The notes under the pieces: model-generated | What the model saw: the letters and a program-made list of their open reading frames with translations, nothing else | Database searches by the model: none | What the model was told of the DNA's origin: nothing | Position numbers and translations under genes: made by a program | Virus record (IMG/VR): IMGVR_UViG_3300028591_000203 | Location: 1-64,000 of that record | DNA length: 64,000 nucleotides | Reading direction: 5' to 3' (one strand) | DNA from: a virus | Shown here: positions 1 to 64,000 of the stretch, one piece after another | Layout of the letters: the number at the start of each line of letters is the position of its first letter | Position numbering within the stretch: the first letter of the stretch is position 1

Positions 1-26
1 TTTCTTTTTAAAAGGAAGAATTATAT

Positions 27-521
27 ATGACTAATAGAAAAGAATATCGTAAAAAATATTATGAAGAGCATAAAGAGAAAATAAATGAAAAATGTAAAAA
101 ATATTATAAAGAGCATAAAGAGGAAATAAATGAAAGACATAAAAAATATAACGAAAAACATAAAGAACAAAGAAAAGAAGCTCTAAAAAAATATTATGAA
201 AAACATAAAGAGGAAATAAAAGAAAAAAATAAAAAACATAAAGAAAAACGAAATAAATATCGTTCGGAGTATTATAAGAAAAATCCAGAAAAATTTAAAA
301 AATTTAAAAAGAATGAAGTAAATGAAAATACTGCTAGTAGAGATAAAGCAACAAATTATAAACAAGAATGGACTTATGAAGATTATTTAAAACTTGAACG
401 ATATTTAAATGAAAATAAAAAAGCTAAAGAAATAGCTGAATTAATGAATAGAACAATATTTGCAATACGAGATAAAATATATTTATTAAAAAAAGAAGGT
501 AATCCATATATTAAAAAGTAA
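27..521 (+). CDS. Lys/Glu-rich repeat protein (16-aa KKYYxEHKEEINEx tandem repeats) with C-terminal Myb/SANT-like helix-turn-helix
   Basis: ORF track. Four to five 48-bp in-frame repeats at nt 45-260. C-terminus WTYEDYLKLERYL...IAELMNRTIFAIRDKIY fits the Myb/SANT pattern W-x2-E(D)-x-L...IA-x-L-x-RT. Paralog of 528-1100. Confidence 0.35.
   Translation: MTNRKEYRKKYYEEHKEKINEKCKKYYKEHKEEINERHKKYNEKHKEQRKEALKKYYEKHKEEIKEKNKKHKEKRNKYRSEYYKKNPEKFKKFKKNEVNENTASRDKATNYKQEWTYEDYLKLERYLNENKKAKEIAELMNRTIFAIRDKIYLLKKEGNPYIKK
45..260. repeat. 48-bp in-frame tandem repeats (4-5 copies)
   Basis: aaatattat(g/a)a(a/g)gagcataaagag(a/g)aaataaatgaaa... repeated. Encodes the KKYYEEHKEEINEK units. Confidence 0.75.
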
Positions 522-527
522 AAGGAG

Positions 528-1100
528 TTGTTTAAGATTATGTCTAATAAAAAAGATAAAAAAACATTAAATGATATGATCGAAGAACTGTATATTATGC
601 ATCCAAAAATTTCATATATAGATGGTTATACAAATATGAATAGAACTTGTATTTTTTATTGTAGCGTTTGTGACAGATATTTTAAAAGAACATTTAATAC
701 TATTCTAAATAAAGATAGAGAACCATGCCCTATTTGTAGATCAATCGAAGTAACTATATTTAGTAGAATGTCAAAAGAGACTATTTATAAATATAGAAAA
801 AATAATGAAAAAGCATTTAATGAATATATTTATAAATATAAATTAGCTACTAATCTTAAGTATAAAATGAAATATAAAGATACTCATACCTATATGGATT
901 ATGATAAAAGAGGTAGATTAAAAGATAAACCAGAAAATTATGGAAAATCTTGGACTGATGAAGATTATTCTAAACTTAAACAATATATGGATGAAGGTAT
1001 GCCTATATATAAAATTTCACAATTAATGAAAAGAACAGTTGAAGCAATAAGAACACAACAATACTTTTTAAAATTTTTAGAAAATCGTAATAATAAATAA
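528..1100 (+). CDS. Zn-ribbon (CSVC...CPIC) plus C-terminal Myb/SANT-like HTH protein, paralog of preceding gene
   Basis: CxxC-x21-CxxC motif. C-terminus SWTDEDYSKLKQYMDEGMPIYKISQLMKRTVEAIRTQQY matches the same HTH motif as the 27-521 product. AAGGAG RBS. Confidence 0.35.
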   Translation: MFKIMSNKKDKKTLNDMIEELYIMHPKISYIDGYTNMNRTCIFYCSVCDRYFKRTFNTILNKDREPCPICRSIEVTIFSRMSKETIYKYRKNNEKAFNEYIYKYKLATNLKYKMKYKDTHTYMDYDKRGRLKDKPENYGKSWTDEDYSKLKQYMDEGMPIYKISQLMKRTVEAIRTQQYFLKFLENRNNK

Positions 1101-1106
1101 ATATAA

Positions 1107-1145
1107 ATCCCATAAGACAATATTGTCTTATGGGATTTTTTTTTT
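1107..1145. terminator. intrinsic terminator (bidirectional)
   Basis: Hairpin atcccataagacaat/attgtcttatgggat followed by T10, with an A-run upstream. Confidence 0.7.
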
Positions 1146-2352
1146 AGCCTGAAATATAGTCATCTATATTAATTTTTGCTAAGTGAACAGTACTATCATG
1201 GAAAGCCTTCATTGATTTATTAAGGATAATACCACCAATTTCGGTTGTAAGTAATCCAATATTTTTACTTCCCATTTTATAATAATAGTTTCCTGCACAT
1301 TTATTACAAATCTTATCTCCTTTACAATACATTGGAGATCTCATTTTAACTACCTTGTTAATAAATTTAGATTTAGTATCTTCATTAAGTTCTACAAGCT
1401 GATTTGTTGAAGGATCTTTTACATAACGATACATGAATTTATCAAAATGTTTTTCATCAAGTACGAATTCATAGAATAATTTAGAACCACAATCAGAGCC
1501 TTCATCGTCTAATACAGATGTTTGGAAACTTGTACACATAATCTTATTTTGATAACCACCATCTTGAGTTTCTACTGCTTTACCGAATGTACCTGCAATA
1601 GACATATCACAGTAATATTTAAACTCATCAGGTCTAATACCTTCATCCAAGTTACTTGTAGAAATATAAGTTTCACCTGTAACGAAGTCTTTAACTGCTC
1701 CACGAATAACTGAAGTGCATTTATAGTTATTATCAAAGCTACCACGACAACCACTATTATAAATCTGCATTGCTGGTGTATCTTTAAATGTATCTTTAGC
1801 AATATCTAGTAATTCTTTTTCAATTTTAGCTGTTGCAACAGTATCACCATTTTTAATAGCAACATCATTTTCTTTAAGTAATTCTTCTTTACGTTTAGCA
1901 ATCTTAGGATTAGTCATAACAAAATCAGCACTTAAAGAAGCATTCATAAATTTACCACAATAAAATCCAAACCAATTTATTTTATCCATAAAATCTCTAG
2001 TTTCTTGGGCATCTAACTGATCATTACCAAAATACTTTACAATTTTAGTTAAAAATTTATTAATGTCTTTTCCAAATGCTTTATTTTGATATCCAACTAA
2101 TTCACCAATTTTTGGAGATAATATTAATAAATTAAAAATATATCTTCCTACTGTAGTAGTTTCAGCAGTTTTATTATATAACTTTCCTGCTGGAAGAACA
2201 AAATAATCTTGAGGGCAGTATTTAGGCTTTTTAGATTTTGTATAAGCAAAGTATTCTTCAAGCATTGGTCCAGTAATATCATCAGAAGTAAGAGCTAATA
2301 GTTCTTTTATTTCAGATTCACTTAAAGATCTACCTTGAATTACTTTTTCCAT
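1144..2352 (-). CDS. Multisubunit RNA polymerase beta-prime C-terminal module (bridge helix, Zn motif, trigger loop), copy 1
   Basis: EGIRPDEFKYY...GTFGKAVETQDGGYQNK...SDCGSK aligns to bacterial beta-prime EGL..[26 protein letters not shown]...DCGT. MYCKGDKICNKCAG matches C.TRRGVCAKCYG. GLLTTEIGGIILNKSMKAFH matches the trigger loop G.IAAQSIGEPGTQLTMRTFH. RBS AAGGAAGGTG. Confidence 0.6.
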   Translation of the reverse strand: MEKVIQGRSLSESEIKELLALTSDDITGPMLEEYFAYTKSKKPKYCPQDYFVLPAGKLYNKTAETTTVGRYIFNLLILSPKIGELVGYQNKAFGKDINKFLTKIVKYFGNDQLDAQETRDFMDKINWFGFYCGKFMNASLSADFVMTNPKIAKRKEELLKENDVAIKNGDTVATAKIEKELLDIAKDTFKDTPAMQIYNSGCRGSFDNNYKCTSVIRGAVKDFVTGETYISTSNLDEGIRPDEFKYYCDMSIAGTFGKAVETQDGGYQNKIMCTSFQTSVLDDEGSDCGSKLFYEFVLDEKHFDKFMYRYVKDPSTNQLVELNEDTKSKFINKVVKMRSPMYCKGDKICNKCAGNYYYKMGSKNIGLLTTEIGGIILNKSMKAFHDSTVHLAKINIDDYISG

Positions 2353-2398
2353 ATTAACACCTTCCTTTTAAAAAATATAATAATAAATAGTTGTATCT

Positions 2399-2437
2399 CG
2401 TATTTAATATTGATGTGATTTATATATTATAATTATG
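2399..2437 (+). promoter_or_regulatory. conserved bipartite phage promoter, copy 1 (CGTATTTAA-N17-TATTATAATTATG)
   Basis: Matches the 6-copy motif with an exact 17-nt spacer. Lies immediately upstream of the RBS of the 2453 gene. Confidence 0.55.
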
Positions 2438-2452
2438 AAAGGAGGGATTTTT

Positions 2453-2893
2453 ATGCAAAATATTGAGATCCCTATCACAAAAAGGGTATTTGAACGTCTC
2501 TGTAAAAGAGATTGTGAAGACCCTAATTGTAATCTTCCTTTCATCTTCCGTGAAAAAGATGAGGAAGAAAACAATACTTTTGATCATGTATTTCTGGTTG
2601 TACATGGTGCAAAAGAAGGAGGAGTTCTCAATGCTTATGAGAACACCATTCAACCAGTTCCAGAATTTATTCAATTTATGAAAAAGAGAATAAATAAATT
2701 GAATAAATTTAAAGAAATTGTTCTTGTTTGCTGTCACGGAGCAGCTCAAGAACAAGTAAAAGGAGTTACTATTCTGAATAAAAGTAACTCTGAAATACAC
2801 ACTACTAATAGTAAAATGTGTGCATATTTCACTGAAGAAGGAGATATGGCATATAGTTTTACTATCAGTGGTATTGATGGAGCTTTTTATTAA
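2453..2893 (+). CDS. hypothetical protein (Cys-rich; VLVCCHGAAQ motif), promoter-cassette gene
   Basis: The ORF track frame starts at 2435, but the RBS AAAGGAGGG sits 7 nt before the ATG at 2453 (MQNIEI). Own promoter and terminator. No recognisable family. Confidence 0.5.
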   Translation: MQNIEIPITKRVFERLCKRDCEDPNCNLPFIFREKDEEENNTFDHVFLVVHGAKEGGVLNAYENTIQPVPEFIQFMKKRINKLNKFKEIVLVCCHGAAQEQVKGVTILNKSNSEIHTTNSKMCAYFTEEGDMAYSFTISGIDGAFY

Positions 2894-2912
2894 GCTCCAT
2901 CATTTTTTTTTT
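2879..2912 (+). terminator. intrinsic terminator
   Basis: ggagctt/aagctcc stem followed by T10. Confidence 0.6.
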
Positions 2913-2955
2913 CTAAAACTTATAATTATTATATTCTTATTAAAGGAGTGATATT

Positions 2956-3264
2956 ATGAATAACTATGAAAAAGCTTTTATGGAAGGATATTTAGATGCA
3001 ATTCAAAGTATTGATGTCCTTTATAATAATGATGCTACTGATTGTGAAGAATGTAGTGAAGATGATTTTGATATGTATTCAGATGATGATTTTGACGAAG
3101 AATTAGATGAAGGTTTTGTAAGTGCCATGAGAGCAGTAATAGATAAACCAAGAAAAACAAATACTAATACTGCTTTAAAGAAAAGAGCTAAAGCACAAGC
3201 TAAATTCGATAAAGCTTTTGAAAAAATGAATAAAGCAGCTGGAGTTAGATATTGTTGTTATTAA
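2956..3264 (+). CDS. small acidic protein with N-terminal MNNYEKAFMEGYLDA motif (EGY-family, putative packaged internal protein)
   Basis: RBS AAAGGAGTG. N-terminus resembles the T4 capsid targeting sequence MKTYQEFIAE. Paralogous motif found in 5 other ORFs. Confidence 0.5.
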   Translation: MNNYEKAFMEGYLDAIQSIDVLYNNDATDCEECSEDDFDMYSDDDFDEELDEGFVSAMRAVIDKPRKTNTNTALKKRAKAQAKFDKAFEKMNKAAGVRYCCY

Positions 3265-3269
3265 TATTA

Positions 3270-3306
3270 ATAACCCTAATGGATTTAATCCATTAGGGTT
3301 TATTTT
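3270..3306. terminator. intrinsic terminator between convergent genes
   Basis: aaccctaatggat/atccattagggtt hairpin followed by TATTTT. Confidence 0.65.
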
Positions 3307-3664
3307 AAAACTTTCCTGAAATACCAATATGTCTTTGTTGCATAGTTCTTCCATCGGAAGAATATCTAGATGTATCTTGAATTGAATATCCTTTAGTTTT
3401 TCCATTATTTAAAATTTCACCTTTATATATCTTAGTACCTTTCTTTTTTTCAAAAATAGTAGTAGCTGCACGGGCTTTAGCTAAATTTCTTTTACGTTGT
3501 AAATCGCTACGTTCAGTTGTTCCCCAACCATGATATTTATCTCTCATACCACCTTTAGGGCCATTCATACCAAGTTTTCTTTGTTTTTCTTTAGTTATTT
3601 GTGAAGTTTCTAAAAATTCAATAGCATCATAATAACCTTCCATAAAAATTTCTTCGTATGTCAT
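3305..3664 (-). CDS. basic protein with N-terminal MTYEEIFMEGYYDAIEFLE motif (EGY-family, putative packaged internal protein)
   Basis: RBS TAAGGAAGTGA precedes the ATG of MTYEEIF; the ORF track starts 3 codons earlier. N-terminal motif shared with 2956 and 31962. Confidence 0.5.
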   Translation of the reverse strand: MTYEEIFMEGYYDAIEFLETSQITKEKQRKLGMNGPKGGMRDKYHGWGTTERSDLQRKRNLAKARAATTIFEKKKGTKIYKGEILNNGKTKGYSIQDTSRYSSDGRTMQQRHIGISGKF

Positions 3665-3732
3665 AGATATCACTTCCTTACTAAAATATTTTAATTATAA
3701 TAAATTAGTTTTGAGTATATATTATATTTATG

Positions 3733-3761
3733 ATTTTAATTAAAAATTTTTTAATTAAAAT
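3733..3761. promoter_or_regulatory. 29-nt AT-only near-perfect palindrome ATTTTAATTAAAA-A-TTTTTAATTAAAAT in divergent intergenic region
   Basis: Read directly from the sequence. Sits between the divergently transcribed 3305-3664 (minus) and 3791 (plus) genes. Confidence 0.4.
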
Positions 3762-3790
3762 ATTAATATTTATAATTAGGAGGTCAAATT

Positions 3791-4075
3791 ATGACACAGT
3801 ATATAGAAAATATAGTTATTGGAAATCCTATTGTTGAACCTAAAGAACTTCTTGCAAGAGATGATAAAGATTGGGAAGAAGTTGAAAAAGATAAAACTTT
3901 ATTTACAAATGAAAGATTTCTACCAAGATTATTAATAGAGCTTGGTGTATATAAGTCTATTAATGAAATTAGAAAGAATAAGCCAGAATTAGTTAAAGAA
4001 CTTAATGAAATAGATTATATTGATAAATTAAAAGTCTCTAAAAAGAGATTTCTTTGGATTGTAGTAGGTGAATAA
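3791..4075 (+). CDS. hypothetical protein
   Basis: ORF track. RBS AGGAGG 7 nt upstream. Immediately precedes sbcC and may be co-transcribed. Confidence 0.4.
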   Translation: MTQYIENIVIGNPIVEPKELLARDDKDWEEVEKDKTLFTNERFLPRLLIELGVYKSINEIRKNKPELVKELNEIDYIDKLKVSKKRFLWIVVGE

Positions 4076-4088
4076 GGAGGAATAAAAC

Positions 4089-6878
4089 ATGAAGATAAAA
4101 TATATTAAACTTGAAAATTTCTTAGGAATCTATGCAGGAATGAATAGAACTTCTGTAGAAATTGATTTCAAGAATAATAAGAATAAAATTATTATTCTTA
4201 ATGCAGCTAATGGTAAAGGAAAGACTACACTACTTTCTATGCTCCATCCATTAAGAGAAACATTTGATGATAGAAAAGATATTGTAATTCCTAATGAGCT
4301 TGGACATAAAATTGTTGATTTGACTCATGAAGGAAATGAATATCATATTGAACACTTTTATGGAAAAAAGAATAAATCATTCATTTCAAAGAATGGCAAA
4401 GAATTAAATGAAAATGGTAATATCAAATCATTCAATGAAATTGCAAAAGAAGAATTAGGAATTGATGGAGATTACTTTAAAATTGGTAGAATTGGATCAA
4501 ATGTATCTAATTTTATTGATCTTAAAGCAACTGAAAGAAAAAAGTATATTACTGAATTTATTCCAAGTATTGATGAGTATCTTGTTGCTTTTGATACTAT
4601 AAAAGAAAAATTTACTTCTTATAACTCTCAGATTAAGCTTATTAAAGGAACTATTGAAAAATATGCTGGATTAAAAGAGTTAGATGAAATTAAAGCATAT
4701 GTCAAGCAATTAACTAAGCAAAATGATGAGTTCCAAACAAAACTTGGAAAGGTTAAAGCTAAAATTGAGAGTTTTTCAGAAGATAAGAAAAAGCTTGAAG
4801 ATGAAATAGTTAACTATATTAATAATGAAACTGATTATCATATTGATAACTTTGAAATGCTTAATAGTATGACAATGTTAATTGATGATGATCTCGATGA
4901 AACAGAAAAGACATTAGGAGTATGGCAAGAAGAATATAATAATTTTCTTGAAAATAATAAAATTTTAGTAACAGAAAATATCCCAGAATATATGAAAAAC
5001 CTTCAAAATAAATTCAATATCAGAAAAGCTAAATTAGAAAATGAATTAGAAACACTTAAAGAATCTCTTAAAGAATGTACTTCTGATTTATTAGCTAATC
5101 AAAATGTAGTTGAAGTTTACAATCAAAAATTAAAGGATATCGATGGAGATTTAAGTGAAGAACAAATCGAAGAATTTAGAAAAGAACTAACAGAGACTAA
5201 TAAATATCTTGAAATTGCAAAAAAACAATTAGAAGATAATAAGAAAAAATTAACTTCCGAAGAATATGAAGAAACAGTTAATTTTTATAATACAAAATCT
5301 ATAGATCCAGTAAATATTCTTACTTATGCAAATACTTTTATTGATATGATAGATACACTTAAATCTCAGTATGATTTATCTACTTTAGAAGGCTATTATT
5401 CTTATATTGAAAACAGTGAAAATATTTTGGATAAGAAAGGAATTAATGCTGAAATAAGTAAATTAGAGCATGACATTCAAGAAAATAATGCTATACTAAA
5501 TAAAATTGAAGGAAGACTAAAACTTGTTAGTGAAACTCTTCCTAAGAGATCTACTAAGTGTACAGATGATACTTGTAGTTTTATTAAAAATGCTTTAGAT
5601 ATTCAGAAGTCAGATATTCCAGAACAAGATAAAAGACTAAAGAAACAAAAAGAATTACAAGAAAAATTAGATGAACTTACTGAATTAAGAGATACTATTT
5701 CAGTATATATTGAAATTGAAAAATTTCTGAATGATACTTATAACTACATTAAAAAGCATTTTCCTGATTATATTTATACAAAGTTATTTAACAGAAAACT
5801 ATTAATTACAAATAATACTGATTTAATAAAAGAATTTAAAATTGATATTCTTTATAATATCTTTACTAAAAAAGATGTCGTTGAAAAATGCGAAATTCAG
5901 AAAGAATCTTTTATGAATAAAATTAGTGTATTTGATATGTCTAAATCATTAATTGATGAATATAAAGAAAATCTTGATAAAGCTAATGATGCAGTTACTA
6001 CATTAAAAGAAAAGATTGAAACATGTAATGAAAAAATTGTAGAAACTGACTTAAAGATTAAAAGCCTTATTATTAGAATTTCACGTTGTGATGAATTCTT
6101 TGAAATTAATAAGAATCTTACTGAATGCACAGATATTTATCATAAACTTATTAAAACACAGACAGAGTTAAGCAAATTGCTTATTGAGTATAAGAACTTT
6201 AAAACTAAAAATAATATCGATGACTTAAAAGATACAGAAGATATGCTTGAAAGAAGTATTAAAGAACTTAAAACAAAACTTGATGAAAATAATACTGCAG
6301 TAAGAATTATTGAAGATAATATGAAGAAGCTTTCTGAAATTGAAAAGGTATATAAGGATGTAGTACTTATTAAGGATGCTTTAGATCCAAAGAAAGGTAT
6401 TCCAGTTGTATTTGCAAATGAATATCTTAAGAATATTGCTACTAAAGCTAATAATCTTCTTAAAATTGCTTATGGTGATCATTTTAAGATTAGATTTAAT
6501 ATTACATCAACTGATTTCCTAGTTGAAGTTTATAAAAGCGATGGAACATTCTTAAATGATATTAAGCTTGCATCTCAAGGAGAAACTTCTTTAACAAATG
6601 TATCTCTTAGCTTAGCAATGCTTGAATGTATGATTAAGAAATACAATATTGTATATCTTGATGAAGTAGACTGTACACTATCGACAGAAAATAGAAAACT
6701 TTTTATTGAAATGCTTGAAAATCAAATGGATTCATTAAATATCGAACAGTGTTTCGTAATTTCACATAATAATGAATTCTATGACAAAAACATTGATTTA
6801 ATTCTTCTTGAAGGTCATGATTGTGATCTAAATGATAAAGATTTCATGGCTGGAAAGAATGTAATTTTTAAATTATAA
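4089..6878 (+). CDS. sbcC: SbcC/Rad50-family recombination ATPase (T4 gp46-like)
   Basis: N-terminal Walker A NAANGKGKTTLLS. Long coiled-coil middle. C-terminal signature SQGETSLTNVSLSLAM and Walker B VYLDEVD. RBS AAGGAGG. Confidence 0.85.
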   Translation: MKIKYIKLENFLGIYAGMNRTSVEIDFKNNKNKIIILNAANGKGKTTLLSMLHPLRETFDDRKDIVIPNELGHKIVDLTHEGNEYHIEHFYGKKNKSFISKNGKELNENGNIKSFNEIAKEELGIDGDYFKIGRIGSNVSNFIDLKATERKKYITEFIPSIDEYLVAFDTIKEKFTSYNSQIKLIKGTIEKYAGLKELDEIKAYVKQLTKQNDEFQTKLGKVKAKIESFSEDKKKLEDEIVNYINNETDYHIDNFEMLNSMTMLIDDDLDETEKTLGVWQEEYNNFLENNKILVTENIPEYMKNLQNKFNIRKAKLENELETLKESLKECTSDLLANQNVVEVYNQKLKDIDGDLSEEQIEEFRKELTETNKYLEIAKKQLEDNKKKLTSEEYEETVNFYNTKSIDPVNILTYANTFIDMIDTLKSQYDLSTLEGYYSYIENSENILDKKGINAEISKLEHDIQENNAILNKIEGRLKLVSETLPKRSTKCTDDTCSFIKNALDIQKSDIPEQDKRLKKQKELQEKLDELTELRDTISVYIEIEKFLNDTYNYIKKHFPDYIYTKLFNRKLLITNNTDLIKEFKIDILYNIFTKKDVVEKCEIQKESFMNKISVFDMSKSLIDEYKENLDKANDAVTTLKEKIETCNEKIVETDLKIKSLIIRISRCDEFFEINKNLTECTDIYHKLIKTQTELSKLLIEYKNFKTKNNIDDLKDTEDMLERSIKELKTKLDENNTAVRIIEDNMKKLSEIEKVYKDVVLIKDALDPKKGIPVVFANEYLKNIATKANNLLKIAYGDHFKIRFNITSTDFLVEVYKSDGTFLNDIKLASQGETSLTNVSLSLAMLECMIKKYNIVYLDEVDCTLSTENRKLFIEMLENQMDSLNIEQCFVISHNNEFYDKNIDLILLEGHDCDLNDKDFMAGKNVIFKL

Positions 6879-6890
6879 GTATATATTATC

Positions 6891-6929
6891 TTAGTGCTAA
6901 TGATATTTCATTAGCACTAATTATTTTTA
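6891..6929 (+). terminator. intrinsic terminator
   Basis: ttagtgctaatga/tcattagcactaa hairpin followed by TTATTTTT. Confidence 0.6.
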
Positions 6930-6945
6930 AGGAGGTCCATTAATT

Positions 6946-7848
6946 ATGGATAATCAGGCAAAATTTATTAAGAGAATCATCATCGCATCAGTAGTAGGTC
7001 TTATTGTACTATTTCTTAGTCTATCTTCAATGACTAAGGTAGACTCAGGTTATACTGGTGTAAGAGTATTTATGGGTGCTGTGAAGGAGGAAACTTTTGA
7101 TGCAGGTTTCCACCTTAAAGTTCCTTTCTTTGAAAAGGTAGAGAAAGTAAATAACAAGGTGCAGAAGGTAGAAGTATCAGCAGCTTCTACTTCAAAGGAT
7201 CTTCAGAGTGTAAATAGTACATTAGCGATTAACTATCATCTAGCACCTGAGAGTTCTGTATCGATGTATAAAAACATCGGTATGAGTTATGAAGACACAA
7301 TCCTTCAGCCAGCTATCCAGGAAGCAACAAAGTCCGTAATGGCTCAGTATAGAGCTGAAGAGCTTATTCAGAGACGTGGAGAAGTCTCTATCTCTATTAT
7401 GGATGAAATCTCTAAGAAAGTTTCCGATTACGGCATTGTAATCGACGAGTTTAATATCACCAACTTTGGCTTCTCTCAGGCATTTGACGATGCTATTGAG
7501 CAGAAGCTTGTTGCTGAGCAGAATAAAATTAAGGCAGCTACAGAGAATGAGCAGAGAGTAGCTGCTGCAGAAGCTGATGCTGCAGAAGCAAAGGCAAGAG
7601 CTGAAGGTGAAGCTGAATCTGCAAAGATTAAAGCAGATGGTGAAGCCGAGGCATTAAGAATTAAGGCTGAAGGTGAAGCTGCTGCTATTAAGGCAAAGGG
7701 CGAAGCAGAAGCCGATGCAAATAAGAAGATTCAGGAATCTCTTTCTCAGGACGTTCTTACATACAAGCAGATTGAAGCTTGGAATGGTGAATATCCTGAT
7801 GTAATGTCTGGAGATACAGGCAATATTCTTATTGACACCAGAAAGTAA
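6946..7848 (+). CDS. SPFH / band-7 (prohibitin-HflC-like) membrane protein
   Basis: N-terminal TM helix. SPFH core (GVRVFMGAV...QSVNSTLAINYHL...AEELIQRRGEVS). C-terminal Ala/Glu-rich coiled-coil repeats AEGEAE. Codon usage is GC-richer than its neighbours. Confidence 0.8.
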   Translation: MDNQAKFIKRIIIASVVGLIVLFLSLSSMTKVDSGYTGVRVFMGAVKEETFDAGFHLKVPFFEKVEKVNNKVQKVEVSAASTSKDLQSVNSTLAINYHLAPESSVSMYKNIGMSYEDTILQPAIQEATKSVMAQYRAEELIQRRGEVSISIMDEISKKVSDYGIVIDEFNITNFGFSQAFDDAIEQKLVAEQNKIKAATENEQRVAAAEADAAEAKARAEGEAESAKIKADGEAEALRIKAEGEAAAIKAKGEAEADANKKIQESLSQDVLTYKQIEAWNGEYPDVMSGDTGNILIDTRK

Positions 7849-7857
7849 TGATTTAAA

Positions 7858-7888
7858 AATAGCCTTCTTCGGAAGGCTATTTTTTTTT
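7858..7888 (+). terminator. intrinsic terminator
   Basis: agccttc-ttcg-gaaggct followed by T10. Confidence 0.8.
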
Positions 7889-7946
7889 AACTGATTATTA
7901 TACATACGTTAAAATATTTCCTTCATTTTACAAGGAGTGGTTTCTT

Positions 7947-8069
7947 ATGGCTCACGATAAGAATATACGAAAAGAAAAGAAAAAACCAAAAAAGTCTAAA
8001 AATAGTAAAGATCCTCCTATACCTATTGTAGACAAAAAAGAAAATCCTTGGTTAAGAAAATATTTTAAA
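7947..8069 (+). CDS. 41-aa highly basic peptide (MAHDKNIRKEKKKPKKSK...)
   Basis: Not in the ORF track because it is under 60 aa. AAGGAG RBS at the proper spacing. Bracketed by two terminators. Confidence 0.25.
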
Positions 8070-8080
8070 ATGGATTAAAT

Positions 8081-8121
8081 AAAAACCCCTTAAGACTTAG
8101 TCTTAAGGGGTATATTTTTTT
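8081..8121. terminator. bidirectional intrinsic terminator
   Basis: A5-ccccttaagact/agtcttaagggg followed by T-run. Confidence 0.8.
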
Positions 8122-8365
8122 ATTTATTTCTCCATACGATTCTACCAGCGGTTAGATCATATGGTGAAATCTCTACTTCTACAGAATCACCTTCAGTAAT
8201 TTGAATGGAATTCATTCTTAACTTACCAGAAATAGTACAAGTAATAATGCTTTCAGTATTATCAATTCGTACCTTAAATTTTGTACCAGGTAAAGTATCT
8301 ACTACTAATCCTGTTACACCAATATGCTCTTCTTTAGGTAATTGATTCTTGTTACATTTTTTCAT
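8120..8365 (-). CDS. infA: translation initiation factor IF-1
   Basis: EEHIGVTGLVVDTLPGTKFKVRIDNTESIITCTISGKLRMNSIQITEGDSVEVEISPYDLTAGRIVWR aligns across its length with E. coli IF1 [67 protein letters not shown]. Confidence 0.85.
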   Translation of the reverse strand: MKKCNKNQLPKEEHIGVTGLVVDTLPGTKFKVRIDNTESIITCTISGKLRMNSIQITEGDSVEVEISPYDLTAGRIVWRNK

Positions 8366-8458
8366 TAGTTATTCTCTCCTATGTAATTAAATTAAATGGC
8401 CTAGCGTGGTACGCATTATCAATTAATTGATACTAAGCGTGCTAGGCACTTTCACGAA

Positions 8459-8971
8459 TTAACCCATGAATGGATTTACATTATTTAAGTATTTGTTGTC
8501 AAAAGAATTTTTATCTAAATGACCAAAATTTCTTTCGTCTGTATTCCATGCATAATAATCTGGCTGATATCTTTCAGGATGTTCATTTACAGTATGATTA
8601 TCAGGCATGATAGGTCTTCCATAAAGATCTTCAGTACGCTTTATTGGATGGTCATCATCAATACATCTTAAATCATGTATTGCACATTCACATTGATCAA
8701 AGTATTCTTCCTTAGATAATCTATGATCTACAACTGGAGGATTAATAAGTATAGAATTTTCACCATTGGAGATAGCTTCAACAATCATATCGAATATTTG
8801 TGCTACTGCTGCATAGTTACATGATTCATAAATACAAATTCCTTCATTTCTAGTAGTACCGATTATCTTATACTTAGGAAGTTCTTCATTAATTTTAATA
8901 CCATATATATCATGGGCAAATCTAGCTTCACGATCATTTCTAATAACAGTAATCATAAAACTACCTCCCAC
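8459..8971 (-). CDS. hypothetical protein
   Basis: ORF track. Cys/His-containing. No family recognised. Confidence 0.4.
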   Translation of the reverse strand: MGGSFMITVIRNDREARFAHDIYGIKINEELPKYKIIGTTRNEGICIYESCNYAAVAQIFDMIVEAISNGENSILINPPVVDHRLSKEEYFDQCECAIHDLRCIDDDHPIKRTEDLYGRPIMPDNHTVNEHPERYQPDYYAWNTDERNFGHLDKNSFDNKYLNNVNPFMG

Positions 8972-8976
8972 TTAAA

Positions 8977-10782
8977 TTAATTTATAATATCATTATCAGT
9001 TAATACAATTCTGTCATTAGCAGAAGCAGTTTTTGGAGAAGTTAAATCAATAACTCTTATAAAATCATTTTCAACTAAAGACTTACTAGAATCATATGTG
9101 TCAGATACCCAAGTACAGAAACCATGAGCATAATTTGCATCTGGAATAGCTACAAAGAATCTATGCATGATAGGAGTTCTTCTCTCAGTATCTTCTTTAG
9201 CATATACCTTTAATTCATAAACATGATTTTCAATAGCTTGCCATGCAAGTTCATCATGTATAAAATCAGAAAGAACTCTTACAACCTGATTTGTAACAGA
9301 GAGATCTTCTACAGTAACGGTATACTCATTTGCAGCACAATTCTGTACATTTACAGAAACTACAAACTTCATATCGACATCAAGATCTCTATTATCAGAA
9401 TCTGGTTCGATTGGTTCTGGTTCATTATTAAAGTCTCTACCAGACTTAGCGAATCTCATATCATATCTACCATTAAGACGAACTGCATTAACAAAATATC
9501 TTACACCATTATCCTGAAGAACAAAAGTTGTCTGAGGGATAGACTTATCAAGTTCATACCAAACACCATCGTAAGTTTCTTCCTTATAATACCAGTTAAA
9601 GTTCTCAACTAACTTATAGAATTTATCAGGAATCATGAAGAAACTCCATTCACCTGCTACATCCATATTAGTCTTAAATACCATGCTATCAAGGATACAA
9701 TCAAGTACATTCTTCTTTACAACAATAGTATCTCTAGGATTCATATTAGAGAAAGTAGAATGGAAATTCTTAGAAATCATTGTTCTAAGAGCATTTGGTG
9801 AAAGCTCTTTGATATTTGATTGAACAGATTCACCCATTGCAAAGCCACCATTACCATAATAGATACAAATTCTATCTCTAAATGGAGGAGGACATGGTGG
9901 GAAGAAAGGTGGAACTGGAGGTTCTGGTGGTAATGGACGAGGACAAGGAGGAGGACAAGGAGGAGGACAAGGAGGACATGGATGATGATCAGGATGGTGG
10001 TGATGATGATGTGGTGGTTGATATGGAGGATCATAAGGTGGACATGGAGGTTCAGGTCTAAAATGATCCTTACGATGTGGAGGATATGGGAATGGATGAC
10101 AATCAGGAATTGGACAAGGAGGAGGACAATTATCCTTTCTAGGCTCAAATCTAATTACGTCACCATCATTCTTTGGAACCTTACTATAATCAATCTCAAT
10201 ATCTGTTTCATTATAAGGTGGATAAGGATTTGGAATTCTAAAAGGCTCTTCAGCATATCTAGGCTCTCTAGTTAAATTTTCAAATACATCATACCAAGGA
10301 TTTTTTCTTGGATCACCAATATATCTTGGATCAATATCACTATCTGGAACATGAGCATCAAACTTGTCATTCTTATAGAACCAAGGCTGATAATGATCAT
10401 AAGGGAATGGTGGGAATGGTCCAGGACAAGGAGGAGGAGGACATGGATGAGGCATTGGAGTATCAGGAATCTTTTCTAAGTCAATATATCTCCAACCTCT
10501 TCTACATAAATAAATAAAGTTATCGAGATAGTTTTGAGCTTTATATAAATCTTTGCTTCTATATGTAGCGAAAGACTGTGTTAGCTCAGAATTAGTATAT
10601 AATACTACATCATAGAACACTTTATCGATAAAACGAGGATCTCTACGAGCAGGTAAGTTATGAACTGCCTTTGGAGGGTTAGGATAAGTTGTTTTTGATA
10701 TCTTAACTCTAGCACCATATACGGTAAAGATACCGACATCATAACGATAACATGTAACACTAAATGGCATCATATATATCAA
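8977..10782 (-). CDS. Cys-Pro-repeat / polyhistidine-rich protein (PCPPPPCPGP, CPPPCPIPDCHP, HHHHHHPDHHPCPPCPPPCPPPCPRP) with globular N- and C-terminal domains
   Basis: Composition read directly from the translation. The central ~250 aa are over 40% Pro with regularly spaced Cys and an H6 run. DNA in this segment is GC-richer (ggaggacaaggagg repeats). Confidence 0.5.
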   Translation of the reverse strand: MIYMMPFSVTCYRYDVGIFTVYGARVKISKTTYPNPPKAVHNLPARRDPRFIDKVFYDVVLYTNSELTQSFATYRSKDLYKAQNYLDNFIYLCRRGWRYIDLEKIPDTPMPHPCPPPPCPGPFPPFPYDHYQPWFYKNDKFDAHVPDSDIDPRYIGDPRKNPWYDVFENLTREPRYAEEPFRIPNPYPPYNETDIEIDYSKVPKNDGDVIRFEPRKDNCPPPCPIPDCHPFPYPPHRKDHFRPEPPCPPYDPPYQPPHHHHHHPDHHPCPPCPPPCPPPCPRPLPPEPPVPPFFPPCPPPFRDRICIYYGNGGFAMGESVQSNIKELSPNALRTMISKNFHSTFSNMNPRDTIVVKKNVLDCILDSMVFKTNMDVAGEWSFFMIPDKFYKLVENFNWYYKEETYDGVWYELDKSIPQTTFVLQDNGVRYFVNAVRLNGRYDMRFAKSGRDFNNEPEPIEPDSDNRDLDVDMKFVVSVNVQNCAANEYTVTVEDLSVTNQVVRVLSDFIHDELAWQAIENHVYELKVYAKEDTERRTPIMHRFFVAIPDANYAHGFCTWVSDTYDSSKSLVENDFIRVIDLTSPKTASANDRIVLTDNDIIN

Positions 10783-10828
10783 TCCTTTCTATAATATTTA
10801 GAATATTTCTATAAATGACTGTTATCTA

Positions 10829-12046
10829 TCATTTAAAATTAGCTCCGATTCTAATTGAAGGAGTTAAAGGCTCGTTCAATTTAGAAGCTTCAAAAGTAGA
10901 ACCTAATTCTTCATTTAAAAGATCTTTAAACATAGATTCAGTAATAAAATCATTTCTTAAAAATGCAATATCTTCTTCTATACCTTCAATATTATAGCTT
11001 TCAAATAGATTTAAAATAGAATTCTTATCTAAAAGCATTATATTTTCCAAAGATTCGTTAACAGGTTGCTGTTCTTGAACATTTTGCTGTGGATTTTGAT
11101 TATTATTTTGCTTTTTATTCTTTTTATCCATAAAGAAGCCTTTTACTTTTTTTCCTACATTAGATATAGCATTTTTTGCTCTTTTAAAAATACCTTGTTT
11201 TTGCTGATTTTGCTGTTGATTTTGATTATTATCATTTGCTGGAGGATTTTGCTGTTGAGTATTATTTGTTTGAGCATTTTGCTGTTGAGTATTATTTGTT
11301 TGAGCATTTTGCTGTTGAGTATTATTTGTTTGAGCATTTTGCTGCTGATTTTGATTTTGATTATTAGCATTTGTTTCATTATTATTTTGTCTTGCAATTC
11401 TATTCTCTGCAGCAGTTGCTAAACGCTTACCTTTGTCAGAATTTGCATCTACTTCATAAGTTTTACCTTTAGCATTGACTCTTTTAATTACTTCTTTTCC
11501 TTCAGGACCATTTTCTCCAGCTTGTTTAGAGCCTAATTGCATACTTTGAGTTTTATTTGTAACTCCATTTTGATCTGCGTATGTAGTAGTCTTTGTAGCA
11601 TTAGCCATTTGGTTATTTGCTTTATTTTGTGATAAAGATATACCTGCTACATTTTTAATAGCACCCATAGTGCCACCGCTAGCTTGAGCCATATTTTTAA
11701 GGTTAGTTCCCATATTTTTAATACCAGTTTGACCACCATTAGCTGTAGCATAGGCATTACCTGCATTATATGCTTTCTTAGCAGCTACGGCTGTTCCTGC
11801 TACTGCAGCACCTGCAGCCAATCCGCCCATTAATTTCTTAAAGAATCCTTCGTTTAATAATAAATTTTGCATATATTCAGTTTTTGTTAAAGGTTCTATA
11901 TCATTAACTTCACAATTTTCTAAATATGCATCATATGATTTTAAAATATAATTTTCGCAAACAGAGATAGTTTTTTGATCAGCTGGATTATCAACATCAC
12001 ACTCGGCTAGTCTAGTTACACATTCTGCCAAAATCTCTAATTTCAT
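10829..12046 (-). CDS. Q/N-repeat plus glycine-zipper protein (NAQTNNTQQQ x4; GGLAAGAAVAGTAVAAKKAY)
   Basis: RBS AAGGAAGGTG is followed by ATG of MKLEIL; the ORF track starts 3 codons earlier. 30-bp tandem repeats at 11220-11345. Ala/Gly zipper segment. Lys-rich middle. Confidence 0.5.
   Translation of the reverse strand: MKLEILAECVTRLAECDVDNPADQKTISVCENYILKSYDAYLENCEVNDIEPLTKTEYMQNLLLNEGFFKKLMGGLAAGAAVAGTAVAAKKAYNAGNAYATANGGQTGIKNMGTNLKNMAQASGGTMGAIKNVAGISLSQNKANNQMANATKTTTYADQNGVTNKTQSMQLGSKQAGENGPEGKEVIKRVNAKGKTYEVDANSDKGKRLATAAENRIARQNNNETNANNQNQNQQQNAQTNNTQQQNAQTNNTQQQNAQTNNTQQQNPPANDNNQNQQQNQQKQGIFKRAKNAISNVGKKVKGFFMDKKNKKQNNNQNPQQNVQEQQPVNESLENIMLLDKNSILNLFESYNIEGIEEDIAFLRNDFITESMFKDLLNEELGSTFEASKLNEPLTPSIRIGANFK
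11215..11345. repeat. 30-bp in-frame tandem repeat (about 4 copies) inside the 10829-12046 CDS
   Basis: ttgctgttgagtattatttgtttgagcatt repeated. Encodes QQQNAQTNNT. Confidence 0.8.
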
Positions 12047-12104
12047 GAAAATCACCTTCCTTTTTTAATAAATAAATTATAAGAGATTGTTAAAATTATA
12101 AAAA

Positions 12105-12150
12105 ATTTCCAGATTATGTTAAAACATAATCTGGAATTATTTTATTTTTT
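12105..12150. terminator. intrinsic terminator between tandem minus-strand genes
   Basis: ccagattatgtt/aacataatctgg hairpin with T-runs on both sides. Confidence 0.6.
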
Positions 12151-13290
12151 AATAGGTTCACCATATTTTTCTAAAGTAGGCATTAATATTCTTTCTAATT
12201 GTAACCTATTCTTACCATCTAAAATACAGCCAGCAGCATATTCATGACCACCGCCACCGTACATTCTAGCAATTCTAGCACAATCGATATCTTCAAGTAC
12301 TCTTCTAAAATTTATACTACCATATTTAAATGATACATTTACAATATATTTAATATTATAACGAATATAAATTTCTTTTCTATTAATAGCTTCTCTAATC
12401 ATATCACAAATTAAAGAAGTATTATCATCACTTCTGATTATAATATATTGGCAATCTGGATGAGGGAAACCATCTTCATCAATATGATCAAGTACTACAG
12501 ACGTCATTAATGCTTTTTGATAATCTCTATTAATTTGATCCATTAATTCTCTTAATATAGTTTTTTCAGTTTTATTGAAATAAAAAGCTAAACCATCTTT
12601 TTGAAGCTGCATTAAAAAGAATTTACTTCTATTCATATGAGAAAATACAAGATTAAGATCCCTTGCAATAATATTATTATTATCTTTCCACTCAAAAGTA
12701 TCCCAATCATGAACATGCTTTAAATAGCTTGAAAGCCATAATTTAACATCTTCAATTTTATCAGCTTCTGCTCCAATAGTTGCCTCTGTCCAAACTCTAG
12801 ATTGATTATTCTTAAAGAAATTAAATAATTGATAACTAGCACAATAAGATAAATCATTATAATATTCAATTTTTGGAAAAAGCTCTTCAACTCTTCCTCT
12901 GAATGTTATTTCACTATCTTCATGATGATCAATAAAGAATATTTTCTTGAATATACTAGATCTACCCTTAGCTGGATCGTTTAATTTAATTGTGAAATCT
13001 CTTAGTGGTTTATAAATATTATCGTAAAAATTTTGTTTTGTAAAATTTAAATCAGTAATAAAAACAAAATCAAATTTTTTTATACCGTCTTCATTATCAA
13101 TATCAATAAAATCTTTAATCTTATAATATTCATCATAACCAATAAATTCTATATCAAATGTAAAATATTTAGAGTTATAAAACTTTCTAAGAGCTAAGGC
13201 ACAACTTACACCATCCAAATCATTATGAGTGAACATTTTTACTCTAACAGTTGTAATATTAGAGATAATCTCTATATCCTTCATAGTCAT
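12142..13290 (-). CDS. DHH/DHHA1-family phosphoesterase (NrnA/RecJ-core-like)
   Basis: N-terminal DHH motifs FTHNDLDGVSCALAL. Further motifs FITD and IDHH. C-terminal DHHA1 GGGGH motif. True start at 13290 (AGGAGG then ATGACTATGAAG) rather than the ORF track's 13368. Confidence 0.75.
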   Translation of the reverse strand: MTMKDIEIISNITTVRVKMFTHNDLDGVSCALALRKFYNSKYFTFDIEFIGYDEYYKIKDFIDIDNEDGIKKFDFVFITDLNFTKQNFYDNIYKPLRDFTIKLNDPAKGRSSIFKKIFFIDHHEDSEITFRGRVEELFPKIEYYNDLSYCASYQLFNFFKNNQSRVWTEATIGAEADKIEDVKLWLSSYLKHVHDWDTFEWKDNNNIIARDLNLVFSHMNRSKFFLMQLQKDGLAFYFNKTEKTILRELMDQINRDYQKALMTSVVLDHIDEDGFPHPDCQYIIIRSDDNTSLICDMIREAINRKEIYIRYNIKYIVNVSFKYGSINFRRVLEDIDCARIARMYGGGGHEYAAGCILDGKNRLQLERILMPTLEKYGEPIKK

Positions 13291-14005
13291 ATCCTCCTGT
13301 ATGATAAAGTTCATTATTAAACTCTCGATCAATTGCAGAAAGAGCTGAAGGCTTATCAAATAAATCAACAGACTTAGATCTATCTACTGGATTCTGAGTT
13401 AATAATTTCAAAATACAATTTTGTTTATCCTCACCCATTTTAATAAATCCATTAGACTCAAAAAATCTTATTTTAGATTCTTCAGCTTTATTAATAACTG
13501 CTTTATTTGCTGAAAGACTCGTTTTTGCCATTTGAAGTAAATCTTTACCAAATCTTAATCCTTGGTATTTTGGATTAATTTCAAAAATAGTAATAATATT
13601 ATGCTCATTTTTACTTTCAACTTCTACTCTAGCAACTTGATTATTAAATTCATCAAAAAATCTATAACCTCTTACTCTAATTCTATATGCTTTTGGAGTA
13701 CCATATTTATCATCATAATAATGATTATAAAAAGTTTCATAACTTTTTCTTGTAAACTCAAGAAGCTCAATAGGTTTCTTAAGATCTTCCATCATAGTTT
13801 TCTTTTTAGCTTTAGCTATTGCTATCTGCTTTGTCATTGGATTTTTAATACCTGCAAATCTACTTTTCTTAACAAATTTAGGCCTAGTTAATGATGGAGC
13901 ATTAACTTGCTGACCATTTTTATGACCTACTAAACCAAATCTAGTCCAAGTTGGATGAGTTGAAGTATAAGTTTTTGGACCACTTCGTTCATTTAAAATT
14001 TTCAT
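13259..14005 (-). CDS. GNAT-family N-acetyltransferase-like protein
   Basis: IFEINPKYQGLRFGKDLL (motif A Q/R-x-x-G-x-G/A) plus FFESNGF. Overlaps the downstream DHH gene by about 30 nt. Confidence 0.45.
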   Translation of the reverse strand: MKILNERSGPKTYTSTHPTWTRFGLVGHKNGQQVNAPSLTRPKFVKKSRFAGIKNPMTKQIAIAKAKKKTMMEDLKKPIELLEFTRKSYETFYNHYYDDKYGTPKAYRIRVRGYRFFDEFNNQVARVEVESKNEHNIITIFEINPKYQGLRFGKDLLQMAKTSLSANKAVINKAEESKIRFFESNGFIKMGEDKQNCILKLLTQNPVDRSKSVDLFDKPSALSAIDREFNNELYHTGGYDYEGYRDYL

Positions 14006-14140
14006 AAATAATTCATCTCCTTATATAAAGTAATCTAATAATCCAATGTTTTTTGTAAGAACTTATTCATTATTAATATATTTAAATTTAAATTTTTAAT
14101 ATAATATTTTATTATCAGGCAATTTAAAGGAGATGATTAA

Positions 14141-14818
14141 ATGAAGGTTATGACTATGAAACAATTCTTACAGAATCCATCTGGAAGCTATTCTGCAAGT
14201 TTTGCAAGAAGAGATCTCATAATTGCTAATCTAGAAGATCGTTTTGCTAAACTTTATCAAAAAAGAAAGCAAGATTTTAAAATAAAAGTTTTTAGAGGAT
14301 CAAATAAAAATGATTTCTTTTTCTATATTCAAGTACCAAGTGAAAAATATGATAAGATTGTATATGATGTAGTAATACAATTTACACCATTAAATATATC
14401 AGCAATGTCCGCTCCAAATATAGATAATTATGGTGTAAAAGTATTTAGTAATAGTTTAAATTTTACATTTACATACTGTTATTGGTATAACCAAGATGGA
14501 ATTGTTATATCTCAGTTAAAAGACAAATTTTCTGGAAAAGCACTTACTGATAAACCAGTAGTTAAAAATAATGAAGGTATTTATGGTTTTGAAAAGTCAG
14601 TTTATTTCGCAATGCTTTTTATTAAATATAATGAACTTAATAAAAAAGCAAATATACTTAAAGTATTGGATAATAATATGACAATTGCTAAATTGAAACC
14701 ATCTATTAAAAGTGCTAATTCAAAGATTATTGAATATAATCTTACTAAAAAAGCAAATGGAGATGAAAATAAAAAAGCTAAGAAAAAAGGATTATCCAAT
14801 CAACCATTTAAGCTTTAA
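14141..14818 (+). CDS. hypothetical protein
   Basis: ORF track. RBS AAAGGAG. TTTAAATTTAAAT motif upstream. Confidence 0.4.
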   Translation: MKVMTMKQFLQNPSGSYSASFARRDLIIANLEDRFAKLYQKRKQDFKIKVFRGSNKNDFFFYIQVPSEKYDKIVYDVVIQFTPLNISAMSAPNIDNYGVKVFSNSLNFTFTYCYWYNQDGIVISQLKDKFSGKALTDKPVVKNNEGIYGFEKSVYFAMLFIKYNELNKKANILKVLDNNMTIAKLKPSIKSANSKIIEYNLTKKANGDENKKAKKKGLSNQPFKL

Positions 14819-14874
14819 AATATATATTATATATATGTCGAAAGACAAACTACGAATTAGGAGGAATATAATTT

Positions 14875-16374
14875 ATGGCTACAAAAGGATTAAGTACAGA
14901 AGAGCTTATCGCAATGTTTGATAGCCCACTCGAACAATATGAAGATGGCACATATGAGTATGCTGTTTTTGATCAAGACAGTCATTGCATTTGTGTCAAA
15001 TTTGATAAAATCTTTGATCGAGAGGATATTAAGCAGCATAATATTTTCAGAATTCAGCATAAAAGATATTATTCTGAAGGAACAGCAAACAGTTCTTCAA
15101 AGCCAATGCTGCCAACTATCTGTAATGATTTGAATTATATTTTCAATCAGAATAATGATTCAATCAGACAGTATGCTGCATTTTCAATGAAGATTGCTTT
15201 GAAGGATAAGAAACCATATCCAGTTGAAAAATTCAAGGATGATATCTATGACTTTATCGACTCTATTAGAGAAGATATTGTTACTTATGTTGAAGAGAAT
15301 TATGAACTTAATTTGAGTGAGTCAAATGACAAAATTAATACTGACCTGCAGGTAACAGATGATATGAATAAAGTATTTATTGAATCTGCTATTGGTATGA
15401 GAGCTGTTATTCCAATTGTCTGCGATTATACTAGTAATGAAAAAATCGATAAGATCTTTTATGAGATCTTTAGAAATATTATGATTAAATTCGCAGAAAT
15501 CGATAAAGATAATAACAATCCTCTAACTAAACTCAGATCAATTGTTAGATCAAGAGTTGAACAGACTAAGTACGCTAATAAGAAAATCTGGAGATTTATT
15601 AGTAACTATACTACAGATATGACTATTATTTGTGAACAGTTCAATGTTTCTCTTATTGAAAGTATTATTCCTAAGCTGGATATTAACAGATCTGCAATCA
15701 AGTATATTGATGTAGTATTAAGAAAGAAACTTGAATTTGCTTTTACATTTAACTTTTCATATGAATATCGCCCACTAAGAAATCTTGAGAACGATGATGA
15801 TACTGATGAAAGAGATCGTTTAAATGAAACTATTTTCACCAGTAGAAAAAATGAAGCTGCATTAGTTCTTAATAAACTAACAATTAAGCAGCATATCGGA
15901 CAGTATATTTCAGATAATGATATTACTGATTCTGATATTAATGAATTTAAAAAAAAGAATCTGAAGAATAAAAATCTTAATAATATTCAGAACTATTTTC
16001 TGTTTATTACATTTGGAAAGATTTTTGAAGTAAATATTGCAACAGAAGCAGATAGAGTAATTCTTCTCTATGAGCTTATTAATGACTTAAAAGAACAGGG
16101 ATTTTCTGAAATTCCAAAGCTTTTATCAAGTACTGTTGAAAATCAGGTTGATATCAGAAATAAAGTTCCTGCAAAGAGACTTAAATCTCAGGATGGTTTC
16201 TTAAAGATTGTTAAGAAGTATGAGCCTGTTGTTGATATTATCGAAAATGATAATTTTATCGTAAAGATGACAAGTTTTAAAAACTACAATTATTTTGATG
16301 AAAATAACAATCCAGTTACTTTCAATCCAAATAATTTTGAAAGAGAAATAATTAGTTTTATCCTGTCTCTTTAA
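14875..16374 (+). CDS. hypothetical protein (499 aa)
   Basis: ORF track. RBS AGGAGGAAT. No motif recognised. Confidence 0.4.
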   Translation: MATKGLSTEELIAMFDSPLEQYEDGTYEYAVFDQDSHCICVKFDKIFDREDIKQHNIFRIQHKRYYSEGTANSSSKPMLPTICNDLNYIFNQNNDSIRQYAAFSMKIALKDKKPYPVEKFKDDIYDFIDSIREDIVTYVEENYELNLSESNDKINTDLQVTDDMNKVFIESAIGMRAVIPIVCDYTSNEKIDKIFYEIFRNIMIKFAEIDKDNNNPLTKLRSIVRSRVEQTKYANKKIWRFISNYTTDMTIICEQFNVSLIESIIPKLDINRSAIKYIDVVLRKKLEFAFTFNFSYEYRPLRNLENDDDTDERDRLNETIFTSRKNEAALVLNKLTIKQHIGQYISDNDITDSDINEFKKKNLKNKNLNNIQNYFLFITFGKIFEVNIATEADRVILLYELINDLKEQGFSEIPKLLSSTVENQVDIRNKVPAKRLKSQDGFLKIVKKYEPVVDIIENDNFIVKMTSFKNYNYFDENNNPVTFNPNNFEREIISFILSL

Positions 16375-16446
16375 TTTATTATAATTCCTTAATGCCTTAA
16401 AAATAAAGGCATTAAGGAATAATTTTTTATAATAGGAGGTGACATA

Positions 16447-17481
16447 ATGATAAATACTAATTATGATTTTACAGTATATGAATATCTCAAGAAAAATTTA
16501 AAATTATGTAATATCAGTACAGATAAATCAGAAACTATTGTAAGATGCCCATATTGCGGAGATAGTTTAAATTTAAATCATGCTCATTTGTATATCAATA
16601 ATAATCCGCCTTATAAATATTATTGTCAGAAATGTTCCGTTACAGGAATTGTAGATAGTAAGTTCTTAAGAGATTTAAGTTTGTATGATCCAGAAATAAT
16701 TGAACACGTTACAAAAAGTAAAGCAAAATACATCAAAGATCTTAATAAAAAGTATGGAAATAACTTTTTAGAAATATTTAATAAAGAATTTGATGTTCTA
16801 CCAAATGAATTCGGTAAAAAAGAATTACAAAAGTTGAAATATATTAATAATCGTTTAGGTATTAGTATAGATACTGAAGAACTTATAAGTAAATATAAAA
16901 TCATTTTAAATATATCGGATTTCTTTGAGAATAATAACTTAACAATGAATAAATTCTATAAAGACAATTTAGCTAAATTACAAAATAAGTATGTTGGATT
17001 TTTATTGAATGATAATAATATGATATGCTTTAGAGATATAACTGGAAAACAAGAAATGAGATATATCAATAAAAAGATATATAGTGAAAATTTATTTCAG
17101 AGTAGAAAATTTTACACTATTGGAAATTCTATTGATTTATCTCAAGAAGTATATAATTTGTATTTAACTGAAGGAATATTTGATATATTAGGTGTATTCA
17201 ATCATATATATGATTGTAAACAAAATTCTAATGATTTATTTATTTCTTGTAATGGTAAATCATATAATTTTGTATTAAAATACCTTCAATCATTAGGTAT
17301 TTTAAACTGTAATGTTAATATCTTTTCAGATAATGATGTCTCCAAAGAAAAAATGATTAATATGGTCAAATATAATTATATTACTAAATTTAATGGAGCA
17401 ACTTTATACTATAATACTATTGGTAAAGATTATGGTGTAAAGAAAGACGAAATTATATTGTCTGAAGGATATGAAATATAG
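16447..17481 (+). CDS. DnaG-type DNA primase (Zn-ribbon plus TOPRIM)
   Basis: CPYCGD...H...CQKCS zinc-binding domain. TOPRIM motifs LYLTEGIFD and IFSDNDVS. Confidence 0.6.
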   Translation: MINTNYDFTVYEYLKKNLKLCNISTDKSETIVRCPYCGDSLNLNHAHLYINNNPPYKYYCQKCSVTGIVDSKFLRDLSLYDPEIIEHVTKSKAKYIKDLNKKYGNNFLEIFNKEFDVLPNEFGKKELQKLKYINNRLGISIDTEELISKYKIILNISDFFENNNLTMNKFYKDNLAKLQNKYVGFLLNDNNMICFRDITGKQEMRYINKKIYSENLFQSRKFYTIGNSIDLSQEVYNLYLTEGIFDILGVFNHIYDCKQNSNDLFISCNGKSYNFVLKYLQSLGILNCNVNIFSDNDVSKEKMINMVKYNYITKFNGATLYYNTIGKDYGVKKDEIILSEGYEI

Positions 17482-17489
17482 GAGGAGAT

Positions 17490-18596
17490 TTGATGTTTGA
17501 AGATATTGAAAAAATATTAAACACTAAGAAAATTCGTTATGACTATATGAATGAGCTTTTCAGAAAATTTAGAAAAGCTTTCATTCCAAACTCTACAATA
17601 AATATTTTTATAGATATACCATCAACTGTAAAACAGCTATATAACCCTGAAAATATTAAAGGATTATCTGGAACTATCAATAAAAAAGATAAATATATTA
17701 TTGCATCAACACTTCTTAATATGATTGGACATTACAGACATTATTTTGCAACAAGATATCAGTGTTATACAAATATTGTATTTATGTATAATTCTAAAAT
17801 TGATAGTAAAATCAAAAATGATATCGATCCAGAATATAAGAAAACTTATTATGAAAAAAGATTTCTTTTAGAGAATCCGATATTTGCTGATTTAAATCTT
17901 ATTCTTAAAGACAATTATAAGATAATGAAAAGTATTATTGATTTTCTTCCACATTGCTATTTTATTGATAGTACTTATAGAGATTATCGTTGTATTTTTC
18001 CTTTTATGATTGAACAAGAAGAATTTGAAGATAATATCAATATCATTATTACTACAGATAAGCTTATGTATCAAAATATGCTTATTGGTGAGACTATTAT
18101 TCTTCAACCAAAGGGTGATAGATCTAATGTGCTGACTTCTAATTATATTATATCTGAAGTAGCTGGAAATTCAAAAACTATTCAAAATAATCCAGATTAT
18201 CTTACAATTAATCCAGAAAATATTTTGTTAATTGAAAGTATGATAAATCATAAGGATTTAGACACTACTGGTATAAGAAATTTTAGTTATTTAAAGGCTA
18301 TTACATTTCTTAATAAAAATGATATTGATATCAATAATATCGTTATCAATCCAGATTCTCTTAATGAAATTTTTAAAGGACTATTAACTAAAGATGAATT
18401 AGATAAAGTAAAAACTAATTTTAAAATTTATAATAATTTTTACTTATCTAAAAGCTATGAAAAAGATCTTGAAGTAATGTATGCTTCAAGTAATAAGTTT
18501 ATTGAAGATTATGATGAACTTAGAAAAACAAATGAAGTATTTTTCACTAAGCATCCTTTAAATTTAGATTTTTACTTCAACGGAGAGGTTGATTAA
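17490..18596 (+). CDS. T4 RNase H-like 5'-3' exonuclease / flap endonuclease
   Basis: Alignable blocks to T4 RNase H: IFIDIPS~CLIDFSQ, YIIASTLLNM~IALSTALVNF, YKKTYYEKR~YYKKNRGK, NIIITTDKL~LIISSDGDF. Some acidic residues are substituted. Confidence 0.5.
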   Translation: MMFEDIEKILNTKKIRYDYMNELFRKFRKAFIPNSTINIFIDIPSTVKQLYNPENIKGLSGTINKKDKYIIASTLLNMIGHYRHYFATRYQCYTNIVFMYNSKIDSKIKNDIDPEYKKTYYEKRFLLENPIFADLNLILKDNYKIMKSIIDFLPHCYFIDSTYRDYRCIFPFMIEQEEFEDNINIIITTDKLMYQNMLIGETIILQPKGDRSNVLTSNYIISEVAGNSKTIQNNPDYLTINPENILLIESMINHKDLDTTGIRNFSYLKAITFLNKNDIDINNIVINPDSLNEIFKGLLTKDELDKVKTNFKIYNNFYLSKSYEKDLEVMYASSNKFIEDYDELRKTNEVFFTKHPLNLDFYFNGEVD

Positions 18597-18652
18597 AATT
18601 TAAATTTTGGAAAAATAATATATTATCATTTTAATTTTAGGAGGAATAAACT

Positions 18653-19096
18653 ATGAATAACGTAAAAGTAGGTAGAAAGTATAGACATTTCAAGGGTGAC
18701 ATTTATGAGGTAATTGCAGTTGGATATCATTCTGAAACACAGGAAAAGATGGTGGTTTATAAAGATATTGAAACTGGTAAGGTTTGTATCAGACCACATG
18801 CTATGTTTACTTCAGATGTAGATCATATTAAGTATCCAGATGTAAAGCAGAAGAAAAGATTTGAGCTTATTACAAATAATAAGAAGAAGAATAGACGAAA
18901 GAGAATTCTAAGTAATATTAAGAATGAAAGAGCACTTAAGGAATATTACGATTCTTATTTTGATAGTCTTCCATATTGTGAGGCAGATGATGATACTGAA
19001 GAATATGAATTTACTAATGAAGAAAAGCTCAAAATGGCAGAAGATTATGAAGCCTTTATGGAATCAGTAGCAAAGGAGAATCCAACTAATGGTTAA
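18653..19096 (+). CDS. DUF1653-like protein
   Basis: GRKYRHFKGDIYEVI...ETQEKMVVYKD...GKVCIRPHAMF fits the DUF1653 signature as recalled from memory. Confidence 0.45.
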   Translation: MNNVKVGRKYRHFKGDIYEVIAVGYHSETQEKMVVYKDIETGKVCIRPHAMFTSDVDHIKYPDVKQKKRFELITNNKKKNRRKRILSNIKNERALKEYYDSYFDSLPYCEADDDTEEYEFTNEEKLKMAEDYEAFMESVAKENPTNG

Positions 19097-19337
19097 TAAA
19101 AAATCTTGGGATGAATTTAGATCTTGCGGATTATTCTGGTTTGTAAATATGATTATTCATACATTCGGATGGGCACTTGCTTACGAAGTTGATGAAGACG
19201 GTAAAATTAAAACAGTTTATCCAGCAAGAGTTAAATATAGAGGTTTTCCTGAACACACAAATTCTGAAGGATATATTAGATTATCTAATTATCTAAAAGA
19301 AAATATTGATGATATTGCTAACGAAGCAAAGGAGTAA
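19089..19337 (+). CDS. hypothetical protein
   Basis: ORF track. Overlaps the previous stop. Confidence 0.35.
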   Translation: MVNKKSWDEFRSCGLFWFVNMIIHTFGWALAYEVDEDGKIKTVYPARVKYRGFPEHTNSEGYIRLSNYLKENIDDIANEAKE

Positions 19338-19342
19338 TAAAA

Positions 19343-19597
19343 ATGGCTAAAGAATTTAAATATGATGTATTAGCAGAAATTGGTACTGTCGAAGAAGGAT
19401 CAAGACAGGACACTATTGTTAAGGTTATTTCATGGAATGGTGGAGATCCTAAACTTGATATCCGTAAATGGAATAAAGAAGACGATAATATGGGAAAAGG
19501 TATTAGTATCTCACTTGACTGTGTAAAGAAGCTTATTGAACTTTTGAATCAAGTGGAAGATTCATATGAATCACCAAATGATTCTATTGATATGTAA
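19343..19597 (+). CDS. bacterial PC4/YdbC-like ssDNA-binding protein
   Basis: VISWNGGDPKLDIRKWNKED resembles the YdbC/PC4-like signature (ISWNGGxPKxDIRxW). Confidence 0.45.
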   Translation: MAKEFKYDVLAEIGTVEEGSRQDTIVKVISWNGGDPKLDIRKWNKEDDNMGKGISISLDCVKKLIELLNQVEDSYESPNDSIDM

Positions 19598-19604
19598 AAA
19601 TAAA

Positions 19605-19641
19605 AACCCCTAAGAGTATATTAACTCTTAGGGGTTTTACA
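19605..19641 (+). terminator. intrinsic terminator
   Basis: cccctaagagt/actcttagggg followed by TTTTA. Confidence 0.6.
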
Positions 19642-19706
19642 AAGTTATATATCAATAGGAGGAAATAACTTATATTAGATTGTTTTATTTGAAAAGGAGA
19701 ATTAAA

Positions 19707-20015
19707 ATGATTGTTAAGTTAAATATGCTTATTAATAATAATGCAGTTAATAATATTGACAGATCAATTAACAAGATTTGTTCATATATTGGCTGCAATA
19801 AAAATGAGCTTTATTATATAGAAGGAATTAATGATTCTTTATTTACTCCGTCTAAAGTATTTTTAGAAGAAGACAGTATTTCTTATTGTAATAATCGTGA
19901 AGGTTACGCATTTGTCATTTTTAAAAGTAAAGAAAATGGTAACTGTTTTATTATTAATGAAAAATTTGTTAAAGACTTAAAAGTAATTGATAAAATAAGT
20001 AATCGACTAAAATAA
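19707..20015 (+). CDS. hypothetical protein
   Basis: RBS GAAAAGGAGAA is followed by the ATG at 19707; the ORF track frame starts at 19680. Confidence 0.4.
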   Translation: MIVKLNMLINNNAVNNIDRSINKICSYIGCNKNELYYIEGINDSLFTPSKVFLEEDSISYCNNREGYAFVIFKSKENGNCFIINEKFVKDLKVIDKISNRLK

Positions 20016-20028
20016 GGGGTGATATATT

Positions 20029-20544
20029 ATGAATTATTCAGAAATTTTTTGGACTGATACAATTAATGGTGAAGGTTTAAGAGTTTCATTATTCACAAGT
20101 GGGTGTACTATTAGATGTCCAGGTTGTTTTAATACACAAGCTTGGGATTTTAATGCAGGTGAAAAATTTACTGCTGATGTAATGATTAATATTCTTGATC
20201 ATGTATTTAGCGATAAAATTAATTACGCTGGCTTATCTCTATTAGGCGGTGAACCTCTTGATAATATGGAAGGATTAACACCACTTCTTGAAGAATTTAA
20301 GCATATGAACAAAGTTAAAAAAGCTGATAAAAATGTATGGATCTGGTCTGGAAGAGATTTGGATGTTATACTTGAAGATAAGAAGAAAGTTGATTTTCTT
20401 TTCAAATATTGCAATACTATTGTAACTGGTCCGTTCATTGAAGATTTAAAAGATCTTACTCTTAAATTTAGAGGAAGTTCCAATCAGAAAATTTATACTA
20501 TTGATAAGGAGCATCGTACTTTCACACTTAGAGAGGATCTTTAA
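20029..20544 (+). CDS. nrdG: anaerobic ribonucleotide reductase activating protein (radical SAM)
   Basis: MNYSEIFWTDTINGEGLRVSLFTSGCTIRCPGCFNTQAW matches E. coli NrdG MNYHQYYPVDIVNGPGTRCTLFVSGCVHECPGCYNKSTW. Also has GGEPL. Confidence 0.85.
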   Translation: MNYSEIFWTDTINGEGLRVSLFTSGCTIRCPGCFNTQAWDFNAGEKFTADVMINILDHVFSDKINYAGLSLLGGEPLDNMEGLTPLLEEFKHMNKVKKADKNVWIWSGRDLDVILEDKKKVDFLFKYCNTIVTGPFIEDLKDLTLKFRGSSNQKIYTIDKEHRTFTLREDL

Positions 20545-20555
20545 GGAGGACAGAC

Positions 20556-21065
20556 ATGAGTTCTTTTAATGATATTTATGAAGAAAATAAGGATATTTAT
20601 ATTTCTTATAATGAATTTAATAAACATACAACTAAAGAAAATTTAAAAAAGAACGAGACAAGTATTGATAAATTTATTAATTATATTCTTCATGAAGATG
20701 ATTATAAACTTATAGAATATAAATTAAATCAGCATAGATATGCTTCTAAATATAAAGAATGTAAAACTGAATTAGTCAATCTAGCAACTAACTATTTTGA
20801 TACTTATAGAGATACTATTTATAAAAAAAGTGTATCTTATCAAAAATATAGATTCAATATGAGATTTAATTTTGCAAAGTTAGATTATTGTAGACAAAAT
20901 TCCTTTCAAAAAGATATTGGTAATCTGAATAAAATTTTTATTCCAACTAATGCATATTATCTACTTAGAGTTCTAGAATATATAATTGAATATTATTGTA
21001 CAGAAAAATACTATTATGGAAGAGAAGTATTAAAAATTCCATATCATAGCGTAAAAATAAAATAA
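20556..21065 (+). CDS. hypothetical protein
   Basis: ORF track. RBS AAGGAGGACA. Confidence 0.4.
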   Translation: MSSFNDIYEENKDIYISYNEFNKHTTKENLKKNETSIDKFINYILHEDDYKLIEYKLNQHRYASKYKECKTELVNLATNYFDTYRDTIYKKSVSYQKYRFNMRFNFAKLDYCRQNSFQKDIGNLNKIFIPTNAYYLLRVLEYIIEYYCTEKYYYGREVLKIPYHSVKIK

Positions 21066-21072
21066 ATTTTAA

Positions 21073-21108
21073 AAGGATAACCCATTATGGGTTATCCTTT
21101 TTTTTTTT
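21073..21108 (+). terminator. intrinsic terminator
   Basis: aggataaccc-atta-tgggttatcct followed by T11. Confidence 0.8.
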
Positions 21109-21147
21109 AGTATTAAAAATAATCATTAAATATATATTATAATTGTG
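21109..21147 (+). promoter_or_regulatory. conserved bipartite phage promoter, copy 2 (AGTATTAAA-N17-TATTATAATTGTG)
   Basis: Exact 17-nt spacing. Followed by RBS AAAGGAGG and the 21164 mini-gene. Confidence 0.55.
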
Positions 21148-21163
21148 AAAGGAGGTATTATTA

Positions 21164-21298
21164 TGAATAAAATTAAAATTAAAATGCCACCACTTAGTGA
21201 TAAAAGTGGAAATCTAAGTAATAAGGAGATTAAAAACTTCTTCAAGACATTGAAAAAATGTCTTGAAGATCATAAAGAAAATAAGACAGCAGAATAAT
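21164..21298 (+). CDS. 45-aa peptide (MNKIKIKMPPLSDKSGNLSNKEIKNFFKTLKKCLEDHKENKTAE)
   Basis: Below the ORF track threshold, but it has the canonical promoter, an AAAGGAGG RBS and its own terminator. Confidence 0.35.
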
Positions 21299-21320
21299 TT
21301 CTGCTGTCTTATTTTTTTTT
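21285..21320. terminator. intrinsic terminator
   Basis: agacagcag/ctgctgtct hairpin followed by T10. Confidence 0.7.
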
Positions 21321-21943
21321 TATATTTTTATGATAGATTCATCAAACTTATTATCATTCATATCAATAAGATTATTATAATTTTCAAGAGTTTCATCTGG
21401 AATATAATCTTTATATTTTTTTATGAATTTATTTACATCACCAAATACACTTTCAAGTTTAATAAATATCTTTCCAGCATGAACTAATTCATGTGCTGTT
21501 TTTGAAAGTTTTACTAAACCAACTTCATTTAGTTGATGTAACATTAATACTTCATCTATTATATCCATTGATGTAAATTTTTCATTATTAAGAATTCTTT
21601 TATTCATACAGATTTCAACTATATCGTAAAGAGTAAATGGATAGTGATGATATTCAAGAGTTAGACCATCTATATCATCAGATAAATTACCAAATACTGA
21701 ACATGAATGTAAACCTATTTCATTATTAAGATGACCTAAATAGTGTTTATATTCTTTAGACATTCTAATTTGTTTTTCTACATTTTTAATAAAAGCTTTA
21801 ACTTCTTTAGCTTCTGACCATTGTGTAAAATAAAAACTACCAATGATATTTTTACTATCACCTTTTCTAGCGATAACAACATTATCTTCTTTATTCAATG
21901 AAATAATATTATTTACTTCATTTGGTTTATTTATTTGTTTCAT
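21320..21943 (-). CDS. hypothetical protein with HExxH (TAHELVHAG) motif
   Basis: ORF track. Single HELVH motif only, which could be coincidental. Confidence 0.4.
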   Translation of the reverse strand: MKQINKPNEVNNIISLNKEDNVVIARKGDSKNIIGSFYFTQWSEAKEVKAFIKNVEKQIRMSKEYKHYLGHLNNEIGLHSCSVFGNLSDDIDGLTLEYHHYPFTLYDIVEICMNKRILNNEKFTSMDIIDEVLMLHQLNEVGLVKLSKTAHELVHAGKIFIKLESVFGDVNKFIKKYKDYIPDETLENYNNLIDMNDNKFDESIIKI

Positions 21944-22065
21944 ATACTCACCTCATTTATATTTTTTATAAAATATAAATTGCTGTTTTTACATATAATT
22001 TTTTTAAATATATATTATTTTAGTGATTAGTTGTAAGTTTCTTTTACCATTAAGGAGGGATGTGT

Positions 22066-22419
22066 ATGCTTAAGTCTGCATCTGTAAGTTTGATCAACGC
22101 ATTGAAGGAGAATTGCATTGAGTACAAGCAGTCCACTGAGATGGGCGGCTATCAGTACTTTGCAACGTATCCGAACGATTTTGGAGTAAGCATCATTAAG
22201 CACTTCGGTTCTTATGGTGCTAACTACGATCTTTGGGAGGCTGCTGTTATGAAGGGAGGTTCAATTTGTTACGACACTGACATTACCTATGACGTGGTAG
22301 GCTTTCTCAGTGATGAGGATGCTGTAAAGCTCATTCAGGCAGTGCAGAGGTTGGACGAAAATGGCAAGCTTTCGGAGGATGACCCTTACTTGGCTGGAGA
22401 GGAGGATGAGGGAGTTTAA
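22066..22419 (+). CDS. hypothetical acidic protein (GC-rich island gene)
   Basis: RBS AAGGAGGG then ATG at 22066. About 45% GC against the ~27% background. Confidence 0.45.
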   Translation: MLKSASVSLINALKENCIEYKQSTEMGGYQYFATYPNDFGVSIIKHFGSYGANYDLWEAAVMKGGSICYDTDITYDVVGFLSDEDAVKLIQAVQRLDENGKLSEDDPYLAGEEDEGV

Positions 22420-22497
22420 CTCCCTCTTTAATATTTAATTTACAACTAACAAAAATTTACTTAAATACAATAAATGAATCTTTAGGAGGATTTAATT

Positions 22498-24594
22498 ATG
22501 AGTGCAAATTTCAGAACATATGTAAACGAAATGCAGTCTCACATTGACGACATGGTGAAGGACGGTTTTCTCTATAGTCTGGATATTGAGCCAGATTATG
22601 TTTGGGAAAAGTATCTGGATAATTACCCTTCTGGAAGTAATGACATCTTCAGAAAGAGACGAGAGTTCGATTGCTCTTGTTGTCGAAGCTTCGTAAAGAA
22701 GTTTGGCAATGTTGTATCTCTTAAGGGAGGTAAGTATACTACAATTTGGGATTTTGAGGCTGAAGAGCCTTTCAATTCTGTTAACAAGCTCATGTCAGAT
22801 ATGCTTAAGGGTCTGATGATTAAAGACATCTATGTTCCCGACAAGAGACAGACTCTTGTAGGAACAGTTTATACCGTTGAGCTGTTGGAAGATTCCTCTA
22901 CCAGAAGATGGAATCATTTCAACTACAACACTGACAAATATCTTATTAAGTTCAATGATAAGTTCAGAGTAATGCCGTCTGAACTTAAGTCTGAAGTTAC
23001 AGGTCGTATCAGAGATGATAAGGCTGTATTCAAGAGATCTCTTGATGAAATCTCTATGGATGCTCTTCAGACAGTTCTTGAACTGATCGCTGCAGGTAGT
23101 ATCTATCGTGGCGATGAGTGGAAGAATAACCTTCAGGTTTTCAAGACTATTAAGAAGGATTATGATTCTCTCACTAGCGAATATGACAAAGACCTGTTCG
23201 CTTGGGAGCAGGCTGCAAATGTTTCCCCTGCGGTAGTACGAATTAAGAACCATTCAATGGGTAAGCTCCTTACAGATATTACTGATGGGATTGATCTTGA
23301 CCGTGCTGTAAAGGCATGGGAAGATATGGTGGCTGGTCCTAACTATAAGAGACCAAAGCCTCTCTTCACAAAGAAGATGCTGGAGGATGCTAAAAATAAG
23401 CTTGCAGAAATGAACTATCTCGATAGTCTTAAGAGAAGATATGCAGTTCTTGACGATATCTCTGTAAACGATATTCTTTTCTGTGACAGAAATGCTGCAA
23501 AGAGAATTAAGGGTACAGGTGACATTTTCGATGAAATGGCTTCTTCTATTCCAGTGAATCCTAAGAGTTTCTCTAAGGTAGAGGAAGTAAATATTGATAC
23601 ATTCGTATCAAGTATCCTTCCAACTGCAAAGTCTATTGAATTATTCCTCGACAATAGACTTACAAAGAATCTTGTAAGTCTTATTGCACCTGAGATTCCT
23701 GGTAGTAAGTCTATGTTCAAGTGGAATAATCCTTTCTCTTGGGCTTACACTGGCAACATTACAGATTCCAATATTAAGGAAAATGTAAAGAATGCTGGTG
23801 GTAACGTGACTGGAGATCTGAGATTCAGCATTCAGTGGAATGATGAGAATCAGTGGGATCAGGATGATCTCGATGCACATTGCATTGAGAGATACAGTGG
23901 AAGAAAGAAATATGAGATTTATTATGGCAATAGATCAAACAGTTCTCCTAATGGTGGTAGACTTGATGTAGATATCATTCATCCTACTAAGGGTGTTGCT
24001 GCTGTAGAGAACATTTTCTATAGCACTAAAGATACTATCAAGGACGGAACTACATTCCAGTTCTTCGTACATCAGTTTACTAACAGAGGAGGAAAGACTG
24101 GATTCAAGGCTGAGATTGAATTCAATGGTCAGCTTTATCAGTTCGAATATAGAGGAAATATTCCTGATGGAGAAAACATTCAGGTTGCTGAAGTAACTTA
24201 TAAGAATGGAGAGTTCTCTATCAAGGAAAAGCTTCCTTCTACTATGAGTTCTAAGGATCTGTGGGGTCTTACCTCTATGCAGTTCCATCCTGTTACAGTT
24301 ATTATGAATTCTCCTAACTTCTGGGAAGGTTCTTCAATGACTGGTAACAAGCATTGGTTCTTCATGCTTGATGGAATGGTTAACGAGGAGAATCCTAATG
24401 GATTTTATAACGAATTCCTTGTTCCTGAACTTGATAAGTATCGTCATGTTACTGAAGCACTTGGTGAAAAGCTGAGTGTTGTAAGTGCAGACGATCAGCT
24501 GAGTGGTGTTGGATTCTCTAGCACTATCAGAAATAATGTCATCCTTAAGGTGACAACAAACAACACAACAAGAACTCTTAAGGTGACTTTCTAA
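22498..24594 (+). CDS. large hypothetical protein (698 aa; CSCC cluster; beta-rich C-terminus), GC-rich island gene
   Basis: ORF track. RBS AGGAGGA. No catalytic motif recognised. Confidence 0.45.
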   Translation: MSANFRTYVNEMQSHIDDMVKDGFLYSLDIEPDYVWEKYLDNYPSGSNDIFRKRREFDCSCCRSFVKKFGNVVSLKGGKYTTIWDFEAEEPFNSVNKLMSDMLKGLMIKDIYVPDKRQTLVGTVYTVELLEDSSTRRWNHFNYNTDKYLIKFNDKFRVMPSELKSEVTGRIRDDKAVFKRSLDEISMDALQTVLELIAAGSIYRGDEWKNNLQVFKTIKKDYDSLTSEYDKDLFAWEQAANVSPAVVRIKNHSMGKLLTDITDGIDLDRAVKAWEDMVAGPNYKRPKPLFTKKMLEDAKNKLAEMNYLDSLKRRYAVLDDISVNDILFCDRNAAKRIKGTGDIFDEMASSIPVNPKSFSKVEEVNIDTFVSSILPTAKSIELFLDNRLTKNLVSLIAPEIPGSKSMFKWNNPFSWAYTGNITDSNIKENVKNAGGNVTGDLRFSIQWNDENQWDQDDLDAHCIERYSGRKKYEIYYGNRSNSSPNGGRLDVDIIHPTKGVAAVENIFYSTKDTIKDGTTFQFFVHQFTNRGGKTGFKAEIEFNGQLYQFEYRGNIPDGENIQVAEVTYKNGEFSIKEKLPSTMSSKDLWGLTSMQFHPVTVIMNSPNFWEGSSMTGNKHWFFMLDGMVNEENPNGFYNEFLVPELDKYRHVTEALGEKLSVVSADDQLSGVGFSSTIRNNVILKVTTNNTTRTLKVTF

Positions 24595-24636
24595 GTCACC
24601 TTAAGTTCTTTATATATTATTAAGGAGGAAAATATT

Positions 24637-25047
24637 ATGGATATCAATGAAATCTTTGTAAAGGCAACAAGAGGCAAGTATCGTTATTCATTTAAGGGTC
24701 TTATTTCTACAGAAGATCTGTGGGATCTGACTCTGGCAAACCTGAAAATCATCTACACTAATGTAAAGGAGACTCTTTCCACTCTGCAGGGTGACGATGA
24801 TAATCTCTTTGCTGATACTGCGGTAGATAAGAAGACTGCTGCAACAATTGATGAACTTAAAACACAGCTTGAAATTATTAAGTACATCGTAACAGTTAAG
24901 AAAGAGGAAGAGACTGCTCGTAAGAAGGCAGCTGAAAACGCAGCTCTTAAGAAGAAGCTTACAGCAATTCTTGCTGATAAGCAGGAAGATGCTCTCAAGA
25001 ATCTTTCTGAAGAGGAGCTTCTTAAGAAGATTGCCGAACTCGGCTAA
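24637..25047 (+). CDS. hypothetical coiled-coil protein
   Basis: ORF track. RBS AAGGAGGAAAA. Confidence 0.4.
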   Translation: MDINEIFVKATRGKYRYSFKGLISTEDLWDLTLANLKIIYTNVKETLSTLQGDDDNLFADTAVDKKTAATIDELKTQLEIIKYIVTVKKEEETARKKAAENAALKKKLTAILADKQEDALKNLSEEELLKKIAELG

Positions 25048-25055
25048 TTAATAAA

Positions 25056-25096
25056 GAGGATAACCCTTTATGGGTTATCCTCTTCTTTTTTTTTTT
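25056..25096. terminator. bidirectional intrinsic terminator
   Basis: agaggataaccc-ttta-tgggttatcctct followed by T12. Same loop family as 21073. Confidence 0.8.
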
Positions 25097-25448
25097 ATCT
25101 TTTTTGAAGTTTAACTTCTTTTTTAGTAGTTTCTGTTACTCTAAAACCATTTTGTTGATATTTTATTACAATATTTATAAGACTATTTGGTAGTGTGATT
25201 GATTGTGCGTCTAATAAATTAATAGAATTACTAATAATAGTATCTACATCTTTACTTTTAATAAATGTATCCATCACTTCAAAATATATAATATCTAAAT
25301 TTTTATCTAAAGCTACGCATCCAGCATATTGACCGTTCTCTGAATATATGAAACCTTTAAAAACATTTTTAAACTTTAATTTTTTTAAATTATTTTTCTT
25401 ATCTTTATAAAGTTTAAGATGAGTTTCATTTAATTCAAATCTTTCCAA
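25095..25448 (-). CDS. hypothetical protein
   Basis: ORF track. Confidence 0.35.
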   Translation of the reverse strand: MERFELNETHLKLYKDKKNNLKKLKFKNVFKGFIYSENGQYAGCVALDKNLDIIYFEVMDTFIKSKDVDTIISNSINLLDAQSITLPNSLINIVIKYQQNGFRVTETTKKEVKLQKR

Positions 25449-25495
25449 TTTATTTCACTCCTTATATAATTAAAATATAAAAATTTTGTTTAAAC

Positions 25496-25534
25496 CGTAT
25501 TAAATTATAATCTCGATAATATATTATAATTGTG
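25496..25534 (+). promoter_or_regulatory. conserved bipartite phage promoter, copy 3 (CGTATTAAA-N17-TATTATAATTGTG)
   Basis: Exact 17-nt spacing. Followed by a 150-nt leader containing an aaactct/agagttt hairpin. Confidence 0.55.
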
Positions 25535-25687
25535 AGAAGAAGAAAATAATAATAAAACTTCTATCTCAAACTGAGTTGGATTATAATAAAAAACTCTCTC
25601 AGCAACAAAAAAAGAGTTTCTTCAATTGCAGATGTTCGAGTAATCGATTTCCTGGTTGAAGTTTATATGATCCAAAAGGAGGTCATT

Positions 25688-26158
25688 ATGATGTTCACAA
25701 TTATCTTTACACCAGAGTGGAGCAACTCAATTTTCGAAGGTCTCAGGATTGAGGCCGAAAACGAGATTCAGGCTGTTGCTAATGCGGCCAGGATGTCCAA
25801 GTATTCGAAGGTTCTCTGTGTGACAGAAGAACCTGGTCTGCTGGAATATTCCAGCAGCAACGTAATTCCGAGTTCATTCCATTGCTCGGATATACCACTT
25901 GTAGCATTGTATAAAAATGGGAATGTGAAATTCACAACAATCGAAATTCCTATCACTGATAGGAATAGAGACAAAAAGAAGTATGATGAGGAGGACTTAA
26001 TCATGGCAGTACGAAATATACTGCTGAGAAAAAGTGGAAACAAAATACCTCCAGATCATGTACTCGTTGGCGATCGTCACGTTGAAGTGGCGATAGGCGA
26101 CTGTTATTCGGGGTACGATGATTCCATCGAGCCTTATCATAATCTTTCATTTAAGTGA
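25688..26158 (+). CDS. hypothetical protein, promoter-cassette gene (about 47% GC)
   Basis: RBS AAAAGGAGG is followed by ATGATGTTC. The ORF track frame starts at 25667 and includes the RBS. Confidence 0.45.
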   Translation: MMFTIIFTPEWSNSIFEGLRIEAENEIQAVANAARMSKYSKVLCVTEEPGLLEYSSSNVIPSSFHCSDIPLVALYKNGNVKFTTIEIPITDRNRDKKKYDEEDLIMAVRNILLRKSGNKIPPDHVLVGDRHVEVAIGDCYSGYDDSIEPYHNLSFK

Positions 26159-26191
26159 TAGATAAGTGATAAGGCTTGATGCTTTAATTTA

Positions 26192-26228
26192 TAGTCCAAC
26201 CCATTTATGGGTTGGACTAATTTTTTTA
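26192..26228. terminator. intrinsic terminator
   Basis: tagtccaaccc-attta-tgggttggacta followed by T8. Confidence 0.75.
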
Positions 26229-28475
26229 TTTATTTTTTAATCTTTCTTGTTTTATTCTATCTTTTATTCTAATTTTTTTAAGTTCCATATTATTGTCTAT
26301 AAGATAATCGTGTAAATTATCATTTGGTGTTAATTTACCAATCTTCAAATCATTAGATAATTGCTTTTTAGTGCTAGTTTGATACATATAATCTTTAGTC
26401 ATAAATGGAGTTAATAATCTTCCATCTACACCAATATCTTTTTTAGTTGGTATATAATTATCATCAACTATTATACAATTTTTCTTTAACATATCAATCG
26501 TCATTTGATATTTTTCTACTTTAGAATAATCAATATCATCTGTCTGTCTTATAGTAATACAATTAGGAGTATTAGAAGAGTGTCCTAGTCCTAATTCCAT
26601 ATCACTGTTTAACTGAATTGTATAAATATAAAATTCTAATAATTTTTTATTATATTTATGTAAATTATCTTTTAAATAATTATACACTGATTTAGTAATA
26701 ATCGGATTTTGAGAATTCTTACAACCTAAAATAGTTACATTTTCATCAATTTTCTTTAAGGTTTTTAATACTTCAAAACAACCCCATCCAATAGCTGATT
26801 TATATTTAGTCCAAGTATATAAAGAAAATCCTTCTTCTTGAAATATATTTCCAAAATCTAATCCAACGGATTTTAATTTTTTATAATATTCCTTAGAAGC
26901 ATGATAAACTTTTATAGGAAAATTAATAGATTCATTTAAATACTTCATTGGATCATTTTCTTTGTTTATTAATAAATAACATTTTCCATCATTAGTGCAA
27001 AATTCTAATTCTGCTGTTACTACTTTATCAGTCCAAATTTCATCATACATTTTAGAAATATCCTTAGTATAACCTTTATATAAAGTCCAATTATCTATTG
27101 GAATTACAAATTTTTTAATTTTTAAATCATTAAATTCTTTTTTAAGTAATTTTTTTAATTCATCATAATTATATTCATTTACAAAACCAATATAATAATC
27201 CATCGTTGTTCTAGTCCAGTTACAACCAAAACCGATTAAATCATCTTTATCAGTTAATTTACCCATACAATCCCAAAAATGACCAATTGTATTATATTGA
27301 TCTTCATTTTTTAAACTAAATTCTTTACCTATTCCAATAAATGTAATAAAATTATTTTTTGAATTGATAACTAAAGGTTTATTATTGTTTTGATATTTTC
27401 TAATAATATTTATAAATTCTTGAGTGGGATTTACAGGTTCTTTATAAGTTTTAATTAATTTTTTGTAATTTTCTCTATTAGTACAATTGAATAATTCAAG
27501 AGATTTTTTATCTGAAATTTCTTTTTGATTTGAATTCATTTCTTCCCAATTTCTCATAATTCTTTCAAGTTCTTCTTTGGACGGTTCTTTATGTATTAAT
27601 TCTATTCCAGTTTCAGCTCTCCATTTATGTACTGGATCTGATTTAAGTTTATTATACAGATTATTTCCATATTTTTGTTTAATTTCTTTTAAACTCATAG
27701 GTGGTTCATATTCTTCATTTAATTTTTTATTTAATTTAGGCATTTTTAAAGTTTTATTGAATCTATATCCATTCAGTTTCATCCATTCTTCAATATCATC
27801 ACCTGGTTGTAATGTTTTATCAATATTAATAGCTTGATACATTGCTTTTAAAAATTCTTTATCTTGTTGGATAAAATTTTTATCAAAAGCTAAGTTCATT
27901 ATTCCTCTATCTGGATAATTTTCTTCTTTATCCATTTCAATAAGTTCTTCTAATGATTTAATATCAAAATATTTATGAAAATTATTTTTAGTTAATGTAA
28001 ATTTATGAAGTTTAAAATCATTAATAGGTTTATCAACTGTATATTCATCTAAATGAGTAGTATTTCCTATACCAACTTCATTTATAGGTAATTTAAATTC
28101 ATATACATAAAATGGAATAGGTTTTGAAAGTAATTTATTAAAAACATAGTTAGAATTTTCTGTTGTAAAATGACCTTTAGATATATTACAATCAAATCCA
28201 ACTTTTTTTAATATTTTACCATCTTTTTCAATATTTCTTCTATATTCTCTTCTAAATGCTTGAAATGCGGCCCAATTTTTAGCTTTATTAAATTCTTTAA
28301 AACAGAATATAGACCAGGAAGGTTTTTCAAATCTATTTCCAAAATTTATACCAATAGGTTTTACAGTTTTAAATAAATCTGGAGAACCATGATATAAAGT
28401 AATTTCTTTATCAAAATAATTTTTAGATGCTATTCGTGTATATAAATGTTCATTAAAATATTCGCTCCAATTCAT
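26226..28475 (-). CDS. 749-aa protein with internally duplicated domain (LYHGSPDLF...GINFGNRFE // VYHASKEYY...GLDFGNIFQ)
   Basis: Two copies of a ~50-aa block read from the translation. The H-G-S/Y-Y context is reminiscent of H-Y-E ADP-ribosyltransferases, but this is unproven. Confidence 0.4.
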   Translation of the reverse strand: MNWSEYFNEHLYTRIASKNYFDKEITLYHGSPDLFKTVKPIGINFGNRFEKPSWSIFCFKEFNKAKNWAAFQAFRREYRRNIEKDGKILKKVGFDCNISKGHFTTENSNYVFNKLLSKPIPFYVYEFKLPINEVGIGNTTHLDEYTVDKPINDFKLHKFTLTKNNFHKYFDIKSLEELIEMDKEENYPDRGIMNLAFDKNFIQQDKEFLKAMYQAINIDKTLQPGDDIEEWMKLNGYRFNKTLKMPKLNKKLNEEYEPPMSLKEIKQKYGNNLYNKLKSDPVHKWRAETGIELIHKEPSKEELERIMRNWEEMNSNQKEISDKKSLELFNCTNRENYKKLIKTYKEPVNPTQEFINIIRKYQNNNKPLVINSKNNFITFIGIGKEFSLKNEDQYNTIGHFWDCMGKLTDKDDLIGFGCNWTRTTMDYYIGFVNEYNYDELKKLLKKEFNDLKIKKFVIPIDNWTLYKGYTKDISKMYDEIWTDKVVTAELEFCTNDGKCYLLINKENDPMKYLNESINFPIKVYHASKEYYKKLKSVGLDFGNIFQEEGFSLYTWTKYKSAIGWGCFEVLKTLKKIDENVTILGCKNSQNPIITKSVYNYLKDNLHKYNKKLLEFYIYTIQLNSDMELGLGHSSNTPNCITIRQTDDIDYSKVEKYQMTIDMLKKNCIIVDDNYIPTKKDIGVDGRLLTPFMTKDYMYQTSTKKQLSNDLKIGKLTPNDNLHDYLIDNNMELKKIRIKDRIKQERLKNK

Positions 28476-28487
28476 AATCTCACCTCT

Positions 28488-29108
28488 TTATATAATTTCA
28501 TCTAGTCTTATAAAGCTATGATTATCTTTCCATACGTCATAATGACCTTTTTTACTAGTATCCCAATATTCACCAGAACCATGAATATGTCCATGTATAT
28601 TATTATTATAAATTTGAGGGTTTACCCATTGTTTTGGATATCTATAATCTTTAAATGAACACATTTGTGAATTTATTGGAAATCTAGAAGATAATGTATG
28701 ATCCCAGACAACTGGAATGTGAGTAAAAATAATATTCTTGTATGGTAAATAATCTACTACATAAATAAAACCGCATTCTTTATAATAATCATTCGAAAGA
28801 CAATCATGATTTCCTTTTACTAAAATCATTTTAGCTTTTATAGATTTTAAAAAATTTTTTACTTTTAGATTTTGTTCTAAGGTACATTTAACATGACTTA
28901 TATCACCTAGAAATATAAGAACATCATTTGATGATAATTTTTCACATTCTTTTCTAAAATGTTTCATTTTATATTCTGTATCAGGCTTATTATTTGATAA
29001 TTCACTTTTAAAAAAGTGTACATCTGAAACTAAATATATTTGACTAGGTTTTTTATTCTCAATAAATGTTAAAGCATTTTGATAATCACTATCAATATAG
29101 CTATTCAT
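28488..29108 (-). CDS. calcineurin-like metallophosphoesterase
   Basis: Motifs DVHF (D-x-H), GDISH (GD), GNHD, and GHIHG (GHxH) in canonical order. Confidence 0.75.
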   Translation of the reverse strand: MNSYIDSDYQNALTFIENKKPSQIYLVSDVHFFKSELSNNKPDTEYKMKHFRKECEKLSSNDVLIFLGDISHVKCTLEQNLKVKNFLKSIKAKMILVKGNHDCLSNDYYKECGFIYVVDYLPYKNIIFTHIPVVWDHTLSSRFPINSQMCSFKDYRYPKQWVNPQIYNNNIHGHIHGSGEYWDTSKKGHYDVWKDNHSFIRLDEII

Positions 29109-29170
29109 AGATTCACTTCCTTTACATATAAGATATACATAATGTAAAGTTCTTTGATGAATATTTTAAC

Positions 29171-29209
29171 CGTATTAAAATATAATGATAAATTTATATT
29201 ATAATTGTG
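29171..29209 (+). promoter_or_regulatory. conserved bipartite phage promoter, copy 4 (CGTATTAAA-N17-TATTATAATTGTG)
   Basis: Exact 17-nt spacing. Upstream of the 29242 gene. Confidence 0.55.
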
Positions 29210-29241
29210 AATTTTCGAATACATACACGAAAGGAGGTGTT

Positions 29242-29592
29242 AGAATGAAGAAGGTTCTGTGGTTCAGCCGTCACCTGATGACCGATGAGCAGCTTGCTTC
29301 TTTGAAGCGTAAGCTTGGCGAGATCGAAGTCGTTCAGGTGAACAAAACCATTCAGTCGGCAAGAGAGCTGTCTAAGGAGATCGAAGAGTGTGACATTCTC
29401 GCAATTGTTGCACCGATTGGTCTACAGGCAGAGTTCCTTAGACTTGCAAATGGCAAGCCCGTAATCACTGCGGTGAGCGAGCGTGTCATCGTAAAGTCGG
29501 AGGACGGCTCTGAGGACAAGGTAAACTTCATTTTCAAATGCTGGGAGCAGTTGGAGAAGATCGAAGTCGTTAAATCCTTGTTTGCAGACTGA
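29242..29592 (+). CDS. hypothetical protein, promoter-cassette gene (about 48% GC)
   Basis: RBS AAAGGAGGTG. Strongly atypical composition. Followed by a ~100-nt 3' UTR and the terminator near 29693. Confidence 0.45.
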   Translation, partial: RMKKVLWFSRHLMTDEQLASLKRKLGEIEVVQVNKTIQSARELSKEIEECDILAIVAPIGLQAEFLRLANGKPVITAVSERVIVKSEDGSEDKVNFIFKCWEQLEKIEVVKSLFAD

Positions 29593-29692
29593 TGGTTTCG
29601 GCAAGACGAGTAAGACTCCGAGTTTATGTGTATAGCTTGGGAACAGAAAAACACAAGGTTTATATGTTGTACCAAAACAACTAAATTAACAA

Positions 29693-29728
29693 AGAAGGGT
29701 ATCAATATGATACCCTTCTTTTCTATAT
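29693..29728 (+). terminator. intrinsic terminator
   Basis: gaagggtatc-aatat-gatacccttc followed by TTTTCT. Confidence 0.6.
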
Positions 29729-29805
29729 ATTTTTTTTTTCGTTCTTTTCATATATTAAAGAAAACAAAGTGTTATATAAATATTCTTATGAAAGGAATGA
29801 TATTT

Positions 29806-30615
29806 ATGAATAACACTGAAGGATTTGTAGTGTGTGAAGAATTTACTGCTTCAACACCTTCTATATTAGCTGATGATAATAGATCTATTACATTCGAAGC
29901 TATTTTACAAGAAGCAGATGCTCCTAATAGAAATAAAAGAATCTATGGTAAAGATGTTTTATCTGAAGGACTTAATAATCCTACTGTAAGAGAAAAAATT
30001 GCTAATAAATGTTTCTATGGTGAAGCTGGACATCCTCTCTCTACAGATATTAAGAGACAAGCATATATTGATCAGACTAATATTTCACATATTGTATGCT
30101 CTACTTCATGGGAAGGAAATATATTAAAAGGTATTGTTGAAACAGCTCAAACTGCTACTGGCATGGACATGAGAGGTTTAATTAGACAAGGATCAAAAGT
30201 ATCTTTCTCTATGAGAGCATTAGGTAATGTTATTAAACAAGAAGGTCAGTATAATAGAGTATATGGTCCTTTAATGATTATTGCTTATGACTGGGTTACT
30301 ATCCCATCTCATGATAAAGCATATATGACTAAAACTCTTTCAGAGTCTGCTAGATTAGAGCAAAATGGAATTTTAACTGAAGGTCTTATCAACTTTAATA
30401 TGTCAGATTTAGCTGAATATGTAACTAGAGAAGATAAAAGAATCAATGCTATTTGTGAATCTCTTGGATTTGTAATTAATGAAGATTTTTCAAATGTAGA
30501 TGTTGATAGACGTAATAAGCTTCTTTCTATTAAGGAAGGTAATGAAACACTTAAACTATTCTTAAAGAATTCTGTTGTTAATGATATGGATAACTATTTC
30601 AAATATAGATTTTAA
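29806..30615 (+). CDS. putative prohead protease (T4 gp21-like)
   Basis: ATG follows AAAGGAATGATATTT; the ORF track frame starts at 29626. NRNKRIYGKDVL and GEAGHP blocks resemble prohead core protease. Adjacent to the internal-protein cluster. Confidence 0.4.
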   Translation: MNNTEGFVVCEEFTASTPSILADDNRSITFEAILQEADAPNRNKRIYGKDVLSEGLNNPTVREKIANKCFYGEAGHPLSTDIKRQAYIDQTNISHIVCSTSWEGNILKGIVETAQTATGMDMRGLIRQGSKVSFSMRALGNVIKQEGQYNRVYGPLMIIAYDWVTIPSHDKAYMTKTLSESARLEQNGILTEGLINFNMSDLAEYVTREDKRINAICESLGFVINEDFSNVDVDRRNKLLSIKEGNETLKLFLKNSVVNDMDNYFKYRF

Positions 30616-30624
30616 GAGAAAAAA

Positions 30625-30660
30625 AATCGCATATGGGATTTTCCCATATGCGATTATATT
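30625..30660 (-). terminator. intrinsic terminator (minus strand)
   Basis: aatcgcatatggga/tcccatatgcgatt hairpin, with an A8 run on the plus strand giving a T-run on the minus strand. Confidence 0.7.
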
Positions 30661-30662
30661 AA

Positions 30663-31286
30663 TTAAAGCTCGTCAATGTCATAACCATTGTCAAGGAATG
30701 CGGAATAGTAACCTTCGAGATAAGCCTCAGTAGTATCATCTTCATCATACTCATCGTACTCATCATAATCGTAATCCTCATCCTCATCAAAATAACCCAT
30801 CTCATCAAGAGCAGTAAAGTAACCCTCAAGATAGATCTTCTCAGCAGTAGAAGAACCAGATGCAGAACCAGATGCACCAGCACCTACGCTCTTAGAACCT
30901 CTAGCGCTCTTAGAATCCTTCTTAGTAGAGAAATCGAAAGAAGTAGATCTACGCTTACCAGAAGAAGCAGACTTAAGAGTTGCAAGAGCCTTCTTGTCAG
31001 CAGCAAGCTGAGCCTTAATAGCCTTAACCTTATCTGGATTTAACTGATTACCATTCTCATCAGTACCAGATGCAAGCATTCTTTCCTCTTTAGCAATCTT
31101 CTGCTCAAGCTTCTGAACAGCAGTAGTCTTCTTATAGTGGATAGAGAGTTCTGAAGAAGAACCCTTAGCAGCAGCCTTAGCTGCTCTCTTAGCATTCTTT
31201 GAAGCAGACTGAGAACTTTCAGATCTAGTGTTCTTTTCCTTTACAGGAGTTGCAGCCTCAGCTAAAATCATATCTAAATAATTCAT
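30663..31286 (-). CDS. EGY-family protein: basic N-terminal part, Ser/Gly/Ala stretch, C-terminal two YLEGYxxA motifs and DEYDEYDE acidic tail
   Basis: C-terminus EKIYLEGYFTALDEMGYFDEDEDYDYDEYDEYDEDDTTEAYLEGYYSAFLDNGYDIDEL. Confidence 0.45.
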   Translation of the reverse strand: MNYLDMILAEAATPVKEKNTRSESSQSASKNAKRAAKAAAKGSSSELSIHYKKTTAVQKLEQKIAKEERMLASGTDENGNQLNPDKVKAIKAQLAADKKALATLKSASSGKRRSTSFDFSTKKDSKSARGSKSVGAGASGSASGSSTAEKIYLEGYFTALDEMGYFDEDEDYDYDEYDEYDEDDTTEAYLEGYYSAFLDNGYDIDEL

Positions 31287-31348
31287 AATTCATACCTACT
31301 TTCTATAGTATTTTTAATATTAGTTTGTTTATTAACTTAATTTAGGAA

Positions 31349-31888
31349 TTAATAGTCATACTCATCGTATTCGTCATACTCATCATAATCATCGTAAGAC
31401 TCTTCAAGAGCTTCGATCTCACAAAGAGCTGCATAATAACCATCAGCATAAGACTCATTAAGTTTAGTAATAATTTCATTCTGTCCATTTATATTTCTAG
31501 CAGCCTTATCTCTGATTTTTCCAGCATTCTTAGTAACTAAAGCAGTACCACCAGCAGCAGCACCTACAGCACCTGCAGAAGCACCAGCAGCAATTGCAAG
31601 CTTCTTATACTTAGCAGCCTTAGCCTCATAAATCTTCTTAGCTCTAGGATCCTTTTCTTTAGCAGCAGCAGCAGCATACTGCTTTGCCTTCTTAGCTAAT
31701 ACAGCAGCAGAAGCACCACCAGCAACAGCAGCACCACCAGCAATACCAGAACCAACATATGCCTTCTTCTTATTAGCTCTAAGCTTATCCATAGCATCAA
31801 CTACTTTTTCGCTTCTCTTTCTACTAGCCATAGCTCTATTAAAAGCTTTTTGTTTTGCAGTCTTCTTTTCTTCTAACATATAATTCAT
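31349..31888 (-). CDS. EGY-family protein with Ala/Gly zipper and C-terminal YADGYYAAL plus DEYDEYDEYDY tail
   Basis: GSGIAGGAAVAGGASAAVLAKKAKQYAAAAA glycine/alanine zipper. C-terminus matches the family motif. Confidence 0.45.
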   Translation of the reverse strand: MNYMLEEKKTAKQKAFNRAMASRKRSEKVVDAMDKLRANKKKAYVGSGIAGGAAVAGGASAAVLAKKAKQYAAAAAKEKDPRAKKIYEAKAAKYKKLAIAAGASAGAVGAAAGGTALVTKNAGKIRDKAARNINGQNEIITKLNESYADGYYAALCEIEALEESYDDYDEYDEYDEYDY

Positions 31889-31961
31889 AAAAAAAACCTT
31901 CTTTCGTAAAATTTAATGTAATCCAAAAATGAATTTAATAAATTATTGTTAATGTAAGGTA

Positions 31962-32507
31962 TTAGTAATCATCAATATCGTGTCTCATATGTGCCTTATC
32001 TATAAAATCTCTTCTTCTTCTATATACTTCTGAGCCAATAGTACTACCCATAGTTGCCATACTACCTAAAGCACCTAATGCGGCACCACCTGCCATACCA
32101 CCTATAGAAGTTACACCAGTAGTCATTGCATTCAATGCTGCAGCATTTCCAATAGTACTACCTATACCAGAAACTAATGCTCCACCAGTAGAGACTCCAA
32201 ACTGTCCTAAATCTACTTTAGCTTTTAATTCATAATATTTTTTTCCTTCTTTAATAAATTCTTTTTCAGGTAATGGTTTATAATCTCTTTTAGCACAATA
32301 ACGCACATATTTAGGATATAGACGTTTAACTCCCATAAAAGAATCGCCTTTTTTAAGTTCTGAATTAAACCATCTAAATAAAGGAGGACCAAAAAAAGTA
32401 CCACCTAAACTATGATGATTTAAATATTTAGCCGTAGTTGATCCTTCTAAGAAAGCTAATGCATCACAATAACCTTCTATAAAAATTTGTTGAGCTAAAT
32501 AATCCAT
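31962..32507 (-). CDS. EGY-family protein: N-terminal MDYLAQQIFIEGYCDALAFLEG, C-terminal glycine-zipper region
   Basis: RBS GAGGAGGTAA. GVSTGGALVSGIGSTIGNAAALNAMTTGVTSIGGMAGGAALGALGSMATMGSTIG. Confidence 0.45.
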   Translation of the reverse strand: MDYLAQQIFIEGYCDALAFLEGSTTAKYLNHHSLGGTFFGPPLFRWFNSELKKGDSFMGVKRLYPKYVRYCAKRDYKPLPEKEFIKEGKKYYELKAKVDLGQFGVSTGGALVSGIGSTIGNAAALNAMTTGVTSIGGMAGGAALGALGSMATMGSTIGSEVYRRRRDFIDKAHMRHDIDDY

Positions 32508-32594
32508 TATTAGTTACCTCCTCTCAATTTTAATAATTATTAGTTTATCAACATTCACTTATATTTTAAATTAGTATTAGTGAGGTGATAAATA

Positions 32595-33542
32595 ATGTCT
32601 GAGTTATCTACAAAACAAAGGAATAACTTAAAAAATTCTGTTTTTGGAATACCTTCATTAAGAAAATATCCATTAAATGATAAAGAACATGTTTTAAAAG
32701 CAATTCAGTTTTTTCATCACTGTCCTTTAGAACATAAAAAAGAATTAGCTCATAATATTAATAAAGAAGCTAAAAAATATAATATTTCTATCTCTCAATC
32801 TTCTAATATATATGAATATTTAAATGAATCAGAACAAATTGAAATAGATTTAATGCAAGATGTTTTTGATTTAGAAGAAGATTTATATCTTGTTGAAGCA
32901 TTTGGAATGAATGAGCCAGAAGCTAAAGGATCTGTAGATACTGCAATTAATCTTTGGAAAAAAAGAAAGACTTTTGTAAAAACTCCAAAAGATAAACAAC
33001 GTATTCTTTCAGACTTAAGAGCTGAAAAAAATGCTATTGATACAATGCAGAGACAAGCTGATTTTAATGGTATTTTATTAAGAGCAAAAGCTACTGCTAA
33101 AAATATGAGTAAAAAAATAGCATCTGGTGATTATGATTCTATTAAAAAGATAAGAGGTAAAGCTGAAGTAAATGCTGGAAATAATAGAAGAGTTGGTAAA
33201 GTATTAGCAGTAGGTGCAGCAAGTGTTGCAGCAGGAGCAGCTATTGGTGGAGCAATGGGTAAAAGAAGTGCTAATAATAAAGGTAATGGTAGTTTTGGAA
33301 CTAAAGTTAAAGTAGGAACAGGTATTGCAGCAGGAGCATTAGCAGGTAATGCAGTTGCTATGGGAACTATGGGAGCTACTTTTGCAAAGCAAAGAGCAGA
33401 TATGCAAAAAGCTAAAGATCCTGATAAGCCATTAAGACAACATGCTGAACGTTATGCTAACTTTATTAGTAGTTTCCAATCAGAAATGATGGAATATCAA
33501 CCAGGCCAAGAAGAACAACAACAGGGAGAAGGTGAAGATTAA
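32595..33542 (+). CDS. glycine-zipper protein (VLAVGAASVAAGAAIGGAMG...VGTGIAAGALAGNAVAMGTMGATFA)
   Basis: ORF track. RBS GTGAGGTG. Same low-complexity Gly/Ala class as the neighbours. Confidence 0.4.
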   Translation: MSELSTKQRNNLKNSVFGIPSLRKYPLNDKEHVLKAIQFFHHCPLEHKKELAHNINKEAKKYNISISQSSNIYEYLNESEQIEIDLMQDVFDLEEDLYLVEAFGMNEPEAKGSVDTAINLWKKRKTFVKTPKDKQRILSDLRAEKNAIDTMQRQADFNGILLRAKATAKNMSKKIASGDYDSIKKIRGKAEVNAGNNRRVGKVLAVGAASVAAGAAIGGAMGKRSANNKGNGSFGTKVKVGTGIAAGALAGNAVAMGTMGATFAKQRADMQKAKDPDKPLRQHAERYANFISSFQSEMMEYQPGQEEQQQGEGED

Positions 33543-34837
33543 TGGGAAAGTTTTTACAAGAAGATTCTTTAGAGAAAAAAACGTTAAATAATTATTTTGA
33601 TGGTTATTTAGACACTACTGAAAGATATTCAAAATGGCTTCAAGGTTCTCCTACTTTTGTAACATATTATTCTATTAATCTTGAACAATCAACTCAAGAT
33701 CAAGGTCTTAATAATGTTATGGAAGTAGTTGGTGGAGAGTCTCCTGTTAAATATAATAAAATAGAAGATTTTCCAATTTATTTAGATGCTGATATGAATT
33801 TTAATACAAATCTAGAAGAAGATGCTGGATTTGACTCAGAATCAGAAGGAACTGCTATTATATTACCTGGAACGATTGTTCCACAAAATGATGATTTAAT
33901 AGTATTTGAAATATTAGAGCATAAACATGTTTATAGAATTTCTAATGTTGAATATTCTAATACTAGTATTAGAAAATTTTATAAAATAACTTTCTTTGTT
34001 TCACCTTTTGATGTTGAAACTCTAGATACTAGACAAGTTAAAGATGAATATAGTGTTATTTATAATAATATTGGAACTGAAGCTGATCCAGTTATACCTA
34101 AAAAAGAATTTACTTTTTTAGATGATATTGATAAGGTTTTAGATTATCTTAGTGAAAGATATATTCGTTTTTATTATGATAAAAAGATAAATGCTTTTAT
34201 CTATAATTATGATAAAATGAATATGATTATTCATGAATATTATAAAGATAATGGTATATATGATCCGAAGTTAGCTTTATTTATAAAAAGGCATAACTTA
34301 TTTATAAATAAAAAGACTTTTCTTAAAAATGTCTATGTTGAATGTCTTTTAAAAGATAGAGACTTAGATTATGAAAAATCAATTTATTCATTATTTGAAA
34401 CATTAGATACTGATGAATTTGAATATCCTTATTTTTATTTTATTCCTATTAATGAATCAGTATTTAGTTTAATGCAAGATAAATTTCATGAATTAGTTCA
34501 TAATAAGACAGATGTATATAAACGTTTTAAAATAATTCCAGATGGTAAAATAAGATCTGGACAATTTACATCTGTTGATTTAATTAAATATGTAACTGAT
34601 ACTAAATTAATAATAGATGATCTACCAATTAACGAACAAATTATGATTATTTATTTAAGATGCAGAAAGTATGAAGAACAAAATAATATAACGGATTATC
34701 TGGAAGATATAGTTAATTTATCTAAAAAAATTAAAATTGAAAAAGATTTCTATACTTACATTCAGATACCATGTATAATTTATATATTAAAAGAAATTAA
34801 AAATATAATTATACATAATACGAACTATATTAAATAA
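33542..34837 (+). CDS. hypothetical protein with N-terminal NNYFDGYLD motif (EGY-family variant)
   Basis: Start overlaps the previous stop (TAATG). Motif at residues 16-24. Confidence 0.4.
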   Translation: MGKFLQEDSLEKKTLNNYFDGYLDTTERYSKWLQGSPTFVTYYSINLEQSTQDQGLNNVMEVVGGESPVKYNKIEDFPIYLDADMNFNTNLEEDAGFDSESEGTAIILPGTIVPQNDDLIVFEILEHKHVYRISNVEYSNTSIRKFYKITFFVSPFDVETLDTRQVKDEYSVIYNNIGTEADPVIPKKEFTFLDDIDKVLDYLSERYIRFYYDKKINAFIYNYDKMNMIIHEYYKDNGIYDPKLALFIKRHNLFINKKTFLKNVYVECLLKDRDLDYEKSIYSLFETLDTDEFEYPYFYFIPINESVFSLMQDKFHELVHNKTDVYKRFKIIPDGKIRSGQFTSVDLIKYVTDTKLIIDDLPINEQIMIIYLRCRKYEEQNNITDYLEDIVNLSKKIKIEKDFYTYIQIPCIIYILKEIKNIIIHNTNYIK

Positions 34838-34854
34838 GAAAGGGTTGAATATCT

Positions 34855-35862
34855 ATGTTTAATTCATTAAGAAACGAGCTTGATAAGATTGCTTTAATGG
34901 AATCTGATGATTTAGAATTTTATAATGATCATACTGTAGATGGCGACGAAGGTCCTGCAGACGATGAGCTTTATGATGATCTTGAGGAAGGCGAAGAGGA
35001 AGAAGAGTTCGATGACCTCGATGATGGTGAAGCTATCAATGAAGCTATTGATATGATTATAAACGAAATGCTAATAAATGAAGCTTTAGAAGATGATGAT
35101 GATTATGACTATGATTATGATGATGATAGTGATGATTATCTTAATGAAGAAGAAGCTTATGGCGATGACGTTTTCGATGATGATTATGAAGATGATGATT
35201 TCGAAGACGATGATGACGAAGTCGATATGGACGAAGGTGTCGTTGGTGATGGTAAGACTGTAAAGGGCGAGCCAGATGACGATGAATATGATAAAGTTGA
35301 TATCGGTGGAGTAACTAATGCTATTCATGGTGATGTAGATCTTAAGGAAGATATCGAAGATGATGAGGAAGACGATCTTGATGAGCTTTTAGAATCTATT
35401 CTTTCTGAAGGTGATGAGACTAACGATCTCCGTGGTACATCTAGAGACATTTATGGTGATTCTGCCGATATGCCTTCTGGTGATGTTCCTCCTGCTCCTC
35501 AGTATTCTAAGGTTTCTGCAAGAAATAAGGTTGGCGCACCTATTGGTAATTATGGTGCTGATAATTATAAGGCTTTCGGTAAGGCTAAATTTAGCTCCGA
35601 TGTTATGGGATCTATGACTGTAGATGATGATGAGTATGATGAAGAAGGTAATGCATATGATCTTTTTGCATCTGCTGGAAACATCTATGATGATGATGAA
35701 AATGAAGAGTATTATGGCTTAAGAAATAAGGTTCAGACTAAGAATCTTTACGGAAGACATAATATTGACAACATCAACTATGCACAGCTTGGTGATAGAT
35801 TTGCTGGAACTAAGGATGCATTAGATGAGAGTGTAGAAGCTTTCCTCAGAAGTTTAGATTAA
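34855..35862 (+). CDS. poly-acidic protein (D/E over 40% in first 200 aa; DDDDYDYDYDDDSDDY)
   Basis: Composition read from the translation. GC-richer codons. Confidence 0.45.
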   Translation: MFNSLRNELDKIALMESDDLEFYNDHTVDGDEGPADDELYDDLEEGEEEEEFDDLDDGEAINEAIDMIINEMLINEALEDDDDYDYDYDDDSDDYLNEEEAYGDDVFDDDYEDDDFEDDDDEVDMDEGVVGDGKTVKGEPDDDEYDKVDIGGVTNAIHGDVDLKEDIEDDEEDDLDELLESILSEGDETNDLRGTSRDIYGDSADMPSGDVPPAPQYSKVSARNKVGAPIGNYGADNYKAFGKAKFSSDVMGSMTVDDDEYDEEGNAYDLFASAGNIYDDDENEEYYGLRNKVQTKNLYGRHNIDNINYAQLGDRFAGTKDALDESVEAFLRSLD

Positions 35863-35887
35863 AGATACCGAAAGGAGTAAACTTATA

Positions 35888-36466
35888 ATGAAAGTAGTTA
35901 TTTATGATGAAGGATTTATTCCAGGTTTAGGAAGAGGTCCTTTTAAGACACCTATCGATATTTCAGAAGATAAATTCTATCTTTATAAACAAATGGGTTT
36001 AACTATTATTCGTGCAGATAAGAGCGTTCCTATCGTTGAAAGTGGAATTAGAAATAGAACTGTAACTAAAAAAGAAAATGTAAATATTCCAGAAGTTAAA
36101 TCTGTTGAAGTAGAGCCTACTGTAGTAGAAACTCCTAAGTTTACTAAAAAAGTAGAAGTTACTCCAGAAGTTGTTAAAGAAGAAGAGGTTTCTGAAGTTG
36201 AGACTGTAGATGAGATTACTCCTGAAGTAGTTGATGAACCAGAAGTAGAAGAAGTTTCTGAAGAAGAAGAGACTGTAGATGAGATTACTCCTGAAGTAGT
36301 TGATGAACCAGAAGTAGAAGAAGTTTCTGAAGAAGAAGAGACTGAAATTGATCTTAATGCACTAACTAAAAGACAGCTAGTTGAATTATTAACTGAAGCA
36401 GGTGTTGAATGCAACAGTAATATGAATAAAGCTACTCTTTTAGCATTAGCTGAAGAAAATCTATAA
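35888..36466 (+). CDS. Rho_N / HeH-like DNA-binding domain protein with 23-aa acidic tandem repeat
   Basis: C-terminus LNALTKRQLVELLTEAGVECNSNMNKATLLALAEENL matches the Rho N-terminal/SAP-like HeH fold motif. 69-bp direct repeat x2. Confidence 0.5.
   Translation: MKVVIYDEGFIPGLGRGPFKTPIDISEDKFYLYKQMGLTIIRADKSVPIVESGIRNRTVTKKENVNIPEVKSVEVEPTVVETPKFTKKVEVTPEVVKEEEVSEVETVDEITPEVVDEPEVEEVSEEEETVDEITPEVVDEPEVEEVSEEEETEIDLNALTKRQLVELLTEAGVECNSNMNKATLLALAEENL
36180..36335. repeat. 69-bp in-frame direct repeat x2
   Basis: gagactgtagatgagattactcctgaagtagttgatgaaccagaagtagaagaagtttctgaagaagaa duplicated. Confidence 0.8.
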
Positions 36467-36510
36467 AAAAAAAAGACCTTAACACTATTGGTGTTAAGGT
36501 CTTTTATTTC
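36463..36510. terminator. bidirectional intrinsic terminator
   Basis: A9-gaccttaacac-tatt-ggtgttaaggtc followed by TTTTATTT. Confidence 0.75.
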
Positions 36511-36511
36511 T

Positions 36512-37225
36512 TTAGTCGTTATAGTTATAATATCTCAAAGTGATATTTCTGTCTTTAGCTTTATTTTCATATTCCTTATCAAAAGGAATATTATAACCAG
36601 TGATGGGCATCATCATGACGCAGTTATTAATATTATCTCCACTATTATCAAGGTAATCATAAATATTTGAAAGTTCATCATCAAAAATGATTGATACATT
36701 TTCAATATCTTTAATTACATCAGATTTCTTTTCTCCAATATCAGTAAATCTGATTTCTACATCTTTAATGATTGGAGCAAATAATCTCTTGATACATTCG
36801 ATTTTTTCTTTTTCAAAATTATCAAATGTTCTTGTTACGATATAGATCTTATCAAAGTTAAAATTCTTATATTTAAACATTGAAATAAGTGAATCGACTA
36901 ATGGAGTAGCTGTTACTGTTCTATAAAAATAGTTAACCTGTTCATGATAGGCTTCCATAATAAATCTTCTTCCAACCAGCTGATCTTCTACACTAAGGTC
37001 TTCTTTAAGAAGCCAATCTGTAAACATATAGCATGGTCTTGTTAATGGATAATTAAAGTGAGTGCTATAATCATAATTTTCAGGGATTACATCTTCATTA
37101 AGATATGGCTTGAAAATTTCATAATTATCCATAATATACTTAAACCAAAGGTTTGTAGTATAAACTAAGATATCATCCATATCAACAACCATTGATCCAG
37201 GTTTAACTTCTCCTAATTTAAGCAT
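36512..37225 (-). CDS. HAD-superfamily 5'(3')-deoxyribonucleotidase
   Basis: N-terminal VVDMDDILV (DxDxV motif I of NT5C-type nucleotidases). Size and architecture are consistent. Confidence 0.6.
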   Translation of the reverse strand: MLKLGEVKPGSMVVDMDDILVYTTNLWFKYIMDNYEIFKPYLNEDVIPENYDYSTHFNYPLTRPCYMFTDWLLKEDLSVEDQLVGRRFIMEAYHEQVNYFYRTVTATPLVDSLISMFKYKNFNFDKIYIVTRTFDNFEKEKIECIKRLFAPIIKDVEIRFTDIGEKKSDVIKDIENVSIIFDDELSNIYDYLDNSGDNINNCVMMMPITGYNIPFDKEYENKAKDRNITLRYYNYND

Positions 37226-37228
37226 ATG

Positions 37229-37444
37229 TTATTCCTCCTTAGTAGATGAAATGTACCCTGCTAAATCGCAGGGTACATTATTTTCATTTTCGTCATTATA
37301 TTCAATCATGCAAGGACAAGTTTGTCCACTGTTATAGATTGAAATTCTAGTACAATGTCCATCAACTGTTTCGTCAAAATATTTGCAGTCATTTACTTTA
37401 TTAGTATGACCGACACTACGTCTGAATTTAGTGTAATTATTCAT
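37229..37444 (-). CDS. small Cys-rich protein
   Basis: ORF track. C...C...C..C pattern. Confidence 0.3.
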   Translation of the reverse strand: MNNYTKFRRSVGHTNKVNDCKYFDETVDGHCTRISIYNSGQTCPCMIEYNDENENNVPCDLAGYISSTKEE

Positions 37445-37453
37445 ATTTTCACC

Positions 37454-39544
37454 TTAAATCTTAATAATATTTGTTGGAATTAAGTTTTCATTTACCTTTG
37501 GAGTCTGAATATTCAAACAATCCAAAATAATAGTTCCTGCATTAAGATGATCATAAACCATTTTTTCAGAATCTAAGAACGGTCTAATAAATAATGGAAT
37601 TTCATTAAGAGTCTTTGGAAGACTAATAACATTTAAAATTCCACCCTTTACAAGAGCATGTTCTACAGTATCTCCATTAATAGTATAAGATACATTAAAT
37701 GCTTCTTCAAGTTTTTCTAAGAAACCATTTAATTCATCTTTATCATATTCAATTTTATTTTTATTACAATAGTCAATAATCACTTCACGATTATTTTCCA
37801 TATTATCTTCAATAATTACTTTTACTACATTTACATTAGTTGGAAGAGTTATTTCATTCTCAGAATAAAGTACATTCCAAGTTAAAATACCTCTTAACTG
37901 CATAACATTTACTGGATTTGCATAACCTTCAATCTCATTTGCTCTTGAAGGAATTGTAAATGTAGTTTCTCCTTTATTAAAGGAGTCTTTGATAATATCA
38001 ACTAAGTTAAAATATTTTCTAATAATATTACTATAGTTGATATCTTTTGCAAGAATGATATCATCTTTAAGTAAGTTAGTGAAATACTCACTTACAAATT
38101 TATTTGTATTAGACTTCTTAATAGCAAGTCCTTTAAGATCAATTTTCTGTTTTTCAATAAGATTTCCTTCTTGCATTAAGACAGATGATGCATATGACTT
38201 TTTATTTTTAGTCATTAGTAGTCTTGATAGCATAAACTCATTTTTCATATTAATGAGAGGTCTATATTTCTCCTCAACAAAATGAAGTTTACCAAATTTA
38301 AGATATGCTTCGTTAATTACCTTTGTAATTAGATAAGTAATACAATTAACTGAAGCAACCTTTAATTCTTTACTATTATCTACACTTTTAATATTCTTTT
38401 TAAAGAATTCATATGCTGGCTCAAGATGTAAGAAATTTGAATCTGTATCTACGACTAAGACACTCTTACGTTTACCCTTCTTACAGAAATTAAATTTGTT
38501 AATATCGATATGATTATAGAACACCCAGTCTTTAACATAGAACCAGACACCTTCAAGAACTGCCTTATTGTATTCCCATTCTTTATTATAAAGCTCTTCA
38601 AGCTTTTTGTTACCCATATCTTCTTTACTTAGATTATTTGGACCATTTGGATTAAGGAATGGAATATCTCTACTGAATATCTTTTCAAATTCTTTATAAA
38701 TTTCAGAATCTTTTAAAAATTTATAAAGTCTATTTTTATAATATACTTTATTAATTTCAGTTTGAGATAGAGTATCAATAAAGTTAATAATTGCTTTATG
38801 CTCACTCAAATCCATATGAATTGGTCTCAAATCATCTTTAGTATAAAAATGCTCTTCAAGAAATCCAATTAACTCTTCTTTAGAAACTTCAAAATCAATT
38901 TCAGACTCATATTCTTCTTCAATAATATTAGTGATATAAGTAATAACATCACTAGCAGTATAGAAGTGAACATTTTCCATCAAGAACTTTTCAAATGTAT
39001 CAATTGCAGTCATGATGATTTCTTCACCACTTGCAGTAACAGACTCACCACAATCAAGATCTCTAAAGATTGAACCACCTGCAGTTAACACACCGTAATA
39101 TGAATTCATGATTGCAGTCTTATAAGTTAACTGAATACAATCAAACATCTTCATAAGAGTTGGATCAAGATCATTGATATGCTCAAACTTTTGTTTCTTA
39201 GCTTTCTTTCTTCGTTTACCTGAAGCATCAAGCATTTTACTTTCCAATGCTTCTTTCTTAGCATGCTGTGTATATGCTGTTCCATATTTAGTTAAAATAT
39301 GTCCTTTTTTATGCATGAAGCTTTCAAGTTTATTTAGTGGAACATCATTAACATCTCTACTAACTTGATCGAAGAATTTAATATCAAATTCTAAATTTGA
39401 TGATTGTGTGTCTCTTTCTTCGATAATCTTATCCAATTTGGCTTCAACTTCTGAAAATTCCATATCTGGAAAAGATCTTTGTAGAAAATTTAACATTTTC
39501 TGTTTGTATTCTTCTAGTTTGTTTGTTGACATCATATAAATCAA
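37454..39544 (-). CDS. family-B DNA polymerase, C-terminal piece (motifs B and C plus thumb) of a split polB
   Basis: KTAIMNSYYGVL is motif B K-x3-NS-x-YG. VLVVDTDS is motif C DTDS. No exonuclease motifs or motif A are present in this ORF. Confidence 0.55.
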   Translation of the reverse strand: MIYMMSTNKLEEYKQKMLNFLQRSFPDMEFSEVEAKLDKIIEERDTQSSNLEFDIKFFDQVSRDVNDVPLNKLESFMHKKGHILTKYGTAYTQHAKKEALESKMLDASGKRRKKAKKQKFEHINDLDPTLMKMFDCIQLTYKTAIMNSYYGVLTAGGSIFRDLDCGESVTASGEEIIMTAIDTFEKFLMENVHFYTASDVITYITNIIEEEYESEIDFEVSKEELIGFLEEHFYTKDDLRPIHMDLSEHKAIINFIDTLSQTEINKVYYKNRLYKFLKDSEIYKEFEKIFSRDIPFLNPNGPNNLSKEDMGNKKLEELYNKEWEYNKAVLEGVWFYVKDWVFYNHIDINKFNFCKKGKRKSVLVVDTDSNFLHLEPAYEFFKKNIKSVDNSKELKVASVNCITYLITKVINEAYLKFGKLHFVEEKYRPLINMKNEFMLSRLLMTKNKKSYASSVLMQEGNLIEKQKIDLKGLAIKKSNTNKFVSEYFTNLLKDDIILAKDINYSNIIRKYFNLVDIIKDSFNKGETTFTIPSRANEIEGYANPVNVMQLRGILTWNVLYSENEITLPTNVNVVKVIIEDNMENNREVIIDYCNKNKIEYDKDELNGFLEKLEEAFNVSYTINGDTVEHALVKGGILNVISLPKTLNEIPLFIRPFLDSEKMVYDHLNAGTIILDCLNIQTPKVNENLIPTNIIKI

Positions 39545-39675
39545 TCCTCCTAAACAATGTCATATATATAATATATAAACATACTTTTTTGTTATTTTCA
39601 AATTTAAGTATAACTAACAATAATTTATTATATTGATCTTCAATAATATACTTTAATATGAAGGGAGTTATTAAT

Positions 39676-40005
39676 ATGTCACAGTTTTTCGAAAATTACA
39701 ATGCAGATAGTGTGATTGAGTATATGAATGAAGCATTTGATCTTATTTATGAGAATGCACATGCTGGAAGCAATGCTGCTCTCAATGAGGCAAATGTCAT
39801 TAAGCTTGATAATCAGACTATGAAGAAGAAGATGATCCGTAGAGCAGAGTTAGCTGCTGCAAAGGCTGCAGATGACCCACTTTATCATAAGTACGTTAAG
39901 CATTCTAAGCTCAGAAAGCAGTATAGACGTGCTATTCATGAGAAGTATAATTCTAAGGCTAACATCATCTATAAGCAGTGGGTTGCTGCAAACAGAGATA
40001 ACTAA
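39676..40005 (+). CDS. hypothetical protein
   Basis: RBS GAAGGGAG then ATG at 39676; the ORF track starts at 39658. Confidence 0.4.
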   Translation: MSQFFENYNADSVIEYMNEAFDLIYENAHAGSNAALNEANVIKLDNQTMKKKMIRRAELAAAKAADDPLYHKYVKHSKLRKQYRRAIHEKYNSKANIIYKQWVAANRDN

Positions 40006-40010
40006 TAATT

Positions 40011-40050
40011 AATGTCGTAATGGTTTTTGCCATTACGACATTTTTTATTT
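40011..40050 (+). terminator. intrinsic terminator
   Basis: aatgtcgtaatgg-ttttt-gccattacgacatt followed by T6. Confidence 0.75.
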
Positions 40051-40134
40051 TAATTATATATTATATAAATGATATTTAAATTTAAATTTAAATATCAATA
40101 ATTATTTATTAACATTATAGGAGGATAACTTAAT

Positions 40135-42066
40135 ATGGCTAAGAAAAAATCTACTGAAAAAGTTCAAACATTGAATATTCAGGAATTACTTTCTAGTACT
40201 GAAGAAGTTGCTGGAGTAAGCTTATATGAAACAACTATTAAAAGCTTAATCCTGTATCTTACCGAAGACATTAATAGAAGACATGAAAAGTGTCTAGTAA
40301 GTTTCTCTGGTGAAGAAGCTAGAGAATTAAATCTCGGTCAGTATTTGACTTACATTATTATTCTTGAACCATTCTATGTTTATGACGAAGAAATTGATCT
40401 TACAGTTTTACCAGATGTAAGTAATATCAATGATGTAGAAAAATATTTTGACTGGTGTGTTTATCACTTTGGTATCGAAGAGAGTTATGAAAATATCGGT
40501 GATGTGCTTGTTGACATTATCGATAATCTTAATGAAATTACTTGTAATATGACTCAGAAATTCGGTCCAACATTTGATTTACACACATTTATTAAAATCG
40601 CAGAAAGAAATCCAAAGTTTGCTAAACTTTTGTATGAACCAGATAGCTTTATAAAAGAAAGAGGAGGAGAAGTTACTCCTGAAGAGATTGTTGATTATAC
40701 ACATAAGGTAATTGATGAAGTTCAGCAGTGTATTATCGATGATCCAGATAATAACTTTAAAAACTTTATTACTTCTGGTGCAGGTGTAAACTCAAAGCAG
40801 TTAGGTCAGGTATTAGGATATATCGGTCTTAAGCCAGATCTTAAAGAAAAGATTATTCCAAAGTCAATCGATACTAATTTCTGTATGGGTCTAAGAAATG
40901 TTACTGACTTCTATATCAATGCAGTTGGTTGTCTTAAGGCTCTTATTACAGTTAAGATTCAGACAAAGAATTCTGGCTATCTAACAAGAAAGCTTCAGAT
41001 TCTTCTTAGTGATGAATATCTTTCAGATGTAGAAGATTGTGGTACAAAGCATCTTATGCCATTTACTATTGAAAATAAGAAGCATCTTCTTCATTTAAAT
41101 AATCTTTATTATTCAATGAAGGAAAATGGAAAGAAGCTTACTAAAATTAATAGTAAGAAAGATACTGATCTTATTGGTAAAACAGTATATCTCAGAACAC
41201 CTATTACATGTGCTTGTAAGAATGGTATTTGTAAGAAGTGTTATGGAGATCTTTGGAAGATTAATAAGGATATGAATGTTGGTATTATTGCGTCACTAAT
41301 TATTACTAACATGATTACTCAGACTAATCTTTCAGTTAAGCATCTTCTTCAGGCAGTTATTCTTATTACACTTTGTCCTGAACTTCTTAAGTATTTCACT
41401 ATTGAAATTGATAAGCTTCATCTTAAGGATGAATATATCGATAAGGTAAGCTTGGCATTTAGCAGAGATATTAGTTGCAATGAAAATTCTGAATCTCCTG
41501 AATATGAAACAAGTGTCATTACAATTATTGATGGAGATAATGTAATTGATATTGAAAATAATATTCTCTTTAATCTAAATCCAGAAATCAATGAAATTCT
41601 TTTCTCTGATCTTGATACAGATCTTGATAAGTATATTGTAAAGGGTAAGAAATTAAAGAACTTTGACTATATCTTTAATTATTCAGTTGAAAATAATTCT
41701 CTTTCTGGACCAATGCTTAAACTTAAGGAAATTATTGAAAAGAACGAATTTGTTAAGTCTCATAATGCATTTGAACTTTTCAATAAGATTGTTGAAATTC
41801 TGTTAGAGAGTAATTCTAGAACAGACTATGTTCATATTGCTCTTATGATTAAGAATATGATGAAGGTCGATGAAGGAAGAGAAGCCTTCGCAGGAAGTAC
41901 TTTCCCAGAATATACTTTATATTCTGTTCCAGATGCAATTCACTATTGTTCTAAGAGTATTTCTAAACCATTACTTTTCGAAAGAATTAAGGATCAGTTA
42001 CTTCTTGATAAGTATGGTACTCTTGAAAAGCACGGATATTCAAACTATGATGTACTTCTGAAGTAA
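40135..42066 (+). CDS. multisubunit RNA polymerase beta-prime C-terminal module, copy 2
   Basis: NSGYLTRKLQILLSDEYLSDVEDCGTKH matches [16 protein letters not shown]...DCGT. RTPITCACKNGICKKCYGDL matches the C..GVCAKCYG zinc motif. GIIASLIITNMITQTNLSVKHLLQ matches the trigger loop. Confidence 0.7.
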   Translation: MAKKKSTEKVQTLNIQELLSSTEEVAGVSLYETTIKSLILYLTEDINRRHEKCLVSFSGEEARELNLGQYLTYIIILEPFYVYDEEIDLTVLPDVSNINDVEKYFDWCVYHFGIEESYENIGDVLVDIIDNLNEITCNMTQKFGPTFDLHTFIKIAERNPKFAKLLYEPDSFIKERGGEVTPEEIVDYTHKVIDEVQQCIIDDPDNNFKNFITSGAGVNSKQLGQVLGYIGLKPDLKEKIIPKSIDTNFCMGLRNVTDFYINAVGCLKALITVKIQTKNSGYLTRKLQILLSDEYLSDVEDCGTKHLMPFTIENKKHLLHLNNLYYSMKENGKKLTKINSKKDTDLIGKTVYLRTPITCACKNGICKKCYGDLWKINKDMNVGIIASLIITNMITQTNLSVKHLLQAVILITLCPELLKYFTIEIDKLHLKDEYIDKVSLAFSRDISCNENSESPEYETSVITIIDGDNVIDIENNILFNLNPEINEILFSDLDTDLDKYIVKGKKLKNFDYIFNYSVENNSLSGPMLKLKEIIEKNEFVKSHNAFELFNKIVEILLESNSRTDYVHIALMIKNMMKVDEGREAFAGSTFPEYTLYSVPDAIHYCSKSISKPLLFERIKDQLLLDKYGTLEKHGYSNYDVLLK

Positions 42067-42074
42067 ATTATTAG

Positions 42075-42110
42075 ATGGGATAAGGTTTTTGCCTTATCCC
42101 ATTTTTTTAA
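42075..42110 (+). terminator. intrinsic terminator
   Basis: atgggataagg-ttttt-gccttatcccat followed by T7. Confidence 0.75.
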
Positions 42111-42167
42111 ATTTAAATTTAAATATAACAAATTTATATTTAAATTTCTGAAATTTGGAGGTTAGAT

Positions 42168-43676
42168 ATGAGTAAGATCATAGATGGCAAAATCATTCTA
42201 TACCCCACAAGAATAGTCATTGAACCTTATTTAGAAAAAAATTCAATTATTGAAAATTCTTTAAGTGTATATGATAAAGTTACTCACTCATATGGCTTTC
42301 AAGCATTTATTAAAGATGAAGTAAATAATCGATTGATTATTCCAACAGGGTATTCAGTTAATTATCTTTTAGGTATGTACCCAAGCTATAAAGTTGAAGA
42401 TAAACGTAATTCTATTGAAAATTATATTGCAGCTAATAGAAGTAAATATAAAATCAAAATGAAATACGATTGTAGAGATGATCTTCAAAGAGAAGCTGTA
42501 AAATTCTTAAATAAAAGAAAACCTAGAAGTAAATATAAGTATATGCAAAGATTTCTTTCTCTTAAAACTGGAGAAGGAAAAACTTTTTGCTCAGTAAAAT
42601 ATATTGCTGATAATAAAGAAAGACCTATTATATTTGTAGATCAGGATTCTTTAGGACAGCAATGGAAAGAACGAATTGTCGAATATACAGATACAACTGA
42701 AGATGAAATCTTTTATATTTCTGGATATAAATCTATTAATAAATTGATGAAAATGTCTTCAGATGATATTTTAAAAATTAAGTTTTTTATCTGTTGTTAC
42801 AGAACTCTTACTACAAATATTAAAAATAATGGAAATTCTAATGATATAAGTAAATTATTTGATAAAATCAAAATTACTATTAAAATATTTGATGAAGCTC
42901 ATGTTGAGTTTACATCTATATTTAAATTAGATATGATTTCTAATTTAAGAAGTATTTATTTATCAGCTACTCCAAAAAGAAGTGATCGTGCTGAAGATAA
43001 AGTTTATCAAAATATGTTTAGAAATGTTACTAAATTTTCATCAGATACTATTCAAGAAGAACCAGAGAATTATCATAATATAATTATTTATACTTGGAAT
43101 TCAAATCCAGATATGATGGATGAAGCAAATTGTCAAACAAAATATGGTTTTTCTATGTCAAGATATTGTGATTATCTAATGAAAAAGAAATATAATGAAT
43201 TTGAAGAATTCTTATATAGTGTAATTTTTGATACAGCATTATCTAATAGAAAGAAAAGAAAACTAGCAATTTTATTTGGAACAAATGCTTTACTTGATAA
43301 ATTCTATGATAGTTTGGTAGGATTTTGTGAATCAAATAAATATAAACTTAAAGTAAATAAATTTAATGGACAAACTAAGAAAGAAGATAAACTTACTTTA
43401 CTTGAAGAATCTGATATAATCATTACAACGGATAAATCTTTTTATAAAGGATTAGACGTTAAAGATTTACAAGTAGTAATTAATACAGTTCCTTTTACTG
43501 CTGATACAAAATTAATTCAAACAGTTGGAAGATTAAGAAAACTTCCAAATAAGGAAGTTACTTTTATTGATATAAATGATTTAGGCTATAAAACTTTAAG
43601 ATATCAAGAAGCTTCTAAGAAAACAGTTTTCTCTACATTAGCTAAAAGCTTATTTGTAGTAGATTATTATAAATAA
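42168..43676 (+). CDS. SF2 DEAH-box helicase (UvsW-like)
   Basis: Motif I LKTGEGKTF. Motif II IFDEAHVEF. Motif VI QTVGRLRK. Confidence 0.7.
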   Translation: MSKIIDGKIILYPTRIVIEPYLEKNSIIENSLSVYDKVTHSYGFQAFIKDEVNNRLIIPTGYSVNYLLGMYPSYKVEDKRNSIENYIAANRSKYKIKMKYDCRDDLQREAVKFLNKRKPRSKYKYMQRFLSLKTGEGKTFCSVKYIADNKERPIIFVDQDSLGQQWKERIVEYTDTTEDEIFYISGYKSINKLMKMSSDDILKIKFFICCYRTLTTNIKNNGNSNDISKLFDKIKITIKIFDEAHVEFTSIFKLDMISNLRSIYLSATPKRSDRAEDKVYQNMFRNVTKFSSDTIQEEPENYHNIIIYTWNSNPDMMDEANCQTKYGFSMSRYCDYLMKKKYNEFEEFLYSVIFDTALSNRKKRKLAILFGTNALLDKFYDSLVGFCESNKYKLKVNKFNGQTKKEDKLTLLEESDIIITTDKSFYKGLDVKDLQVVINTVPFTADTKLIQTVGRLRKLPNKEVTFIDINDLGYKTLRYQEASKKTVFSTLAKSLFVVDYYK

Positions 43677-43708
43677 ATATATATTATTATTGCGAAAGGA
43701 GGATTCTT

Positions 43709-44332
43709 ATGAAGAAATCCGAAATAGTAAGCAATTATATTGACCTATCAAATAAAATGGAAGGTTTACTTTCTGATATGAAAGTAAACTTTCGTAAAGA
43801 AATGAAGGATATTATCGGTATTACTCAAAATGATATGGATCGTTTTTCAGTAGAATATACTGATAATAAAACAAAGCTAAATCTAAATTATAAAGTAACA
43901 ATTCCTATTATTTATCAAGCAGTAATGGGAGAAGATAATGAATCAGATGGAGTTATGTTAACATCTGATTTAGTTAGTGAAACCTATTCAGATATTAGAG
44001 TAAACGTTAATGACTATTTAGAGGTTATCTCTTTAGTACAAATGTCTGTAAATAATGAGCTAAAAGGACTATACAATGAAAGAGATATTTTAACAAATAA
44101 GTCTAAAAAGACTTTATGGAAACTCTTTCATCCAAAAGCAGATATTGCTATTAGCAATATTAATACCGCTATAAACGAAGTTGAAAAGATTAATAAAGAG
44201 TTAGACAATGAAAAAAATAAATTTGAAAATAGTAACATTATGAAAGATGTACTAAACTCTTTTGTCGAAGCTACAAAAACAACTTATGGACTAGACATGA
44301 AAATGATTGGAGGTAAATCATCAGATGAATAA
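43709..44332 (+). CDS. hypothetical protein
   Basis: ORF track. RBS AAAGGAGGA. Confidence 0.4.
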   Translation: MKKSEIVSNYIDLSNKMEGLLSDMKVNFRKEMKDIIGITQNDMDRFSVEYTDNKTKLNLNYKVTIPIIYQAVMGEDNESDGVMLTSDLVSETYSDIRVNVNDYLEVISLVQMSVNNELKGLYNERDILTNKSKKTLWKLFHPKADIAISNINTAINEVEKINKELDNEKNKFENSNIMKDVLNSFVEATKTTYGLDMKMIGGKSSDE

Positions 44333-44942
44333 TCTTTATATAAGAGTATTTTATGATTCTTCCAACATTAAAGATGCATCTATTTGGAAAATTGCTTTAG
44401 TTGATGATGAGTCTAATATGTTATATATTGAGACTCTACACGACAAAGTAAGTGACAAAATTCCAGAATCAGTATATCTGGATTTAACTAAGAAATCTTA
44501 TTTTAAAGGTCTTGTTGGAGTTGATACAACTCTTGCAACTTTAAAATTAGTTGATAAACTTGGTGGAGAAGGTTCTACTGATATTAATATCTTTGTAAAT
44601 TCTGATGATAATATAAGAAAAAAGATAGTATCTTATCTTGATAAGTTCTTTGAAGGAGTGACAGATTTAAATATTTACTTTAAAGATTCTTTTGAAGAAG
44701 TACTGTTTTTTAACTTTATAAATTCAGAGTTAAACAAATTTAATATCACAACGATGACATTAGATAACAAAATCTGTGATCCACGTTGTGAAAAGTATGA
44801 AGAAATTGTGGAAAAGAGTATCACTCAGAGTATGAGTGAACTTGAAGGCAATGATGAGATGAGGTCTTTATTTATGTATATGAGAATCATTATTGAGGAT
44901 CTATTACTTAAAGATCTCTTCACATATATTTTTACTGAATAA
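44325..44942 (+). CDS. hypothetical protein
   Basis: GGAGGTAAA RBS then ATGAATAATC; the ORF track frame starts at 44307. Confidence 0.35.
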   Translation: MNNLYIRVFYDSSNIKDASIWKIALVDDESNMLYIETLHDKVSDKIPESVYLDLTKKSYFKGLVGVDTTLATLKLVDKLGGEGSTDINIFVNSDDNIRKKIVSYLDKFFEGVTDLNIYFKDSFEEVLFFNFINSELNKFNITTMTLDNKICDPRCEKYEEIVEKSITQSMSELEGNDEMRSLFMYMRIIIEDLLLKDLFTYIFTE

Positions 44943-44961
44943 CATTTAGGAGGAATTTATT

Positions 44962-45924
44962 ATGGCAAGAAAGTCTATCGAAAAGGTTTACAACAACGTA
45001 TTCACTGTTGGAAGAATGAGTCTTGAGACTCTGGTTGTGAATGGCTCCAAGAATAGCGAGAATATGAGATTAGATTCTCTCTATTACAATACTTTTCAGA
45101 GTGAAAAGTATGCTGATGTAGATCAGCTTGATAATCTCAAGATTAATAACCAGAGTTATCTCTGTCTTATTTATAGAGGTTATAACGAGGAAAATAAGTT
45201 TGAGTCAGAAGAGGTTTGGATTGGACCAAAGTATCTTGAGAATTTCAAGGACTTTCTCGTTGATGCTTATGAGCAGCTTAGCTCAGAATCTGATAAGATT
45301 TATGGAAAGAGTTCTGTAAATCCTGAGTATGAAGAGCTTATTATTCAGACTGGTTATGAGGAAGATGGCGGTGGATATGGTGACATTGATGGTCTTGGTC
45401 ATGTAGTATACGTATATCCACAGGTATGCTTTATCGAAGAGGAGGCAAAGAAGTCTTATCCTGGAGTAGTTCTCGTTATTGAAAATGATAAGGGAGAGCA
45501 GTATGCACAGGAAATGTCTCTTAACACATTCAGACTTATGGCTATGACTGCAAGAGATTATAATCTCCTTCAGGATAGTAGAGCAACTATGATTGAAGGA
45601 ATGCTTTATCAGCTTCTTTCAAGCGGTGGAGGTAGCATTTCTTCTCCTGGAAAGAAGAATCTCTCTAGACCTCTTAAGAGCAGAAATTCTGTAGTAAAGC
45701 CTCTTCAGAAGAGAAAGCCTCTCTCTGAAGTTATTGCAGAAGACAATGACGATGATGATGTAGAAGAGGATATCGAAGTAGAAGAGACTCCTGCTCCTAA
45801 GAAGAAGATCACAAAGAAGAAGACTCCTGCTAAGAAGACTAATAAGATTGCACTTAACGACATTCTTAATGAGTCTGAAGGAATGGAGCTTAATCTTGAT
45901 GATGAAGAAGGAGAAGAGTATTAA
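44962..45924 (+). CDS. hypothetical protein with Lys-rich segment and acidic C-terminal tail
   Basis: ORF track. RBS AGGAGGAATT. GC-richer codons. Tail DNDDDDVEEDIEVEE...DDEEGEEY. Confidence 0.4.
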   Translation: MARKSIEKVYNNVFTVGRMSLETLVVNGSKNSENMRLDSLYYNTFQSEKYADVDQLDNLKINNQSYLCLIYRGYNEENKFESEEVWIGPKYLENFKDFLVDAYEQLSSESDKIYGKSSVNPEYEELIIQTGYEEDGGGYGDIDGLGHVVYVYPQVCFIEEEAKKSYPGVVLVIENDKGEQYAQEMSLNTFRLMAMTARDYNLLQDSRATMIEGMLYQLLSSGGGSISSPGKKNLSRPLKSRNSVVKPLQKRKPLSEVIAEDNDDDDVEEDIEVEETPAPKKKITKKKTPAKKTNKIALNDILNESEGMELNLDDEEGEEY

Positions 45925-46355
45925 TGAAAAAGACTAAACCTAAGTTCAAACTGGACGAGGATTTAGCTCAGCTTATGGATGATGCTTCAGAGGTTTCAGG
46001 TAATTCTGAGACCTCTGAAAAGAAAACTACGGCAAAAGAAACTGTAGTCATTAATATTCCAATTACTGATACTGATGATGATATTAGTATCTCTCTTAAA
46101 AATCTAATCAATTCAAGTGGCATTACTAATCAGGAATTATACGATATTAAAGGACAGAGAAATGCCTATAATATGGTATATTCTTTTAGAACAAAAGGAC
46201 AGCTTGGTATTGATAGAATCAAAGAGTGGGCTAAAATCCTTCATAAGAAACCAGTACTTACATTCGTAGATATGACAGATGAAGAAGCTAAAATTGCTGA
46301 TGCAGAATTAGCTAATGACAAAAAAGAGAAGGACACAAAAAAGAAGAAAAAGTAA
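45924..46355 (+). CDS. hypothetical protein
   Basis: Start overlaps the previous stop (TAATG). Confidence 0.4.
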   Translation: MKKTKPKFKLDEDLAQLMDDASEVSGNSETSEKKTTAKETVVINIPITDTDDDISISLKNLINSSGITNQELYDIKGQRNAYNMVYSFRTKGQLGIDRIKEWAKILHKKPVLTFVDMTDEEAKIADAELANDKKEKDTKKKKK

Positions 46356-46422
46356 AAATAAAAGATAGCCATCTGGGAAATCCAGATGGCTATTTATTAA
46401 ATAAGAAAGGAATGTATGATTT

Positions 46423-46623
46423 ATGGCTAAAAATAGCAGCTCTAAGAAAACTGGAGGAGGATTTGGCTTTGTTGGAGGTTTGACTCTTTTATTCATTGGT
46501 CTTAAATTATGTAAAGTGATTAACTGGAGTTGGATTTGGGTAATTTCTCCTATTTGGATTACTGTAGCATTAGTTATTGGTTTATTTATCCTAGGAATGA
46601 TTATAGGATATTTTTCAAAGTAA
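46423..46623 (+). CDS. small two-TM membrane protein
   Basis: Hydrophobic segments GGFGFVGGLTLLFIGL and WVISPIWITVALVIGLFILGMIIGYF. Confidence 0.4.
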   Translation: MAKNSSSKKTGGGFGFVGGLTLLFIGLKLCKVINWSWIWVISPIWITVALVIGLFILGMIIGYFSK

Positions 46624-46674
46624 AGGCAATAACTCCTAGTATTGCCTTATAATAAGAAAGGCAAGGTGCTACAT

Positions 46675-46956
46675 ATGTCTAGAAGTTTTAGAAAGCATCC
46701 CATGTGGATTGATTCAACTATGAAAAAACATGGAAAAAGATATGCTAATCGTAAAGTAAGACATTCAAAAGGTCTTCCTAATGGTTCATATTATAAAAGA
46801 TTATATGATTCTTGGGAAATATGCGACTATAAATGGCTTGCTGATAGCAAATCCTCAATAAAAAGTAAATGGAAAAAAGGTGATCGTGAAATACATGATA
46901 CCTATAATAATTTACAGGAAGCTATCAGATTTGGTAGAAGAGGATTTGGTAAATAA
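46675..46956 (+). CDS. small basic protein
   Basis: The ATG at 46675 (MSRSF) is the first in-frame ATG after purine-rich AGAAAGGCAAGG; no strong AGGAGG RBS. The ORF track starts at 46642. Confidence 0.35.
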   Translation: MSRSFRKHPMWIDSTMKKHGKRYANRKVRHSKGLPNGSYYKRLYDSWEICDYKWLADSKSSIKSKWKKGDREIHDTYNNLQEAIRFGRRGFGK

Positions 46957-46961
46957 TTTAA

Positions 46962-47001
46962 AACCCTTAAGACAAACGTCTTAAGGGTTATTTTTTTTTT
47001 A
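46962..47001 (+). terminator. intrinsic terminator
   Basis: aacccttaagac-aaac-gtcttaagggtt followed by T11. Confidence 0.8.
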
Positions 47002-47010
47002 GGAACATAG

Positions 47011-47048
47011 AAAAAAAAATCCTTAAGACAAAAAGTCTTAAGGATTTT
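47011..47048 (-). terminator. intrinsic terminator (minus strand)
   Basis: A9 on the plus strand, then atccttaagac-aaaaa-gtcttaaggat. Same stem family as the preceding terminator. Confidence 0.8.
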
Positions 47049-47055
47049 AAAATAA

Positions 47056-48252
47056 TTATTTTTCCTGATCTGCAGTAGTATAATTTACATATCTAACCTT
47101 ATCAGCTATCCATTCTGCAATAATATAAACTACATATAATGTTGTAGCAACAGTTGTATAATTTGTTATATTACTTATAAAAATTGGGCCTACTAAACCA
47201 GCAATGGCCCAAGATGTTAATGATAATCCATGAATCTTTGAAATGTTTTTAGATCCATAAATATCTGACAGAAGAGAAGGAAGACAGCTAAATCCAGCTC
47301 CATATCCAGCAGCAATAACACAAAATGCGATAAATGTAATAGTAGGATTGGTCTTACCAATTGTAAAGATAACAGCTAAGGCTTCAAACATTGTTATGTA
47401 TCGATAAATATCAATTCTTTTCTTAAGTTTATCTGAAATAGTTGCAATTACAATTCTTCCTAATCCATTAAATATACCCATAACGCTTACTAATAATACT
47501 GGATTCATCTGAAATGAATTAGGATGTTCAGCATTAGTATTAATCATTAATGTTTTTGCTACAGAAATTAATGCAATTCCTGAAGCAATATTAATAAACA
47601 TAATTAGCCAAATCTTTCTAAAGTTTTTATCTTTCCACATTGACATCATTTTAAAATTAGAATTTTCAACTTCATCTTCTTTCCACCAAGAAGGTTTCTT
47701 AAGAAGCAAAGATGCAATAAACATTGGAATTAAATAAATAACTGCTAAATAAATGAATGTCTGTTCAAGGCTATAATGACTGATTAAATAATTATTTAAC
47801 CATGCTGCAATGGTACTAGCAAAACCAAATGCACATACAGCAATTCCTGTTGCAAGACCCTTATTATCCTTAAACCACAACATAAGAGTTTTAACAGGTG
47901 TAAGATATCCAGTTCCTAATCCAATTCCCATAATAACACCGTATCCTAAATAGATAAGTGCTATTGAATTAACATGAATACCTAAAGCAGTTAAAAGTAA
48001 ACCACTACAAAAGAAACCTAAACTTACTCTTGAAGAAACATGAATATTTCTTTCAACAAGTCTTCCTCCAAAAGCAGCAGACATTCCTAGAAAGAATATT
48101 GCTAAAGAGAATGCAAACTGAACAACTGAAGTGCTTTTGCCAATCTTATCGGCAATACTTGGAGCTAATGTGCTCCAAGCGTATACTGAACCAATTGATC
48201 CATGAATCAGAATTGCAGGTAAAGCACCATTTAACCATTTATTTTCTTTCAT
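47056..48252 (-). CDS. MFS transporter (oxalate/formate antiporter-like, 12 TM)
   Basis: Alternating hydrophobic helices throughout. Gly-rich MFS-type TM packing. 398 aa. Confidence 0.75.
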   Translation of the reverse strand: MKENKWLNGALPAILIHGSIGSVYAWSTLAPSIADKIGKSTSVVQFAFSLAIFFLGMSAAFGGRLVERNIHVSSRVSLGFFCSGLLLTALGIHVNSIALIYLGYGVIMGIGLGTGYLTPVKTLMLWFKDNKGLATGIAVCAFGFASTIAAWLNNYLISHYSLEQTFIYLAVIYLIPMFIASLLLKKPSWWKEDEVENSNFKMMSMWKDKNFRKIWLIMFINIASGIALISVAKTLMINTNAEHPNSFQMNPVLLVSVMGIFNGLGRIVIATISDKLKKRIDIYRYITMFEALAVIFTIGKTNPTITFIAFCVIAAGYGAGFSCLPSLLSDIYGSKNISKIHGLSLTSWAIAGLVGPIFISNITNYTTVATTLYVVYIIAEWIADKVRYVNYTTADQEK

Positions 48253-48291
48253 TTTTTTATCAAACCTTTCTTATTATTATATATAATTTCT

Positions 48292-48894
48292 TTAGGTAAA
48301 AAGTTTATACCAATTATTAACATGCTCTAAGAAATCTAAATCCATATAAAGTTTATCATAATTTGTTCCAAGTCTGAATAAATGAATTCCATGAGGTTCA
48401 TTTGTAACATTTTTTGTAAAATCATCCCAATGTTTAATTTGAAAATCAATAAAAGCTTTATCACTACCTCTAAGGTACATTCTTCCAACCCATTCATTTA
48501 GCATATCATTACTAGGATATACTGTAACATAATTAATACCTTCATCCATAAGTGCTTGTCTAACTTCTAGATGAGAACTTACGAAGATAAAATCAACTTT
48601 ACCAATATTTTCCTTAATATGCTGAATGTAATCATTAATAAAATTAGGATTTCTTACTTTAATAATATCATCTTTAATTTTATTAATATATCCTTCACCA
48701 GATAATAAATGAAGTTCAGAATTCCATGATCTTTTAATAGCTTCTAGTTCTTTAGGAGTTCTTTTTCTTTCAATCCAACTAAATTTAGAACTATCACTAT
48801 CAAGTATAGAATATTTATCCTGATAGTTTTTAAATGCATATGATTTTCCACAACAAGGAAATGCACTAATTACAATTGTATCTTTATTTTCCAT
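48292..48894 (-). CDS. P-loop nucleotide/nucleoside kinase-like protein
   Basis: Walker A VISAFPCCGKSY near the N-terminus. Size typical of dNMP kinases. Confidence 0.4.
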   Translation of the reverse strand: MENKDTIVISAFPCCGKSYAFKNYQDKYSILDSDSSKFSWIERKRTPKELEAIKRSWNSELHLLSGEGYINKIKDDIIKVRNPNFINDYIQHIKENIGKVDFIFVSSHLEVRQALMDEGINYVTVYPSNDMLNEWVGRMYLRGSDKAFIDFQIKHWDDFTKNVTNEPHGIHLFRLGTNYDKLYMDLDFLEHVNNWYKLFT

Positions 48895-49117
48895 TTTCTT
48901 TTATCCCTTCTATATAATTTTCAACTAAATTATTTTTTTCAATATTATAAAATGTAAAAGTGTTTTTAGCTTTCATTTCTTTAATATAATTTTCTAAAGC
49001 ACCTTTAACACTTTCTTCACTATAAAATCTACCATTTCTATTTATTGAGCCACTCATCTTACTTGTTAAATCGTTTAAAATTGAAATATCGTGTAATACA
49101 GCATTCTTCTTATCCAT
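48884..49117 (-). CDS. hypothetical small protein
   Basis: ORF track. Confidence 0.3.
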   Translation of the reverse strand: MDKKNAVLHDISILNDLTSKMSGSINRNGRFYSEESVKGALENYIKEMKAKNTFTFYNIEKNNLVENYIEGIKENGK

Positions 49118-49119
49118 AT

Positions 49120-49641
49120 TTACACCACCAATTTTACCTTTAAAACAAATGATGTAATATCATTTATTACATTATTATTAGATTCATCACGATGACAATG
49201 ACCTCTAATGACTAAATAATATTTATCAATATTAGATTTTTGCATTTTAAATTGTTTTGCCATTGATGTATTTAATAATTTAAAACTAATATACACTTTA
49301 TTTCCAATAGAAAAACAACTTTTGAATGTACCTATTACAGATGTTGGATTAATACAAAAATTGTTTTCTGGAAAAGGACCACCTGTATGAATAAGTATAT
49401 TATTAGAGTTTACTCTTTCTAAAAAACTTTCATTGGTTAAAATATATGATTTTATTTGATCTAAAGTTATTTCATTTTCAGGAATTAACATAAGAGGTAA
49501 TGTACATATTTCATCATCATTTTCCTCTTTTTCAATTAGTTTTTCAACCTTTTTATTAATTTCTGTAAAATGATCTTTATTATCAGTAGTAATTGAAATA
49601 TTATATTTACCGTTAGTAAAAGTTGCAGTACTTTCAATCAT
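49120..49641 (-). CDS. hypothetical protein
   Basis: ORF track. Confidence 0.4.
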   Translation of the reverse strand: MIESTATFTNGKYNISITTDNKDHFTEINKKVEKLIEKEENDDEICTLPLMLIPENEITLDQIKSYILTNESFLERVNSNNILIHTGGPFPENNFCINPTSVIGTFKSCFSIGNKVYISFKLLNTSMAKQFKMQKSNIDKYYLVIRGHCHRDESNNNVINDITSFVLKVKLVV

Positions 49642-49657
49642 TTCAAAACCTCCATTC

Positions 49658-49867
49658 TTATAATAAAGATAAATATTGATTTACTATACAATTAGTAAAT
49701 TCAAAATATTTGAAAGGTTCTTCTGCTTTTAATATTTCTATCCCTATTGGTTGATATTCAAAATGTTCATAATGCTCTAAACTAATAATTGGTGGCGGTG
49801 GTGGCTGACCTACTGGTATACTTTTTTTATCATAAAGTTTTATTTTCTGTTTATATAATTTATTCAT
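49658..49867 (-). CDS. hypothetical small protein (PPPPP motif)
   Basis: ORF track. Confidence 0.3.
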   Translation of the reverse strand: MNKLYKQKIKLYDKKSIPVGQPPPPPIISLEHYEHFEYQPIGIEILKAEEPFKYFEFTNCIVNQYLSLL

Positions 49868-49885
49868 AAATATCTCCTATATAAA

Positions 49886-49920
49886 AAAAGAAAGGGCGAA
49901 ATTAATCGCCCTTTCTTTAT
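49886..49920 (-). terminator. intrinsic terminator (minus strand)
   Basis: aaagaaagggcga-aattaa-tcgccctttcttt with a T-run on the minus strand. Confidence 0.7.
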
Positions 49921-49925
49921 ATTAA

Positions 49926-52106
49926 TTAAAAATAACACTTTTCATAAGTTGTCTTTACATTCATAACAAGATCCTTGTCAAGAAGCTTATCGTGTCCAGT
50001 ATAAGTCTTTACTTCATCCTTCTTTGTATCTGCAAGCTTAGCAGGATCAAACCACTTACCACAAAGAACCTTTGCAATTCTGATACCAGCAAGCTTAGCT
50101 CTTGTCTCTGCAAGAAGAGCCTTAAGTGAATCAAGAACTACTTCTGACTCAAAATCAGACTTATGAGAGAATGCTTCTACAAGATAAGCATCACCATTTG
50201 CTGGCTTTTCAATCATAGGCATATTCTTATCATCAAACTTAATTGAGGAAAGCTTGTTGAATCCCTTAAGAGAGAATTCAAATGATCTTGCCATATAATA
50301 ATCACTGTCTTCTACAGAAGGTACAGAAGTACTGATACCGTTATAGATACCATTCTTAATTCCATACTCTTCAAGAAGAGCACACTGCTCATCAGTGTAC
50401 TTAGTCTGCTCCCAAGTCTTCTTAGTATCCTTAGTGAGTTCCTTTGCAAGCTTAAGCTGTGCCTTATACTTATTTTCCTTTCTTACAAGGTCAAATACTG
50501 TTTCGATATCAGCATTACCCATTCCTGCATTAACAATTGGAATCTTAGTAAGATCAATTGTCATGTAAGTCTTATCGTCCTTACCTTCAATGCTAGTTAC
50601 TGCATAATCAAAGTGCTTCATGATATCACTTGCTGTTCTCTGATTTACAATAACATTAAGCTCTTCCATGTTAAGGAATCCATCCTTTACAATTGTATGA
50701 TTACGGAAAATCTTACAATCATATTCTGGATTAAGGCCAACATTCTTTGCCTGTTTTGGATTAATTGAAACAGTTCCAGGAATCTCAAAGCCAATTGAAA
50801 TATTAAGCTTAGATGCATTATACGTAATATTTTCAATAGGTGAAGTATTCTCCTCATACTTCTTCTTGAACATATTGAAAGAGTCTGTAGTTGCTCTACC
50901 AATTCTCTTATAGTTGTTATTTACAACATAAAGATTTTCCTTGCTCTGTGTAAGAATTGCAAGAAGATTAACAAGACAAGGAGTATTTTCATCAGGTACA
51001 TAATTTGCTGGAGCAGTACCCTTATTTCTATCCTTATTTCTGAATGCAGCATTCTTAAGCTTCTTCTTGAATTTTTCAATCTCATCAGGAGTAAATGCTG
51101 CAATCTGAGCATCAGTCATAGGCTTATCTGCAAGAGACTTACCAAGAATGCACATTGCGGTATATCTATCTCCAAAGCAATATTCAGCAAGAGCAAGCTT
51201 ATACATAATAGCATCAATTCTTGTTGAGGGAATAGTCTTATTACCACCGTCATTAAAATCTTCGCCATTTACTGTTCCTGTAAGATTTCCACCATCATTT
51301 ACAACAACAAACTGGTTGGTCTTCTTATCAATATGATTAAGAGAAACCTTTTCATGATACTTACTTACATTATTAGAAGTAAAATAGTAAATATCTGCAC
51401 CAGGAATAGTGATCTCTACACTATCCTTCTCAAGATTTCTTGCTCTCTCAGCATTCTCTTCAAAAATAGTATGATACTCATCAATCTTTGAAGAATGAAT
51501 GAACTGACCGAAGTTTGAAGTAGATGCCCACTTATTAAGGACATCTTCATCACAATAGTTGCCATAACCAATTGTGTTGAAGGCGATAATCTTATCCTTA
51601 ATTCTGTCAAGTACAGCCTGTACTCTATTATGCTCTTCTGTAGTAGACCAAGGAGTAACAGCACAACCATCTGTAAATAGTGTTACAGAAAAGTTAGGAC
51701 AAAGTGCTGTAAGTTCATCAACAATTCTTTCAGTCTCTTCAACTGATTCTGAGAAGCAAGTACAACCAACTGTACTCTTAAGAGAATCAAGAACTCTGAA
51801 AGAAGATTCCTGATTTACAGGATCATTCTTAATACCCTTAAGAACTGTTCTAAACTCTCCTGCAGATGAGAACCAAATTACTGTGTAATAATCAGTACTG
51901 TTCATCTGTGTGATAGTCTTCTTACAGTCTTCCATAAGCTGATCAATGCTATGCCACATTGAACCAGATCTATCTAGAATCTGGATGTGATGAATTGAGT
52001 CTGGAATCTTCTTCTCTTCTACCTTATCCTTCTTATAGTCAAGAAGCCATACACTTTTGTCACCACCAGCCACGTTCATGATTTTAGACATTACTTTAAT
52101 ACTCAT
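49926..52106 (-). CDS. von Willebrand factor A (vWA) domain protein, 726 aa
   Basis: N-terminal MIDAS motif IQILDRSGSM (DxSxS) followed by a conserved T and D in VLDSLKSTVGCTCFSESVEETERIVDELTALCPNFSVTLFTDG. GC-richer codons. Confidence 0.6.
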   Translation of the reverse strand: MSIKVMSKIMNVAGGDKSVWLLDYKKDKVEEKKIPDSIHHIQILDRSGSMWHSIDQLMEDCKKTITQMNSTDYYTVIWFSSAGEFRTVLKGIKNDPVNQESSFRVLDSLKSTVGCTCFSESVEETERIVDELTALCPNFSVTLFTDGCAVTPWSTTEEHNRVQAVLDRIKDKIIAFNTIGYGNYCDEDVLNKWASTSNFGQFIHSSKIDEYHTIFEENAERARNLEKDSVEITIPGADIYYFTSNNVSKYHEKVSLNHIDKKTNQFVVVNDGGNLTGTVNGEDFNDGGNKTIPSTRIDAIMYKLALAEYCFGDRYTAMCILGKSLADKPMTDAQIAAFTPDEIEKFKKKLKNAAFRNKDRNKGTAPANYVPDENTPCLVNLLAILTQSKENLYVVNNNYKRIGRATTDSFNMFKKKYEENTSPIENITYNASKLNISIGFEIPGTVSINPKQAKNVGLNPEYDCKIFRNHTIVKDGFLNMEELNVIVNQRTASDIMKHFDYAVTSIEGKDDKTYMTIDLTKIPIVNAGMGNADIETVFDLVRKENKYKAQLKLAKELTKDTKKTWEQTKYTDEQCALLEEYGIKNGIYNGISTSVPSVEDSDYYMARSFEFSLKGFNKLSSIKFDDKNMPMIEKPANGDAYLVEAFSHKSDFESEVVLDSLKALLAETRAKLAGIRIAKVLCGKWFDPAKLADTKKDEVKTYTGHDKLLDKDLVMNVKTTYEKCYF

Positions 52107-52187
52107 AAATTAATTCCTCCTAAAAAGTTTAAAATAATATATGGTAAAGATTCACTTTACCATATATATAATATAAGTTTATTTTTA

Positions 52188-52679
52188 TTAATCAAAATAT
52201 TTACATATAAATAAATTGATATTTTCTTCATTTCCAAAGATTTCTACAAATAATGGAAGAACTTCTTCATCCCAATTACCATCAGCTAATCCACATCCAT
52301 ATTTATAAGGAATTGCTAAAGTACAACCATTTGGAAATGCATGTTTAGCTTCTTCTTTGATTTTATTAAAACAAGTTTTAATTCCTTCAAGATCAGTATG
52401 TCTTTCATTTCTAAGATTTACTCCTCTTTGTGTAAAGCAATTAAGAATTAATTGTCTTTTATTTAATTTTTCATTGTATACTTTACAAGGAATAAATTCT
52501 CCAATAATATCATTATTTTTATTCATTGTACAGAATTGTTTATATGACATTACTGCTTCTGGATACTTGGTAGAAATCTGTGCGGCTAATCCTGCTCCCA
52601 TAATACCAATAGTATTAACCTGATGAGCAATCATATCTACATCTTGTTCTAATATATCTCCTTTAATAAAAGTAACCAT
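52188..52679 (-). CDS. macro domain protein (ADP-ribose binding / ADP-ribosyl hydrolase fold)
   Basis: GDILEQDVDMIAHQVNTIGIMGAGLAAQI matches the macro signature GDI-x-DAIVNAAN-x-L-x-GGGV-x-AI. Confidence 0.6.
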   Translation of the reverse strand: MVTFIKGDILEQDVDMIAHQVNTIGIMGAGLAAQISTKYPEAVMSYKQFCTMNKNNDIIGEFIPCKVYNEKLNKRQLILNCFTQRGVNLRNERHTDLEGIKTCFNKIKEEAKHAFPNGCTLAIPYKYGCGLADGNWDEEVLPLFVEIFGNEENINLFICKYFD

Positions 52680-52719
52680 ATTATCAATCCTTTCTATATA
52701 TTGTATATATAAAGGTGTT

Positions 52720-53148
52720 TCACTTTTTCTTTTTTAGCTCTTCTCTAACTTTCATTAGAATTTTTCCAAGATGATTTTCTCCGACACCATTTACTGTACC
52801 CCAAATGGTATCACCCCAATTATTACCCTCTTCAAGAATTATATTTCCTGTTTTAATTAACTTTTTTGCAAGATTAGGATTTTGTTCAAATTTAGCTTTA
52901 ACTATTTCATACATAATTGGAAATTTAAGAGTATCCCAATTATCTCTAAGTCTAACTTTTCTTCCTAACTTTTTTCCTTTTTCTGGTTTAAGTGTTGCAA
53001 ATTCTTCTCTCATTTCAATGTCAGTTGTTTTTTGTGCTTGAAAAGCACATTCTGCATTACGATATTTAATTCCATCATAAATTATTGGACAACTATAAAA
53101 ATTACTTAAAAAGAAATATTCATCTCTAAATGAATCAATCTTTTTCAT
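52720..53148 (-). CDS. NADAR (YbiA-like, DUF1768) domain protein
   Basis: YFFLSNFYSCPIIYDGIKYRNAECAFQAQK and the C-terminal NHLGKILMKVRE match NADAR family hallmarks. Confidence 0.7.
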   Translation of the reverse strand: MKKIDSFRDEYFFLSNFYSCPIIYDGIKYRNAECAFQAQKTTDIEMREEFATLKPEKGKKLGRKVRLRDNWDTLKFPIMYEIVKAKFEQNPNLAKKLIKTGNIILEEGNNWGDTIWGTVNGVGENHLGKILMKVREELKKKK

Positions 53149-53209
53149 AACTTATCCTCCTTGAAATTTTGATTATAAATATGAGTTATTTTAAAAATTT
53201 ATTTTTAAT

Positions 53210-53248
53210 CGTATTAAATAATCATACCAAATATGTATTATAATTGTG
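53210..53248 (+). promoter_or_regulatory. conserved bipartite phage promoter, copy 5 (CGTATTAAA-N17-TATTATAATTGTG)
   Basis: Exact 17-nt spacing. 78-nt leader with a ttggga/tcccaa stem. Confidence 0.55.
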
Positions 53249-53325
53249 GTTGGGAGAACTCTCACATACTTAGCTGACCGACTTTGTATGTTCCCAATAC
53301 AGTATAGGTCAATGGAGGTACTATT

Positions 53326-53754
53326 ATGGTATCCAACATCGTTATTTTCGAACGGTCAAAGGTGGCCGTTCGAGAAGCGCTTCAGGCTGCCAATAAAATG
53401 GCTAGTGGTCTGAAGATGCTTCAGACAACTGATATGCCAGGAGATTATCCTCCTGCATATCTCATTATTTCCGATGAACTGACTGCGCAGACAGTTTGCG
53501 CAATTAGCACTCATCGAAAGAATGATCATTTGGTTTTAAGAGTATGGTCGCCCTTTACCGAGACTATTGTTAATGAAGATGGTAGTCTCGGTAAAGATCA
53601 GCCTCATTACGATTTTGAGTACCGTAACGAGGCTGATTTCGATGGTAATGCCAGAGAGATTGGTCGGTTAATCTGGCATTATAACAAACTCCTGTGGGAT
53701 TGGCATATGACCTATTCGCAGGACTTTGAGTGTTTTGATCTTGACAAAGATTAA
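53326..53754 (+). CDS. hypothetical protein, promoter-cassette gene (about 45% GC)
   Basis: RBS GGAGGTACTATT. No recognisable family. Confidence 0.45.
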   Translation: MVSNIVIFERSKVAVREALQAANKMASGLKMLQTTDMPGDYPPAYLIISDELTAQTVCAISTHRKNDHLVLRVWSPFTETIVNEDGSLGKDQPHYDFEYRNEADFDGNAREIGRLIWHYNKLLWDWHMTYSQDFECFDLDKD

Positions 53755-53759
53755 GTAAG

Positions 53760-53945
53760 ATCAAAGAAAGTTTATACCTTGTACTTTAAAACAAGGAGTT
53801 TCCTGTATACTGCGATAGGGCAACCAAGTAGTATACTGAAAATAAAAGAGGTTTATGCACTGTACCTCTGCGGTGAAAACAGTGAGTTTAAATGATGTGA
53901 TAGAGTAGGCGGTCCTCTATCACATCATTTTCTATATTTTTTTTT
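53760..53945 (+). ncRNA. candidate structured RNA / long 3' UTR ending in a strong intrinsic terminator
   Basis: No ORF in this region. Four hairpins: ccttgt/acaagg, gtatact/agtatac, cactgt/acagtg, and gatgtgatagag/ctctatcacatc followed by T9. Confidence 0.3.
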
Positions 53946-54136
53946 ATAAAAATTCTTTTTAAATATATATTATTGCTATGGTTATAATAACCAAATATCT
54001 TTAGGAGGATTGAAAAATGTACAATTTTTATCATGGACCAGAAGATGAAGAAAACTACAACGATGAGTTAGGTTATCCAGATGAAGATAACTATGGAGAC
54101 GAAGATTAATATAAATAAGTAAGGAGAAAATTTATT

Positions 54137-55273
54137 ATGGCTGATATGAATATTATTAATGTAGGTACTGAGTTTAATATCTACCGTGCAGATTCTGTAA
54201 AGACATTTAAGAAACTTCCAACACAGATTTATAAGATCTGTTTTCAGAAGTTCAAGGGATTCTACCTTGATACTTATCAGGGTCTAGACATCAAAGAGAA
54301 AGTCTATGGTGTCCATCAGAATAAAGTAAATAAAGTGATTAACTCATTTAATCATTTTGAAAGAAGCCTTGGTGTAATCCTGTCAGGAGATAAGGGAATT
54401 GGTAAGTCTCTGTTCTCAAAGATGCTTGCACAGGAGTGTCTTAAGCAGGATATCCCTGTAATTGTGGTAGATGCATGGTATCCTGCAATTGCAGATTTTA
54501 TTGAGTCCATCCAGCAGGAAGTGATGATTCTGTTTGATGAGTTCGATAAGACTTTTGGTGAGGTTAACACTCCTGAAGGATCTGCAACCCCTCAGACAGA
54601 ACTTCTTAGTCTCTTTGATGGTATTTCAACTACTACAAAGAGATTATATGTCATTACTTGCAATGAGCTTAGAAAGCTTAATGACTATCTAGTAAATCGT
54701 CCTGGTAGATTCCACTATCACTTCAGATTTGAGTATCCAACGTCTGAAGAGGTAAAGCTTTATCTTGAAGAAAAGGTTGACCCCAAGTATCATGATCAGA
54801 TTACAGATGTAATCGGATTTACAAAGAGAACTGATATCAACTATGATTGCCTTAGAGCAATTGCTTTCGAACTCAATATGGGTTCAACATTTAAGGAAGC
54901 AATTAGAGATCTTAATATTCTTAATATTAATGACACTTCCGCTTATACAATCAAGGTTTTCTTCGAGGATGGCTCTTCTGTAACTCGTAAGAAGTATAGA
55001 ATGAATCAGGACGACGAGTATGAGAGCAATTGCTGGTTCAGTCCTGATAAGGGAGAAAACGAATTTATCTGCTGTGAATTTACTCCATCAGATATTGCTT
55101 GGGATGAGAAGCTGTTTAAGTATGCTCTTATGCCAGATCAGTTCAAATATTGGTGTGACGAAGATTATTGTAAGGATGATCCTGAACTCTTCAAGTCATA
55201 CAACAACAAGAAGCCTATCTACATGACATTTGAAAGAGACTTTAAGGTAGATAGAATGCACTATGCTCTTTAA
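54137..55273 (+). CDS. classic-clade AAA+ ATPase
   Basis: Walker A GDKGIGKS. Walker B ILFDEFD. Second region of homology with VNRPGRFHYHFRF matching the AAA Arg-finger consensus RPGRFD. Confidence 0.7.
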   Translation: MADMNIINVGTEFNIYRADSVKTFKKLPTQIYKICFQKFKGFYLDTYQGLDIKEKVYGVHQNKVNKVINSFNHFERSLGVILSGDKGIGKSLFSKMLAQECLKQDIPVIVVDAWYPAIADFIESIQQEVMILFDEFDKTFGEVNTPEGSATPQTELLSLFDGISTTTKRLYVITCNELRKLNDYLVNRPGRFHYHFRFEYPTSEEVKLYLEEKVDPKYHDQITDVIGFTKRTDINYDCLRAIAFELNMGSTFKEAIRDLNILNINDTSAYTIKVFFEDGSSVTRKKYRMNQDDEYESNCWFSPDKGENEFICCEFTPSDIAWDEKLFKYALMPDQFKYWCDEDYCKDDPELFKSYNNKKPIYMTFERDFKVDRMHYAL

Positions 55274-55283
55274 TTAGTGATAA

Positions 55284-55313
55284 AGGGAGAGTTTAACTCT
55301 CCCTTTATTTTTT
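55284..55313 (+). terminator. intrinsic terminator
   Basis: agggagagtt-taa-ctctccct followed by TTATTTTTT. Confidence 0.75.
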
Positions 55314-55333
55314 ATAAGAAAGGAATGATTTGT

Positions 55334-56041
55334 ATGATCCAGAAGGATAGAATTGAAAGAGATATCGATGAAATGACAATGGCACAGATTAAGGTTTACA
55401 TCGAAGATCTAAAACAGACGATCTATCATATGGCTGAAACAATGGAAACTATCAATAGTACCTATAAAATGGTACAAAATGATCTTAACGAATTTTCTGG
55501 TATCAAAAGTGCTAAAGATCCAAATACTGTTAAAAGAGTAACAGGTTTTAATGCACCTTTAAAGAAAAGTCCTCCAACTAATTTGGATGAAGCATTCTCG
55601 AATGCTACTGACGAATCTTTGGATGAATCATTTGATCCAGACAATCCAGATGAAGATGATGAAGTAGAATTTGGAAATAATTATCCAGACTATGTAACTC
55701 ATCCAAATAAAACAGATAATGAAAACGATGATATACCTAACAGTCAATATGTTGCACTATTTAAATATACAGTATTAGGAGATGCAGATACAGCTATTAT
55801 TTCTCCAGATGGAAGATATTACACTGTATTTTCTGTAGAGCCTGATAATTTTGCAGAAATTGAAAGCTTTACTGAATACTTACCATATTACTATTTTGAT
55901 CATATTCCAAGTGTAAGTGAATTAAAAGAAATATGGAAACAGTTCTGCAATGAATTTGATACAACAGAAAACAGTGATGGATTTGAACTTAAAACAGTTG
56001 AGTTGGTAGACTCAGATAAAAATAAAAGAGTAATTATGTAA
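55334..56041 (+). CDS. hypothetical acidic protein
   Basis: The ORF track frame starts at 55277, inside the terminator. The likely start is the ATG after AAGAAAGGA. Confidence 0.4.
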   Translation: MIQKDRIERDIDEMTMAQIKVYIEDLKQTIYHMAETMETINSTYKMVQNDLNEFSGIKSAKDPNTVKRVTGFNAPLKKSPPTNLDEAFSNATDESLDESFDPDNPDEDDEVEFGNNYPDYVTHPNKTDNENDDIPNSQYVALFKYTVLGDADTAIISPDGRYYTVFSVEPDNFAEIESFTEYLPYYYFDHIPSVSELKEIWKQFCNEFDTTENSDGFELKTVELVDSDKNKRVIM

Positions 56042-56115
56042 AATGCAAATATGTTTGTTTATACCCTCTTTATAAGAGTAGTCTAAACAACATTTTTATA
56101 AAGGGGGTCGTTATA

Positions 56116-56394
56116 ATGAAGGTATTTGTTAAACATTATTTTGATACAAATATTAATAGCTTTCTTCAAGAAGTATTTGTTGAAGGAAATTATGATAATG
56201 GTATCATGAACATAACTGAAACAAGAAGTCAATACATCAAAGATAGAAATGTTGATATTATAACATTTAACCGAAATTTTACATTAAAAGAATTAGACGA
56301 CTTTATCAAAAATACATCATTTAATTCAGAGCAAAAACTAATTTATGAATATGCTTTAAATTATATGAAAGAAAAAGAAAATCCTAAAAGCTAA
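56116..56394 (+). CDS. hypothetical small protein
   Basis: ORF track. RBS AAAGGGGG. Confidence 0.4.
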   Translation: MKVFVKHYFDTNINSFLQEVFVEGNYDNGIMNITETRSQYIKDRNVDIITFNRNFTLKELDDFIKNTSFNSEQKLIYEYALNYMKEKENPKS

Positions 56395-56564
56395 AAGCTT
56401 TTAGGATTTTATATTAAATTTGGAGTTTAGAAGAAAGTGAAGAAAATAAAAATGATAAACAAAATAAAAAAGTATATTACAAGTGAAGATTTTAAAATGT
56501 GGATGATTACTCTAGGTATTGGAGCAATCATCTTTATCTATACATATATCAAGGAGGTTTTAAT

Positions 56565-56882
56565 ATGAAAAATATTAATGTCAATTATATTACAGGTTCT
56601 CCTTATGATACAAAAGAGGTAGTTGACACTCTTATTAATAACGAAATTCTTTTTACTATAGCAAATTTTGGTAGTATTGATGGAATGACACCATTTAAGA
56701 TCAATCTTATAGATGCAAACTATTCTCAAGAAGAGTTAAAGAAGCTTTGCTTCATGCTTCAAAGACAAATGGATGATATGAGAATGGAGCATGTATATAT
56801 TGTCTTAGAAAATAATAAGATTATTAATATTCAACCAGGAATCGATAATATTGATAAACTTATTAAGGAGGTATTTATATGA
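56565..56882 (+). CDS. hypothetical small protein
   Basis: RBS AAGGAGG then ATG at 56565; the ORF track starts at 56499. Confidence 0.4.
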   Translation: MKNINVNYITGSPYDTKEVVDTLINNEILFTIANFGSIDGMTPFKINLIDANYSQEELKKLCFMLQRQMDDMRMEHVYIVLENNKIINIQPGIDNIDKLIKEVFI

Positions 56883-57232
56883 TCAGACAAAAAGAAGGAT
56901 ATAATAAAAATCTTAAAAAGATAAAAAAGCAAAAAAACTATAAGAAAAGACTTATCAATAAAATGAAAAGTTTAAATAATTCATATATTATTGATAATGA
57001 TAGTTATTATGGAAAAAGTTCAAATCATCCTTCAAATGGTGAAACATACTCTATTGGAAGTGGCCGATATTTTAAGATTCTTGATTCTGATGGAGTAATC
57101 AAAACATATATCAATCATTCAAAGATTTTTCATTATCGTGAAGATAAAAGAATGGTTGAAAAAATGCGAAGACAAAGATTAAAACGGTTAGGCGATATCA
57201 ATATTACTAACAAAATCTGGAAAAATATTTAA
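56879..57232 (+). CDS. hypothetical basic protein
   Basis: Start overlaps the previous stop (ATGA). Confidence 0.4.
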   Translation: MIRQKEGYNKNLKKIKKQKNYKKRLINKMKSLNNSYIIDNDSYYGKSSNHPSNGETYSIGSGRYFKILDSDGVIKTYINHSKIFHYREDKRMVEKMRRQRLKRLGDINITNKIWKNI

Positions 57233-57244
57233 GGAGTGTAAATT

Positions 57245-57649
57245 ATGGAAGAAGTATTAAAAGAAGTTAGGAAACTGGATAATCTATCTACCAATTTTGT
57301 AGTAGTATCATTAATAATACTTTGTGTAGGTATAGCTATAATTATCATATGGGCAAAATTGAATACTGAAAATACAGTAGTTGATTTTGTTTCATTAACA
57401 TTATTTATCTCATCTATCATAGTTTCTATTACTGGTCTTATTATGAGTTGTAAACTTATGCATGATGCTAGAGAATTATATGATAATACATTATATGAAT
57501 ATATAGAAGAAAAAGATTATACTCTATATATAAATGGTGTAGAAAGAGACACTGATAAGATGAATATCAGACAAATTAAATTTAGCTGGAATAAAACTGA
57601 AGTGAATGACGAAGAAAAAGAAATCTATATAACTAGAAATTCTGATTGA
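57245..57649 (+). CDS. two-TM membrane protein, paralog of 59540-59941
   Basis: Two hydrophobic helices plus the shared C-terminal block Y-x-LY-x-NG-x-E-x3-D...F. Confidence 0.45.
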   Translation: MEEVLKEVRKLDNLSTNFVVVSLIILCVGIAIIIIWAKLNTENTVVDFVSLTLFISSIIVSITGLIMSCKLMHDARELYDNTLYEYIEEKDYTLYINGVERDTDKMNIRQIKFSWNKTEVNDEEKEIYITRNSD

Positions 57650-57662
57650 AGGGAGTTTAATT

Positions 57663-57920
57663 ATGAAAAAGAAGATTTATACTATTAATGAGGCTTATAG
57701 TGGCAATTCCGAATTCAACGTTTATGAAGATGGTAAGCTTGTTGACAGCTTTATCGACAACGATTATAACATGGATTGCCACATGCGAACTCTTGAAAAC
57801 AAGGGTTATGTACACGGTGTTTCTGTGAAGGAACTTGAAGAAGCGGAAAATGCCGTTAAAGAGGCTCAAGAGTATCTTGAAATTCTTAAGAAATATCCTG
57901 TAGTAGGAGGTGAACAGTAA
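57663..57920 (+). CDS. hypothetical small protein
   Basis: ORF track. RBS AAGGGAG. Confidence 0.4.
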   Translation: MKKKIYTINEAYSGNSEFNVYEDGKLVDSFIDNDYNMDCHMRTLENKGYVHGVSVKELEEAENAVKEAQEYLEILKKYPVVGGEQ

Positions 57921-58489
57921 TGCCGTATGCTGTAATTAAAGTAACGGATAAGATTGTCAGAAATCCAGAATTTCCTTATAGAAAACAGATTGTCAGCCAG
58001 CAGGAAATTGTTGAAATTCTAGATAACCCGAATGAAGCATTTAAAAAAGCAACAGATATTTCTATTAGTCATTGTGGGAATGTTCCACCATATGTACAAC
58101 GAATTTATGGATTATCTGTAGATTGCAATAACAAAGAAGAAGATAATGATAAAGAAACTAATGAGGAAAATGAAGAGATTATTTTCCCACATGAAGATGA
58201 TGATGTTGAAAATATCTTTAAATCATTAACAGAAAATAATGAGGATTACAATAACAGTCCTGTTATTGTAAAGAAATTTATTAAAGAAAATTTTGTCCTT
58301 TCTATGAAATGGGCATGGGATAAATACTTGAATAGTATTCCCACAGCATCAAAATCTTTTAATTATACGGATATTCAATATATGAACAGAGTTGTAGTAT
58401 TATTTAATTTAGCACAAAATGTTTATACTGCTGAATTAAGTATTGGCTGCGATGACTGGTTTAATATTATGCCGAGAGAAGGAGAATGA
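57920..58489 (+). CDS. hypothetical protein
   Basis: Overlapping start and stop (TAATG). Confidence 0.4.
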   Translation: MPYAVIKVTDKIVRNPEFPYRKQIVSQQEIVEILDNPNEAFKKATDISISHCGNVPPYVQRIYGLSVDCNNKEEDNDKETNEENEEIIFPHEDDDVENIFKSLTENNEDYNNSPVIVKKFIKENFVLSMKWAWDKYLNSIPTASKSFNYTDIQYMNRVVVLFNLAQNVYTAELSIGCDDWFNIMPREGE

Positions 58490-58492
58490 ATT

Positions 58493-58954
58493 ATGAGCGT
58501 TTTTAGAGATTATTCATCAGAAACAATTATTGACGAGAATGGTGTTTCTCATACTATTGATAGAAATACTAGATTCTTTGTTAAAATGACTCCTTTCGAT
58601 ATTGTTGGACTTCCAGGAATGGGTTTAATGTATTTTGGAAAGACTTATGGAGGAAATAATAATAGAGAGGAGTGGACTGAGTGCTATATTAATGAGGATG
58701 AATTCCTCATTAATTTTAATAATGAAAAAGACCCACCATATAAGATCAAGCTAACTGCTTGTGATCAGCGTTTTGGAAGTGAAACATATTACTACTCAGA
58801 TTTTATAAGCCTTATTAGATCTGGTCATATCTTAATTAAAGAAAATGACTTCCAGAGACCAGTTCCATACAGATTTGTAAGACCTATTCCTAATAGCTGT
58901 GCTACAATAGTTGAAGAGGGAACTATTGTAGTAGACATAAGAAATTATATTTAA
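58493..58954 (+). CDS. hypothetical protein
   Basis: Junction GGAGAATGAATTATG. Confidence 0.4.
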   Translation: MSVFRDYSSETIIDENGVSHTIDRNTRFFVKMTPFDIVGLPGMGLMYFGKTYGGNNNREEWTECYINEDEFLINFNNEKDPPYKIKLTACDQRFGSETYYYSDFISLIRSGHILIKENDFQRPVPYRFVRPIPNSCATIVEEGTIVVDIRNYI

Positions 58955-58970
58955 TTAAGGAGTATTAATT

Positions 58971-59249
58971 ATGAATGAAGAAAAAGAAAAATTAACTGAA
59001 GAACAACTAAATAAAATTACCGAATTCCTCAAAGATAAAGTTTGGAGAAATCCAAACGTGATGTTTTCTTCTAAAGAATTAATTGAAGAAGAAGATATTG
59101 AAATGCTAACCAATATTGTATCATCACTACATAATCTTCTTTATGAACAGGTTAAAGGTGAAAGATATAACTATGCATTTCACTGGTGTAATAAAATTGG
59201 ATCTGATACAACTGATGATATTTTCGATGATTTACTGAAGGGAGAATGA
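58971..59249 (+). CDS. hypothetical small protein
   Basis: ORF track. RBS AAGGAG. Confidence 0.4.
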   Translation: MNEEKEKLTEEQLNKITEFLKDKVWRNPNVMFSSKELIEEEDIEMLTNIVSSLHNLLYEQVKGERYNYAFHWCNKIGSDTTDDIFDDLLKGE

Positions 59250-59252
59250 ATT

Positions 59253-59537
59253 ATGTATTATGTTATTGAAGTAGATTACGTCCGATTATATGATGATAAA
59301 GTTTGCAATGCCTATTACGCAAATGATCGAGCTAGTGGAGGTTATCCATATTTCTCTAGCACTCCTATTGAAAGTCAGGTTCGCACTTTTACAACACCTG
59401 AAGACGCTATTGAATTTGTAAAGGAGGAACTTAAAGATCCTAATAGTGAATTCTATAAGGATGAAAGAGTAAAATCCAAACCTCGAATTGTTAAAACTAT
59501 TTTCGAAAAGGTTTATGATTTTGGAAAGGAGGAATAA
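59253..59537 (+). CDS. hypothetical small protein
   Basis: Same GGAGAATGAATTATG junction as at 58478. Confidence 0.4.
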   Translation: MYYVIEVDYVRLYDDKVCNAYYANDRASGGYPYFSSTPIESQVRTFTTPEDAIEFVKEELKDPNSEFYKDERVKSKPRIVKTIFEKVYDFGKEE

Positions 59538-59539
59538 AA

Positions 59540-59941
59540 ATGCTAGAACCTATTTATGAAAATTTTTCAAATATTATTAGTATAGCTTATGTAATTCCAC
59601 TTTTTGGTTTTGCCATTGGAATGATTTCAATGTTAATAACAGGATTTCTGGAAGTAAAATATACTTGTGTAAATGAAAAGAAAGAATCAATGTTTCATAA
59701 ACTAACGATTGCTAGTGCAATATTTGGAGTTTGTTCTTTATTTTCATTATTAATTTCAACTCTTATCGATTGTCATTATGAAGATAAGTTTAATACACTG
59801 ATTAAAGAAAATATGGATTCTTATTCATTATACGTAAACGGAATTGAAGTTGAACCAGATAATATCGATATTGATAAATTCAGCTTCGAAGACATTTCTG
59901 TTGATGATGAGAATCATAAGATTTTTGTCGTAATGGATTAA
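59540..59941 (+). CDS. two-TM membrane protein, paralog of 57245-57649
   Basis: Hydrophobic helices IISIAYVIPLFGFAIGMISMLITGF and IASAIFGVCSLFSLLISTLI. Shared C-terminal block YSLYVNGIEVEPDNIDIDKFSF. Confidence 0.45.
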   Translation: MLEPIYENFSNIISIAYVIPLFGFAIGMISMLITGFLEVKYTCVNEKKESMFHKLTIASAIFGVCSLFSLLISTLIDCHYEDKFNTLIKENMDSYSLYVNGIEVEPDNIDIDKFSFEDISVDDENHKIFVVMD

Positions 59942-59960
59942 AATTTAGGAGGAAATAATT

Positions 59961-60263
59961 ATGAAAGAAAACACTTTATTTAAAGGAAAAATTGTCAGAA
60001 ACATGGCATCTAAAAATCCAGATAAGAAATATTCAGTTATCGGATTATATGTCGATAATGAAAAAACTTCTCCAAACTATGGTAAAATGTCTTTTGCTGT
60101 AAAAGAAGTTGGAAGTTCTATTCATTCAACTAGTTGGTGGTTTCCAAGAACTGGTGATATTAATAAAAATATCGTTTTTGAAGATGATATTGCCGATAGA
60201 TACTATCATACTACAGAATGCTTAGATGAACTTAATAAGATTAAAAATGATCTAATTAAGTAA
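59961..60263 (+). CDS. hypothetical small protein
   Basis: ORF track. RBS AGGAGGAAAT. Confidence 0.4.
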   Translation: MKENTLFKGKIVRNMASKNPDKKYSVIGLYVDNEKTSPNYGKMSFAVKEVGSSIHSTSWWFPRTGDINKNIVFEDDIADRYYHTTECLDELNKIKNDLIK

Positions 60264-60271
60264 ATAAAATG

Positions 60272-60310
60272 ACCCCATTACTATAAAAGTAATGGGGTAT
60301 TTTTTTTTTA
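60272..60310. terminator. bidirectional intrinsic terminator
   Basis: accccattact-ataaa-agtaatggggt followed by T11. Confidence 0.8.
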
Positions 60311-61147
60311 TTATTCACCATCTGATTCACTTTCTGGTTGAACTGTACCAACTAAATCTTCTTCTTTTTCAAGACCGAATAATTTAGTAAGGATTTCTAC
60401 ATAAGACTTACCTGCAAGAGATTCTCCTGCTTTAAGACCACCAACATCTGTACCAACTAATGTTGGACGACCCTTTGGAATCTTACCAAATTCACCAAAT
60501 TGTTCAACATCCTTAGTTGTTTCAAAACTTGCATCAAGTAAAATAAGAAGCTTCTTATCTCCATATACTTTTAATACAGTTCCAGGAATTTTTGTTTCTG
60601 GTTTAGTAATAACACCAAGACAACCAAAAATTGGAAGATCTCCTTCTTTAGTCATAAACTCTTTAAGTGCAGTTTCATACTCTTCTAAAGCAGTCTTATA
60701 AGCTTCATACTCTTCATTATACTTATCTATAAGAATTTTCTTCTGAGCTTCAGAAAGTTCATAATTAAATAAACCACTATGGAAGTTTGGCTTCTTAGGC
60801 TCTTCTGGTTTTACAGGACCTTCTGCATAAATAAAAATAAAATCACCAAGTTCATATTCAGAAGGATCAAACTCATCTACATTAAATTCAGAAGGCTTAA
60901 TAACCTCTTTAACTATAATATAGTCTTCTCTTAAACCAAATAAAGCATCCATATTATGAGCTGCTGTCTCAGTAAATTCCTTATAAACATACATACCAAC
61001 TTTAGCAAACTGTAAAAGTCTAAATTTAGCATCAGAAACTAAAATATATTTAGACTTAAGAGTTTCTTCTAAATCTCTTGGGAAAAATGCTTTAACATCT
61101 TCCTTAAGCGGAGTGTCAAAATTATATAAAAGTTTAATTAATTTCAT
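60311..61147 (-). CDS. acidic hypothetical protein, paralog A (shares the FETTKDxxQFGxxGKxPK block with 61218-62066)
   Basis: ORF track. N-terminus MKLIKLL vs MKLVKLL. Conserved C-terminal block. Confidence 0.45.
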   Translation of the reverse strand: MKLIKLLYNFDTPLKEDVKAFFPRDLEETLKSKYILVSDAKFRLLQFAKVGMYVYKEFTETAAHNMDALFGLREDYIIVKEVIKPSEFNVDEFDPSEYELGDFIFIYAEGPVKPEEPKKPNFHSGLFNYELSEAQKKILIDKYNEEYEAYKTALEEYETALKEFMTKEGDLPIFGCLGVITKPETKIPGTVLKVYGDKKLLILLDASFETTKDVEQFGEFGKIPKGRPTLVGTDVGGLKAGESLAGKSYVEILTKLFGLEKEEDLVGTVQPESESDGE

Positions 61148-61177
61148 AAACTATCATCCTTTCTAAAATTTTATTAA

Positions 61178-61208
61178 ACCCGATGATGATTTATATCATC
61201 ATCGGGAT
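61178..61208 (-). terminator. hairpin terminator between tandem paralogs
   Basis: cccgatgatgat-ttat-atcatcatcggg, a 12-bp perfect stem. Confidence 0.55.
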
Positions 61209-61217
61209 TTTAATTAA

Positions 61218-62066
61218 TTACGTAGTAGGATCTGGTTTTGGGTCTGGTTTTGGGTCAGGAGTAGGATCTTCCTCATCAGGTGGAAGTAATTGACCTACTA
61301 ATTCCTCTTCAACTTCAAGACCAAGAGCCTTCTCGATAATTTCTGCAACAGTAAGACCTCTAATAGAGTCATCTTTTGCAAAACCACCAAGAGCCTTAGT
61401 AACCTTAGTTGCAACTTCTTTAGGAAGCTTACCCATAACACCAAACTGAGCTGTATCCTTAGTAGTTTCAAAGGAGAAGTCAGCAATTACATAATACTGA
61501 GTCTCACTAACGATTCTAACAAGCCAACCATACTCTTCATAAGAAGCTTCACCAGTAGTAATAAACTCCTTAACTGCAGCTTCATAATCTTCAAGTTCCT
61601 TAGTATATTCCTTCATAGCAGTATTATACTCATTAAGAGCATCTACATACTCTTGTGGTGTGAAAGAATAACCAGGAGCTGGCTTAGCCATCTTAGGTGG
61701 TTCACCTGGATGCTTTGGACCTTCCTCAAAAACAAAGACATAATCGCCTACTTCATATTCAGCAGGATCAAAACTTTCAAATTCAGAAGGCTTTACAATA
61801 TCAGCAATAACATAAGTGATCTTCTTATCAAAATCACCGATATTACGTACAGCTACTTCTGAGAAATCCTTAATTAAATAAGTCTTAACACCTGCGTGTT
61901 GTAAAAGAGTAAAACGATCATCAGAAATCAAAAGAGACTTCTGCTTCTTTGGAGTTTCAGGTACTTTATCCTTGCTAGAAGGAATTACAACATCTTCAGC
62001 ATTTGGAATTCCTACGATACCAGCTACACTAGATAATGGTTTACTTAAAAGTTTTACTAGTTTCAT
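61218..62066 (-). CDS. acidic hypothetical protein, paralog B; C-terminal PDPKPDPKPDP repeat
   Basis: ORF track. Same architecture as 60311-61147. Confidence 0.45.
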   Translation of the reverse strand: MKLVKLLSKPLSSVAGIVGIPNAEDVVIPSSKDKVPETPKKQKSLLISDDRFTLLQHAGVKTYLIKDFSEVAVRNIGDFDKKITYVIADIVKPSEFESFDPAEYEVGDYVFVFEEGPKHPGEPPKMAKPAPGYSFTPQEYVDALNEYNTAMKEYTKELEDYEAAVKEFITTGEASYEEYGWLVRIVSETQYYVIADFSFETTKDTAQFGVMGKLPKEVATKVTKALGGFAKDDSIRGLTVAEIIEKALGLEVEEELVGQLLPPDEEDPTPDPKPDPKPDPTT

Positions 62067-62090
62067 ATAATATACCTTCTTTCTAAAATA

Positions 62091-62654
62091 TTATTGTTTT
62101 TTATCTTCTTCATCTACTTTAATTTGTCTCTGTAAATCTTCAAAAGAATCTAATATAGTATTTAATTTATTAATTATTGCTTTAAAAATAGCTCTTGTTT
62201 TATCAATATTAACTGTTGCTATACCTTTTTCTAAGAAGAAGTTAATTTGACCTGAAGTTTCTTCAAGAGAAGAGATAAGTAAATTAATAATCTTATGTTG
62301 TTTTTCATTATTAATTTTATCAAAGTTAAGATAGATTTTTGAATTATTCAGAGATAACTTAGTTTTTTCAATTAACGCTAATAGCTTATTAAATTTTTCA
62401 AAATATTGTAATCTTTGATAATTCATGAAGTTTGTTAAATCTTGTTCAGGAGTTGTTCCATCTTTTTCCTCTGGAAATTTCTTATCAGTTGTGCTATCAG
62501 TATCTTCAACATCTAACATTACTGGCGGTGGCGGTGCTGGTTGTTCCATACCTATTTCAGCATTAGGATCACCTTCAGCCATCATTTCTTCTCCTTCTTC
62601 ATTAAAGTACAGATTAAAAAATTTACTTTTACTCAAAGTTATCACCTCTTTCAA
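62091..62654 (-). CDS. hypothetical protein (PAPPPP, acidic)
   Basis: ORF track. Confidence 0.4.
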   Translation of the reverse strand: MKEVITLSKSKFFNLYFNEEGEEMMAEGDPNAEIGMEQPAPPPPVMLDVEDTDSTTDKKFPEEKDGTTPEQDLTNFMNYQRLQYFEKFNKLLALIEKTKLSLNNSKIYLNFDKINNEKQHKIINLLISSLEETSGQINFFLEKGIATVNIDKTRAIFKAIINKLNTILDSFEDLQRQIKVDEEDKKQ

Positions 62655-62703
62655 CTATTAATAACTATAAAATCTTGTTTGCTGATGTTAAAAATTTATG
62701 ATC

Positions 62704-62742
62704 CGTATCTAATTAAGCTATTAAATACATATTATAATTGTG
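62704..62742 (+). promoter_or_regulatory. conserved bipartite phage promoter, copy 6 (CGTATCTAA-N17-TATTATAATTGTG)
   Basis: Exact 17-nt spacing. 97-nt leader. Confidence 0.55.
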
Positions 62743-62839
62743 AATGAGTAAAAATAATAACGTCAATACTTATTCGCCCACAGTATAAAAGGCCTTATTG
62801 GTATGTAAGGTACAGGCGACAACTGGGAAAGGATATACC

Positions 62840-63106
62840 ATGACTAAAGTAATTACAATTACAAACAATTGCTCTAATAATTTCTTTCAGAAAATGCAGA
62901 AGACTGCAGAAGTGTCTGCACTTGCTTTTGAAAAGAGAATAAGAGAAATGCCTGGAGGAAATCGGGACTTCAAGGCACTTGACAAGTGCCTTTCCTATCA
63001 TGGCGATAAGCCATGTTATTTATACATTATTGACGAATGCCGCACTACATATAAGTGCGACCCGAATGTGAACTGCATTCAGTTAATTGTTAACACTGAC
63101 GACTGA
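62840..63106 (+). CDS. hypothetical Cys-rich protein, promoter-cassette gene
   Basis: RBS GGGAAAGGA then ATGACTAAA; the ORF track frame starts at 62798. Confidence 0.45.
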   Translation: MTKVITITNNCSNNFFQKMQKTAEVSALAFEKRIREMPGGNRDFKALDKCLSYHGDKPCYLYIIDECRTTYKCDPNVNCIQLIVNTDD

Positions 63107-63127
63107 TAAGTCTTTCAGTGTTAACAA

Positions 63128-63178
63128 AAAAAAAAAGAACTCCTGCTTAACGGCGGTGAAGGAGTTCTTTTTTTTTCA
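63128..63178. terminator. bidirectional intrinsic terminator
   Basis: A11-gaactcct-gcttaacggcggtga-aggagttc followed by T9. Confidence 0.75.
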
Positions 63179-63224
63179 TTTTCTTTTTTAATTATATATT
63201 ATATACATGTAAAGGAGGTGTATT

Positions 63225-63638
63225 ATGACTAAGAGTCAGTTTAAAATGTGTGAGAAAATTCTTTCAAAGAATAAATCATCATTTAAACGAGTAACAATGA
63301 TGGCTTTTCTCTTTCAAGGAAAAACACTTATCTCACAGGGTATTAACTCTGAAAAGACAGATCCTTATCAGTCTAAATTCAGAAAACAGTTGAGAATTTC
63401 AGACGATACATACCTTGATAAAAGGCATGCTGAAGTAGATTGTCTTAAGAGTTTATCCGAAAATAAAGAGATAAATCCTAAGAATCTTACACTATTTATC
63501 ATTTCTAAAAGGGCAGATGGAACTCTTAGAAACTCAAAACCCTGCCCTGTATGTAGGAAAGTTATCGAGTCTATTGGAATTGGTGAAATTAACTATATTT
63601 ATAATGGACGTTTGATAACTGAGAAACTTTTAGATTGA
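63225..63638 (+). CDS. CMP/dCMP-type zinc deaminase
   Basis: HAEVDCL (H-A-E) and PCPVCRKVI (PCxxC) zinc-binding motifs at canonical spacing. RBS AAAGGAGGTG. Confidence 0.75.
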   Translation: MTKSQFKMCEKILSKNKSSFKRVTMMAFLFQGKTLISQGINSEKTDPYQSKFRKQLRISDDTYLDKRHAEVDCLKSLSENKEINPKNLTLFIISKRADGTLRNSKPCPVCRKVIESIGIGEINYIYNGRLITEKLLD

Positions 63639-63690
63639 ATTTAAAAATTAATTCAATCATCAACAACAAATTACAAAAGGAGAAATTAAA

Positions 63691-64000
63691 AATGAGTATT
63701 TCAATTGAAACAAAGTCTTCCAATTCGATTCTGCATGTAGATGATTACGATTTTGTAATCAGTAATGAACTTGCAGATTACATTAGAGAAAGCGATAGTC
63801 TAAATCCAGAGACTATTGAGGTCTCCACCAGTAAAACTGGTGTTGTTACACTGAAAATTAAGTCTTTGACTTATTCTATTAATGATAAGACAAAGGTACT
63901 TAATCTATATAAAAATTCAAATTCAAAGGAGAAATTTAGTATGAAAACATTTATCAGATTCATGAAGAGAAACAAGGGCGAGAATGACAAGCCTACAAAG
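63691..64000 (+). CDS. hypothetical protein, 5' part only (runs off window end)
   Basis: RBS AAAGGAGAAATT then ATG at 63691. Open to the end of the window. Confidence 0.35.

Follow-up and report, generated by a model that had tools for sequence, protein, structure and literature searches.

Gene content of the locus

The window, by which we mean the whole 64-kb stretch of viral DNA that was analysed, carries close to its left end a real ORF of 402 aa, hereafter the focal ORF (Table 1); when compared with known phages by megablast, the window had no close relative. The focal gene is complete, with a Shine-Dalgarno sequence, a stop codon and a terminator all present. Its stop is genuine, as the TAA is directly followed by a hairpin that the terminator scan (2 sites versus 0.4 expected) recovered as a 15-pair stem on both strands. 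The ORFs downstream lie on the opposite strand, and two small Zn-finger/HTH-like ORFs converge on the focal gene.

Table 1. Genes, signals and protein segments in the window (residue numbers refer to the focal protein).
Feature	Position	Strand	Remarks
Probable β′M gene of the RNA polymerase carried in the virion (vRNAP)	1144..2352	-	402 aa + TAA; from the ORF listing
Shine-Dalgarno sequence AAGGAAGGTG	2358..2367	-	5 nt ahead of the ATG; read from the sequence; strong
Bidirectional terminator-like hairpin	1105..1138	.	separates the focal gene from convergent ORF 528-1100; 15-bp stem
TTVGRYIFN, residues 66-74	2131..2157	-	start of alignable β′ homology; aligned to bacterial TTVGRvlFN/TTlGRlIFN
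SGCRGS, residues 200-205	1738..1755	-	counterpart of bacterial β′ SGARGS in HMM alignments
Bridge helix, residues 241-276	1525..1632	-	predicted by AF2 as a single helix of 36 residues
Bridge-helix core GTFGKAVETQDGGYQNK, residues 254-270	1543..1593	-	aligned to GARKGL(A/V)DTALRTADSGYLTRR
Putative four-cysteine zinc module	1291..1497	-	C288 in SDCGS (residues 286-290) plus C343, C349 and C352 in CKGDKICNKCAG (residues 343-354)
First trigger-loop helix, residues 365-385	1198..1260	-	ends M381-K382-A383-F384-H385; helix in the AF2 model
17-residue C-terminal tail after His385	1147..1197	-	chain break relative to unsplit β′; low model confidence
Early-promoter-like site, AR9 type	2418..2439	+	PWM 15.2; faces divergent ORF 2435/2463, away from the focal gene
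Early promoter, AR9 type, exact AAATATATATTAT	14818..14839	+	36 nt upstream of the gp226 ortholog; PWM 18.9
AR9 gp226 ortholog, fifth (promoter-specificity) subunit of the predicted nvRNAP	14875..16374	+	PHROG 25005 E 2.4e-76; tblastn E 8e-66
Early promoter, AR9 type	40052..40073	+	lies 62 nt upstream of nvRNAP β′C; PWM 21.6
Predicted nvRNAP β′C paralog, 643 aa	40135..42066	+	ortholog of AR9 gp154; spans the equivalents of β′M + β′C

The focal protein is a β′ fragment

The focal protein matched PHROG 2962 (E 2.5e-76, profile positions 69-432 of 433), and its best tblastn match was AR9 gp264, which is annotated as a virion RNAP subunit (44% identity, residues 1-400, E 2e-101). Since Pfam returned only sub-threshold matches (Rpb1_4, 12.3 versus a cut-off of 24.8 bits), family membership was set by the PHROGs, a custom family profile and the fold. 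Placement in the β′ family by profile search, which the sequence-only reading had put forward as the way to check its proposal, was obtained: the custom profile matched PDB β′ chains at E 7e-16, with its positions 55-388 falling on residues ~580-947 of bacterial β′ and the match ending at RTFH. The AlphaFold2 (AF2) model of the focal protein (pLDDT 82.8) shows the bridge helix as well as a trigger helix at its end, and its top Foldseek matches were AR9 nvRNAP β′C gp154 and bacterial, plastid and cyanobacterial β′ subunits (E 1e-9 to 8e-13 for gp154 and bacterial β′). By profile alignment and predicted fold, the focal ORF is established as an RpoC-superfamily β′ fragment with a bridge helix, a zinc site and trigger-loop helix 1.

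All the motifs that the sequence-only reading had listed in the 402-aa ORF (bridge helix, DCG box, zinc motif and trigger-loop start) were present, and HMM alignments paired them with the matching bacterial β′ elements. In an alignment of 31 homologs, T66, G69 and N74 were invariant, S200 and G201 were nearly so, and the bridge helix retained T262, G266 and K270 throughout. The cysteines C288, C343, C349 and C352 were invariant across the 31 homologs as well; they align to the β′ segment DCGT ... C-x6-C-x2-C and presumably bind a metal. Towards the C-terminus, GIILNKSMKAFH (residues 374-385) aligned to ...LTMRTFH and ...QLTMRTFH, and K382, F384 and H385 were conserved in at least 90% of the homologs.

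The 402-aa chain does not contain the double-psi β-barrel with the NADFDGD Mg site (no DFDGD is found in it), nor the second trigger helix and the C-terminal clamp/jaw regions, and it ends at the trigger-loop tip. The barrel, the second trigger helix and the clamp/jaw are expected to reside on separate subunits. The early stop, which had been put at about 20 residues after the trigger-loop helix, is real and was counted as 17 residues after His385; this C-terminal tail was modelled with a pLDDT of ~52-57.

A second polymerase and the early promoters of its genes

The ORF at 40135-42066 matched PHROG 3015 (E 1.7e-63), AR9 gp154 by tblastn (E 7e-83) and Pfam Rpb1_5 (30.5 versus a cut-off of 28.5). 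That it is a second copy of the focal gene, as had been proposed, holds in the sense of a distant paralog: the best local alignment of the two proteins gave 24% identity over 139 aa, and hhalign matched the β′M family to it with a probability of 99.3%. PHROG 3015 (nvRNAP β′C) matched the focal protein only at residues 264-368 (E 1.3e-13), and by hhalign the focal chain stops at column ~400 of the 633 of the nvRNAP family. These sequence relationships support the view that the two ORFs belong to two different multisubunit phage RNAPs, a vRNAP and an nvRNAP. The earlier suggestion of two split multisubunit polymerases, as in phiKZ and AR9, is thus upheld, the two genes being orthologs of gp264 (vRNAP) and gp154 (nvRNAP), respectively. 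Further RNAP subunits, also anticipated, were found in the window in part: orthologs of gp226 and gp154 were present, and no vRNAP subunit besides the focal gene was detected there.

The AR9 early-promoter motif was enriched in the window (13 sites versus 2.8 expected), and a PWM scan, in which sites scoring at least 14 were accepted, gave 13 versus ~1 expected. One site precedes the nvRNAP β′C gene, where, in the AR9 record, an early promoter is annotated 55 nt upstream of g154, and another lies ahead of the gp226 ortholog in an arrangement equal to that of AR9. No early promoter was found to read into the focal gene, the best PWM score on the minus strand of positions 2353-2600 being 8.3. 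The AR9 late motif AACA-N6-TR was not enriched in the window (93 versus 115 expected), with none upstream of the focal gene, and sigma-70-type promoters did not exceed their number in shuffled sequences (11 versus 12.4). The vRNAP early-promoter motif is essentially that of AR9, despite an identity of only 44% between the β′M proteins. Together, these genes give the window a firm annotation as part of an AR9/PBS1-like jumbo phage with virion and non-virion multisubunit RNA polymerases.

Three-piece β′ and the trigger-loop break

A vRNAP β′ in three pieces (N/M/C) has been in print since 2016-2017. In AR9 the pieces are gp145, gp264 and gp125, and gp264 is a late-gene vRNAP subunit detected in virions (PMC5312081). 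In SPN3US, gp42 (431 aa) was termed β′M and gp244 (240 aa) is a separate β′C (PMC5105663). The standard vRNAP layout, as depicted in a review, comprises N-, Mid- and C-β′ (PMC7598289), and its core consists of five polypeptides (PMC7598289, PMC13282480). In an exhaustive search with the family profile, 1,161 representative clusters reached E<=1e-30; of the 150 best, 148 end no more than about 20 residues from the same point. The length and end point of the focal protein are therefore a family trait and not a new extra split. The focal ORF very probably encodes β′M, the middle of three β′ polypeptides, of the vRNAP of an uncultivated AR9/PBS1-like jumbo phage; its description as a β′ C-terminal paralog was right as to a β′ fragment and wrong as to the position, which is the middle one. 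The focal gene is an ordinary member of a known family and brings nothing conceptually new to the field.

The published HHpred support for the gp125/gp244 family as the β′ C-terminus was only E = 0.05, and our gp125 (β′C) profile found nothing relevant among PDB sequences. On the columns of nvRNAP β′C, the β′M family fell on 45-400 (E 4e-20) and the gp125 family on 405-607 (E 5e-4), so that the two are collinear and abutting. Natural fusions showed the same order. P0355 (1167 aa) joins N, M and C, with DGDYDGD at residue 465, upstream of the β′M part, and P0392 (686 aa) joins M and C. Fused proteins matched the β′M profile strongly (E 1e-103 to 1e-141), and in these two the β′M tail runs after ~10-20 residues into a gp125-type module, which the gp125 profile matched directly after β′M (E 2.6e-40 and 4.3e-36, respectively, at library size). 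Rare fusions of M to a gp125/gp244-type module indicate that this family is the missing β′ C-terminus; the N+M+C and M+C proteins confirm the assignment, as proof at the sequence level. They could also be handy constructs for the still-missing vRNAP structure and biochemistry. Large related contigs (212,288 and 274,943 bp) carry both β′M and β′C, as separate genes. The focal protein recurs unchanged on contig k141_1222239 (ENA ERZ27256846), and the closest relative, 78% identical, lies on JGI Ga0484773_000006 (265 kb). This 265-kb contig was not returned by the metagenome scan for β′C, and the co-occurrence is accordingly shown for more distant relatives only.

The break between β′M and β′C falls within the trigger loop, shortly after the catalytic His, and a weak profile match hints that it may coincide with the boundary of the insertion domain. 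Conservation of this post-trigger-loop break is far stronger than that of the N/M break; metagenomes yielded about ten N+M proteins (P0279, for example). Among the 150 best representatives, the trigger-loop break was kept even in the ~ten lineages in which the N/M break has healed. We regard it as unlikely that vRNAPs have this break, after the first trigger-loop helix, through selection and not by an accident of gene fission. If it were selected, the rest of the trigger loop (the second helix and any insertion domain) would sit on a small subunit and the trigger loop would be assembled in trans; the break could act as a switch that keeps the late-made vRNAP inactive until co-assembly or injection, or could ease unfolding and passage through the tail.

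Alternative explanations for the short chain

The sequence-only reading had taken the chain to be split further than known examples, that is, to carry a lineage-specific, previously unseen cut in addition to those of AR9 or phiKZ. The end of the ORF 17 residues past the trigger-loop His, together with a paralog in the same window that runs >220 residues further, would fit such a cut; however, AR9 gp264 has 401 aa and aligns over residues 1-400, the sets gp42/gp244 and gp145/gp264/gp125 were already published, and the end point is shared by nearly all of the best representatives (148/150). With orthologs of equal length in characterised phages, a new extra split was rejected, and we consider it next to impossible. 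It is hardly more credible that the gene is truncated, either as exon 1 of a β′M+C gene interrupted by an intron or homing endonuclease, or as a decaying nvRNAP β′C pseudogene. Interrupted copies do occur among relatives, as in P0051 (283 aa), which is followed by an HNH_3/NUMOD1 endonuclease gene, several Staphylococcus phage matches are in two pieces, and the RNAP genes of AR9 are intron-rich. Against truncation, the focal ORF spans the whole family profile, has its own stop codon and terminator and keeps the catalytic residues, while the ORFs that follow it lie on the opposite strand. Rfam and tRNA scans of the window found nothing, and thus no group I intron; no frameshifted β′C-like reading frame was seen near the focal gene, and gp125-type sequence was absent from the whole window (best E 0.16 versus 1e-69 for positive controls).

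The common core fold of the two paralogs might also suggest that the focal protein is an nvRNAP subunit, or a piece interchangeable between both enzymes. We hold this to be very improbable: the protein is 44% identical to the vRNAP subunit gp264 but shares only 24% (over 139 aa) with the nvRNAP-type paralog, the window already has a complete nvRNAP-type β′C at 40135-42066, early promoters stand before the nvRNAP genes and not before the focal gene, and the AR9 nvRNAP structure holds gp154, not gp264 (PMC9209446).

Proposed working of the polymerase

As β′M of a vRNAP, the focal protein would supply four parts of the catalytic cleft, namely the funnel/secondary channel, the bridge helix, the four-cysteine zinc module and the first trigger-loop helix, the last carrying the catalytic Met-Lys-x-Phe-His. 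It would be unable to work alone. The Mg-binding DFDGD barrel would lie on a separate N-β′, the part of β′ from after the trigger-loop His to the C-terminus would form a separate ~240-aa β′C of the AR9 gp125/SPN3US gp244 family, and two β pieces would complete the core. In tblastn and HMM searches, no N-β′, β′C, βN or βC gene was found in the window or the extra L011 flank, and no gp125-, gp145-, gp189-, gp078-, gp270-, gp105- or gp089-type gene in the window or the L011 and L007 flanks; we assume, from the related phages, that this phage has the complete vRNAP set. By analogy with AR9, the focal gene would be transcribed late by the nvRNAP, and β′M would be taken up into the capsid and delivered along with the DNA. 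The vRNAP, once assembled, would then fire AAATATATATTAT-type early promoters, including those before the nvRNAP genes in the window. Virion packaging of the orthologs in AR9 and SPN3US is known (PMC5312081, PMC5105663); for the focal protein, orthology and the lack of an early promoter suggest packaging and late expression.

Comparison with known systems

The closest counterpart is AR9 gp264, to which the PBS1 homolog is identical: it has 401 aa versus 402, is collinear and has the same end after the trigger-loop His. In both AR9 and this phage, an early promoter in the adjacent divergent intergenic region faces away from the β′M gene. By contrast, the gp264 gene is followed in AR9 by a Hef-like homing endonuclease, whereas here the two small ORFs converge on its counterpart. 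This phage further differs from AR9 in its metagenomic origin, ~28% GC, a rearranged neighbourhood and a β′M identity of only 44%. SPN3US gp42/gp244 and the phiKZ-like vRNAPs (PHROG 2962) fit the same family profile end to end and follow the same three-piece logic, but the Erwinia and Salmonella phage matches are much more distant (~28% identical) and gp42 is ~30 aa longer. The stand-alone β′M is the common form of the family, whereas fusions of the P0355, P0392 and P0279 type carry neighbouring modules in-chain.

AR9 gp154 (PDB 7S00, 7S01, 7UM0) and its ortholog at 40135-42066 share fold and motifs with the focal protein in the stretch between TTVGR and the trigger-loop His (Foldseek E 8e-13; hhalign E 4e-20). 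The nvRNAP β′C, however, continues as one chain through the insertion domain of its trigger loop (residues 400-508 of gp154) to the β′ C-terminus. A β′ naturally divided after the catalytic barrel is also found in cyanobacteria and plastids (RpoC1/RpoC2, or β′/β″), and RpoC2 was the best single-sequence PDB match of the focal protein (8syi_Z). The start of the phage β′M lies ~85 residues before that of RpoC2 (RpoC2 residue 28 corresponds to profile position 112). The large cyanobacterial insertion SI3 is found at the tip of the trigger loop, which is the site of the break in the phage enzyme, but in cyanobacteria the trigger loop, SI3 and the C-terminus remain in one chain.

A β′ fragment at 1144..2352

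The minus-strand ORF 1144..2352 encodes a protein of 402 aa and carries all of the motifs listed in the sequence-only reading, confirming that observation; 17 residues separate His385 from the C-terminus. The shortness of the ORF is explained neither by a frameshift nor by the edge of a contig or of an exon, since it ends in a TAA directly followed by a hairpin scoring as a terminator and the neighboring ORFs, 528-1100 and 27-521, run on the opposite strand. These two small, adjacent plus-strand ORFs are convergent with the focal gene and have in common a C-terminal module of 51 residues (47% identity, E 2e-12; W-T-x-E-D-Y...MxRT..AIR) that looks HTH/SANT-like by eye, while their N-termini carry in one case a Lys-rich repeat and in the other a zinc-finger-like CxxC...CxxC pattern. 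Neither had a Pfam match or an AR9 homolog.

Features of the focal gene and protein, the gp226 ortholog and the candidate early promoters in the window
Feature	Position	Strand	Remark
Shine-Dalgarno AAGGAAGGTG	5 nt from ATG of focal gene		strong
Terminator-scoring hairpin	1105-1138	both	15 pairs; directly after focal-gene TAA
TTVGRYIFN	residues 66-74 of focal protein
SGCRGS	residues 200-205 of focal protein
GTFGKAVETQDGGYQNK	residues 254-270 of focal protein
SDCGS	residues 286-290 of focal protein
CKGDKICNKCAG	residues 343-354 of focal protein
GIILNKSMKAFH	residues 374-385 of focal protein
AR9 gp226 ortholog (nvRNAP promoter-specificity subunit)	14875-16374	+	31% identity
Early-promoter sites	2418, 3713, 6877, 14818, 21128, 22006, 29190, 40052, 43675, 53229, 62723, 63190	+	position-weight matrix
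Early-promoter site	52159-52180	-	position-weight matrix

We showed that the focal protein supplies the bridge helix, zinc site and trigger helix 1 of a β′-like subunit and is an ortholog of a known virion RNA polymerase (vRNAP) subunit; it is a divergent new member of an already known family. Pfam alone gave no placement of the ORF (Rpb1_4 at 12.3 bits, below the cut-off of 24.8). The protein matched PHROG 2962 along its full length (E 2.5e-76; positions 69-432 of the 433 in the profile), and its best annotated relative was gp264 of Bacillus phage AR9 (401 aa; 44% identity, residues 1-400, E 2e-101), which carries the note 'virion RNAP subunit ... TIGR02386' in GenBank. A profile built on 31 sequences of this middle-β′ (β′M) family, A1, matched only β′ chains in the PDB (best E 7e-16), with positions 55-388 corresponding to bacterial β′ ~580-947 and the alignment stopping at the trigger-loop ...RTFH, and a single-sequence search aligned residues 179-386 to cyanobacterial RpoC2. 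The AlphaFold2 model (mean pLDDT 82.8) contained a single 36-residue helix (241-276), the putative bridge helix, and a terminal helix (365-385), the putative trigger helix 1; the tail beyond it was modelled with low confidence. Its top Foldseek match was chain D of the AR9 non-virion polymerase (nvRNAP; gp154, β′C; E 8e-13), with bacterial, plastid and cyanobacterial β′ at lower ranks. Within the 31-sequence family, C288, C343, C349 and C352 were invariant and K382, F384 and H385 were kept in at least 90% of homologs. The four cysteines correspond to the E. coli β′ zinc site Cys814/888/895/898, and the latter residues are the equivalents of trigger-loop R933, F935 and H936; M381 aligned with E. 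coli β′ M932.

In many public annotations of homologs (PHROG 2962/3015; GenBank AR9 g264; Fusobacterium phage JD-Fnp1/4), the β′ fragment goes by the name of 'RNA polymerase beta subunit', of 'subunit alpha' or of 'hypothetical protein', and its β′C partner, PHROG 2926, has only the label 'virion structural protein'.

Two split polymerases in an AR9-like phage

The core of the earlier interpretation, a β′ fragment and two split RNA polymerases resembling those of AR9 and phiKZ, was supported by orthologs of gp264 and gp154. The second copy, ORF 40135-42066 (643 aa), belongs to PHROG 3015, scores above the Pfam Rpb1_5 threshold and is the ortholog of AR9 gp154, the nvRNAP β′C. The two proteins shared just 24% identity over 139 residues; their family profiles aligned with a probability of 99.3% (E 4e-20). 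The gp226 ortholog was flanked by orthologs of gp227 and of the primase (gp225), as in AR9. Gp226 is the sigma-like fifth subunit of nvRNAP and reads template-strand deoxyuridine promoters; its ortholog hints that uracil-containing DNA may occur in this phage too.

About 20 further AR9 orthologs were found in the window, among them SbcC, DNA polymerase and a helicase. The AR9 orthologs showed 25-55% identity in a partly conserved order, and megablast of the window against known phages revealed no close relative. This new AR9-like jumbo phage comes from metagenomic sequence. No tRNA genes or Rfam families (gathering threshold) were detected anywhere in the 64 kb. ORF 22498-24594 on the plus strand (698 aa) lies where the window is richest in GC (0.39 versus ~0.28); it matched PHROG 1735 ('unknown function'; E 2e-228), had no AR9 homolog at E<1e-4, and could either have been acquired or encode a conserved structural protein.

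β′ is divided as in known phages

The sequence-only reading had also proposed that this β′ is split even further than known examples. In SPN3US, gp42 (431 aa) was named β′M and gp244 (240 aa) was identified as the missing β′C, corresponding to about residues 1260-1524 of T. thermophilus β′ (Thomas et al. 2016, PMC5105663). The AR9 vRNAP β′ consists of gp145, gp264 and gp125 (Lavysh et al. 2017, PMC5312081), N-, Mid- and C-β′ are drawn in a 2020 review (PMC7598289), and the five-polypeptide vRNAP core is repeated in a 2026 review (PMC13282480). Searching 1.84 billion proteins with A1 yielded 1,161 representative clusters at E<=1e-30, and 148 of the best 150 of these representatives ended no more than ~20 residues from the end of the profile. 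Considering both the published three-piece β′ and the agreement of this survey, the claim of an additional split is wrong, and the focal β′M has the standard form.

AR9 gp125 (248 aa, PHROG 2926) is annotated only as 'virion protein'. No gp125 homolog was found in the window or in the available flanks (best HMM E 0.16 versus 1e-69 for positive controls). Many contigs of more than 200 kb carried the family as a separate ~240-aa gene, among them contigs of 212,288 bp and 274,943 bp that also had a β′M gene. Its profile matched no PDB sequence and, in hhalign, found the nvRNAP β′C family only weakly (probability 31%, E 5e-4), in one match over nvRNAP β′C columns 405-607, straight after the 45-400 of β′M. 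Metagenomic vRNAP-type β′ fusions were decisive. P0355 (1167 aa; N+M+C) carries DGDYDGD at residue 465, β′M at 526-915 and a gp125-type module at 925-1166 (E 2.6e-40 at library size), and P0392 (686 aa; M+C) carries β′M at 35-436 followed by such a module at 454-685 (E 4.3e-36). These rare fusions prove that the gp125/gp244 family continues β′M collinearly and is the β′ C-terminus. The gain of the analysis is modest: the fusions confirm β′C, and the split site is mapped.

Homologs of β′M of ~270-280 aa were interrupted copies. A homing endonuclease gene (HNH_3/NUMOD1) follows the 283-aa first part P0051 (L010 4001-5618, Logan SRR8436538), and several Staphylococcus phage matches (H16-H18) come as two pieces. 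Unlike these relatives, the β′M copy in the window is uninterrupted, and an Rfam scan of the window revealed no intron. Eight homologs (P0288, P0348, P0362, P0375, P0377, P0396, P0397 and P0401) have N-terminal extensions of 140-400 aa, which may represent an additional domain, part of N-β′ or an artefact of gene calling; that of P0288 has no obvious relation to β′.

Early promoters and the temporal scheme

Using a consensus derived from 33 annotated AR9 early promoters, AAATATATATTAT, and allowing at most one mismatch, we found 13 occurrences in the window versus 2.8 expected; a position-weight matrix including the downstream TGA box likewise gave 13 sites versus ~1 in shuffles. Twelve of these 13 matrix sites were on the plus strand, and all but one lay 13-114 nt upstream of a same-strand ORF. 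Given 13 consensus sites against ~1-3 by chance, the promoter specificity of vRNAP looks to have been conserved despite the great divergence of this phage from AR9. Both nvRNAP genes were preceded by a site (14818 before 14875; 40052 before 40135), as in AR9, and no early promoter pointed into the focal gene (best matrix score 8.3 versus at least 14 for accepted sites). As indirect evidence, this distribution agrees with the scheme of AR9, where expression of nvRNAP genes is early or continuous and that of vRNAP genes, gp264 among them, is late (PMC5312081). The late motif of AR9, AACA-N6-TR, was not enriched in the window (93 versus 115 expected) and was absent upstream of the focal gene.

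By analogy with AR9, SPN3US and phiKZ, β′M would assemble with N-β′, β′C and two β pieces, be packaged in the virion and then be injected. The injected vRNAP would transcribe early genes, including those of nvRNAP, from promoters of the type seen in the window, and nvRNAP in turn would transcribe late genes such as that of β′M.

Position of the breaks in β′

In the structure of AR9 nvRNAP, the domain inserted into the trigger loop comprises gp154 residues 400-508 (PMC9209446); this, taken with the weak hhalign match, suggests that the vRNAP break falls where trigger helix 1 meets the insertion domain. The gp125 model predicted a confident N-terminal β-domain (residues 1-110) followed by a helix (117-128), which we infer are likely the equivalents of the insertion domain and trigger helix 2. 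About 10 of the best 150 representatives were ~930-aa fusions of N-β′, the DFDGD-barrel piece, to β′M (P0279, P0300, P0315, P0318, P0343, P0358, P0364, P0371 and P0393, ~920-960 aa). These fusions still ended 17-18 residues past the trigger-loop His, and therefore the break after the trigger loop is more conserved than that between N-β′ and β′M. The phage N/M split and the cyanobacterial split are often described as coinciding. Position 112 of A1 corresponded to residue 28 of cyanobacterial RpoC2 (8gzh_Z, 8syi_Z), and the phage β′M starts ~85 residues upstream of the RpoC2 N-terminus, so that the TTVGR motif would fall in RpoC1; the two split sites are thus near each other but not identical.

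Follow-up and report, generated by a model that had tools for sequence, protein, structure and literature searches.

A boxed subclass of AR9-type early promoters probably drives exchangeable single-gene cargo in an uncultured jumbo phage

The window, by which we mean the entire 64,000-nt stretch of viral DNA analysed here, derives from an uncultured jumbo phage distantly related to AR9/PBS1 and carries six copies of a bipartite element. We consider it probable that these copies are AR9-type early promoters, read by the virion RNA polymerase (vRNAP), which are distinguished by an extra upstream element and direct the immediate-early expression of exchangeable single-gene cargo. The promoter type itself is already known, whereas the upstream box, its link to expression kinetics and the exchange of cassettes appear to be new. 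Start sites and timing are transferred to the window from AR9; identity between the AR9 RNAP subunits and those encoded here is only ~33-44%. On this analogy the cassette genes are probably among the first to be expressed after infection.

All six copies lie on the plus strand where the initial annotation had placed them (Table 1), the spacer measures exactly 17 nt in each, and the downstream block described as invariant over 13 nt, TATTATAATTRTG, is exact in 6/6. The upstream block is present as well, but its original form, (C/A)GTAT(T/C)TAA, fits two copies and position 7 has to admit A or T. The corrected pattern, (C/A)GTAT(T/C)(A/T)AA-N17-TATTATAATT(G/A)TG, retrieves exactly six sites from the window against 0 expected in 100 shuffles, so that an excess over composition is borne out. 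Four of the six upstream blocks read CGTATTAAA, the consensus over the six copies is AAATATATATTAT-AATTGT-G, and the spacer and flanks vary, the two blocks alone being conserved. Numbered from the inferred start, TATTAT occupies -12..-7 and the box -38..-30, 17 bp further upstream. The 13-mer with at most one mismatch has 8 matches in the window (1.9 expected), and the boxed copies form a subclass within a wider promoter family, TATATTAT-N6-G, with 15 matches on both strands (3.1 expected). The element is real, but it does not stand alone as first described: its promoter type is already known, the boxed form being a variant of it, and about ten unboxed copies lie in the same window. The 17-nt spacing is specific: in IMG/VR, CCGTATTAAA-N17-TATTAT was found in 63 stretches, 20 of them with the early core, and the N16 version in 26 stretches, one with the early core.

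Table 1. Boxed and unboxed early promoters, cassettes and RNAP subunit genes in the window (TSS, inferred start).
Feature	Coordinates	Strand	Details
Boxed early promoter 1	2399..2437	+	CGTATTTAA-N17-TATTATAATTATG; inferred TSS G2437
Boxed early promoter 2	21109..21147	+	AGTATTAAA-N17-TATTATAATTGTG; inferred TSS G21147
Boxed early promoter 3	25496..25534	+	CGTATTAAA-N17-TATTATAATTGTG; inferred TSS G25534
Boxed early promoter 4	29171..29209	+	inferred TSS G29209; kept at the orthologous site in L031 (306-kb relative)
Boxed early promoter 5	53210..53248	+	inferred TSS G53248
Boxed early promoter 6	62704..62742	+	CGTATCTAA-N17-TATTATAATTGTG; inferred TSS G62742
Cassette 1 unit	2437..2912	+	16-nt leader starting with Shine-Dalgarno; ORF 2453-2893, 146 aa, GC 32.0%
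Cassette 1 terminator	2876-2912	+	hairpin and U-run
Cassette 2 unit	21147..21321	+	16-nt leader; ORF 21163-21297, 44 aa, GC 25.2%
Cassette 2 terminator	21274-21321		bidirectional
Cassette 3 unit	25534..26227	+	structured 154-nt leader; ORF 25688-26158, 156 aa, GC 41.6%, ORFan
Cassette 3 terminator	26192-26227	+	
Cassette 4 unit	29209..29722	+	36-nt leader; ORF 29245-29592, 115 aa, GC 48.6%, GC3 0.61
Cassette 4 terminator	29691-29722	+	after 3' UTR of ~100 nt
Cassette 5 unit	53248..53945	+	78-nt leader, GC 42%; ORF 53326-53754, 142 aa, GC 42.7%, near-ORFan
Cassette 5 terminator	53894-53945	+	after 3' UTR of ~140 nt
Cassette 6 unit	62742..63176	+	98-nt leader, stem-loop from +1; ORF 62840-63106, 88 aa, GC 37.8%
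Cassette 6 terminator	63135-63176	+	
Unboxed AR9-type early core	3712..3732	+	upstream of ORF 3791
Unboxed early core	6876..6896	+	upstream of 6946-7848, AR9 g181 homologue, SPFH
Unboxed early core	14817..14837	+	exact AR9 consensus; upstream of 14875-16374, AR9 gp226 homologue (nvRNAP subunit)
Unboxed early core	22005..22025	+	exact consensus; upstream of GC-rich module 22066-25047
Unboxed early core	39561..39581	-	upstream of DNA polymerase gene 37454-39535(-); counterpart AR9 P152
Unboxed early core	40051..40071	+	upstream of nvRNAP beta' gene 40135-42066; counterpart AR9 P154
Unboxed early core	43674..43694	+	exact consensus; upstream of 43709-44332
Unboxed early core	52161..52181	-	upstream of 49926-52106(-), AR9 g068 homologue, vWA
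Unboxed early core	53960..53980	+	exact consensus; upstream of AAA ATPase gene 54137-55273; directly past cassette 5 terminator
Unboxed early core	63189..63209	+	upstream of dCMP deaminase gene 63225-63638; directly past cassette 6 terminator
Virion-RNAP subunit gene	1144..2352	-	44% identical to AR9 g264
nvRNAP beta' C-terminal subunit gene	40135..42066	+	~33% identical to AR9 g154; Pfam RNA_pol_Rpb1_5

Mapping of the AR9 early promoters by dRNA-seq and primer extension gave AAATATATATTAT-(6N)-G+1 as their consensus; they fire without protein synthesis and have therefore been assigned to the vRNAP (Lavysh et al. 2017, PMC5312081). The core of boxed promoter 2 is identical to this consensus (AAATATATATTAT-N6-G), and a PWM derived from 38 promoters of AR9 yielded, at a threshold of >=12 bits, 15 matches in the window that include five of the six boxed copies; 14 of the matches fall between genes, 15-157 nt ahead of a gene in the same orientation. 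The approximately ten unboxed promoters precede conserved replication and transcription genes and include copies syntenic with AR9 P152, P154, P157 and P226: P157 occupies the position matching the core at 43674..43694, just past the helicase gene, and AR9 g226 is likewise preceded by an early promoter. Together with the homologues of the AR9 vRNAP subunit, nvRNAP beta' and gp226 present in the window, this base-for-base, in-register match supports the earlier suggestion that a phage multisubunit RNAP reads the element. By homology, the reader would be the vRNAP, whose putative subunit gene lies in the window and which would be packaged in the virion and injected alongside the DNA, and the predicted transcription start is the final G of TTGTG.

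Could these sites instead be host sigma-A promoters, on which the host RNAP would recognise TATTAT or TATAAT as -10, and a -35-like hexamer 17 bp away on the upstream side, before the phage enzymes take over? The element had been described as unlike sigma-70 promoters, which holds for its sequence but not for its geometry, since the hexamer at -35..-30, the 17-bp spacer and TATTAT at -12..-7 are arranged as in bacteria, and an exact TATAAT lies 3 nt further downstream. We nevertheless regard this explanation as very improbable: the -35 position holds ATTAAA, a 3/6 match to TTGACA, the TG extension is absent, the conserved CGTAT falls outside the hexamer, a generic sigma-70 scan leaves the six sites undistinguished, and the AR9 counterparts are mapped early starts described in reviews as independent of the host RNAP.

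The box is shared with AR9. CGTATTAAA occurs at the identical 17-nt spacing in 10/39 listed AR9 early promoters, nine of which (AR9 Table S2) carry CGTAT(T/C)xAA followed, after exactly 17 nt, by TATTAT; in the tenth, P292, the arrangement spans the genome ends, and the downstream block, TATTATAATTGTG, is the same as in the window. The AR9 consensus as published, the 13-nt GenBank features and the AR9 texts consulted describe only the -10-centred element, and neither the box nor its link to 'pre-early' kinetics. When AR9 Table S4 was re-analysed, the median 5'/20' FPKM ratio of the first gene was 1.16 for boxed (n=10) and 0.21 for unboxed promoters (n=28; Mann-Whitney p=3e-5), a correlation across 10 versus 28 genes of a single dataset. 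Expression peaked at 5 min in 5/10 boxed and 0/28 unboxed genes, and the 'pre-early' genes of the source paper (g048, g109, g111, g120, g169, g235, g289 and g292) all fall within boxed units. Late promoters ahead of some unboxed genes could inflate this contrast, but it holds against the seven unboxed genes without a rise after 20 min (p=7e-4). By analogy, the early expression initially proposed for the cassettes gains support, the boxed subclass being the earliest kinetic group of AR9.

The boxed subclass is defined by its additional element, (AAC)CGTATTAAA at -38..-30, with exactly 17 bp between it and TATTAT. We propose that this box is an upstream recognition element with which the vRNAP, or a specificity factor delivered in the virion, would make contact. 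With lower probability, the box would be an operator bound by a phage-encoded early regulator rather than an RNAP contact, the core still being read by the vRNAP; the regulator could be a repressor ending the immediate-early units within minutes or a MotA-like activator in place of -35 recognition. Active shut-off would produce the time course of the boxed AR9 transcripts, which no longer rise after 5 min when unboxed early ones climb about five-fold by 20 min, but early transcription in AR9, including the boxed P104-type controls, has no need for new protein synthesis, which makes an activator produced after infection unlikely. As a discrete sequence of 9-13 nt whose distance to the core is constant, the box is comparable to the MotA box in the middle promoters of T4, yet so strict a -35-like geometry across RNAPs that are ~33% identical fits contact by a polymerase or specificity factor at least equally well, and no candidate regulator was identified. 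Whichever factor reads it, the box would turn its units into an immediate-early class, whose expression starts, and reaches its plateau, ahead of all others.

Each boxed unit is monocistronic and, as initially noted, closed by its own intrinsic terminator (6/6); five of the six cassettes stand alone at strand-switch points beside core genes. An AR9-type late motif, AACA-N6-TR, was found upstream of none of the six boxed units and of at least 11 other genes. Each boxed promoter would serve one short gene, behind a leader that often opens with a stem-loop or a Shine-Dalgarno sequence. Leaders had been put at 50-150 nt, often with a hairpin; from the inferred starts they measure 16-154 nt, and a fold clearly superior to those of shuffled sequences (z = -3.2) was obtained for the longest only. 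Translation of cassette 6 could alternatively begin at an in-frame TTG (62798). The GC claims required revision: the background is 29.4% for the whole window rather than ~27%, and the measured cargo values make four genes, not five, truly GC-rich, the other two lying at 32.0 and 25.2%. Composition is atypical in four cargo genes and their UTRs, but GC-richness is not cassette-specific. Pfam and PHROG searches matched none of the six cargo proteins to a family, in keeping with the initial annotation; nonetheless, the cassette 4 protein is a member of a large and conserved but unnamed family of phages and prophages, which occurs across unrelated prophages of Firmicutes, and the cassette 1 protein falls into a small unnamed family. 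The suggested host-takeover or anti-defence role found no positive evidence, PADLOC or Pfam matches of the cargo being marginal and without backing from fold searches.

Exchange of cargo was observed at promoter 4. Homology between the window and the 306-kb relative extends to TSS+3 (29212) and resumes at 29728, just past the terminator, the segment 29213-29727 being replaced by unrelated cargo and the promoter kept. In metagenomes, 45 distinct boxed promoters of the window's lineage precede 34 cargo proteins of 29 families; as these instances were fetched by exact pattern, the conservation within both blocks partly reflects the search itself. Samples of Listeria phage LPJP1 (42 kb) and Staphylococcus phage AH12 (28 kb) showed no boxed copy. 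The stretch from about +4 to the terminator would be an exchangeable slot in which the gene is swapped among relatives. Independent acquisition, as originally envisaged, finds support in some of the cassettes (four atypical genes, one cargo replacement and one prophage-wide family). Since AR9 boxed promoters often drive operons whose genes are not GC-rich, single-gene GC-rich cassettes are specific to the window's lineage.

These data also bear on the idea that the promoter is mainly a recombination substrate, a PeSL-like mobile cassette whose identity is kept by gene conversion and shuffling instead of a transcriptional role of the box. PeSLs unite terminator and promoter in one composite motif and bring about indels in hyperplastic regions (PMC4122927), and a replacement bounded by TSS+3 and the terminator end, one promoter with 29 cargo families, the rearrangement among relatives of the region between 21320 and the protease gene, and the near-identical terminator hairpins at 21071 and 25054 would all be in line with such an origin. 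We judge it improbable as the main explanation: divergent spacers and flanks around two conserved blocks are the signature of functional constraint and not of recent copying, the box is common to AR9 in identical register and correlates there with kinetics, and the composite layout is lacking because only one of the six copies has a terminator directly upstream. As a secondary role, recombination is compatible with vRNAP early promoters carrying exchangeable cargo.

Among the closest known systems are the AR9/PBS1 early promoters (PMC5312081), which share the core AAATATATATTAT-N6-G+1, the location at early genes including orthologues (DNA polymerase, nvRNAP beta', gp226) and, in a quarter of AR9 promoters, the CGTATTAAA box at 17-nt spacing, with P292 identical over TATTATAATTGTG. 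Boxed copies of the window's lineage differ in fixing -6..-1 as AATTGT and in their single, GC-elevated genes, none of which is true of AR9. The early promoters of phiKZ-like phages (phiKZ, phiR1-37, 201phi2-1) likewise combine an AT-rich, highly conserved ~10-nt element near -10 with a conserved start ~6 nt downstream and an injected multisubunit vRNAP as reader, but their sequence is different and the reviews consulted do not describe a bipartite form. With bacterial sigma-70/sigma-A promoters the element shares two blocks 17 bp apart, at -12..-7 and over -35, but has CGTATTAAA instead of TTGACA; moreover, jumbo-phage RNAPs lack a sigma homologue and the host RNAP is dispensable in AR9. The MotA-dependent middle promoters of T4 pair a -10 with a different upstream box at a set distance, which stands in for the canonical -35 and marks out a temporal class. 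That middle class, however, needs phage-made MotA and AsiA on the host RNAP, whereas the boxed class is the earliest and independent of protein synthesis in AR9. Finally, T4-like PeSL cassettes (Arbiol 2010, PMC2839356; Comeau 2014, PMC4122927) also tag small variable genes, mostly of unknown function, with a conserved early promoter, and indels or replacements between relatives break at the regulatory motif. PeSLs are terminator and promoter composites served by the host sigma-70 RNAP in hyperplastic regions, whereas the window conserves the promoter only, places five of six cassettes alone at strand switches by core genes and would rely on a viral polymerase.

All six elements described in the initial annotation were recovered, every one on the plus strand, and the 13-nt downstream block TATTATAATTRTG proved exact in all copies, as had been claimed; with one mismatch allowed, 8 matches to this block were found in the window where 1.9 were expected. 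The upstream block had to be redefined: as first written, the full pattern has the correct spacer and downstream block but fits only two of the six copies, the upstream block being CGTATTAAA in four of them and not CGTAT(T/C)TAA. The revised pattern MGTATYWAA-N17-TATTATAATTRTG yielded exactly six sites and none in 100 dinucleotide-preserving shuffles, confirming over-representation, and a box defined as CGTAT(T/C)(A/T)AA exactly 17 nt 5' of TATTAT is present in all six copies with 0 expected by chance. The proposed placement upstream of genes also held, since all six sites are intergenic and lie 16-154 nt from the start codon of a co-oriented gene. No conservation was detected when the 17-nt spacer and the flanks were compared among copies; conservation is therefore limited to the two blocks and does not stem from recent duplication. 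In IMG/VR, CCGTATTAAA-N17-TATTAT was found in 63 stretches, 20 of which carry an early core and a purine start, as compared to 26 stretches and 1 such case for the N16 version. The 17-nt spacing between box and TATTAT is thus specific.

To judge from protein homology, the window comes from a distant relative of Bacillus phage AR9/PBS1. A cultured phage as the source was ruled out, since megablast of 12 kb against GenBank phages gave no match. Among the window proteins are a divergent family-B DNA polymerase, a prohead protease and an RNAP beta' fragment whose closest RNAP matches (~33% identity) are in AR9, BpSp, Listeria phage LPJP1 and Staphylococcus jumbo phages. Homologues in AR9 were found for 21 proteins, including primase, SbcC and the DNA polymerase, with gene order partly kept, and the window encodes homologues of subunits of both AR9 polymerases, the virion RNAP (vRNAP; g264) and the non-virion RNAP (nvRNAP; g154 and gp226). 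The exact pattern had 0 matches in GTDB genomes and therefore gave no clue to the host. At least 11 genes have the AR9-type late motif AACA-N6-T[AG] beginning 40-62 nt upstream of their start codons, in most cases at -40 to -50; this raw count suggests that the nvRNAP late-promoter type may be conserved in this distant lineage.

Coordinates of the six cassettes and of other features of the window
Feature	Coordinates	Strand	Remarks
Cassette 1, boxed promoter	2399-2437	+	Cargo gene from 2453, 32.0% GC; leader 16 nt; terminator 2876-2912
Cassette 2, boxed promoter	21109-21147	+	Cargo gene from 21163, 25.2% GC; leader 16 nt; terminator 21274-21321
Cassette 3, boxed promoter	25496-25534	+	Cargo gene from 25688, 41.6% GC; leader 154 nt; terminator 26192-26227
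Cassette 4, boxed promoter	29171-29209	+	Cargo gene from 29245, 48.6% GC; leader 36 nt; terminator 29691-29722
Cassette 5, boxed promoter	53210-53248	+	Cargo gene from 53326, 42.7% GC; leader 78 nt; terminator 53894-53945
Cassette 6, boxed promoter	62704-62742	+	Cargo gene from 62840, 37.8% GC; leader 98 nt; terminator 63135-63176
vRNAP subunit, g264 homologue	1144-2352	-	44% identity to AR9 g264
nvRNAP subunit, gp226 homologue	14875-16374	+	Protein homology
nvRNAP beta', g154 homologue	40135-42066	+	Protein homology
Late-motif genes	8977-10773, 10829-12046, 13259-14005, 21320-21943, 30663-31286, 31349-31888, 52188-52679	-	AACA-N6-T[AG] upstream
Late-motif genes	22498, 32595, 39658, 42168		AACA-N6-T[AG] upstream
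Second-regime genes (examples)	30663-31286, 31349-31888, 49926-52106	-	
Second-regime genes (examples)	39658-40005, 44962-45924		
Recurrent terminator hairpins	21071-21101, 25054-25084, 26192-26219		After unrelated genes
GC-rich three-gene module	22066-25047		38-46% GC; phrog_4074, phrog_1735, phrog_2018
Repeat-containing ORF	27-521		20% GC
Rearrangement hot spot	21943-29700		g261 homologue (21320) to prohead protease

AR9 early promoters, mapped by dRNA-seq and primer extension, have the consensus AAATATATATTAT-(6N)-G+1, fire without protein synthesis and have been assigned to the injected virion RNAP; initiation is at G, transcripts are present within minutes, and neither host RNAP nor newly made protein is required (PMC5312081). 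The consensus of the six window copies is AAATATATATTAT-AATTGT-G, individual copies showing 0-3 mismatches to the AR9 13-mer and all carrying N6-G after TATTAT. A PWM derived from 38 AR9 promoters (Table S2; threshold at least 12 bits) gave scores of 13.5-23.7 bits for five of the six copies. The scan of the whole window produced 15 matches, 14 of them intergenic and 15-157 nt 5' of a co-oriented gene, and the simple core TATATTAT-N6-G occurred 15 times on both strands versus 3.1 expected. From these two scans, the window holds two promoter groups, six boxed (early core plus upstream box) and about ten unboxed (early core alone). The unboxed cores front conserved genes, among them those for DNA polymerase, nvRNAP beta', the gp226 homologue, an AAA ATPase and dCMP deaminase. 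Unboxed cores are found 5' of the g152, g154 and g226 homologues and after the helicase gene, and several thereby occupy the positions of AR9 early promoters (P152, P154, P226 and P157). The match to AR9 early promoters and the presence of both vRNAP and nvRNAP homologues agree with one of the earlier proposals, namely that a phage multisubunit RNAP reads these elements. The view of the six elements as probable phage-RNAP promoters for early, individually packaged and partly foreign accessory genes is largely right, the promoter type itself being already known from AR9.

The box is present in AR9 as well. In Table S2, nine promoters (g047, g048, g069, g108, g120, g169, g190, g234 and g253) carry CGTAT(T/C)xAA, every time exactly 17 nt 5' of TATTAT, and P292, whose table entry is cut short at the genome end, becomes CGTATCAAA-N17-TATTATAATTGTG when the two ends are connected, bringing the boxed total to ten. 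The GenBank record of AR9 annotates the 13-nt core only, and the box goes unmentioned in the AR9 transcriptome paper (main text; PMC5312081) and in the searched passages of the 2020 and 2026 reviews; of the 98 papers with the string, the 10 ranked highest include none on phages. We re-analyzed the published expression values (Table S4, one dataset) using the 5'/20' FPKM ratio of the first gene behind each promoter. The median ratio was 1.16 for boxed (n=10) and 0.21 for unboxed promoters (n=28; Mann-Whitney p=3e-5), and boxed genes also differed from the subset of seven unboxed genes that show no increase beyond 20 min (p=7e-4). Expression peaked at 5 min for 5/10 boxed and 0/28 unboxed genes (hypergeometric probability 252/501,942, ~5e-4), and the eight genes termed 'pre-early' in the discussion of the AR9 paper are all inside boxed units. 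On these three grounds, the box marks the earliest kinetic class in AR9, the sole related phage with such data, and we infer by analogy that the boxed promoters of the window would belong to an immediate-early class. A 42 kb sample of LPJP1 and a 28 kb sample of Staphylococcus phage AH12 contained unboxed cores and no box. In AR9, the boxed promoter of g190 (TSS 152042, minus strand) drives an HNH homing endonuclease located in an intron of the late vRNAP gene g189; a mobile element is thus equipped with an immediate-early promoter of its own.

An intrinsic terminator follows the single ORF of each of the six cassettes, in line with the initial annotation. Five of the six boxed promoters adjoin the start of a divergently transcribed gene, two cassettes are directly followed by an unboxed promoter for the next gene, and the AR9-type late motif is absent upstream of all six, as opposed to the at least 11 other window genes that have it. 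Leaders of 50-150 nt, often with a hairpin, had been described; this length applies approximately to cassettes 3, 5 and 6, but the other three leaders are shorter and clear structure is confined to the longest. Excess structure as a leader trait was accordingly discarded, being significant in that one leader only. Among boxed leaders from the window (e.g. those starting at 25534 and 62742) and from metagenome loci L006-L133, 21/43 had a predicted stem-loop starting at +1 versus 33% in shuffles, a modest enrichment (p=0.03), and four more boxed transcripts open with a Shine-Dalgarno sequence at +2. Both 5' stem-loops and 5' Shine-Dalgarno sequences are known mRNA stabilisers in Bacillus. Near-identical terminator hairpins, GGATAACCC[A/T]TTATGGGTTATCC and the related CCAACCCATTTATGGGTTGG, recur after unrelated genes in the window and could be recombination substrates.

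The base composition of the cargo was less uniform than first described. Four of the five genes reported at 37-48% GC are indeed GC-rich but that of cassette 1 is not, and the genome background, given as ~27%, measured 29.4% in the window. A tRNA or known RNA origin of the GC-rich 'genes' was ruled out, ARAGORN and Rfam at gathering thresholds finding nothing in the window. C+G at four-fold sites reaches 0.24-0.43 in the four GC-rich cargo genes, including the three highest values in the window, and their 5' and 3' UTRs are at 27-42% GC versus an intergenic median of 23%; because the UTRs are also raised, the shift spans the whole transcribed unit, starting at the promoter. These same values rule out codon adaptation of highly expressed genes as the source of the GC-richness. 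Raised GC3 is not restricted to the cassettes: a second codon regime favours G in AAR/GAR/CAR codons (0.5-0.76) and T at four-fold sites (up to 0.86), lacks ATA altogether and is used by genes that include homologues of AR9 core genes such as g153, the most highly expressed late virion gene of AR9 (AR9 transcriptome data, PMC5312081). From codon counts, this regime looks like expression-linked bias, distinct from the cargo composition. Nor is GC-richness a conserved trait of the boxed class, the boxed genes of AR9 having a GC3 of 0.12-0.21. Separately, a GC-rich three-gene module lies behind an unboxed early promoter; its 698-aa protein is ~48% identical to Clostridioides and Bacillus Tsarbomba-like phage proteins and matches 489 phage records, mostly of Salmonella and Klebsiella phages, and no homologue was found in AR9. 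An ORF near the start of the window contains imperfect ~45-nt in-frame repeats coding KKYYEEHKEEINE-like units.

Searches of Pfam, PHROG and AR9 proteins returned no match for any cargo protein, consistent with the claim that none belongs to a known family, but this does not extend to isolation, the 29245 protein (cassette 4) having 196 homologues of ~112 aa at 57-96% identity. A search of 5.8 billion sequences gave 2-3 relatives for the 25688 and 53326 proteins, and the 2453 protein has 9 cluster representatives. Invariant residues of the 29245 family are W6, R9, H10, Q16, D50, P57, Q61, P72-V73-I74, G88, E90, F95, F97 and W100, and its members are found in early regions of Firmicute prophages, near genes for RecU, Tad2-like proteins, methyltransferase and integrase; one member is on another phage contig with GroEL, where a related CCGTA...TATAAT...GTG promoter precedes it. 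Some homologues carry a fused RNAP alpha C-terminal domain (PF03118; prophage contigs L023, L024 and L025, gene at 6001-6543). The AlphaFold model is confident (pLDDT 95) and matches generic alpha/beta folds only, and a profile search of PDB sequences gave nothing relevant. Weak PADLOC matches to Csx20/CARF2/UzuA (E 6e-4 to 7e-3) were set aside, no other evidence backing them.

The 29245 cassette is kept in a same-species contig, whereas in a 306-kb relative (L031; IMGVR_UViG_3300032030_000005, 305,865 bp) the corresponding site, flanked by the 28488 homologue and the prohead protease, also has a boxed promoter but an unrelated cargo, a 108-aa gene of 44.8% GC. Aligned with L031, the window is homologous at the nucleotide level as far as 29212 (TSS+3) and then again from 29728, just past the terminator. 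This one site therefore shows promoter-anchored cargo replacement with base-level boundaries. The L031 cargo (5433-5960, equivalent to L017) gave a sub-threshold Pfam match to the STIV_B116-like family (PF08960; E=4e-4, 20.8 bits vs a cut-off of 26), a family that includes viral ring-nuclease anti-CRISPRs; this assignment was not retained, the match standing alone. In a 265-kb relative (IMGVR_UViG_3300043093_000048, 265,109 bp) and related contigs (L027-L030), the protease adjoins the 21320 homologue in a different orientation and most of the 22-29.6-kb block of the window is missing. A rearrangement hot spot lies between the g261 homologue and the prohead protease: among relatives, the protease gene may be inverted, and several kb, with two cassettes among them, are present in some and missing from others. 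Other genes occupy the 2453 region in both large relatives, and for the sites of cassettes 5 and 6, searches with the dCMP deaminase and the YbiA-like protein yielded distant phages only. Exact-pattern scans, which fix both blocks, retrieved 15 IMG/VR and 30 JGI metagenome stretches; together with the window they amount to 45 distinct boxed promoters, behind which lie 34 distinct cargo proteins from 29 families. The cargo proteins of this combined set are 42-158 aa long with a median leader of 97 nt, and median cargo GC is 0.386 versus 0.285 for the locus, the cargo being higher in 33/34 cases. Beyond the two search-fixed blocks, conservation extends to AAAC 5' of the box and to A at +2.

A tentative joint reading, which we consider rather less probable than not, is that the CGTATTAAA box would be a true -35-like element read by a putative virion-delivered vRNAP specificity factor, that it would define an ancient immediate-early regulon common to AR9 and its uncultured relatives, and that the same 40-bp promoter would be the fixed anchor of an expression-ready gene-capture slot in which small accessory genes are exchanged from +4 to the terminator. 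If so, the candidate exchanged genes include counter-defence and takeover functions. Promoter recognition by an injected multisubunit jumbo-phage RNAP is an open question in the field. The vRNAP has no known sigma factor. The box is common to AR9 and the window lineage although their RNAPs are only ~33-44% identical, and offers a concrete handle on vRNAP promoter recognition that is directly testable in the culturable AR9. The position-locked box as a conserved second element, its immediate-early association and the promoter-anchored exchange of cargo appear to be new. The 39-nt pattern can serve as a search key for immediate-early accessory genes of uncultured jumbo phages in metagenomes, the 29 cargo families having been found in this way; boxed cargo genes are a natural place to seek host-takeover and counter-defence functions, and the pattern documents cassette exchange in a phage group whose genome plasticity has received little attention.

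Taking the final G as +1, TATTAT occupies -12 to -7 and the box -38 to -30, a layout that in geometry corresponds to a bacterial -35/17 bp/-10 promoter, with a different -35 sequence. Compared with sigma-70/sigma-A promoters, TATTAT agrees with TATAAT at 5/6 positions and the 17-bp spacer falls within 16-18 bp, whereas ATTAAA at -35 to -30 agrees with TTGACA at 3/6 positions only; the conserved CGTAT sits just 5' of the -35 hexamer position in boxed copies. The cassettes also differ in layout from PeSL-type mobile regulatory cassettes, in which a terminator stem-loop directly followed by an early promoter flanks each variable ORF: a terminator lies directly upstream of promoter 2 only (21071-21101), the other five promoters being beside the 5' end of a divergent gene. 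The breakpoints are nevertheless those of PeSL at the one site compared, homology to L031 ending at TSS+3 and resuming after the terminator.

Follow-up and report, generated by a model that had tools for sequence, protein, structure and literature searches.

The window, that is, the whole 64,000-nucleotide stretch of viral DNA that was analysed, carries an open reading frame at 8977-10782 on the minus strand, which was found as listed and whose translation contains all three peptides quoted by the initial annotation. TTG at 10782 is the mechanical start; ATG at 10773 is the likely one, since homologues begin MMPFSV or MTHPF and an AAAGGA ribosome-binding site precedes this ATG. The coding sequence (8977-10773, minus strand, stop at 8977-8979) then specifies a 598-aa protein, referred to here as the tether protein. 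The Pro/Cys/His-rich character that had drawn attention to it is genuine, both HHHHHH and (CPPP)n being present in the 598-aa frame.

Judging from sequence comparison, the tether gene is real and under selection. Its homologues form 17 full-length clusters with 27-93% identity, and intact ORFs occur in ENA, JGI and Logan assemblies (P0005 on six contigs, P0008 on 10). The reading frame is kept in nine near-identical strain variants, in which every length difference is in frame. The initial annotation had warned of an artefact or of a frame broken in replicate assemblies; the ORF proved intact in many independent ones. An assembly or sequencing error, or a non-coding low-complexity stretch misread as an ORF, might be suspected from the error-proneness of low-complexity repeats and from the absence of the exact window protein from a 15-billion-sequence collection, but is refuted by the homologue clusters, the in-frame length differences and the conservation of flanking domains, synteny and promoter.

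Immediately downstream, in all six loci, lies a partner gene (8459-8956, minus strand) of 165 aa from ATG 8956. In the partner protein a conserved N-domain of 75 aa gives way, after PP, to a variable tail, which is His/Pro/Cys-rich in a divergent subclade. Its N-domain matched that of the tether protein weakly in hhalign (46% probability, 30% with larger alignments), and BLASTP between the two N-domains gave no match. An otubain-like peptidase assignment for the partner was rejected, the Pfam match (E 0.007) being below the cut-off. The partner N-domain HMM also gave a 27-residue match to AR9 gp279 (E 5.6e-4 among 925 ORFs) that is too short to rely on; gp279 is a hypothetical protein encoded within the tail/structural module of AR9 and is noted as a lead only. 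Upstream, in the same transcription unit, is a Q/N-rich low-complexity gene (10829-12046, minus strand) with its own late-type motif at 12080-12091. The borders of the unit were predicted by a terminator scan, with an intrinsic terminator after the DHH gene (12107-12136, minus strand) upstream and another after the IF-1-like gene (8120-8365) downstream (8085-8111, minus strand).

By its sequence the phage, an uncultivated jumbo phage, is a distant relative of AR9/PBS1. One of its nvRNAP subunits shares 31% identity with AR9 gp225, the gp226-gp225-primase synteny is kept, with a gene at 14141-14818 (phrog_20045) occupying the gp226 position just upstream of the gp225 homologue, and PHROG RNAP subunits are also present.

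Layout and strain variation of the tether

The low-complexity tether occupies residues 106-296 (191 residues) and is bipartite. Block 1 (residues 106-128, MPHPCPPPPCPGPFPPFPY; 10390-10458, minus strand) is separated from block 2 (residues 221-296; 9886-10113, minus strand) by a less repetitive and better conserved island (residues 129-220; 10114-10389, minus strand) which bears DPRYIxDPRKNPWYDVF and DYxKxPKxDGE and is modelled by AlphaFold2 with low confidence. Block 2 consists of the conserved RPEPPCPPYDPPY, a hypervariable stretch with the His run and (CPPP)n, and then PPCPPPF. The hexahistidine codons (CAT/CAC; 9994-10011, minus strand) lie within a trinucleotide repeat array at 9981-10011, while (CPPP)n is encoded by a 12-nt tandem repeat at 9935-9976 (GGAGGAGGACAA on the plus strand, the gene being on the minus strand; 3.5 copies, 96% matches). 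Repeated CPxCP/CPPPCP motifs within the Pro-rich segment are present in HPCPPCPPPCPPPCPRP. The central Pro/Cys region described by the initial annotation is therefore real, but it extends over about 190 residues rather than about 250 and in two blocks; likewise a CPPPC repeat exists, but the regular spacing of its cysteines stems from the strain-variable 12-nt repeat.

In the tether, Pro accounts for 34% of the residues, Cys for 5.8% and His for 7.3%; for the remaining 83 genes called in the window the figures are 2.75%, 1.33% and 1.49% (binomial P = 1e-51 for the Pro count). A stretch of 30 residues with at least 11 Pro and at least 2 Cys/His occurs in none of the window's other six-frame ORFs of 60 aa or more. 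Because of the Pro, Cys and His codons, the DNA here is locally GC-rich, as had been noticed (43-45% against about 27-33% around it), and has a GC skew of +0.48 on the plus strand. The statement that CPPPCP is foreign to phage proteins was too strong, as 36 IMG/VR contigs, among them contigs of other huge phages and of giant viruses, contain DNA encoding (CPPP)2C; the (CPPP)n proteins of these contigs are not homologous to the tether family and carry no annotated function. A general stylistic preference of the clade for Pro/Cys linkers was also considered and rejected, since in the sequence available only the tether gene, and in one subclade the partner, carries them.

Across the nine near-identical strain variants the segment after PPYDPPYQPP ranges from 25 to 43 aa, with a run of 3-10 His and 2-5 Cys in the variable segment, and the variation falls on the in-frame 3-nt and 12-nt tandem repeats. 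HPCPPCP is retained in all nine. Among the wider homologues, the best-kept tether Cys is conserved in no more than 11 of 18 sequences, and the tether of P0008 (57% identical, on a 265-kb contig) has no Cys, 14% Pro and 1% His. Loss of Pro and Cys in P0008 through stronger AT bias is ruled out, as loci of lower GC (22-24%) keep a Pro/Cys-rich tether.

It could be argued from these observations that the Pro/Cys/His composition serves no purpose except to provide length, and that it is a side effect of CCT/TGT/CAT microsatellites prone to slippage, in a spacer that tolerates nearly any extended sequence. The 12-nt repeat and trinucleotide array, copy numbers that differ among strains more than 90% identical, and the lack of any universal tether Cys are all as such a process would leave them. 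Pro-rich tethers (32% Pro) nevertheless persist in loci of 22-24% GC, and GC-rich Pro and Cys codons have thus been kept against mutational bias; HPCPPCP, EPPCPPYDPPY and PPCPPPF are moreover conserved across many lineages. The same composition has also arisen at non-homologous sites, namely the N-domain loop of P0013/14, the second linker of P0017 and the partner tails of the divergent subclade, and under the genetic code CCT cannot become TGT by a single substitution. Taken with the retention of HPCPPCP, this recurrence and codon distance suggest that Cys and His are a selected accessory, and the by-product explanation is regarded as somewhat unlikely, while still carrying real weight.

Folded domains and family status

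AlphaFold2 assigned pLDDT values of 70-90 to residues 1-28, 50-105, 300-453 and 468-578, and values below 50 to residues 111-142, 166-267 and other short segments; the C-terminal half modelled alone reached pLDDT 84. The models suggest a small N-domain, a disordered region at about 106-298 and two C-terminal beta-sandwiches, in agreement with the globular ends and the modular build around a Pro-rich spacer proposed at the outset. The N-terminal small alpha/beta domain (residues 1-105; 10459-10773, minus strand) is basic, with pI 9.4 compared with 5.6 for the whole protein, and contains a variable disordered loop at 29-49. The predicted core beta-sandwich (residues 297-447; 9433-9885, minus strand) carries YYGNGGFAMGESV, AGEWSFFMIPD, FNWYY and QDNGVRYFVNAVRLNGRY and is weakly Ig (I-set)-like. 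Of the folded parts, the C-terminal beta-sandwich (residues 468-598; 8980-9372, minus strand) varies most. Mean pairwise identity is 61% in the core, which is the most conserved part, 55% in the N-domain and 34% in the C-domain, and the C-domain is replaced in P0010, P0011 and P0013-17. A conserved N-domain and core combined with a variable C-domain is a pattern typical of anchor-plus-binder proteins. No signal peptide or transmembrane segment was recognised in the tether protein (maximum KD19 0.91), as would be expected if it is assembled in the cytoplasm or released through lysis.

The similarity of the modelled C-terminal sandwiches to known folds appears generic (Ig-like, pilin-adhesin or CBM). 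A beta-sandwich of about 90-100 residues, as in Ig I-set and Ig_3, is predicted, and the strand C Trp of the Ig signature is present in the core (FNWYY); the position of the strand F Y-x-C motif reads RYFV or RYYV, with no Cys. Pfam Ig I-set and Ig_3 (PF07679 and PF13927) gave no match in the tether protein even at E <= 1, and the Ig link of the core is indirect, running through P0024 (E 1.6e-4) and a weak hhalign match of 56% probability.

From its sequence the family is an ORFan, with 12 representatives among 1.84 billion proteins. A core-domain profile run against the 1.84e9 representatives recovered its own family and one Ig-repeat protein only. For the tether protein there was no significant match in Pfam, PHROGs, NCBIfam or PADLOC (best E 0.05), no tblastn match in 50,697 phage records, no match with E < 0.06 between per-domain HMMs and all six-frame AR9 ORFs, and nothing useful in 185,579 species genomes. 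PDB sequence profiles gave no match with E up to 1 for the C-terminal half or the N-domain and nothing useful for the partner, and Foldseek against PDB and BFVD returned nothing useful, the tail-fibre matches in BFVD all having E > 0.03.

Late-type promoter and putative virion-surface role

In AR9 the late promoter consensus is AACA-N6-TA/G, ending at the transcription start (PMC5312081). An AR9-type late-promoter-like motif, AACAGTCATTTA (AACA-N6-TA; 10812-10823, minus strand), is located 50 nt ahead of the ATG, and transcription would accordingly be expected to begin with the final A of the motif, some 39 nt before this codon. Five of the six loci, L001, L008, L009 and L010 among them, retain the motif at -50 to -59 despite diverged flanks. 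The motif specifies no more than six bases. In the zone 36-65 nt before gene starts it was observed 11 times, where 1.8-3.0 occurrences would be expected, and none of 1000 shuffles reached this count. The same motif stands before the operon with a PHROG 'virion structural protein'. Host sigma-70-type promoters showed no enrichment (40 found, 38.9 expected). Ahead of the nvRNAP and DNA polymerase genes, but not of the tether gene, there is an early-type TATATATTAT core. Late expression of the tether gene is therefore probable. The AR9/PBS1 late genes, which are transcribed by nvRNAP, share the AACA-N6-TA motif with this phage, which also has homologues of the nvRNAP subunit and gp226; AR9 itself has no homologue of the tether protein, nor clearly of the partner, and late transcription here is predicted from the motif.

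The explanation that we tentatively prefer, as a possible one, is that of a late-expressed, virion-surface accessory protein of decoration, fibre or adhesin type. The conserved basic N-domain would dock the protein onto the particle, possibly together with the small protein encoded downstream, whose N-terminal secondary-structure pattern is similar. The tether of some 190 residues, largely unfolded or in polyproline-II form, would act as an extended spacer holding out the conserved Ig-like beta-sandwich and the second, fast-evolving one, and the latter would bind a ligand on the host surface or in the environment. The place on the virion, the anchoring, the binding of a ligand and any part played by metal or redox chemistry are all inferred. 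The initial annotation had itself suggested a virion spacer or decoration; this agrees with the late promoter, the Ig-like or adhesin-like sandwiches and the variable C-terminus, while its tail-fibre version found no homology, there being no PHROG match to tail-fibre or receptor-binding families and the gene lying outside a tail/baseplate module.

Several observations count against a virion protein. The tether protein lacks homology to virion, tail-fibre or decoration families; its neighbours (GNAT, DHH, IF-1-like, SbcC and nvRNAP genes) include no structural module; and lateness does not imply structure, as the AR9 late class includes non-structural genes too (PMC5312081) and a helicase gene here also bears the late-type motif. 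The tether protein might thus be a late non-virion protein, either an assembly scaffold or chaperone or a binder of the host envelope or cell wall in late infection or lysis, with the tether as a mere flexible linker. No catalytic or chaperone domain was detected in it, however, it has no signal peptide or transmembrane segment with which to reach the envelope before lysis, and a variable C-domain beside a conserved N-domain suits a displayed binder better, so that a non-virion function seems unlikely, though it retains an appreciable share of the probability.

If the virion-surface reading is right, the family would be a new group of ORFan accessory proteins from uncultivated and little-studied relatives of the AR9/PBS1 jumbo phages. 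Its strain-polymorphic tether length would offer a testable case of phages tuning the reach, stiffness and metal or pH response of an appendage. The AR9 early/late promoter grammar proves usable in distant metagenomic relatives and helps to assign temporal classes to their many genes of unknown function. Until a relative is brought into culture, the practical value stays modest.

Cysteines and histidines of the tether, and related systems

Metal binding or disulfide cross-linking, as the initial annotation had suggested, cannot be the essential function of the family, since it has no universal tether Cys, P0008 has none at all and the His run varies from 1 to 9 among homologues. A primary role in metal handling, whether binding, storage or sensing of Zn, Ni or Cu in the manner of Hpn, metallothionein or histidine-proline-rich glycoprotein, is accordingly very improbable. 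His runs of up to nine (P0007), a tether with 26% His (P0015), HPHPHP repeats (P0010 and P0012) and the presence of CPPC/CxxC motifs would suit it. Proteins of the metallothionein or Hpn kind, however, would show Cys above 15%, CxC/CxxC clusters or conserved ligands; here Cys accounts for just 5.8% of the tether, CxC clusters are absent, and no ligand position is conserved, one lineage having no Cys and 1% His. In addition, the conserved sequence lies mostly in the N-domain and the two beta-sandwiches, and no matches to metal-binding families were found.

Within the preferred virion-surface reading, the tether Cys and His would instead be accessory, carried on in-frame microsatellites with units of 12 and 3 nt, which lengthen and shorten from strain to strain. 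Their most plausible role would be in bridging or stiffening neighbouring chains, through metal ions (at CPPC, HxCxxC and His runs) or disulfides, and they may make the tether pH-sensitive near pH 6. A more specific and improbable version is that the tether forms a tunable hinge on the jumbo-phage particle, which metal, oxidation or a pH near 6 would switch between a floppy and a bundled rigid state, the microsatellites setting the number of CPPC/CPPPC motifs and His. CxxC bridging by metal, as in a zinc hook, could then take place between chains or with the partner protein. Such a switch, if true, would alter how far the Ig-like binding domains extend or their valency, and would represent a contingency-locus-like mechanism acting on virion mechanics and not on receptor specificity.

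Several known systems bear comparison. The predicted beta-sandwiches resemble the CnaB/Ig-like or CBM modules of Gram-positive pilus adhesins and related proteins (SpaC, RrgA, Cpa, CBM41). Histidine-proline-rich glycoprotein (HRG) is a eukaryotic secreted protein with cystatin-like domains and a His-rich region flanked by Pro-rich regions; it is not homologous to the tether protein, in which metal binding is putative, but has HPHP/HHPH-type repeats beside Cys-containing Pro-rich segments between folded domains, and by analogy Zn2+ and pH sensing as in HRG is plausible. The human IgG3 hinge, with its repeated CPRCP-EPKSCDTPPP, forms a polyproline double helix with inter-chain disulfides. Both it and the tether have CPxCP/CPPPCP repeats in a Pro-rich spacer between Ig-like parts, and in both the repeat number is polymorphic; the tether protein, however, is made in the bacterial cytoplasm, its Cys positions are not conserved in the family and its origin is independent, and a parallel dimer with disulfides, as in the hinge, would be putative in it.

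[quoted passage not shown] Neither pb10 nor Hoc matches the tether protein in sequence, or significantly in fold (PHROG, tblastn, BFVD). The anchor is N-terminal and alpha/beta in the tether protein, alpha-helical in pb10 and C-terminal in Hoc, and neither has a counterpart of the Pro/Cys/His tether of about 190 residues. What they have in common is a small particle-binding domain, putative in the tether protein, joined to one or more solvent-exposed Ig-like domains, together with variable binder domains and accessory status, both predicted here; Hoc (pI about 4-5) is also acidic overall, as is the tether protein. If right, the present reading would add a long Cys/His polyproline tether to the 'anchor plus Ig-like display' plan known from Hoc and pb10.

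Composition and domain layout of the tether protein

The annotated reading frame at 8977-10782 (minus strand) is present, and every peptide quoted from it was found in the translation. Its listed TTG start is mechanical; since an AAAGGA ribosome-binding site precedes the ATG at 10773 and homologues start MMPFSV or MTHPF, a length of 598 aa is the most likely. The unusual centre was also recovered, although at residues 106-296 (191 aa) it is smaller than the ~250 residues claimed. Within this tether, Pro makes up 34% of the residues, Cys 5.8%, His 7.3% and Tyr 6.3%; across the window's remaining 83 called genes, Pro, Cys and His account for 2.75%, 1.33% and 1.49% (binomial P = 1e-51 for the Pro count). 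No comparable segment occurs in any other six-frame ORF of the window. Two Pro/Cys/His blocks (106-128 and 221-296) make the tether bipartite, and the island that parts them, which contains the motifs DPRYIxDPRKNPWYDVF and DYxKxPKxDGE, is better conserved. The locally raised GC reported initially was confirmed (43-45% against ~27-33% nearby) and, like the strong GC skew, results from CCN, TGY and CAY codons.

AlphaFold2, run with an 18-sequence alignment, predicted a small alpha/beta N-domain (1-105, loop 29-49 disordered), a middle with pLDDT <50 across most of 111-298, and a C-terminal half of two beta-sandwich domains (~300-447 and 468-598), which modelled by itself reached a pLDDT of 84. 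Mean pairwise identity in the family is 55% for the N-domain, 61% for the core sandwich and 34% for the C-terminal sandwich, this last domain being replaced in homologue clusters P0010, P0011 and P0013-17; indel fractions of the tether blocks are 31-43%. The pI is 5.6 for the whole protein, 9.4 (basic) for the N-domain and 4.7 (acidic) for the C-domain; neither a signal peptide nor a TM segment was found.

No significant match was obtained in Pfam, PHROG, NCBIfam or PADLOC (best, PADLOC, E 0.05), and none in phage GenBank records or PDB sequences. The family was found in none of 185,579 species genomes and occurs on three IMG/VR contigs; judged by these searches, it is an ORFan. A core-domain profile retrieved only 12 proteins from 1.84 billion representatives, 11 of them from the family itself and the twelfth a bacterial surface protein of I-set/Ig_3 repeats (E 1.6e-4, five stretches). 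In profile-profile comparison, FNWYYKE...W.EL...TF.IQDNGVRYFVNA aligned with the strand C-to-F region of that protein's repeats (56% probability, E 1e-4). Given these matches, the C-terminal half is read from the model as a pair of generic Ig-like/CBM-like sandwiches.

Strain variation and the possible role of Cys and His

Among 5.8 billion protein clusters, 17 full-length homologue clusters (27-93% identity) were found, drawn from ENA, JGI and Logan assemblies, and the region is thus not an artefact. Certain homologues sit on 265-kb and 306-kb contigs; clusters P0005 and P0008 are represented on 6 and 10 contigs, respectively. The closest cluster holds eight sequences of 581-607 aa, which differ from the window protein mainly in the segment after PPYDPPYQPP (25-43 residues, 3-10 His, 2-5 Cys, in frame every time). 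Here, a 12-nt tandem repeat at 9935-9976 (3.5 copies, 96% matches) encodes (CPPP)n, and an adjoining trinucleotide array at 9981-10011 encodes the His run. The frame disruption across assemblies that the initial annotation named as grounds for refutation was thus not seen. The segment is an in-frame microsatellite differing between strains. The Pro/Cys/His tether is real, conserved and strain-polymorphic, and the protein that bears it is a three-domain ORFan of AR9-like jumbo phages.

The same annotation proposed metal binding or disulfide cross-linking. Each tether Cys position is kept in at most 11 of the 18 sequences, P0008 (57% identical, 265-kb genome) lacks Cys in its tether and has just 14% Pro there, and the His share of the tether ranges from 1% to 26%. 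Across the family, these figures exclude a metal site or disulfide that is strictly required; such a role is possible as an accessory only. A purely neutral Pro/Cys/His composition is opposed by retention of the Pro/Cys-rich tether in loci with just 22-24% GC, by like composition at non-homologous sites (the N-domain loop of P0013/14, the second linker of P0017 and the tails of the downstream partner proteins) and by the persistence of HPCPPCP, EPPCPPYDPPY and PPCPPPF across many lineages. These three points, with the lack of a universal Cys, lead to a reading of the tether as a spacer with selected, dispensable Cys and His. It would be extended and polyproline-type, its repeat number free to vary, and its accessory Cys and His would most plausibly serve chain-to-chain bridging (metal or disulfide) and pH sensitivity.

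Probable late transcription and the neighbouring genes

The window is jumbo phage DNA encoding split multisubunit RNA polymerases, primase, SbcC, DNA polymerase, a phiKZ/AR9-type head protease and a virion structural protein. Its non-virion RNA polymerase (nvRNAP) subunit shares 31% identity with AR9/PBS1 gp225, and the AR9 order gp226-gp225-primase is kept. AR9 early promoters read AAATATATATTAT-N6-G and late promoters AACA-N6-TA/G, and the late class is not made up purely of structural genes (PMC5312081). AACAGTCATTTA is located 50 nt upstream of the tether gene's ATG, and four of five homologous loci, amid diverged flanks, carry the same motif at -50 to -59, with spacer bases partly identical; in two of these four a terminator hairpin directly precedes it. 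Start codons in the window have the motif 36-65 nt upstream more often than expected (11 cases, against 1.8 by the background rate and 3.0 by shuffling; 0 of 1000 shuffles reach 11), and it also precedes the operon with the PHROG 'virion structural protein'. The early-type core TATATATTAT is found upstream of the nvRNAP subunit, DNA polymerase and SPFH genes and not of the tether gene, and host-type sigma-70 promoters show no enrichment in the window. AR9 promoter grammar seems conserved in this distant relative, and from sequence only we infer that the tether gene is late and transcribed by the phage nvRNAP. The form (A/T)TATATATTAT-N5-8-G precedes these early-type genes and others, for example upstream of 14875, 40135, 37454-39535 (minus strand), 6946, 22060 and 43709; the DNA polymerase gene carries both motif types, as do 'continuously expressed' AR9 genes.

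Predicted minus-strand terminators at 12136-12107 (upstream) and 8111-8085 (downstream) delimit a unit of a Q/N-rich gene, the tether gene, its partner and an IF-1-like gene. The first (10829-12046, minus strand) is syntenic in loci L001, L004 and L010 and has a separate AACA-N6-TA motif at 12080-12091. Its product, a low-complexity protein of 405 aa with no family match, comprises a hydrophobic Gly/Ala-rich stretch and a Q/N-rich region encoded by a 30-nt tandem repeat (11230-11348, 4 copies, 94% matches). The last (8120-8365, minus strand) encodes an IF-1 homologue (Pfam eIF-1a, E 2e-17); just upstream, at ~8396-8447, is a long imperfect inverted repeat, GCCTAGC...GCTAGGC, without a T-run.

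The partner (8459-8956, minus strand) belongs to a family of 158-195-aa genes located within ~5-30 nt after the tether gene in all six loci examined, the most divergent included. Its 25 clusters, none of them annotated, were found only on contigs that also carry the tether gene. A highly conserved 75-residue N-domain is followed by PP and a variable tail, itself rich in His/Pro/Cys in a divergent subclade. The N-domains of the partner and of the tether protein share a predicted beta-beta-beta-beta-alpha-beta pattern; as their profile comparison reached just 30-46% probability, common origin or co-assembly is only a lead. The partner N-domain profile also matched 27 residues (PIYSIIQVLNNEGEIIYNSNEYKKIY) of AR9 gp279 (NC_031039.1 242108-244660; E 5.6e-4 among 925 AR9 ORFs), a hypothetical protein within the tail/virion structural module; the match is too short to trust, but no other link to a structural region was found.

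Beyond the unit, mechanical ORFs for DHH phosphoesterase-like (12142-13368, minus strand) and GNAT-like (13259-14005, minus strand) proteins overlap by ~110 nt; homologous loci have a 26-nt overlap, so the true DHH start is probably further downstream. The GNAT gene also has an upstream AACA-N6-TA motif. The SPFH/Band-7 gene (6946-7848, plus strand) has a GC-rich 3' part (43-45%) encoding Ala/Glu/Lys-rich repeats, AEAKARAEGEAESAKIKADGEAEALRIKAEGEAAAIKAKGEAEA; AR9 likewise encodes an SPFH lipoprotein, gp180. A late-type motif precedes the gene (22498-24594, plus strand) for a 698-aa protein of phrog_1735 (unknown function), matched in 489 phage records. Proteins from Clostridioides phage pCD1602_4 and from Bacillus cereus phages share 48-49% identity with it. 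These matches, with AR9/Staphylococcus/Listeria phage affinities, hint at a Bacillota host.

Comparison with other (CPPP)n proteins and with decoration proteins

The likeness of the tether to the IgG3 hinge, and to the His/Pro-rich region of HRG, is one of composition only. The initial annotation placed the closest analogies outside phage proteins. (CPPP)n is not unique to the tether family, CPPPCPPPC-coding DNA being present in 36 IMG/VR contigs, some of them giant-virus MAGs. Huge low-GC phage contigs (199-473 kb) encode a protein of 283-288 aa, predicted to be a coiled coil, whose C-terminal (CPPP)3-4 tail ends in CPPPCPPPCPPPCP. Carriers include IMG/VR contigs L023, L030, L036 and L045 (199-473 kb, GC 28-31%), giant-virus contigs L013 and L026, and L029. 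Giant viruses encode Cys/Pro-rich (CPPP)n proteins of 204-227 aa, and one 167-aa viral protein is nearly all (CPPP)2-3CHCGPPP repeats. None of these other viral (CPPP)n proteins is homologous to the tether family or has a functional annotation.

Late expression of the tether gene and association of its product with the virion are both probable, and the spacer/decoration role suggested initially is the best-supported reading. T5 pb10 and T4 Hoc are acidic decoration proteins with a small anchor domain, a spacer and exposed variable Ig-like domains (PMC5292684, PMC10385173), an overall plan that the tether protein would share; an Ig-like-domain protein is also listed among AR9's own virion proteins. 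As no homology to any of these three was found, the tether protein may be said to work like pb10 and Hoc while being a member of neither family.
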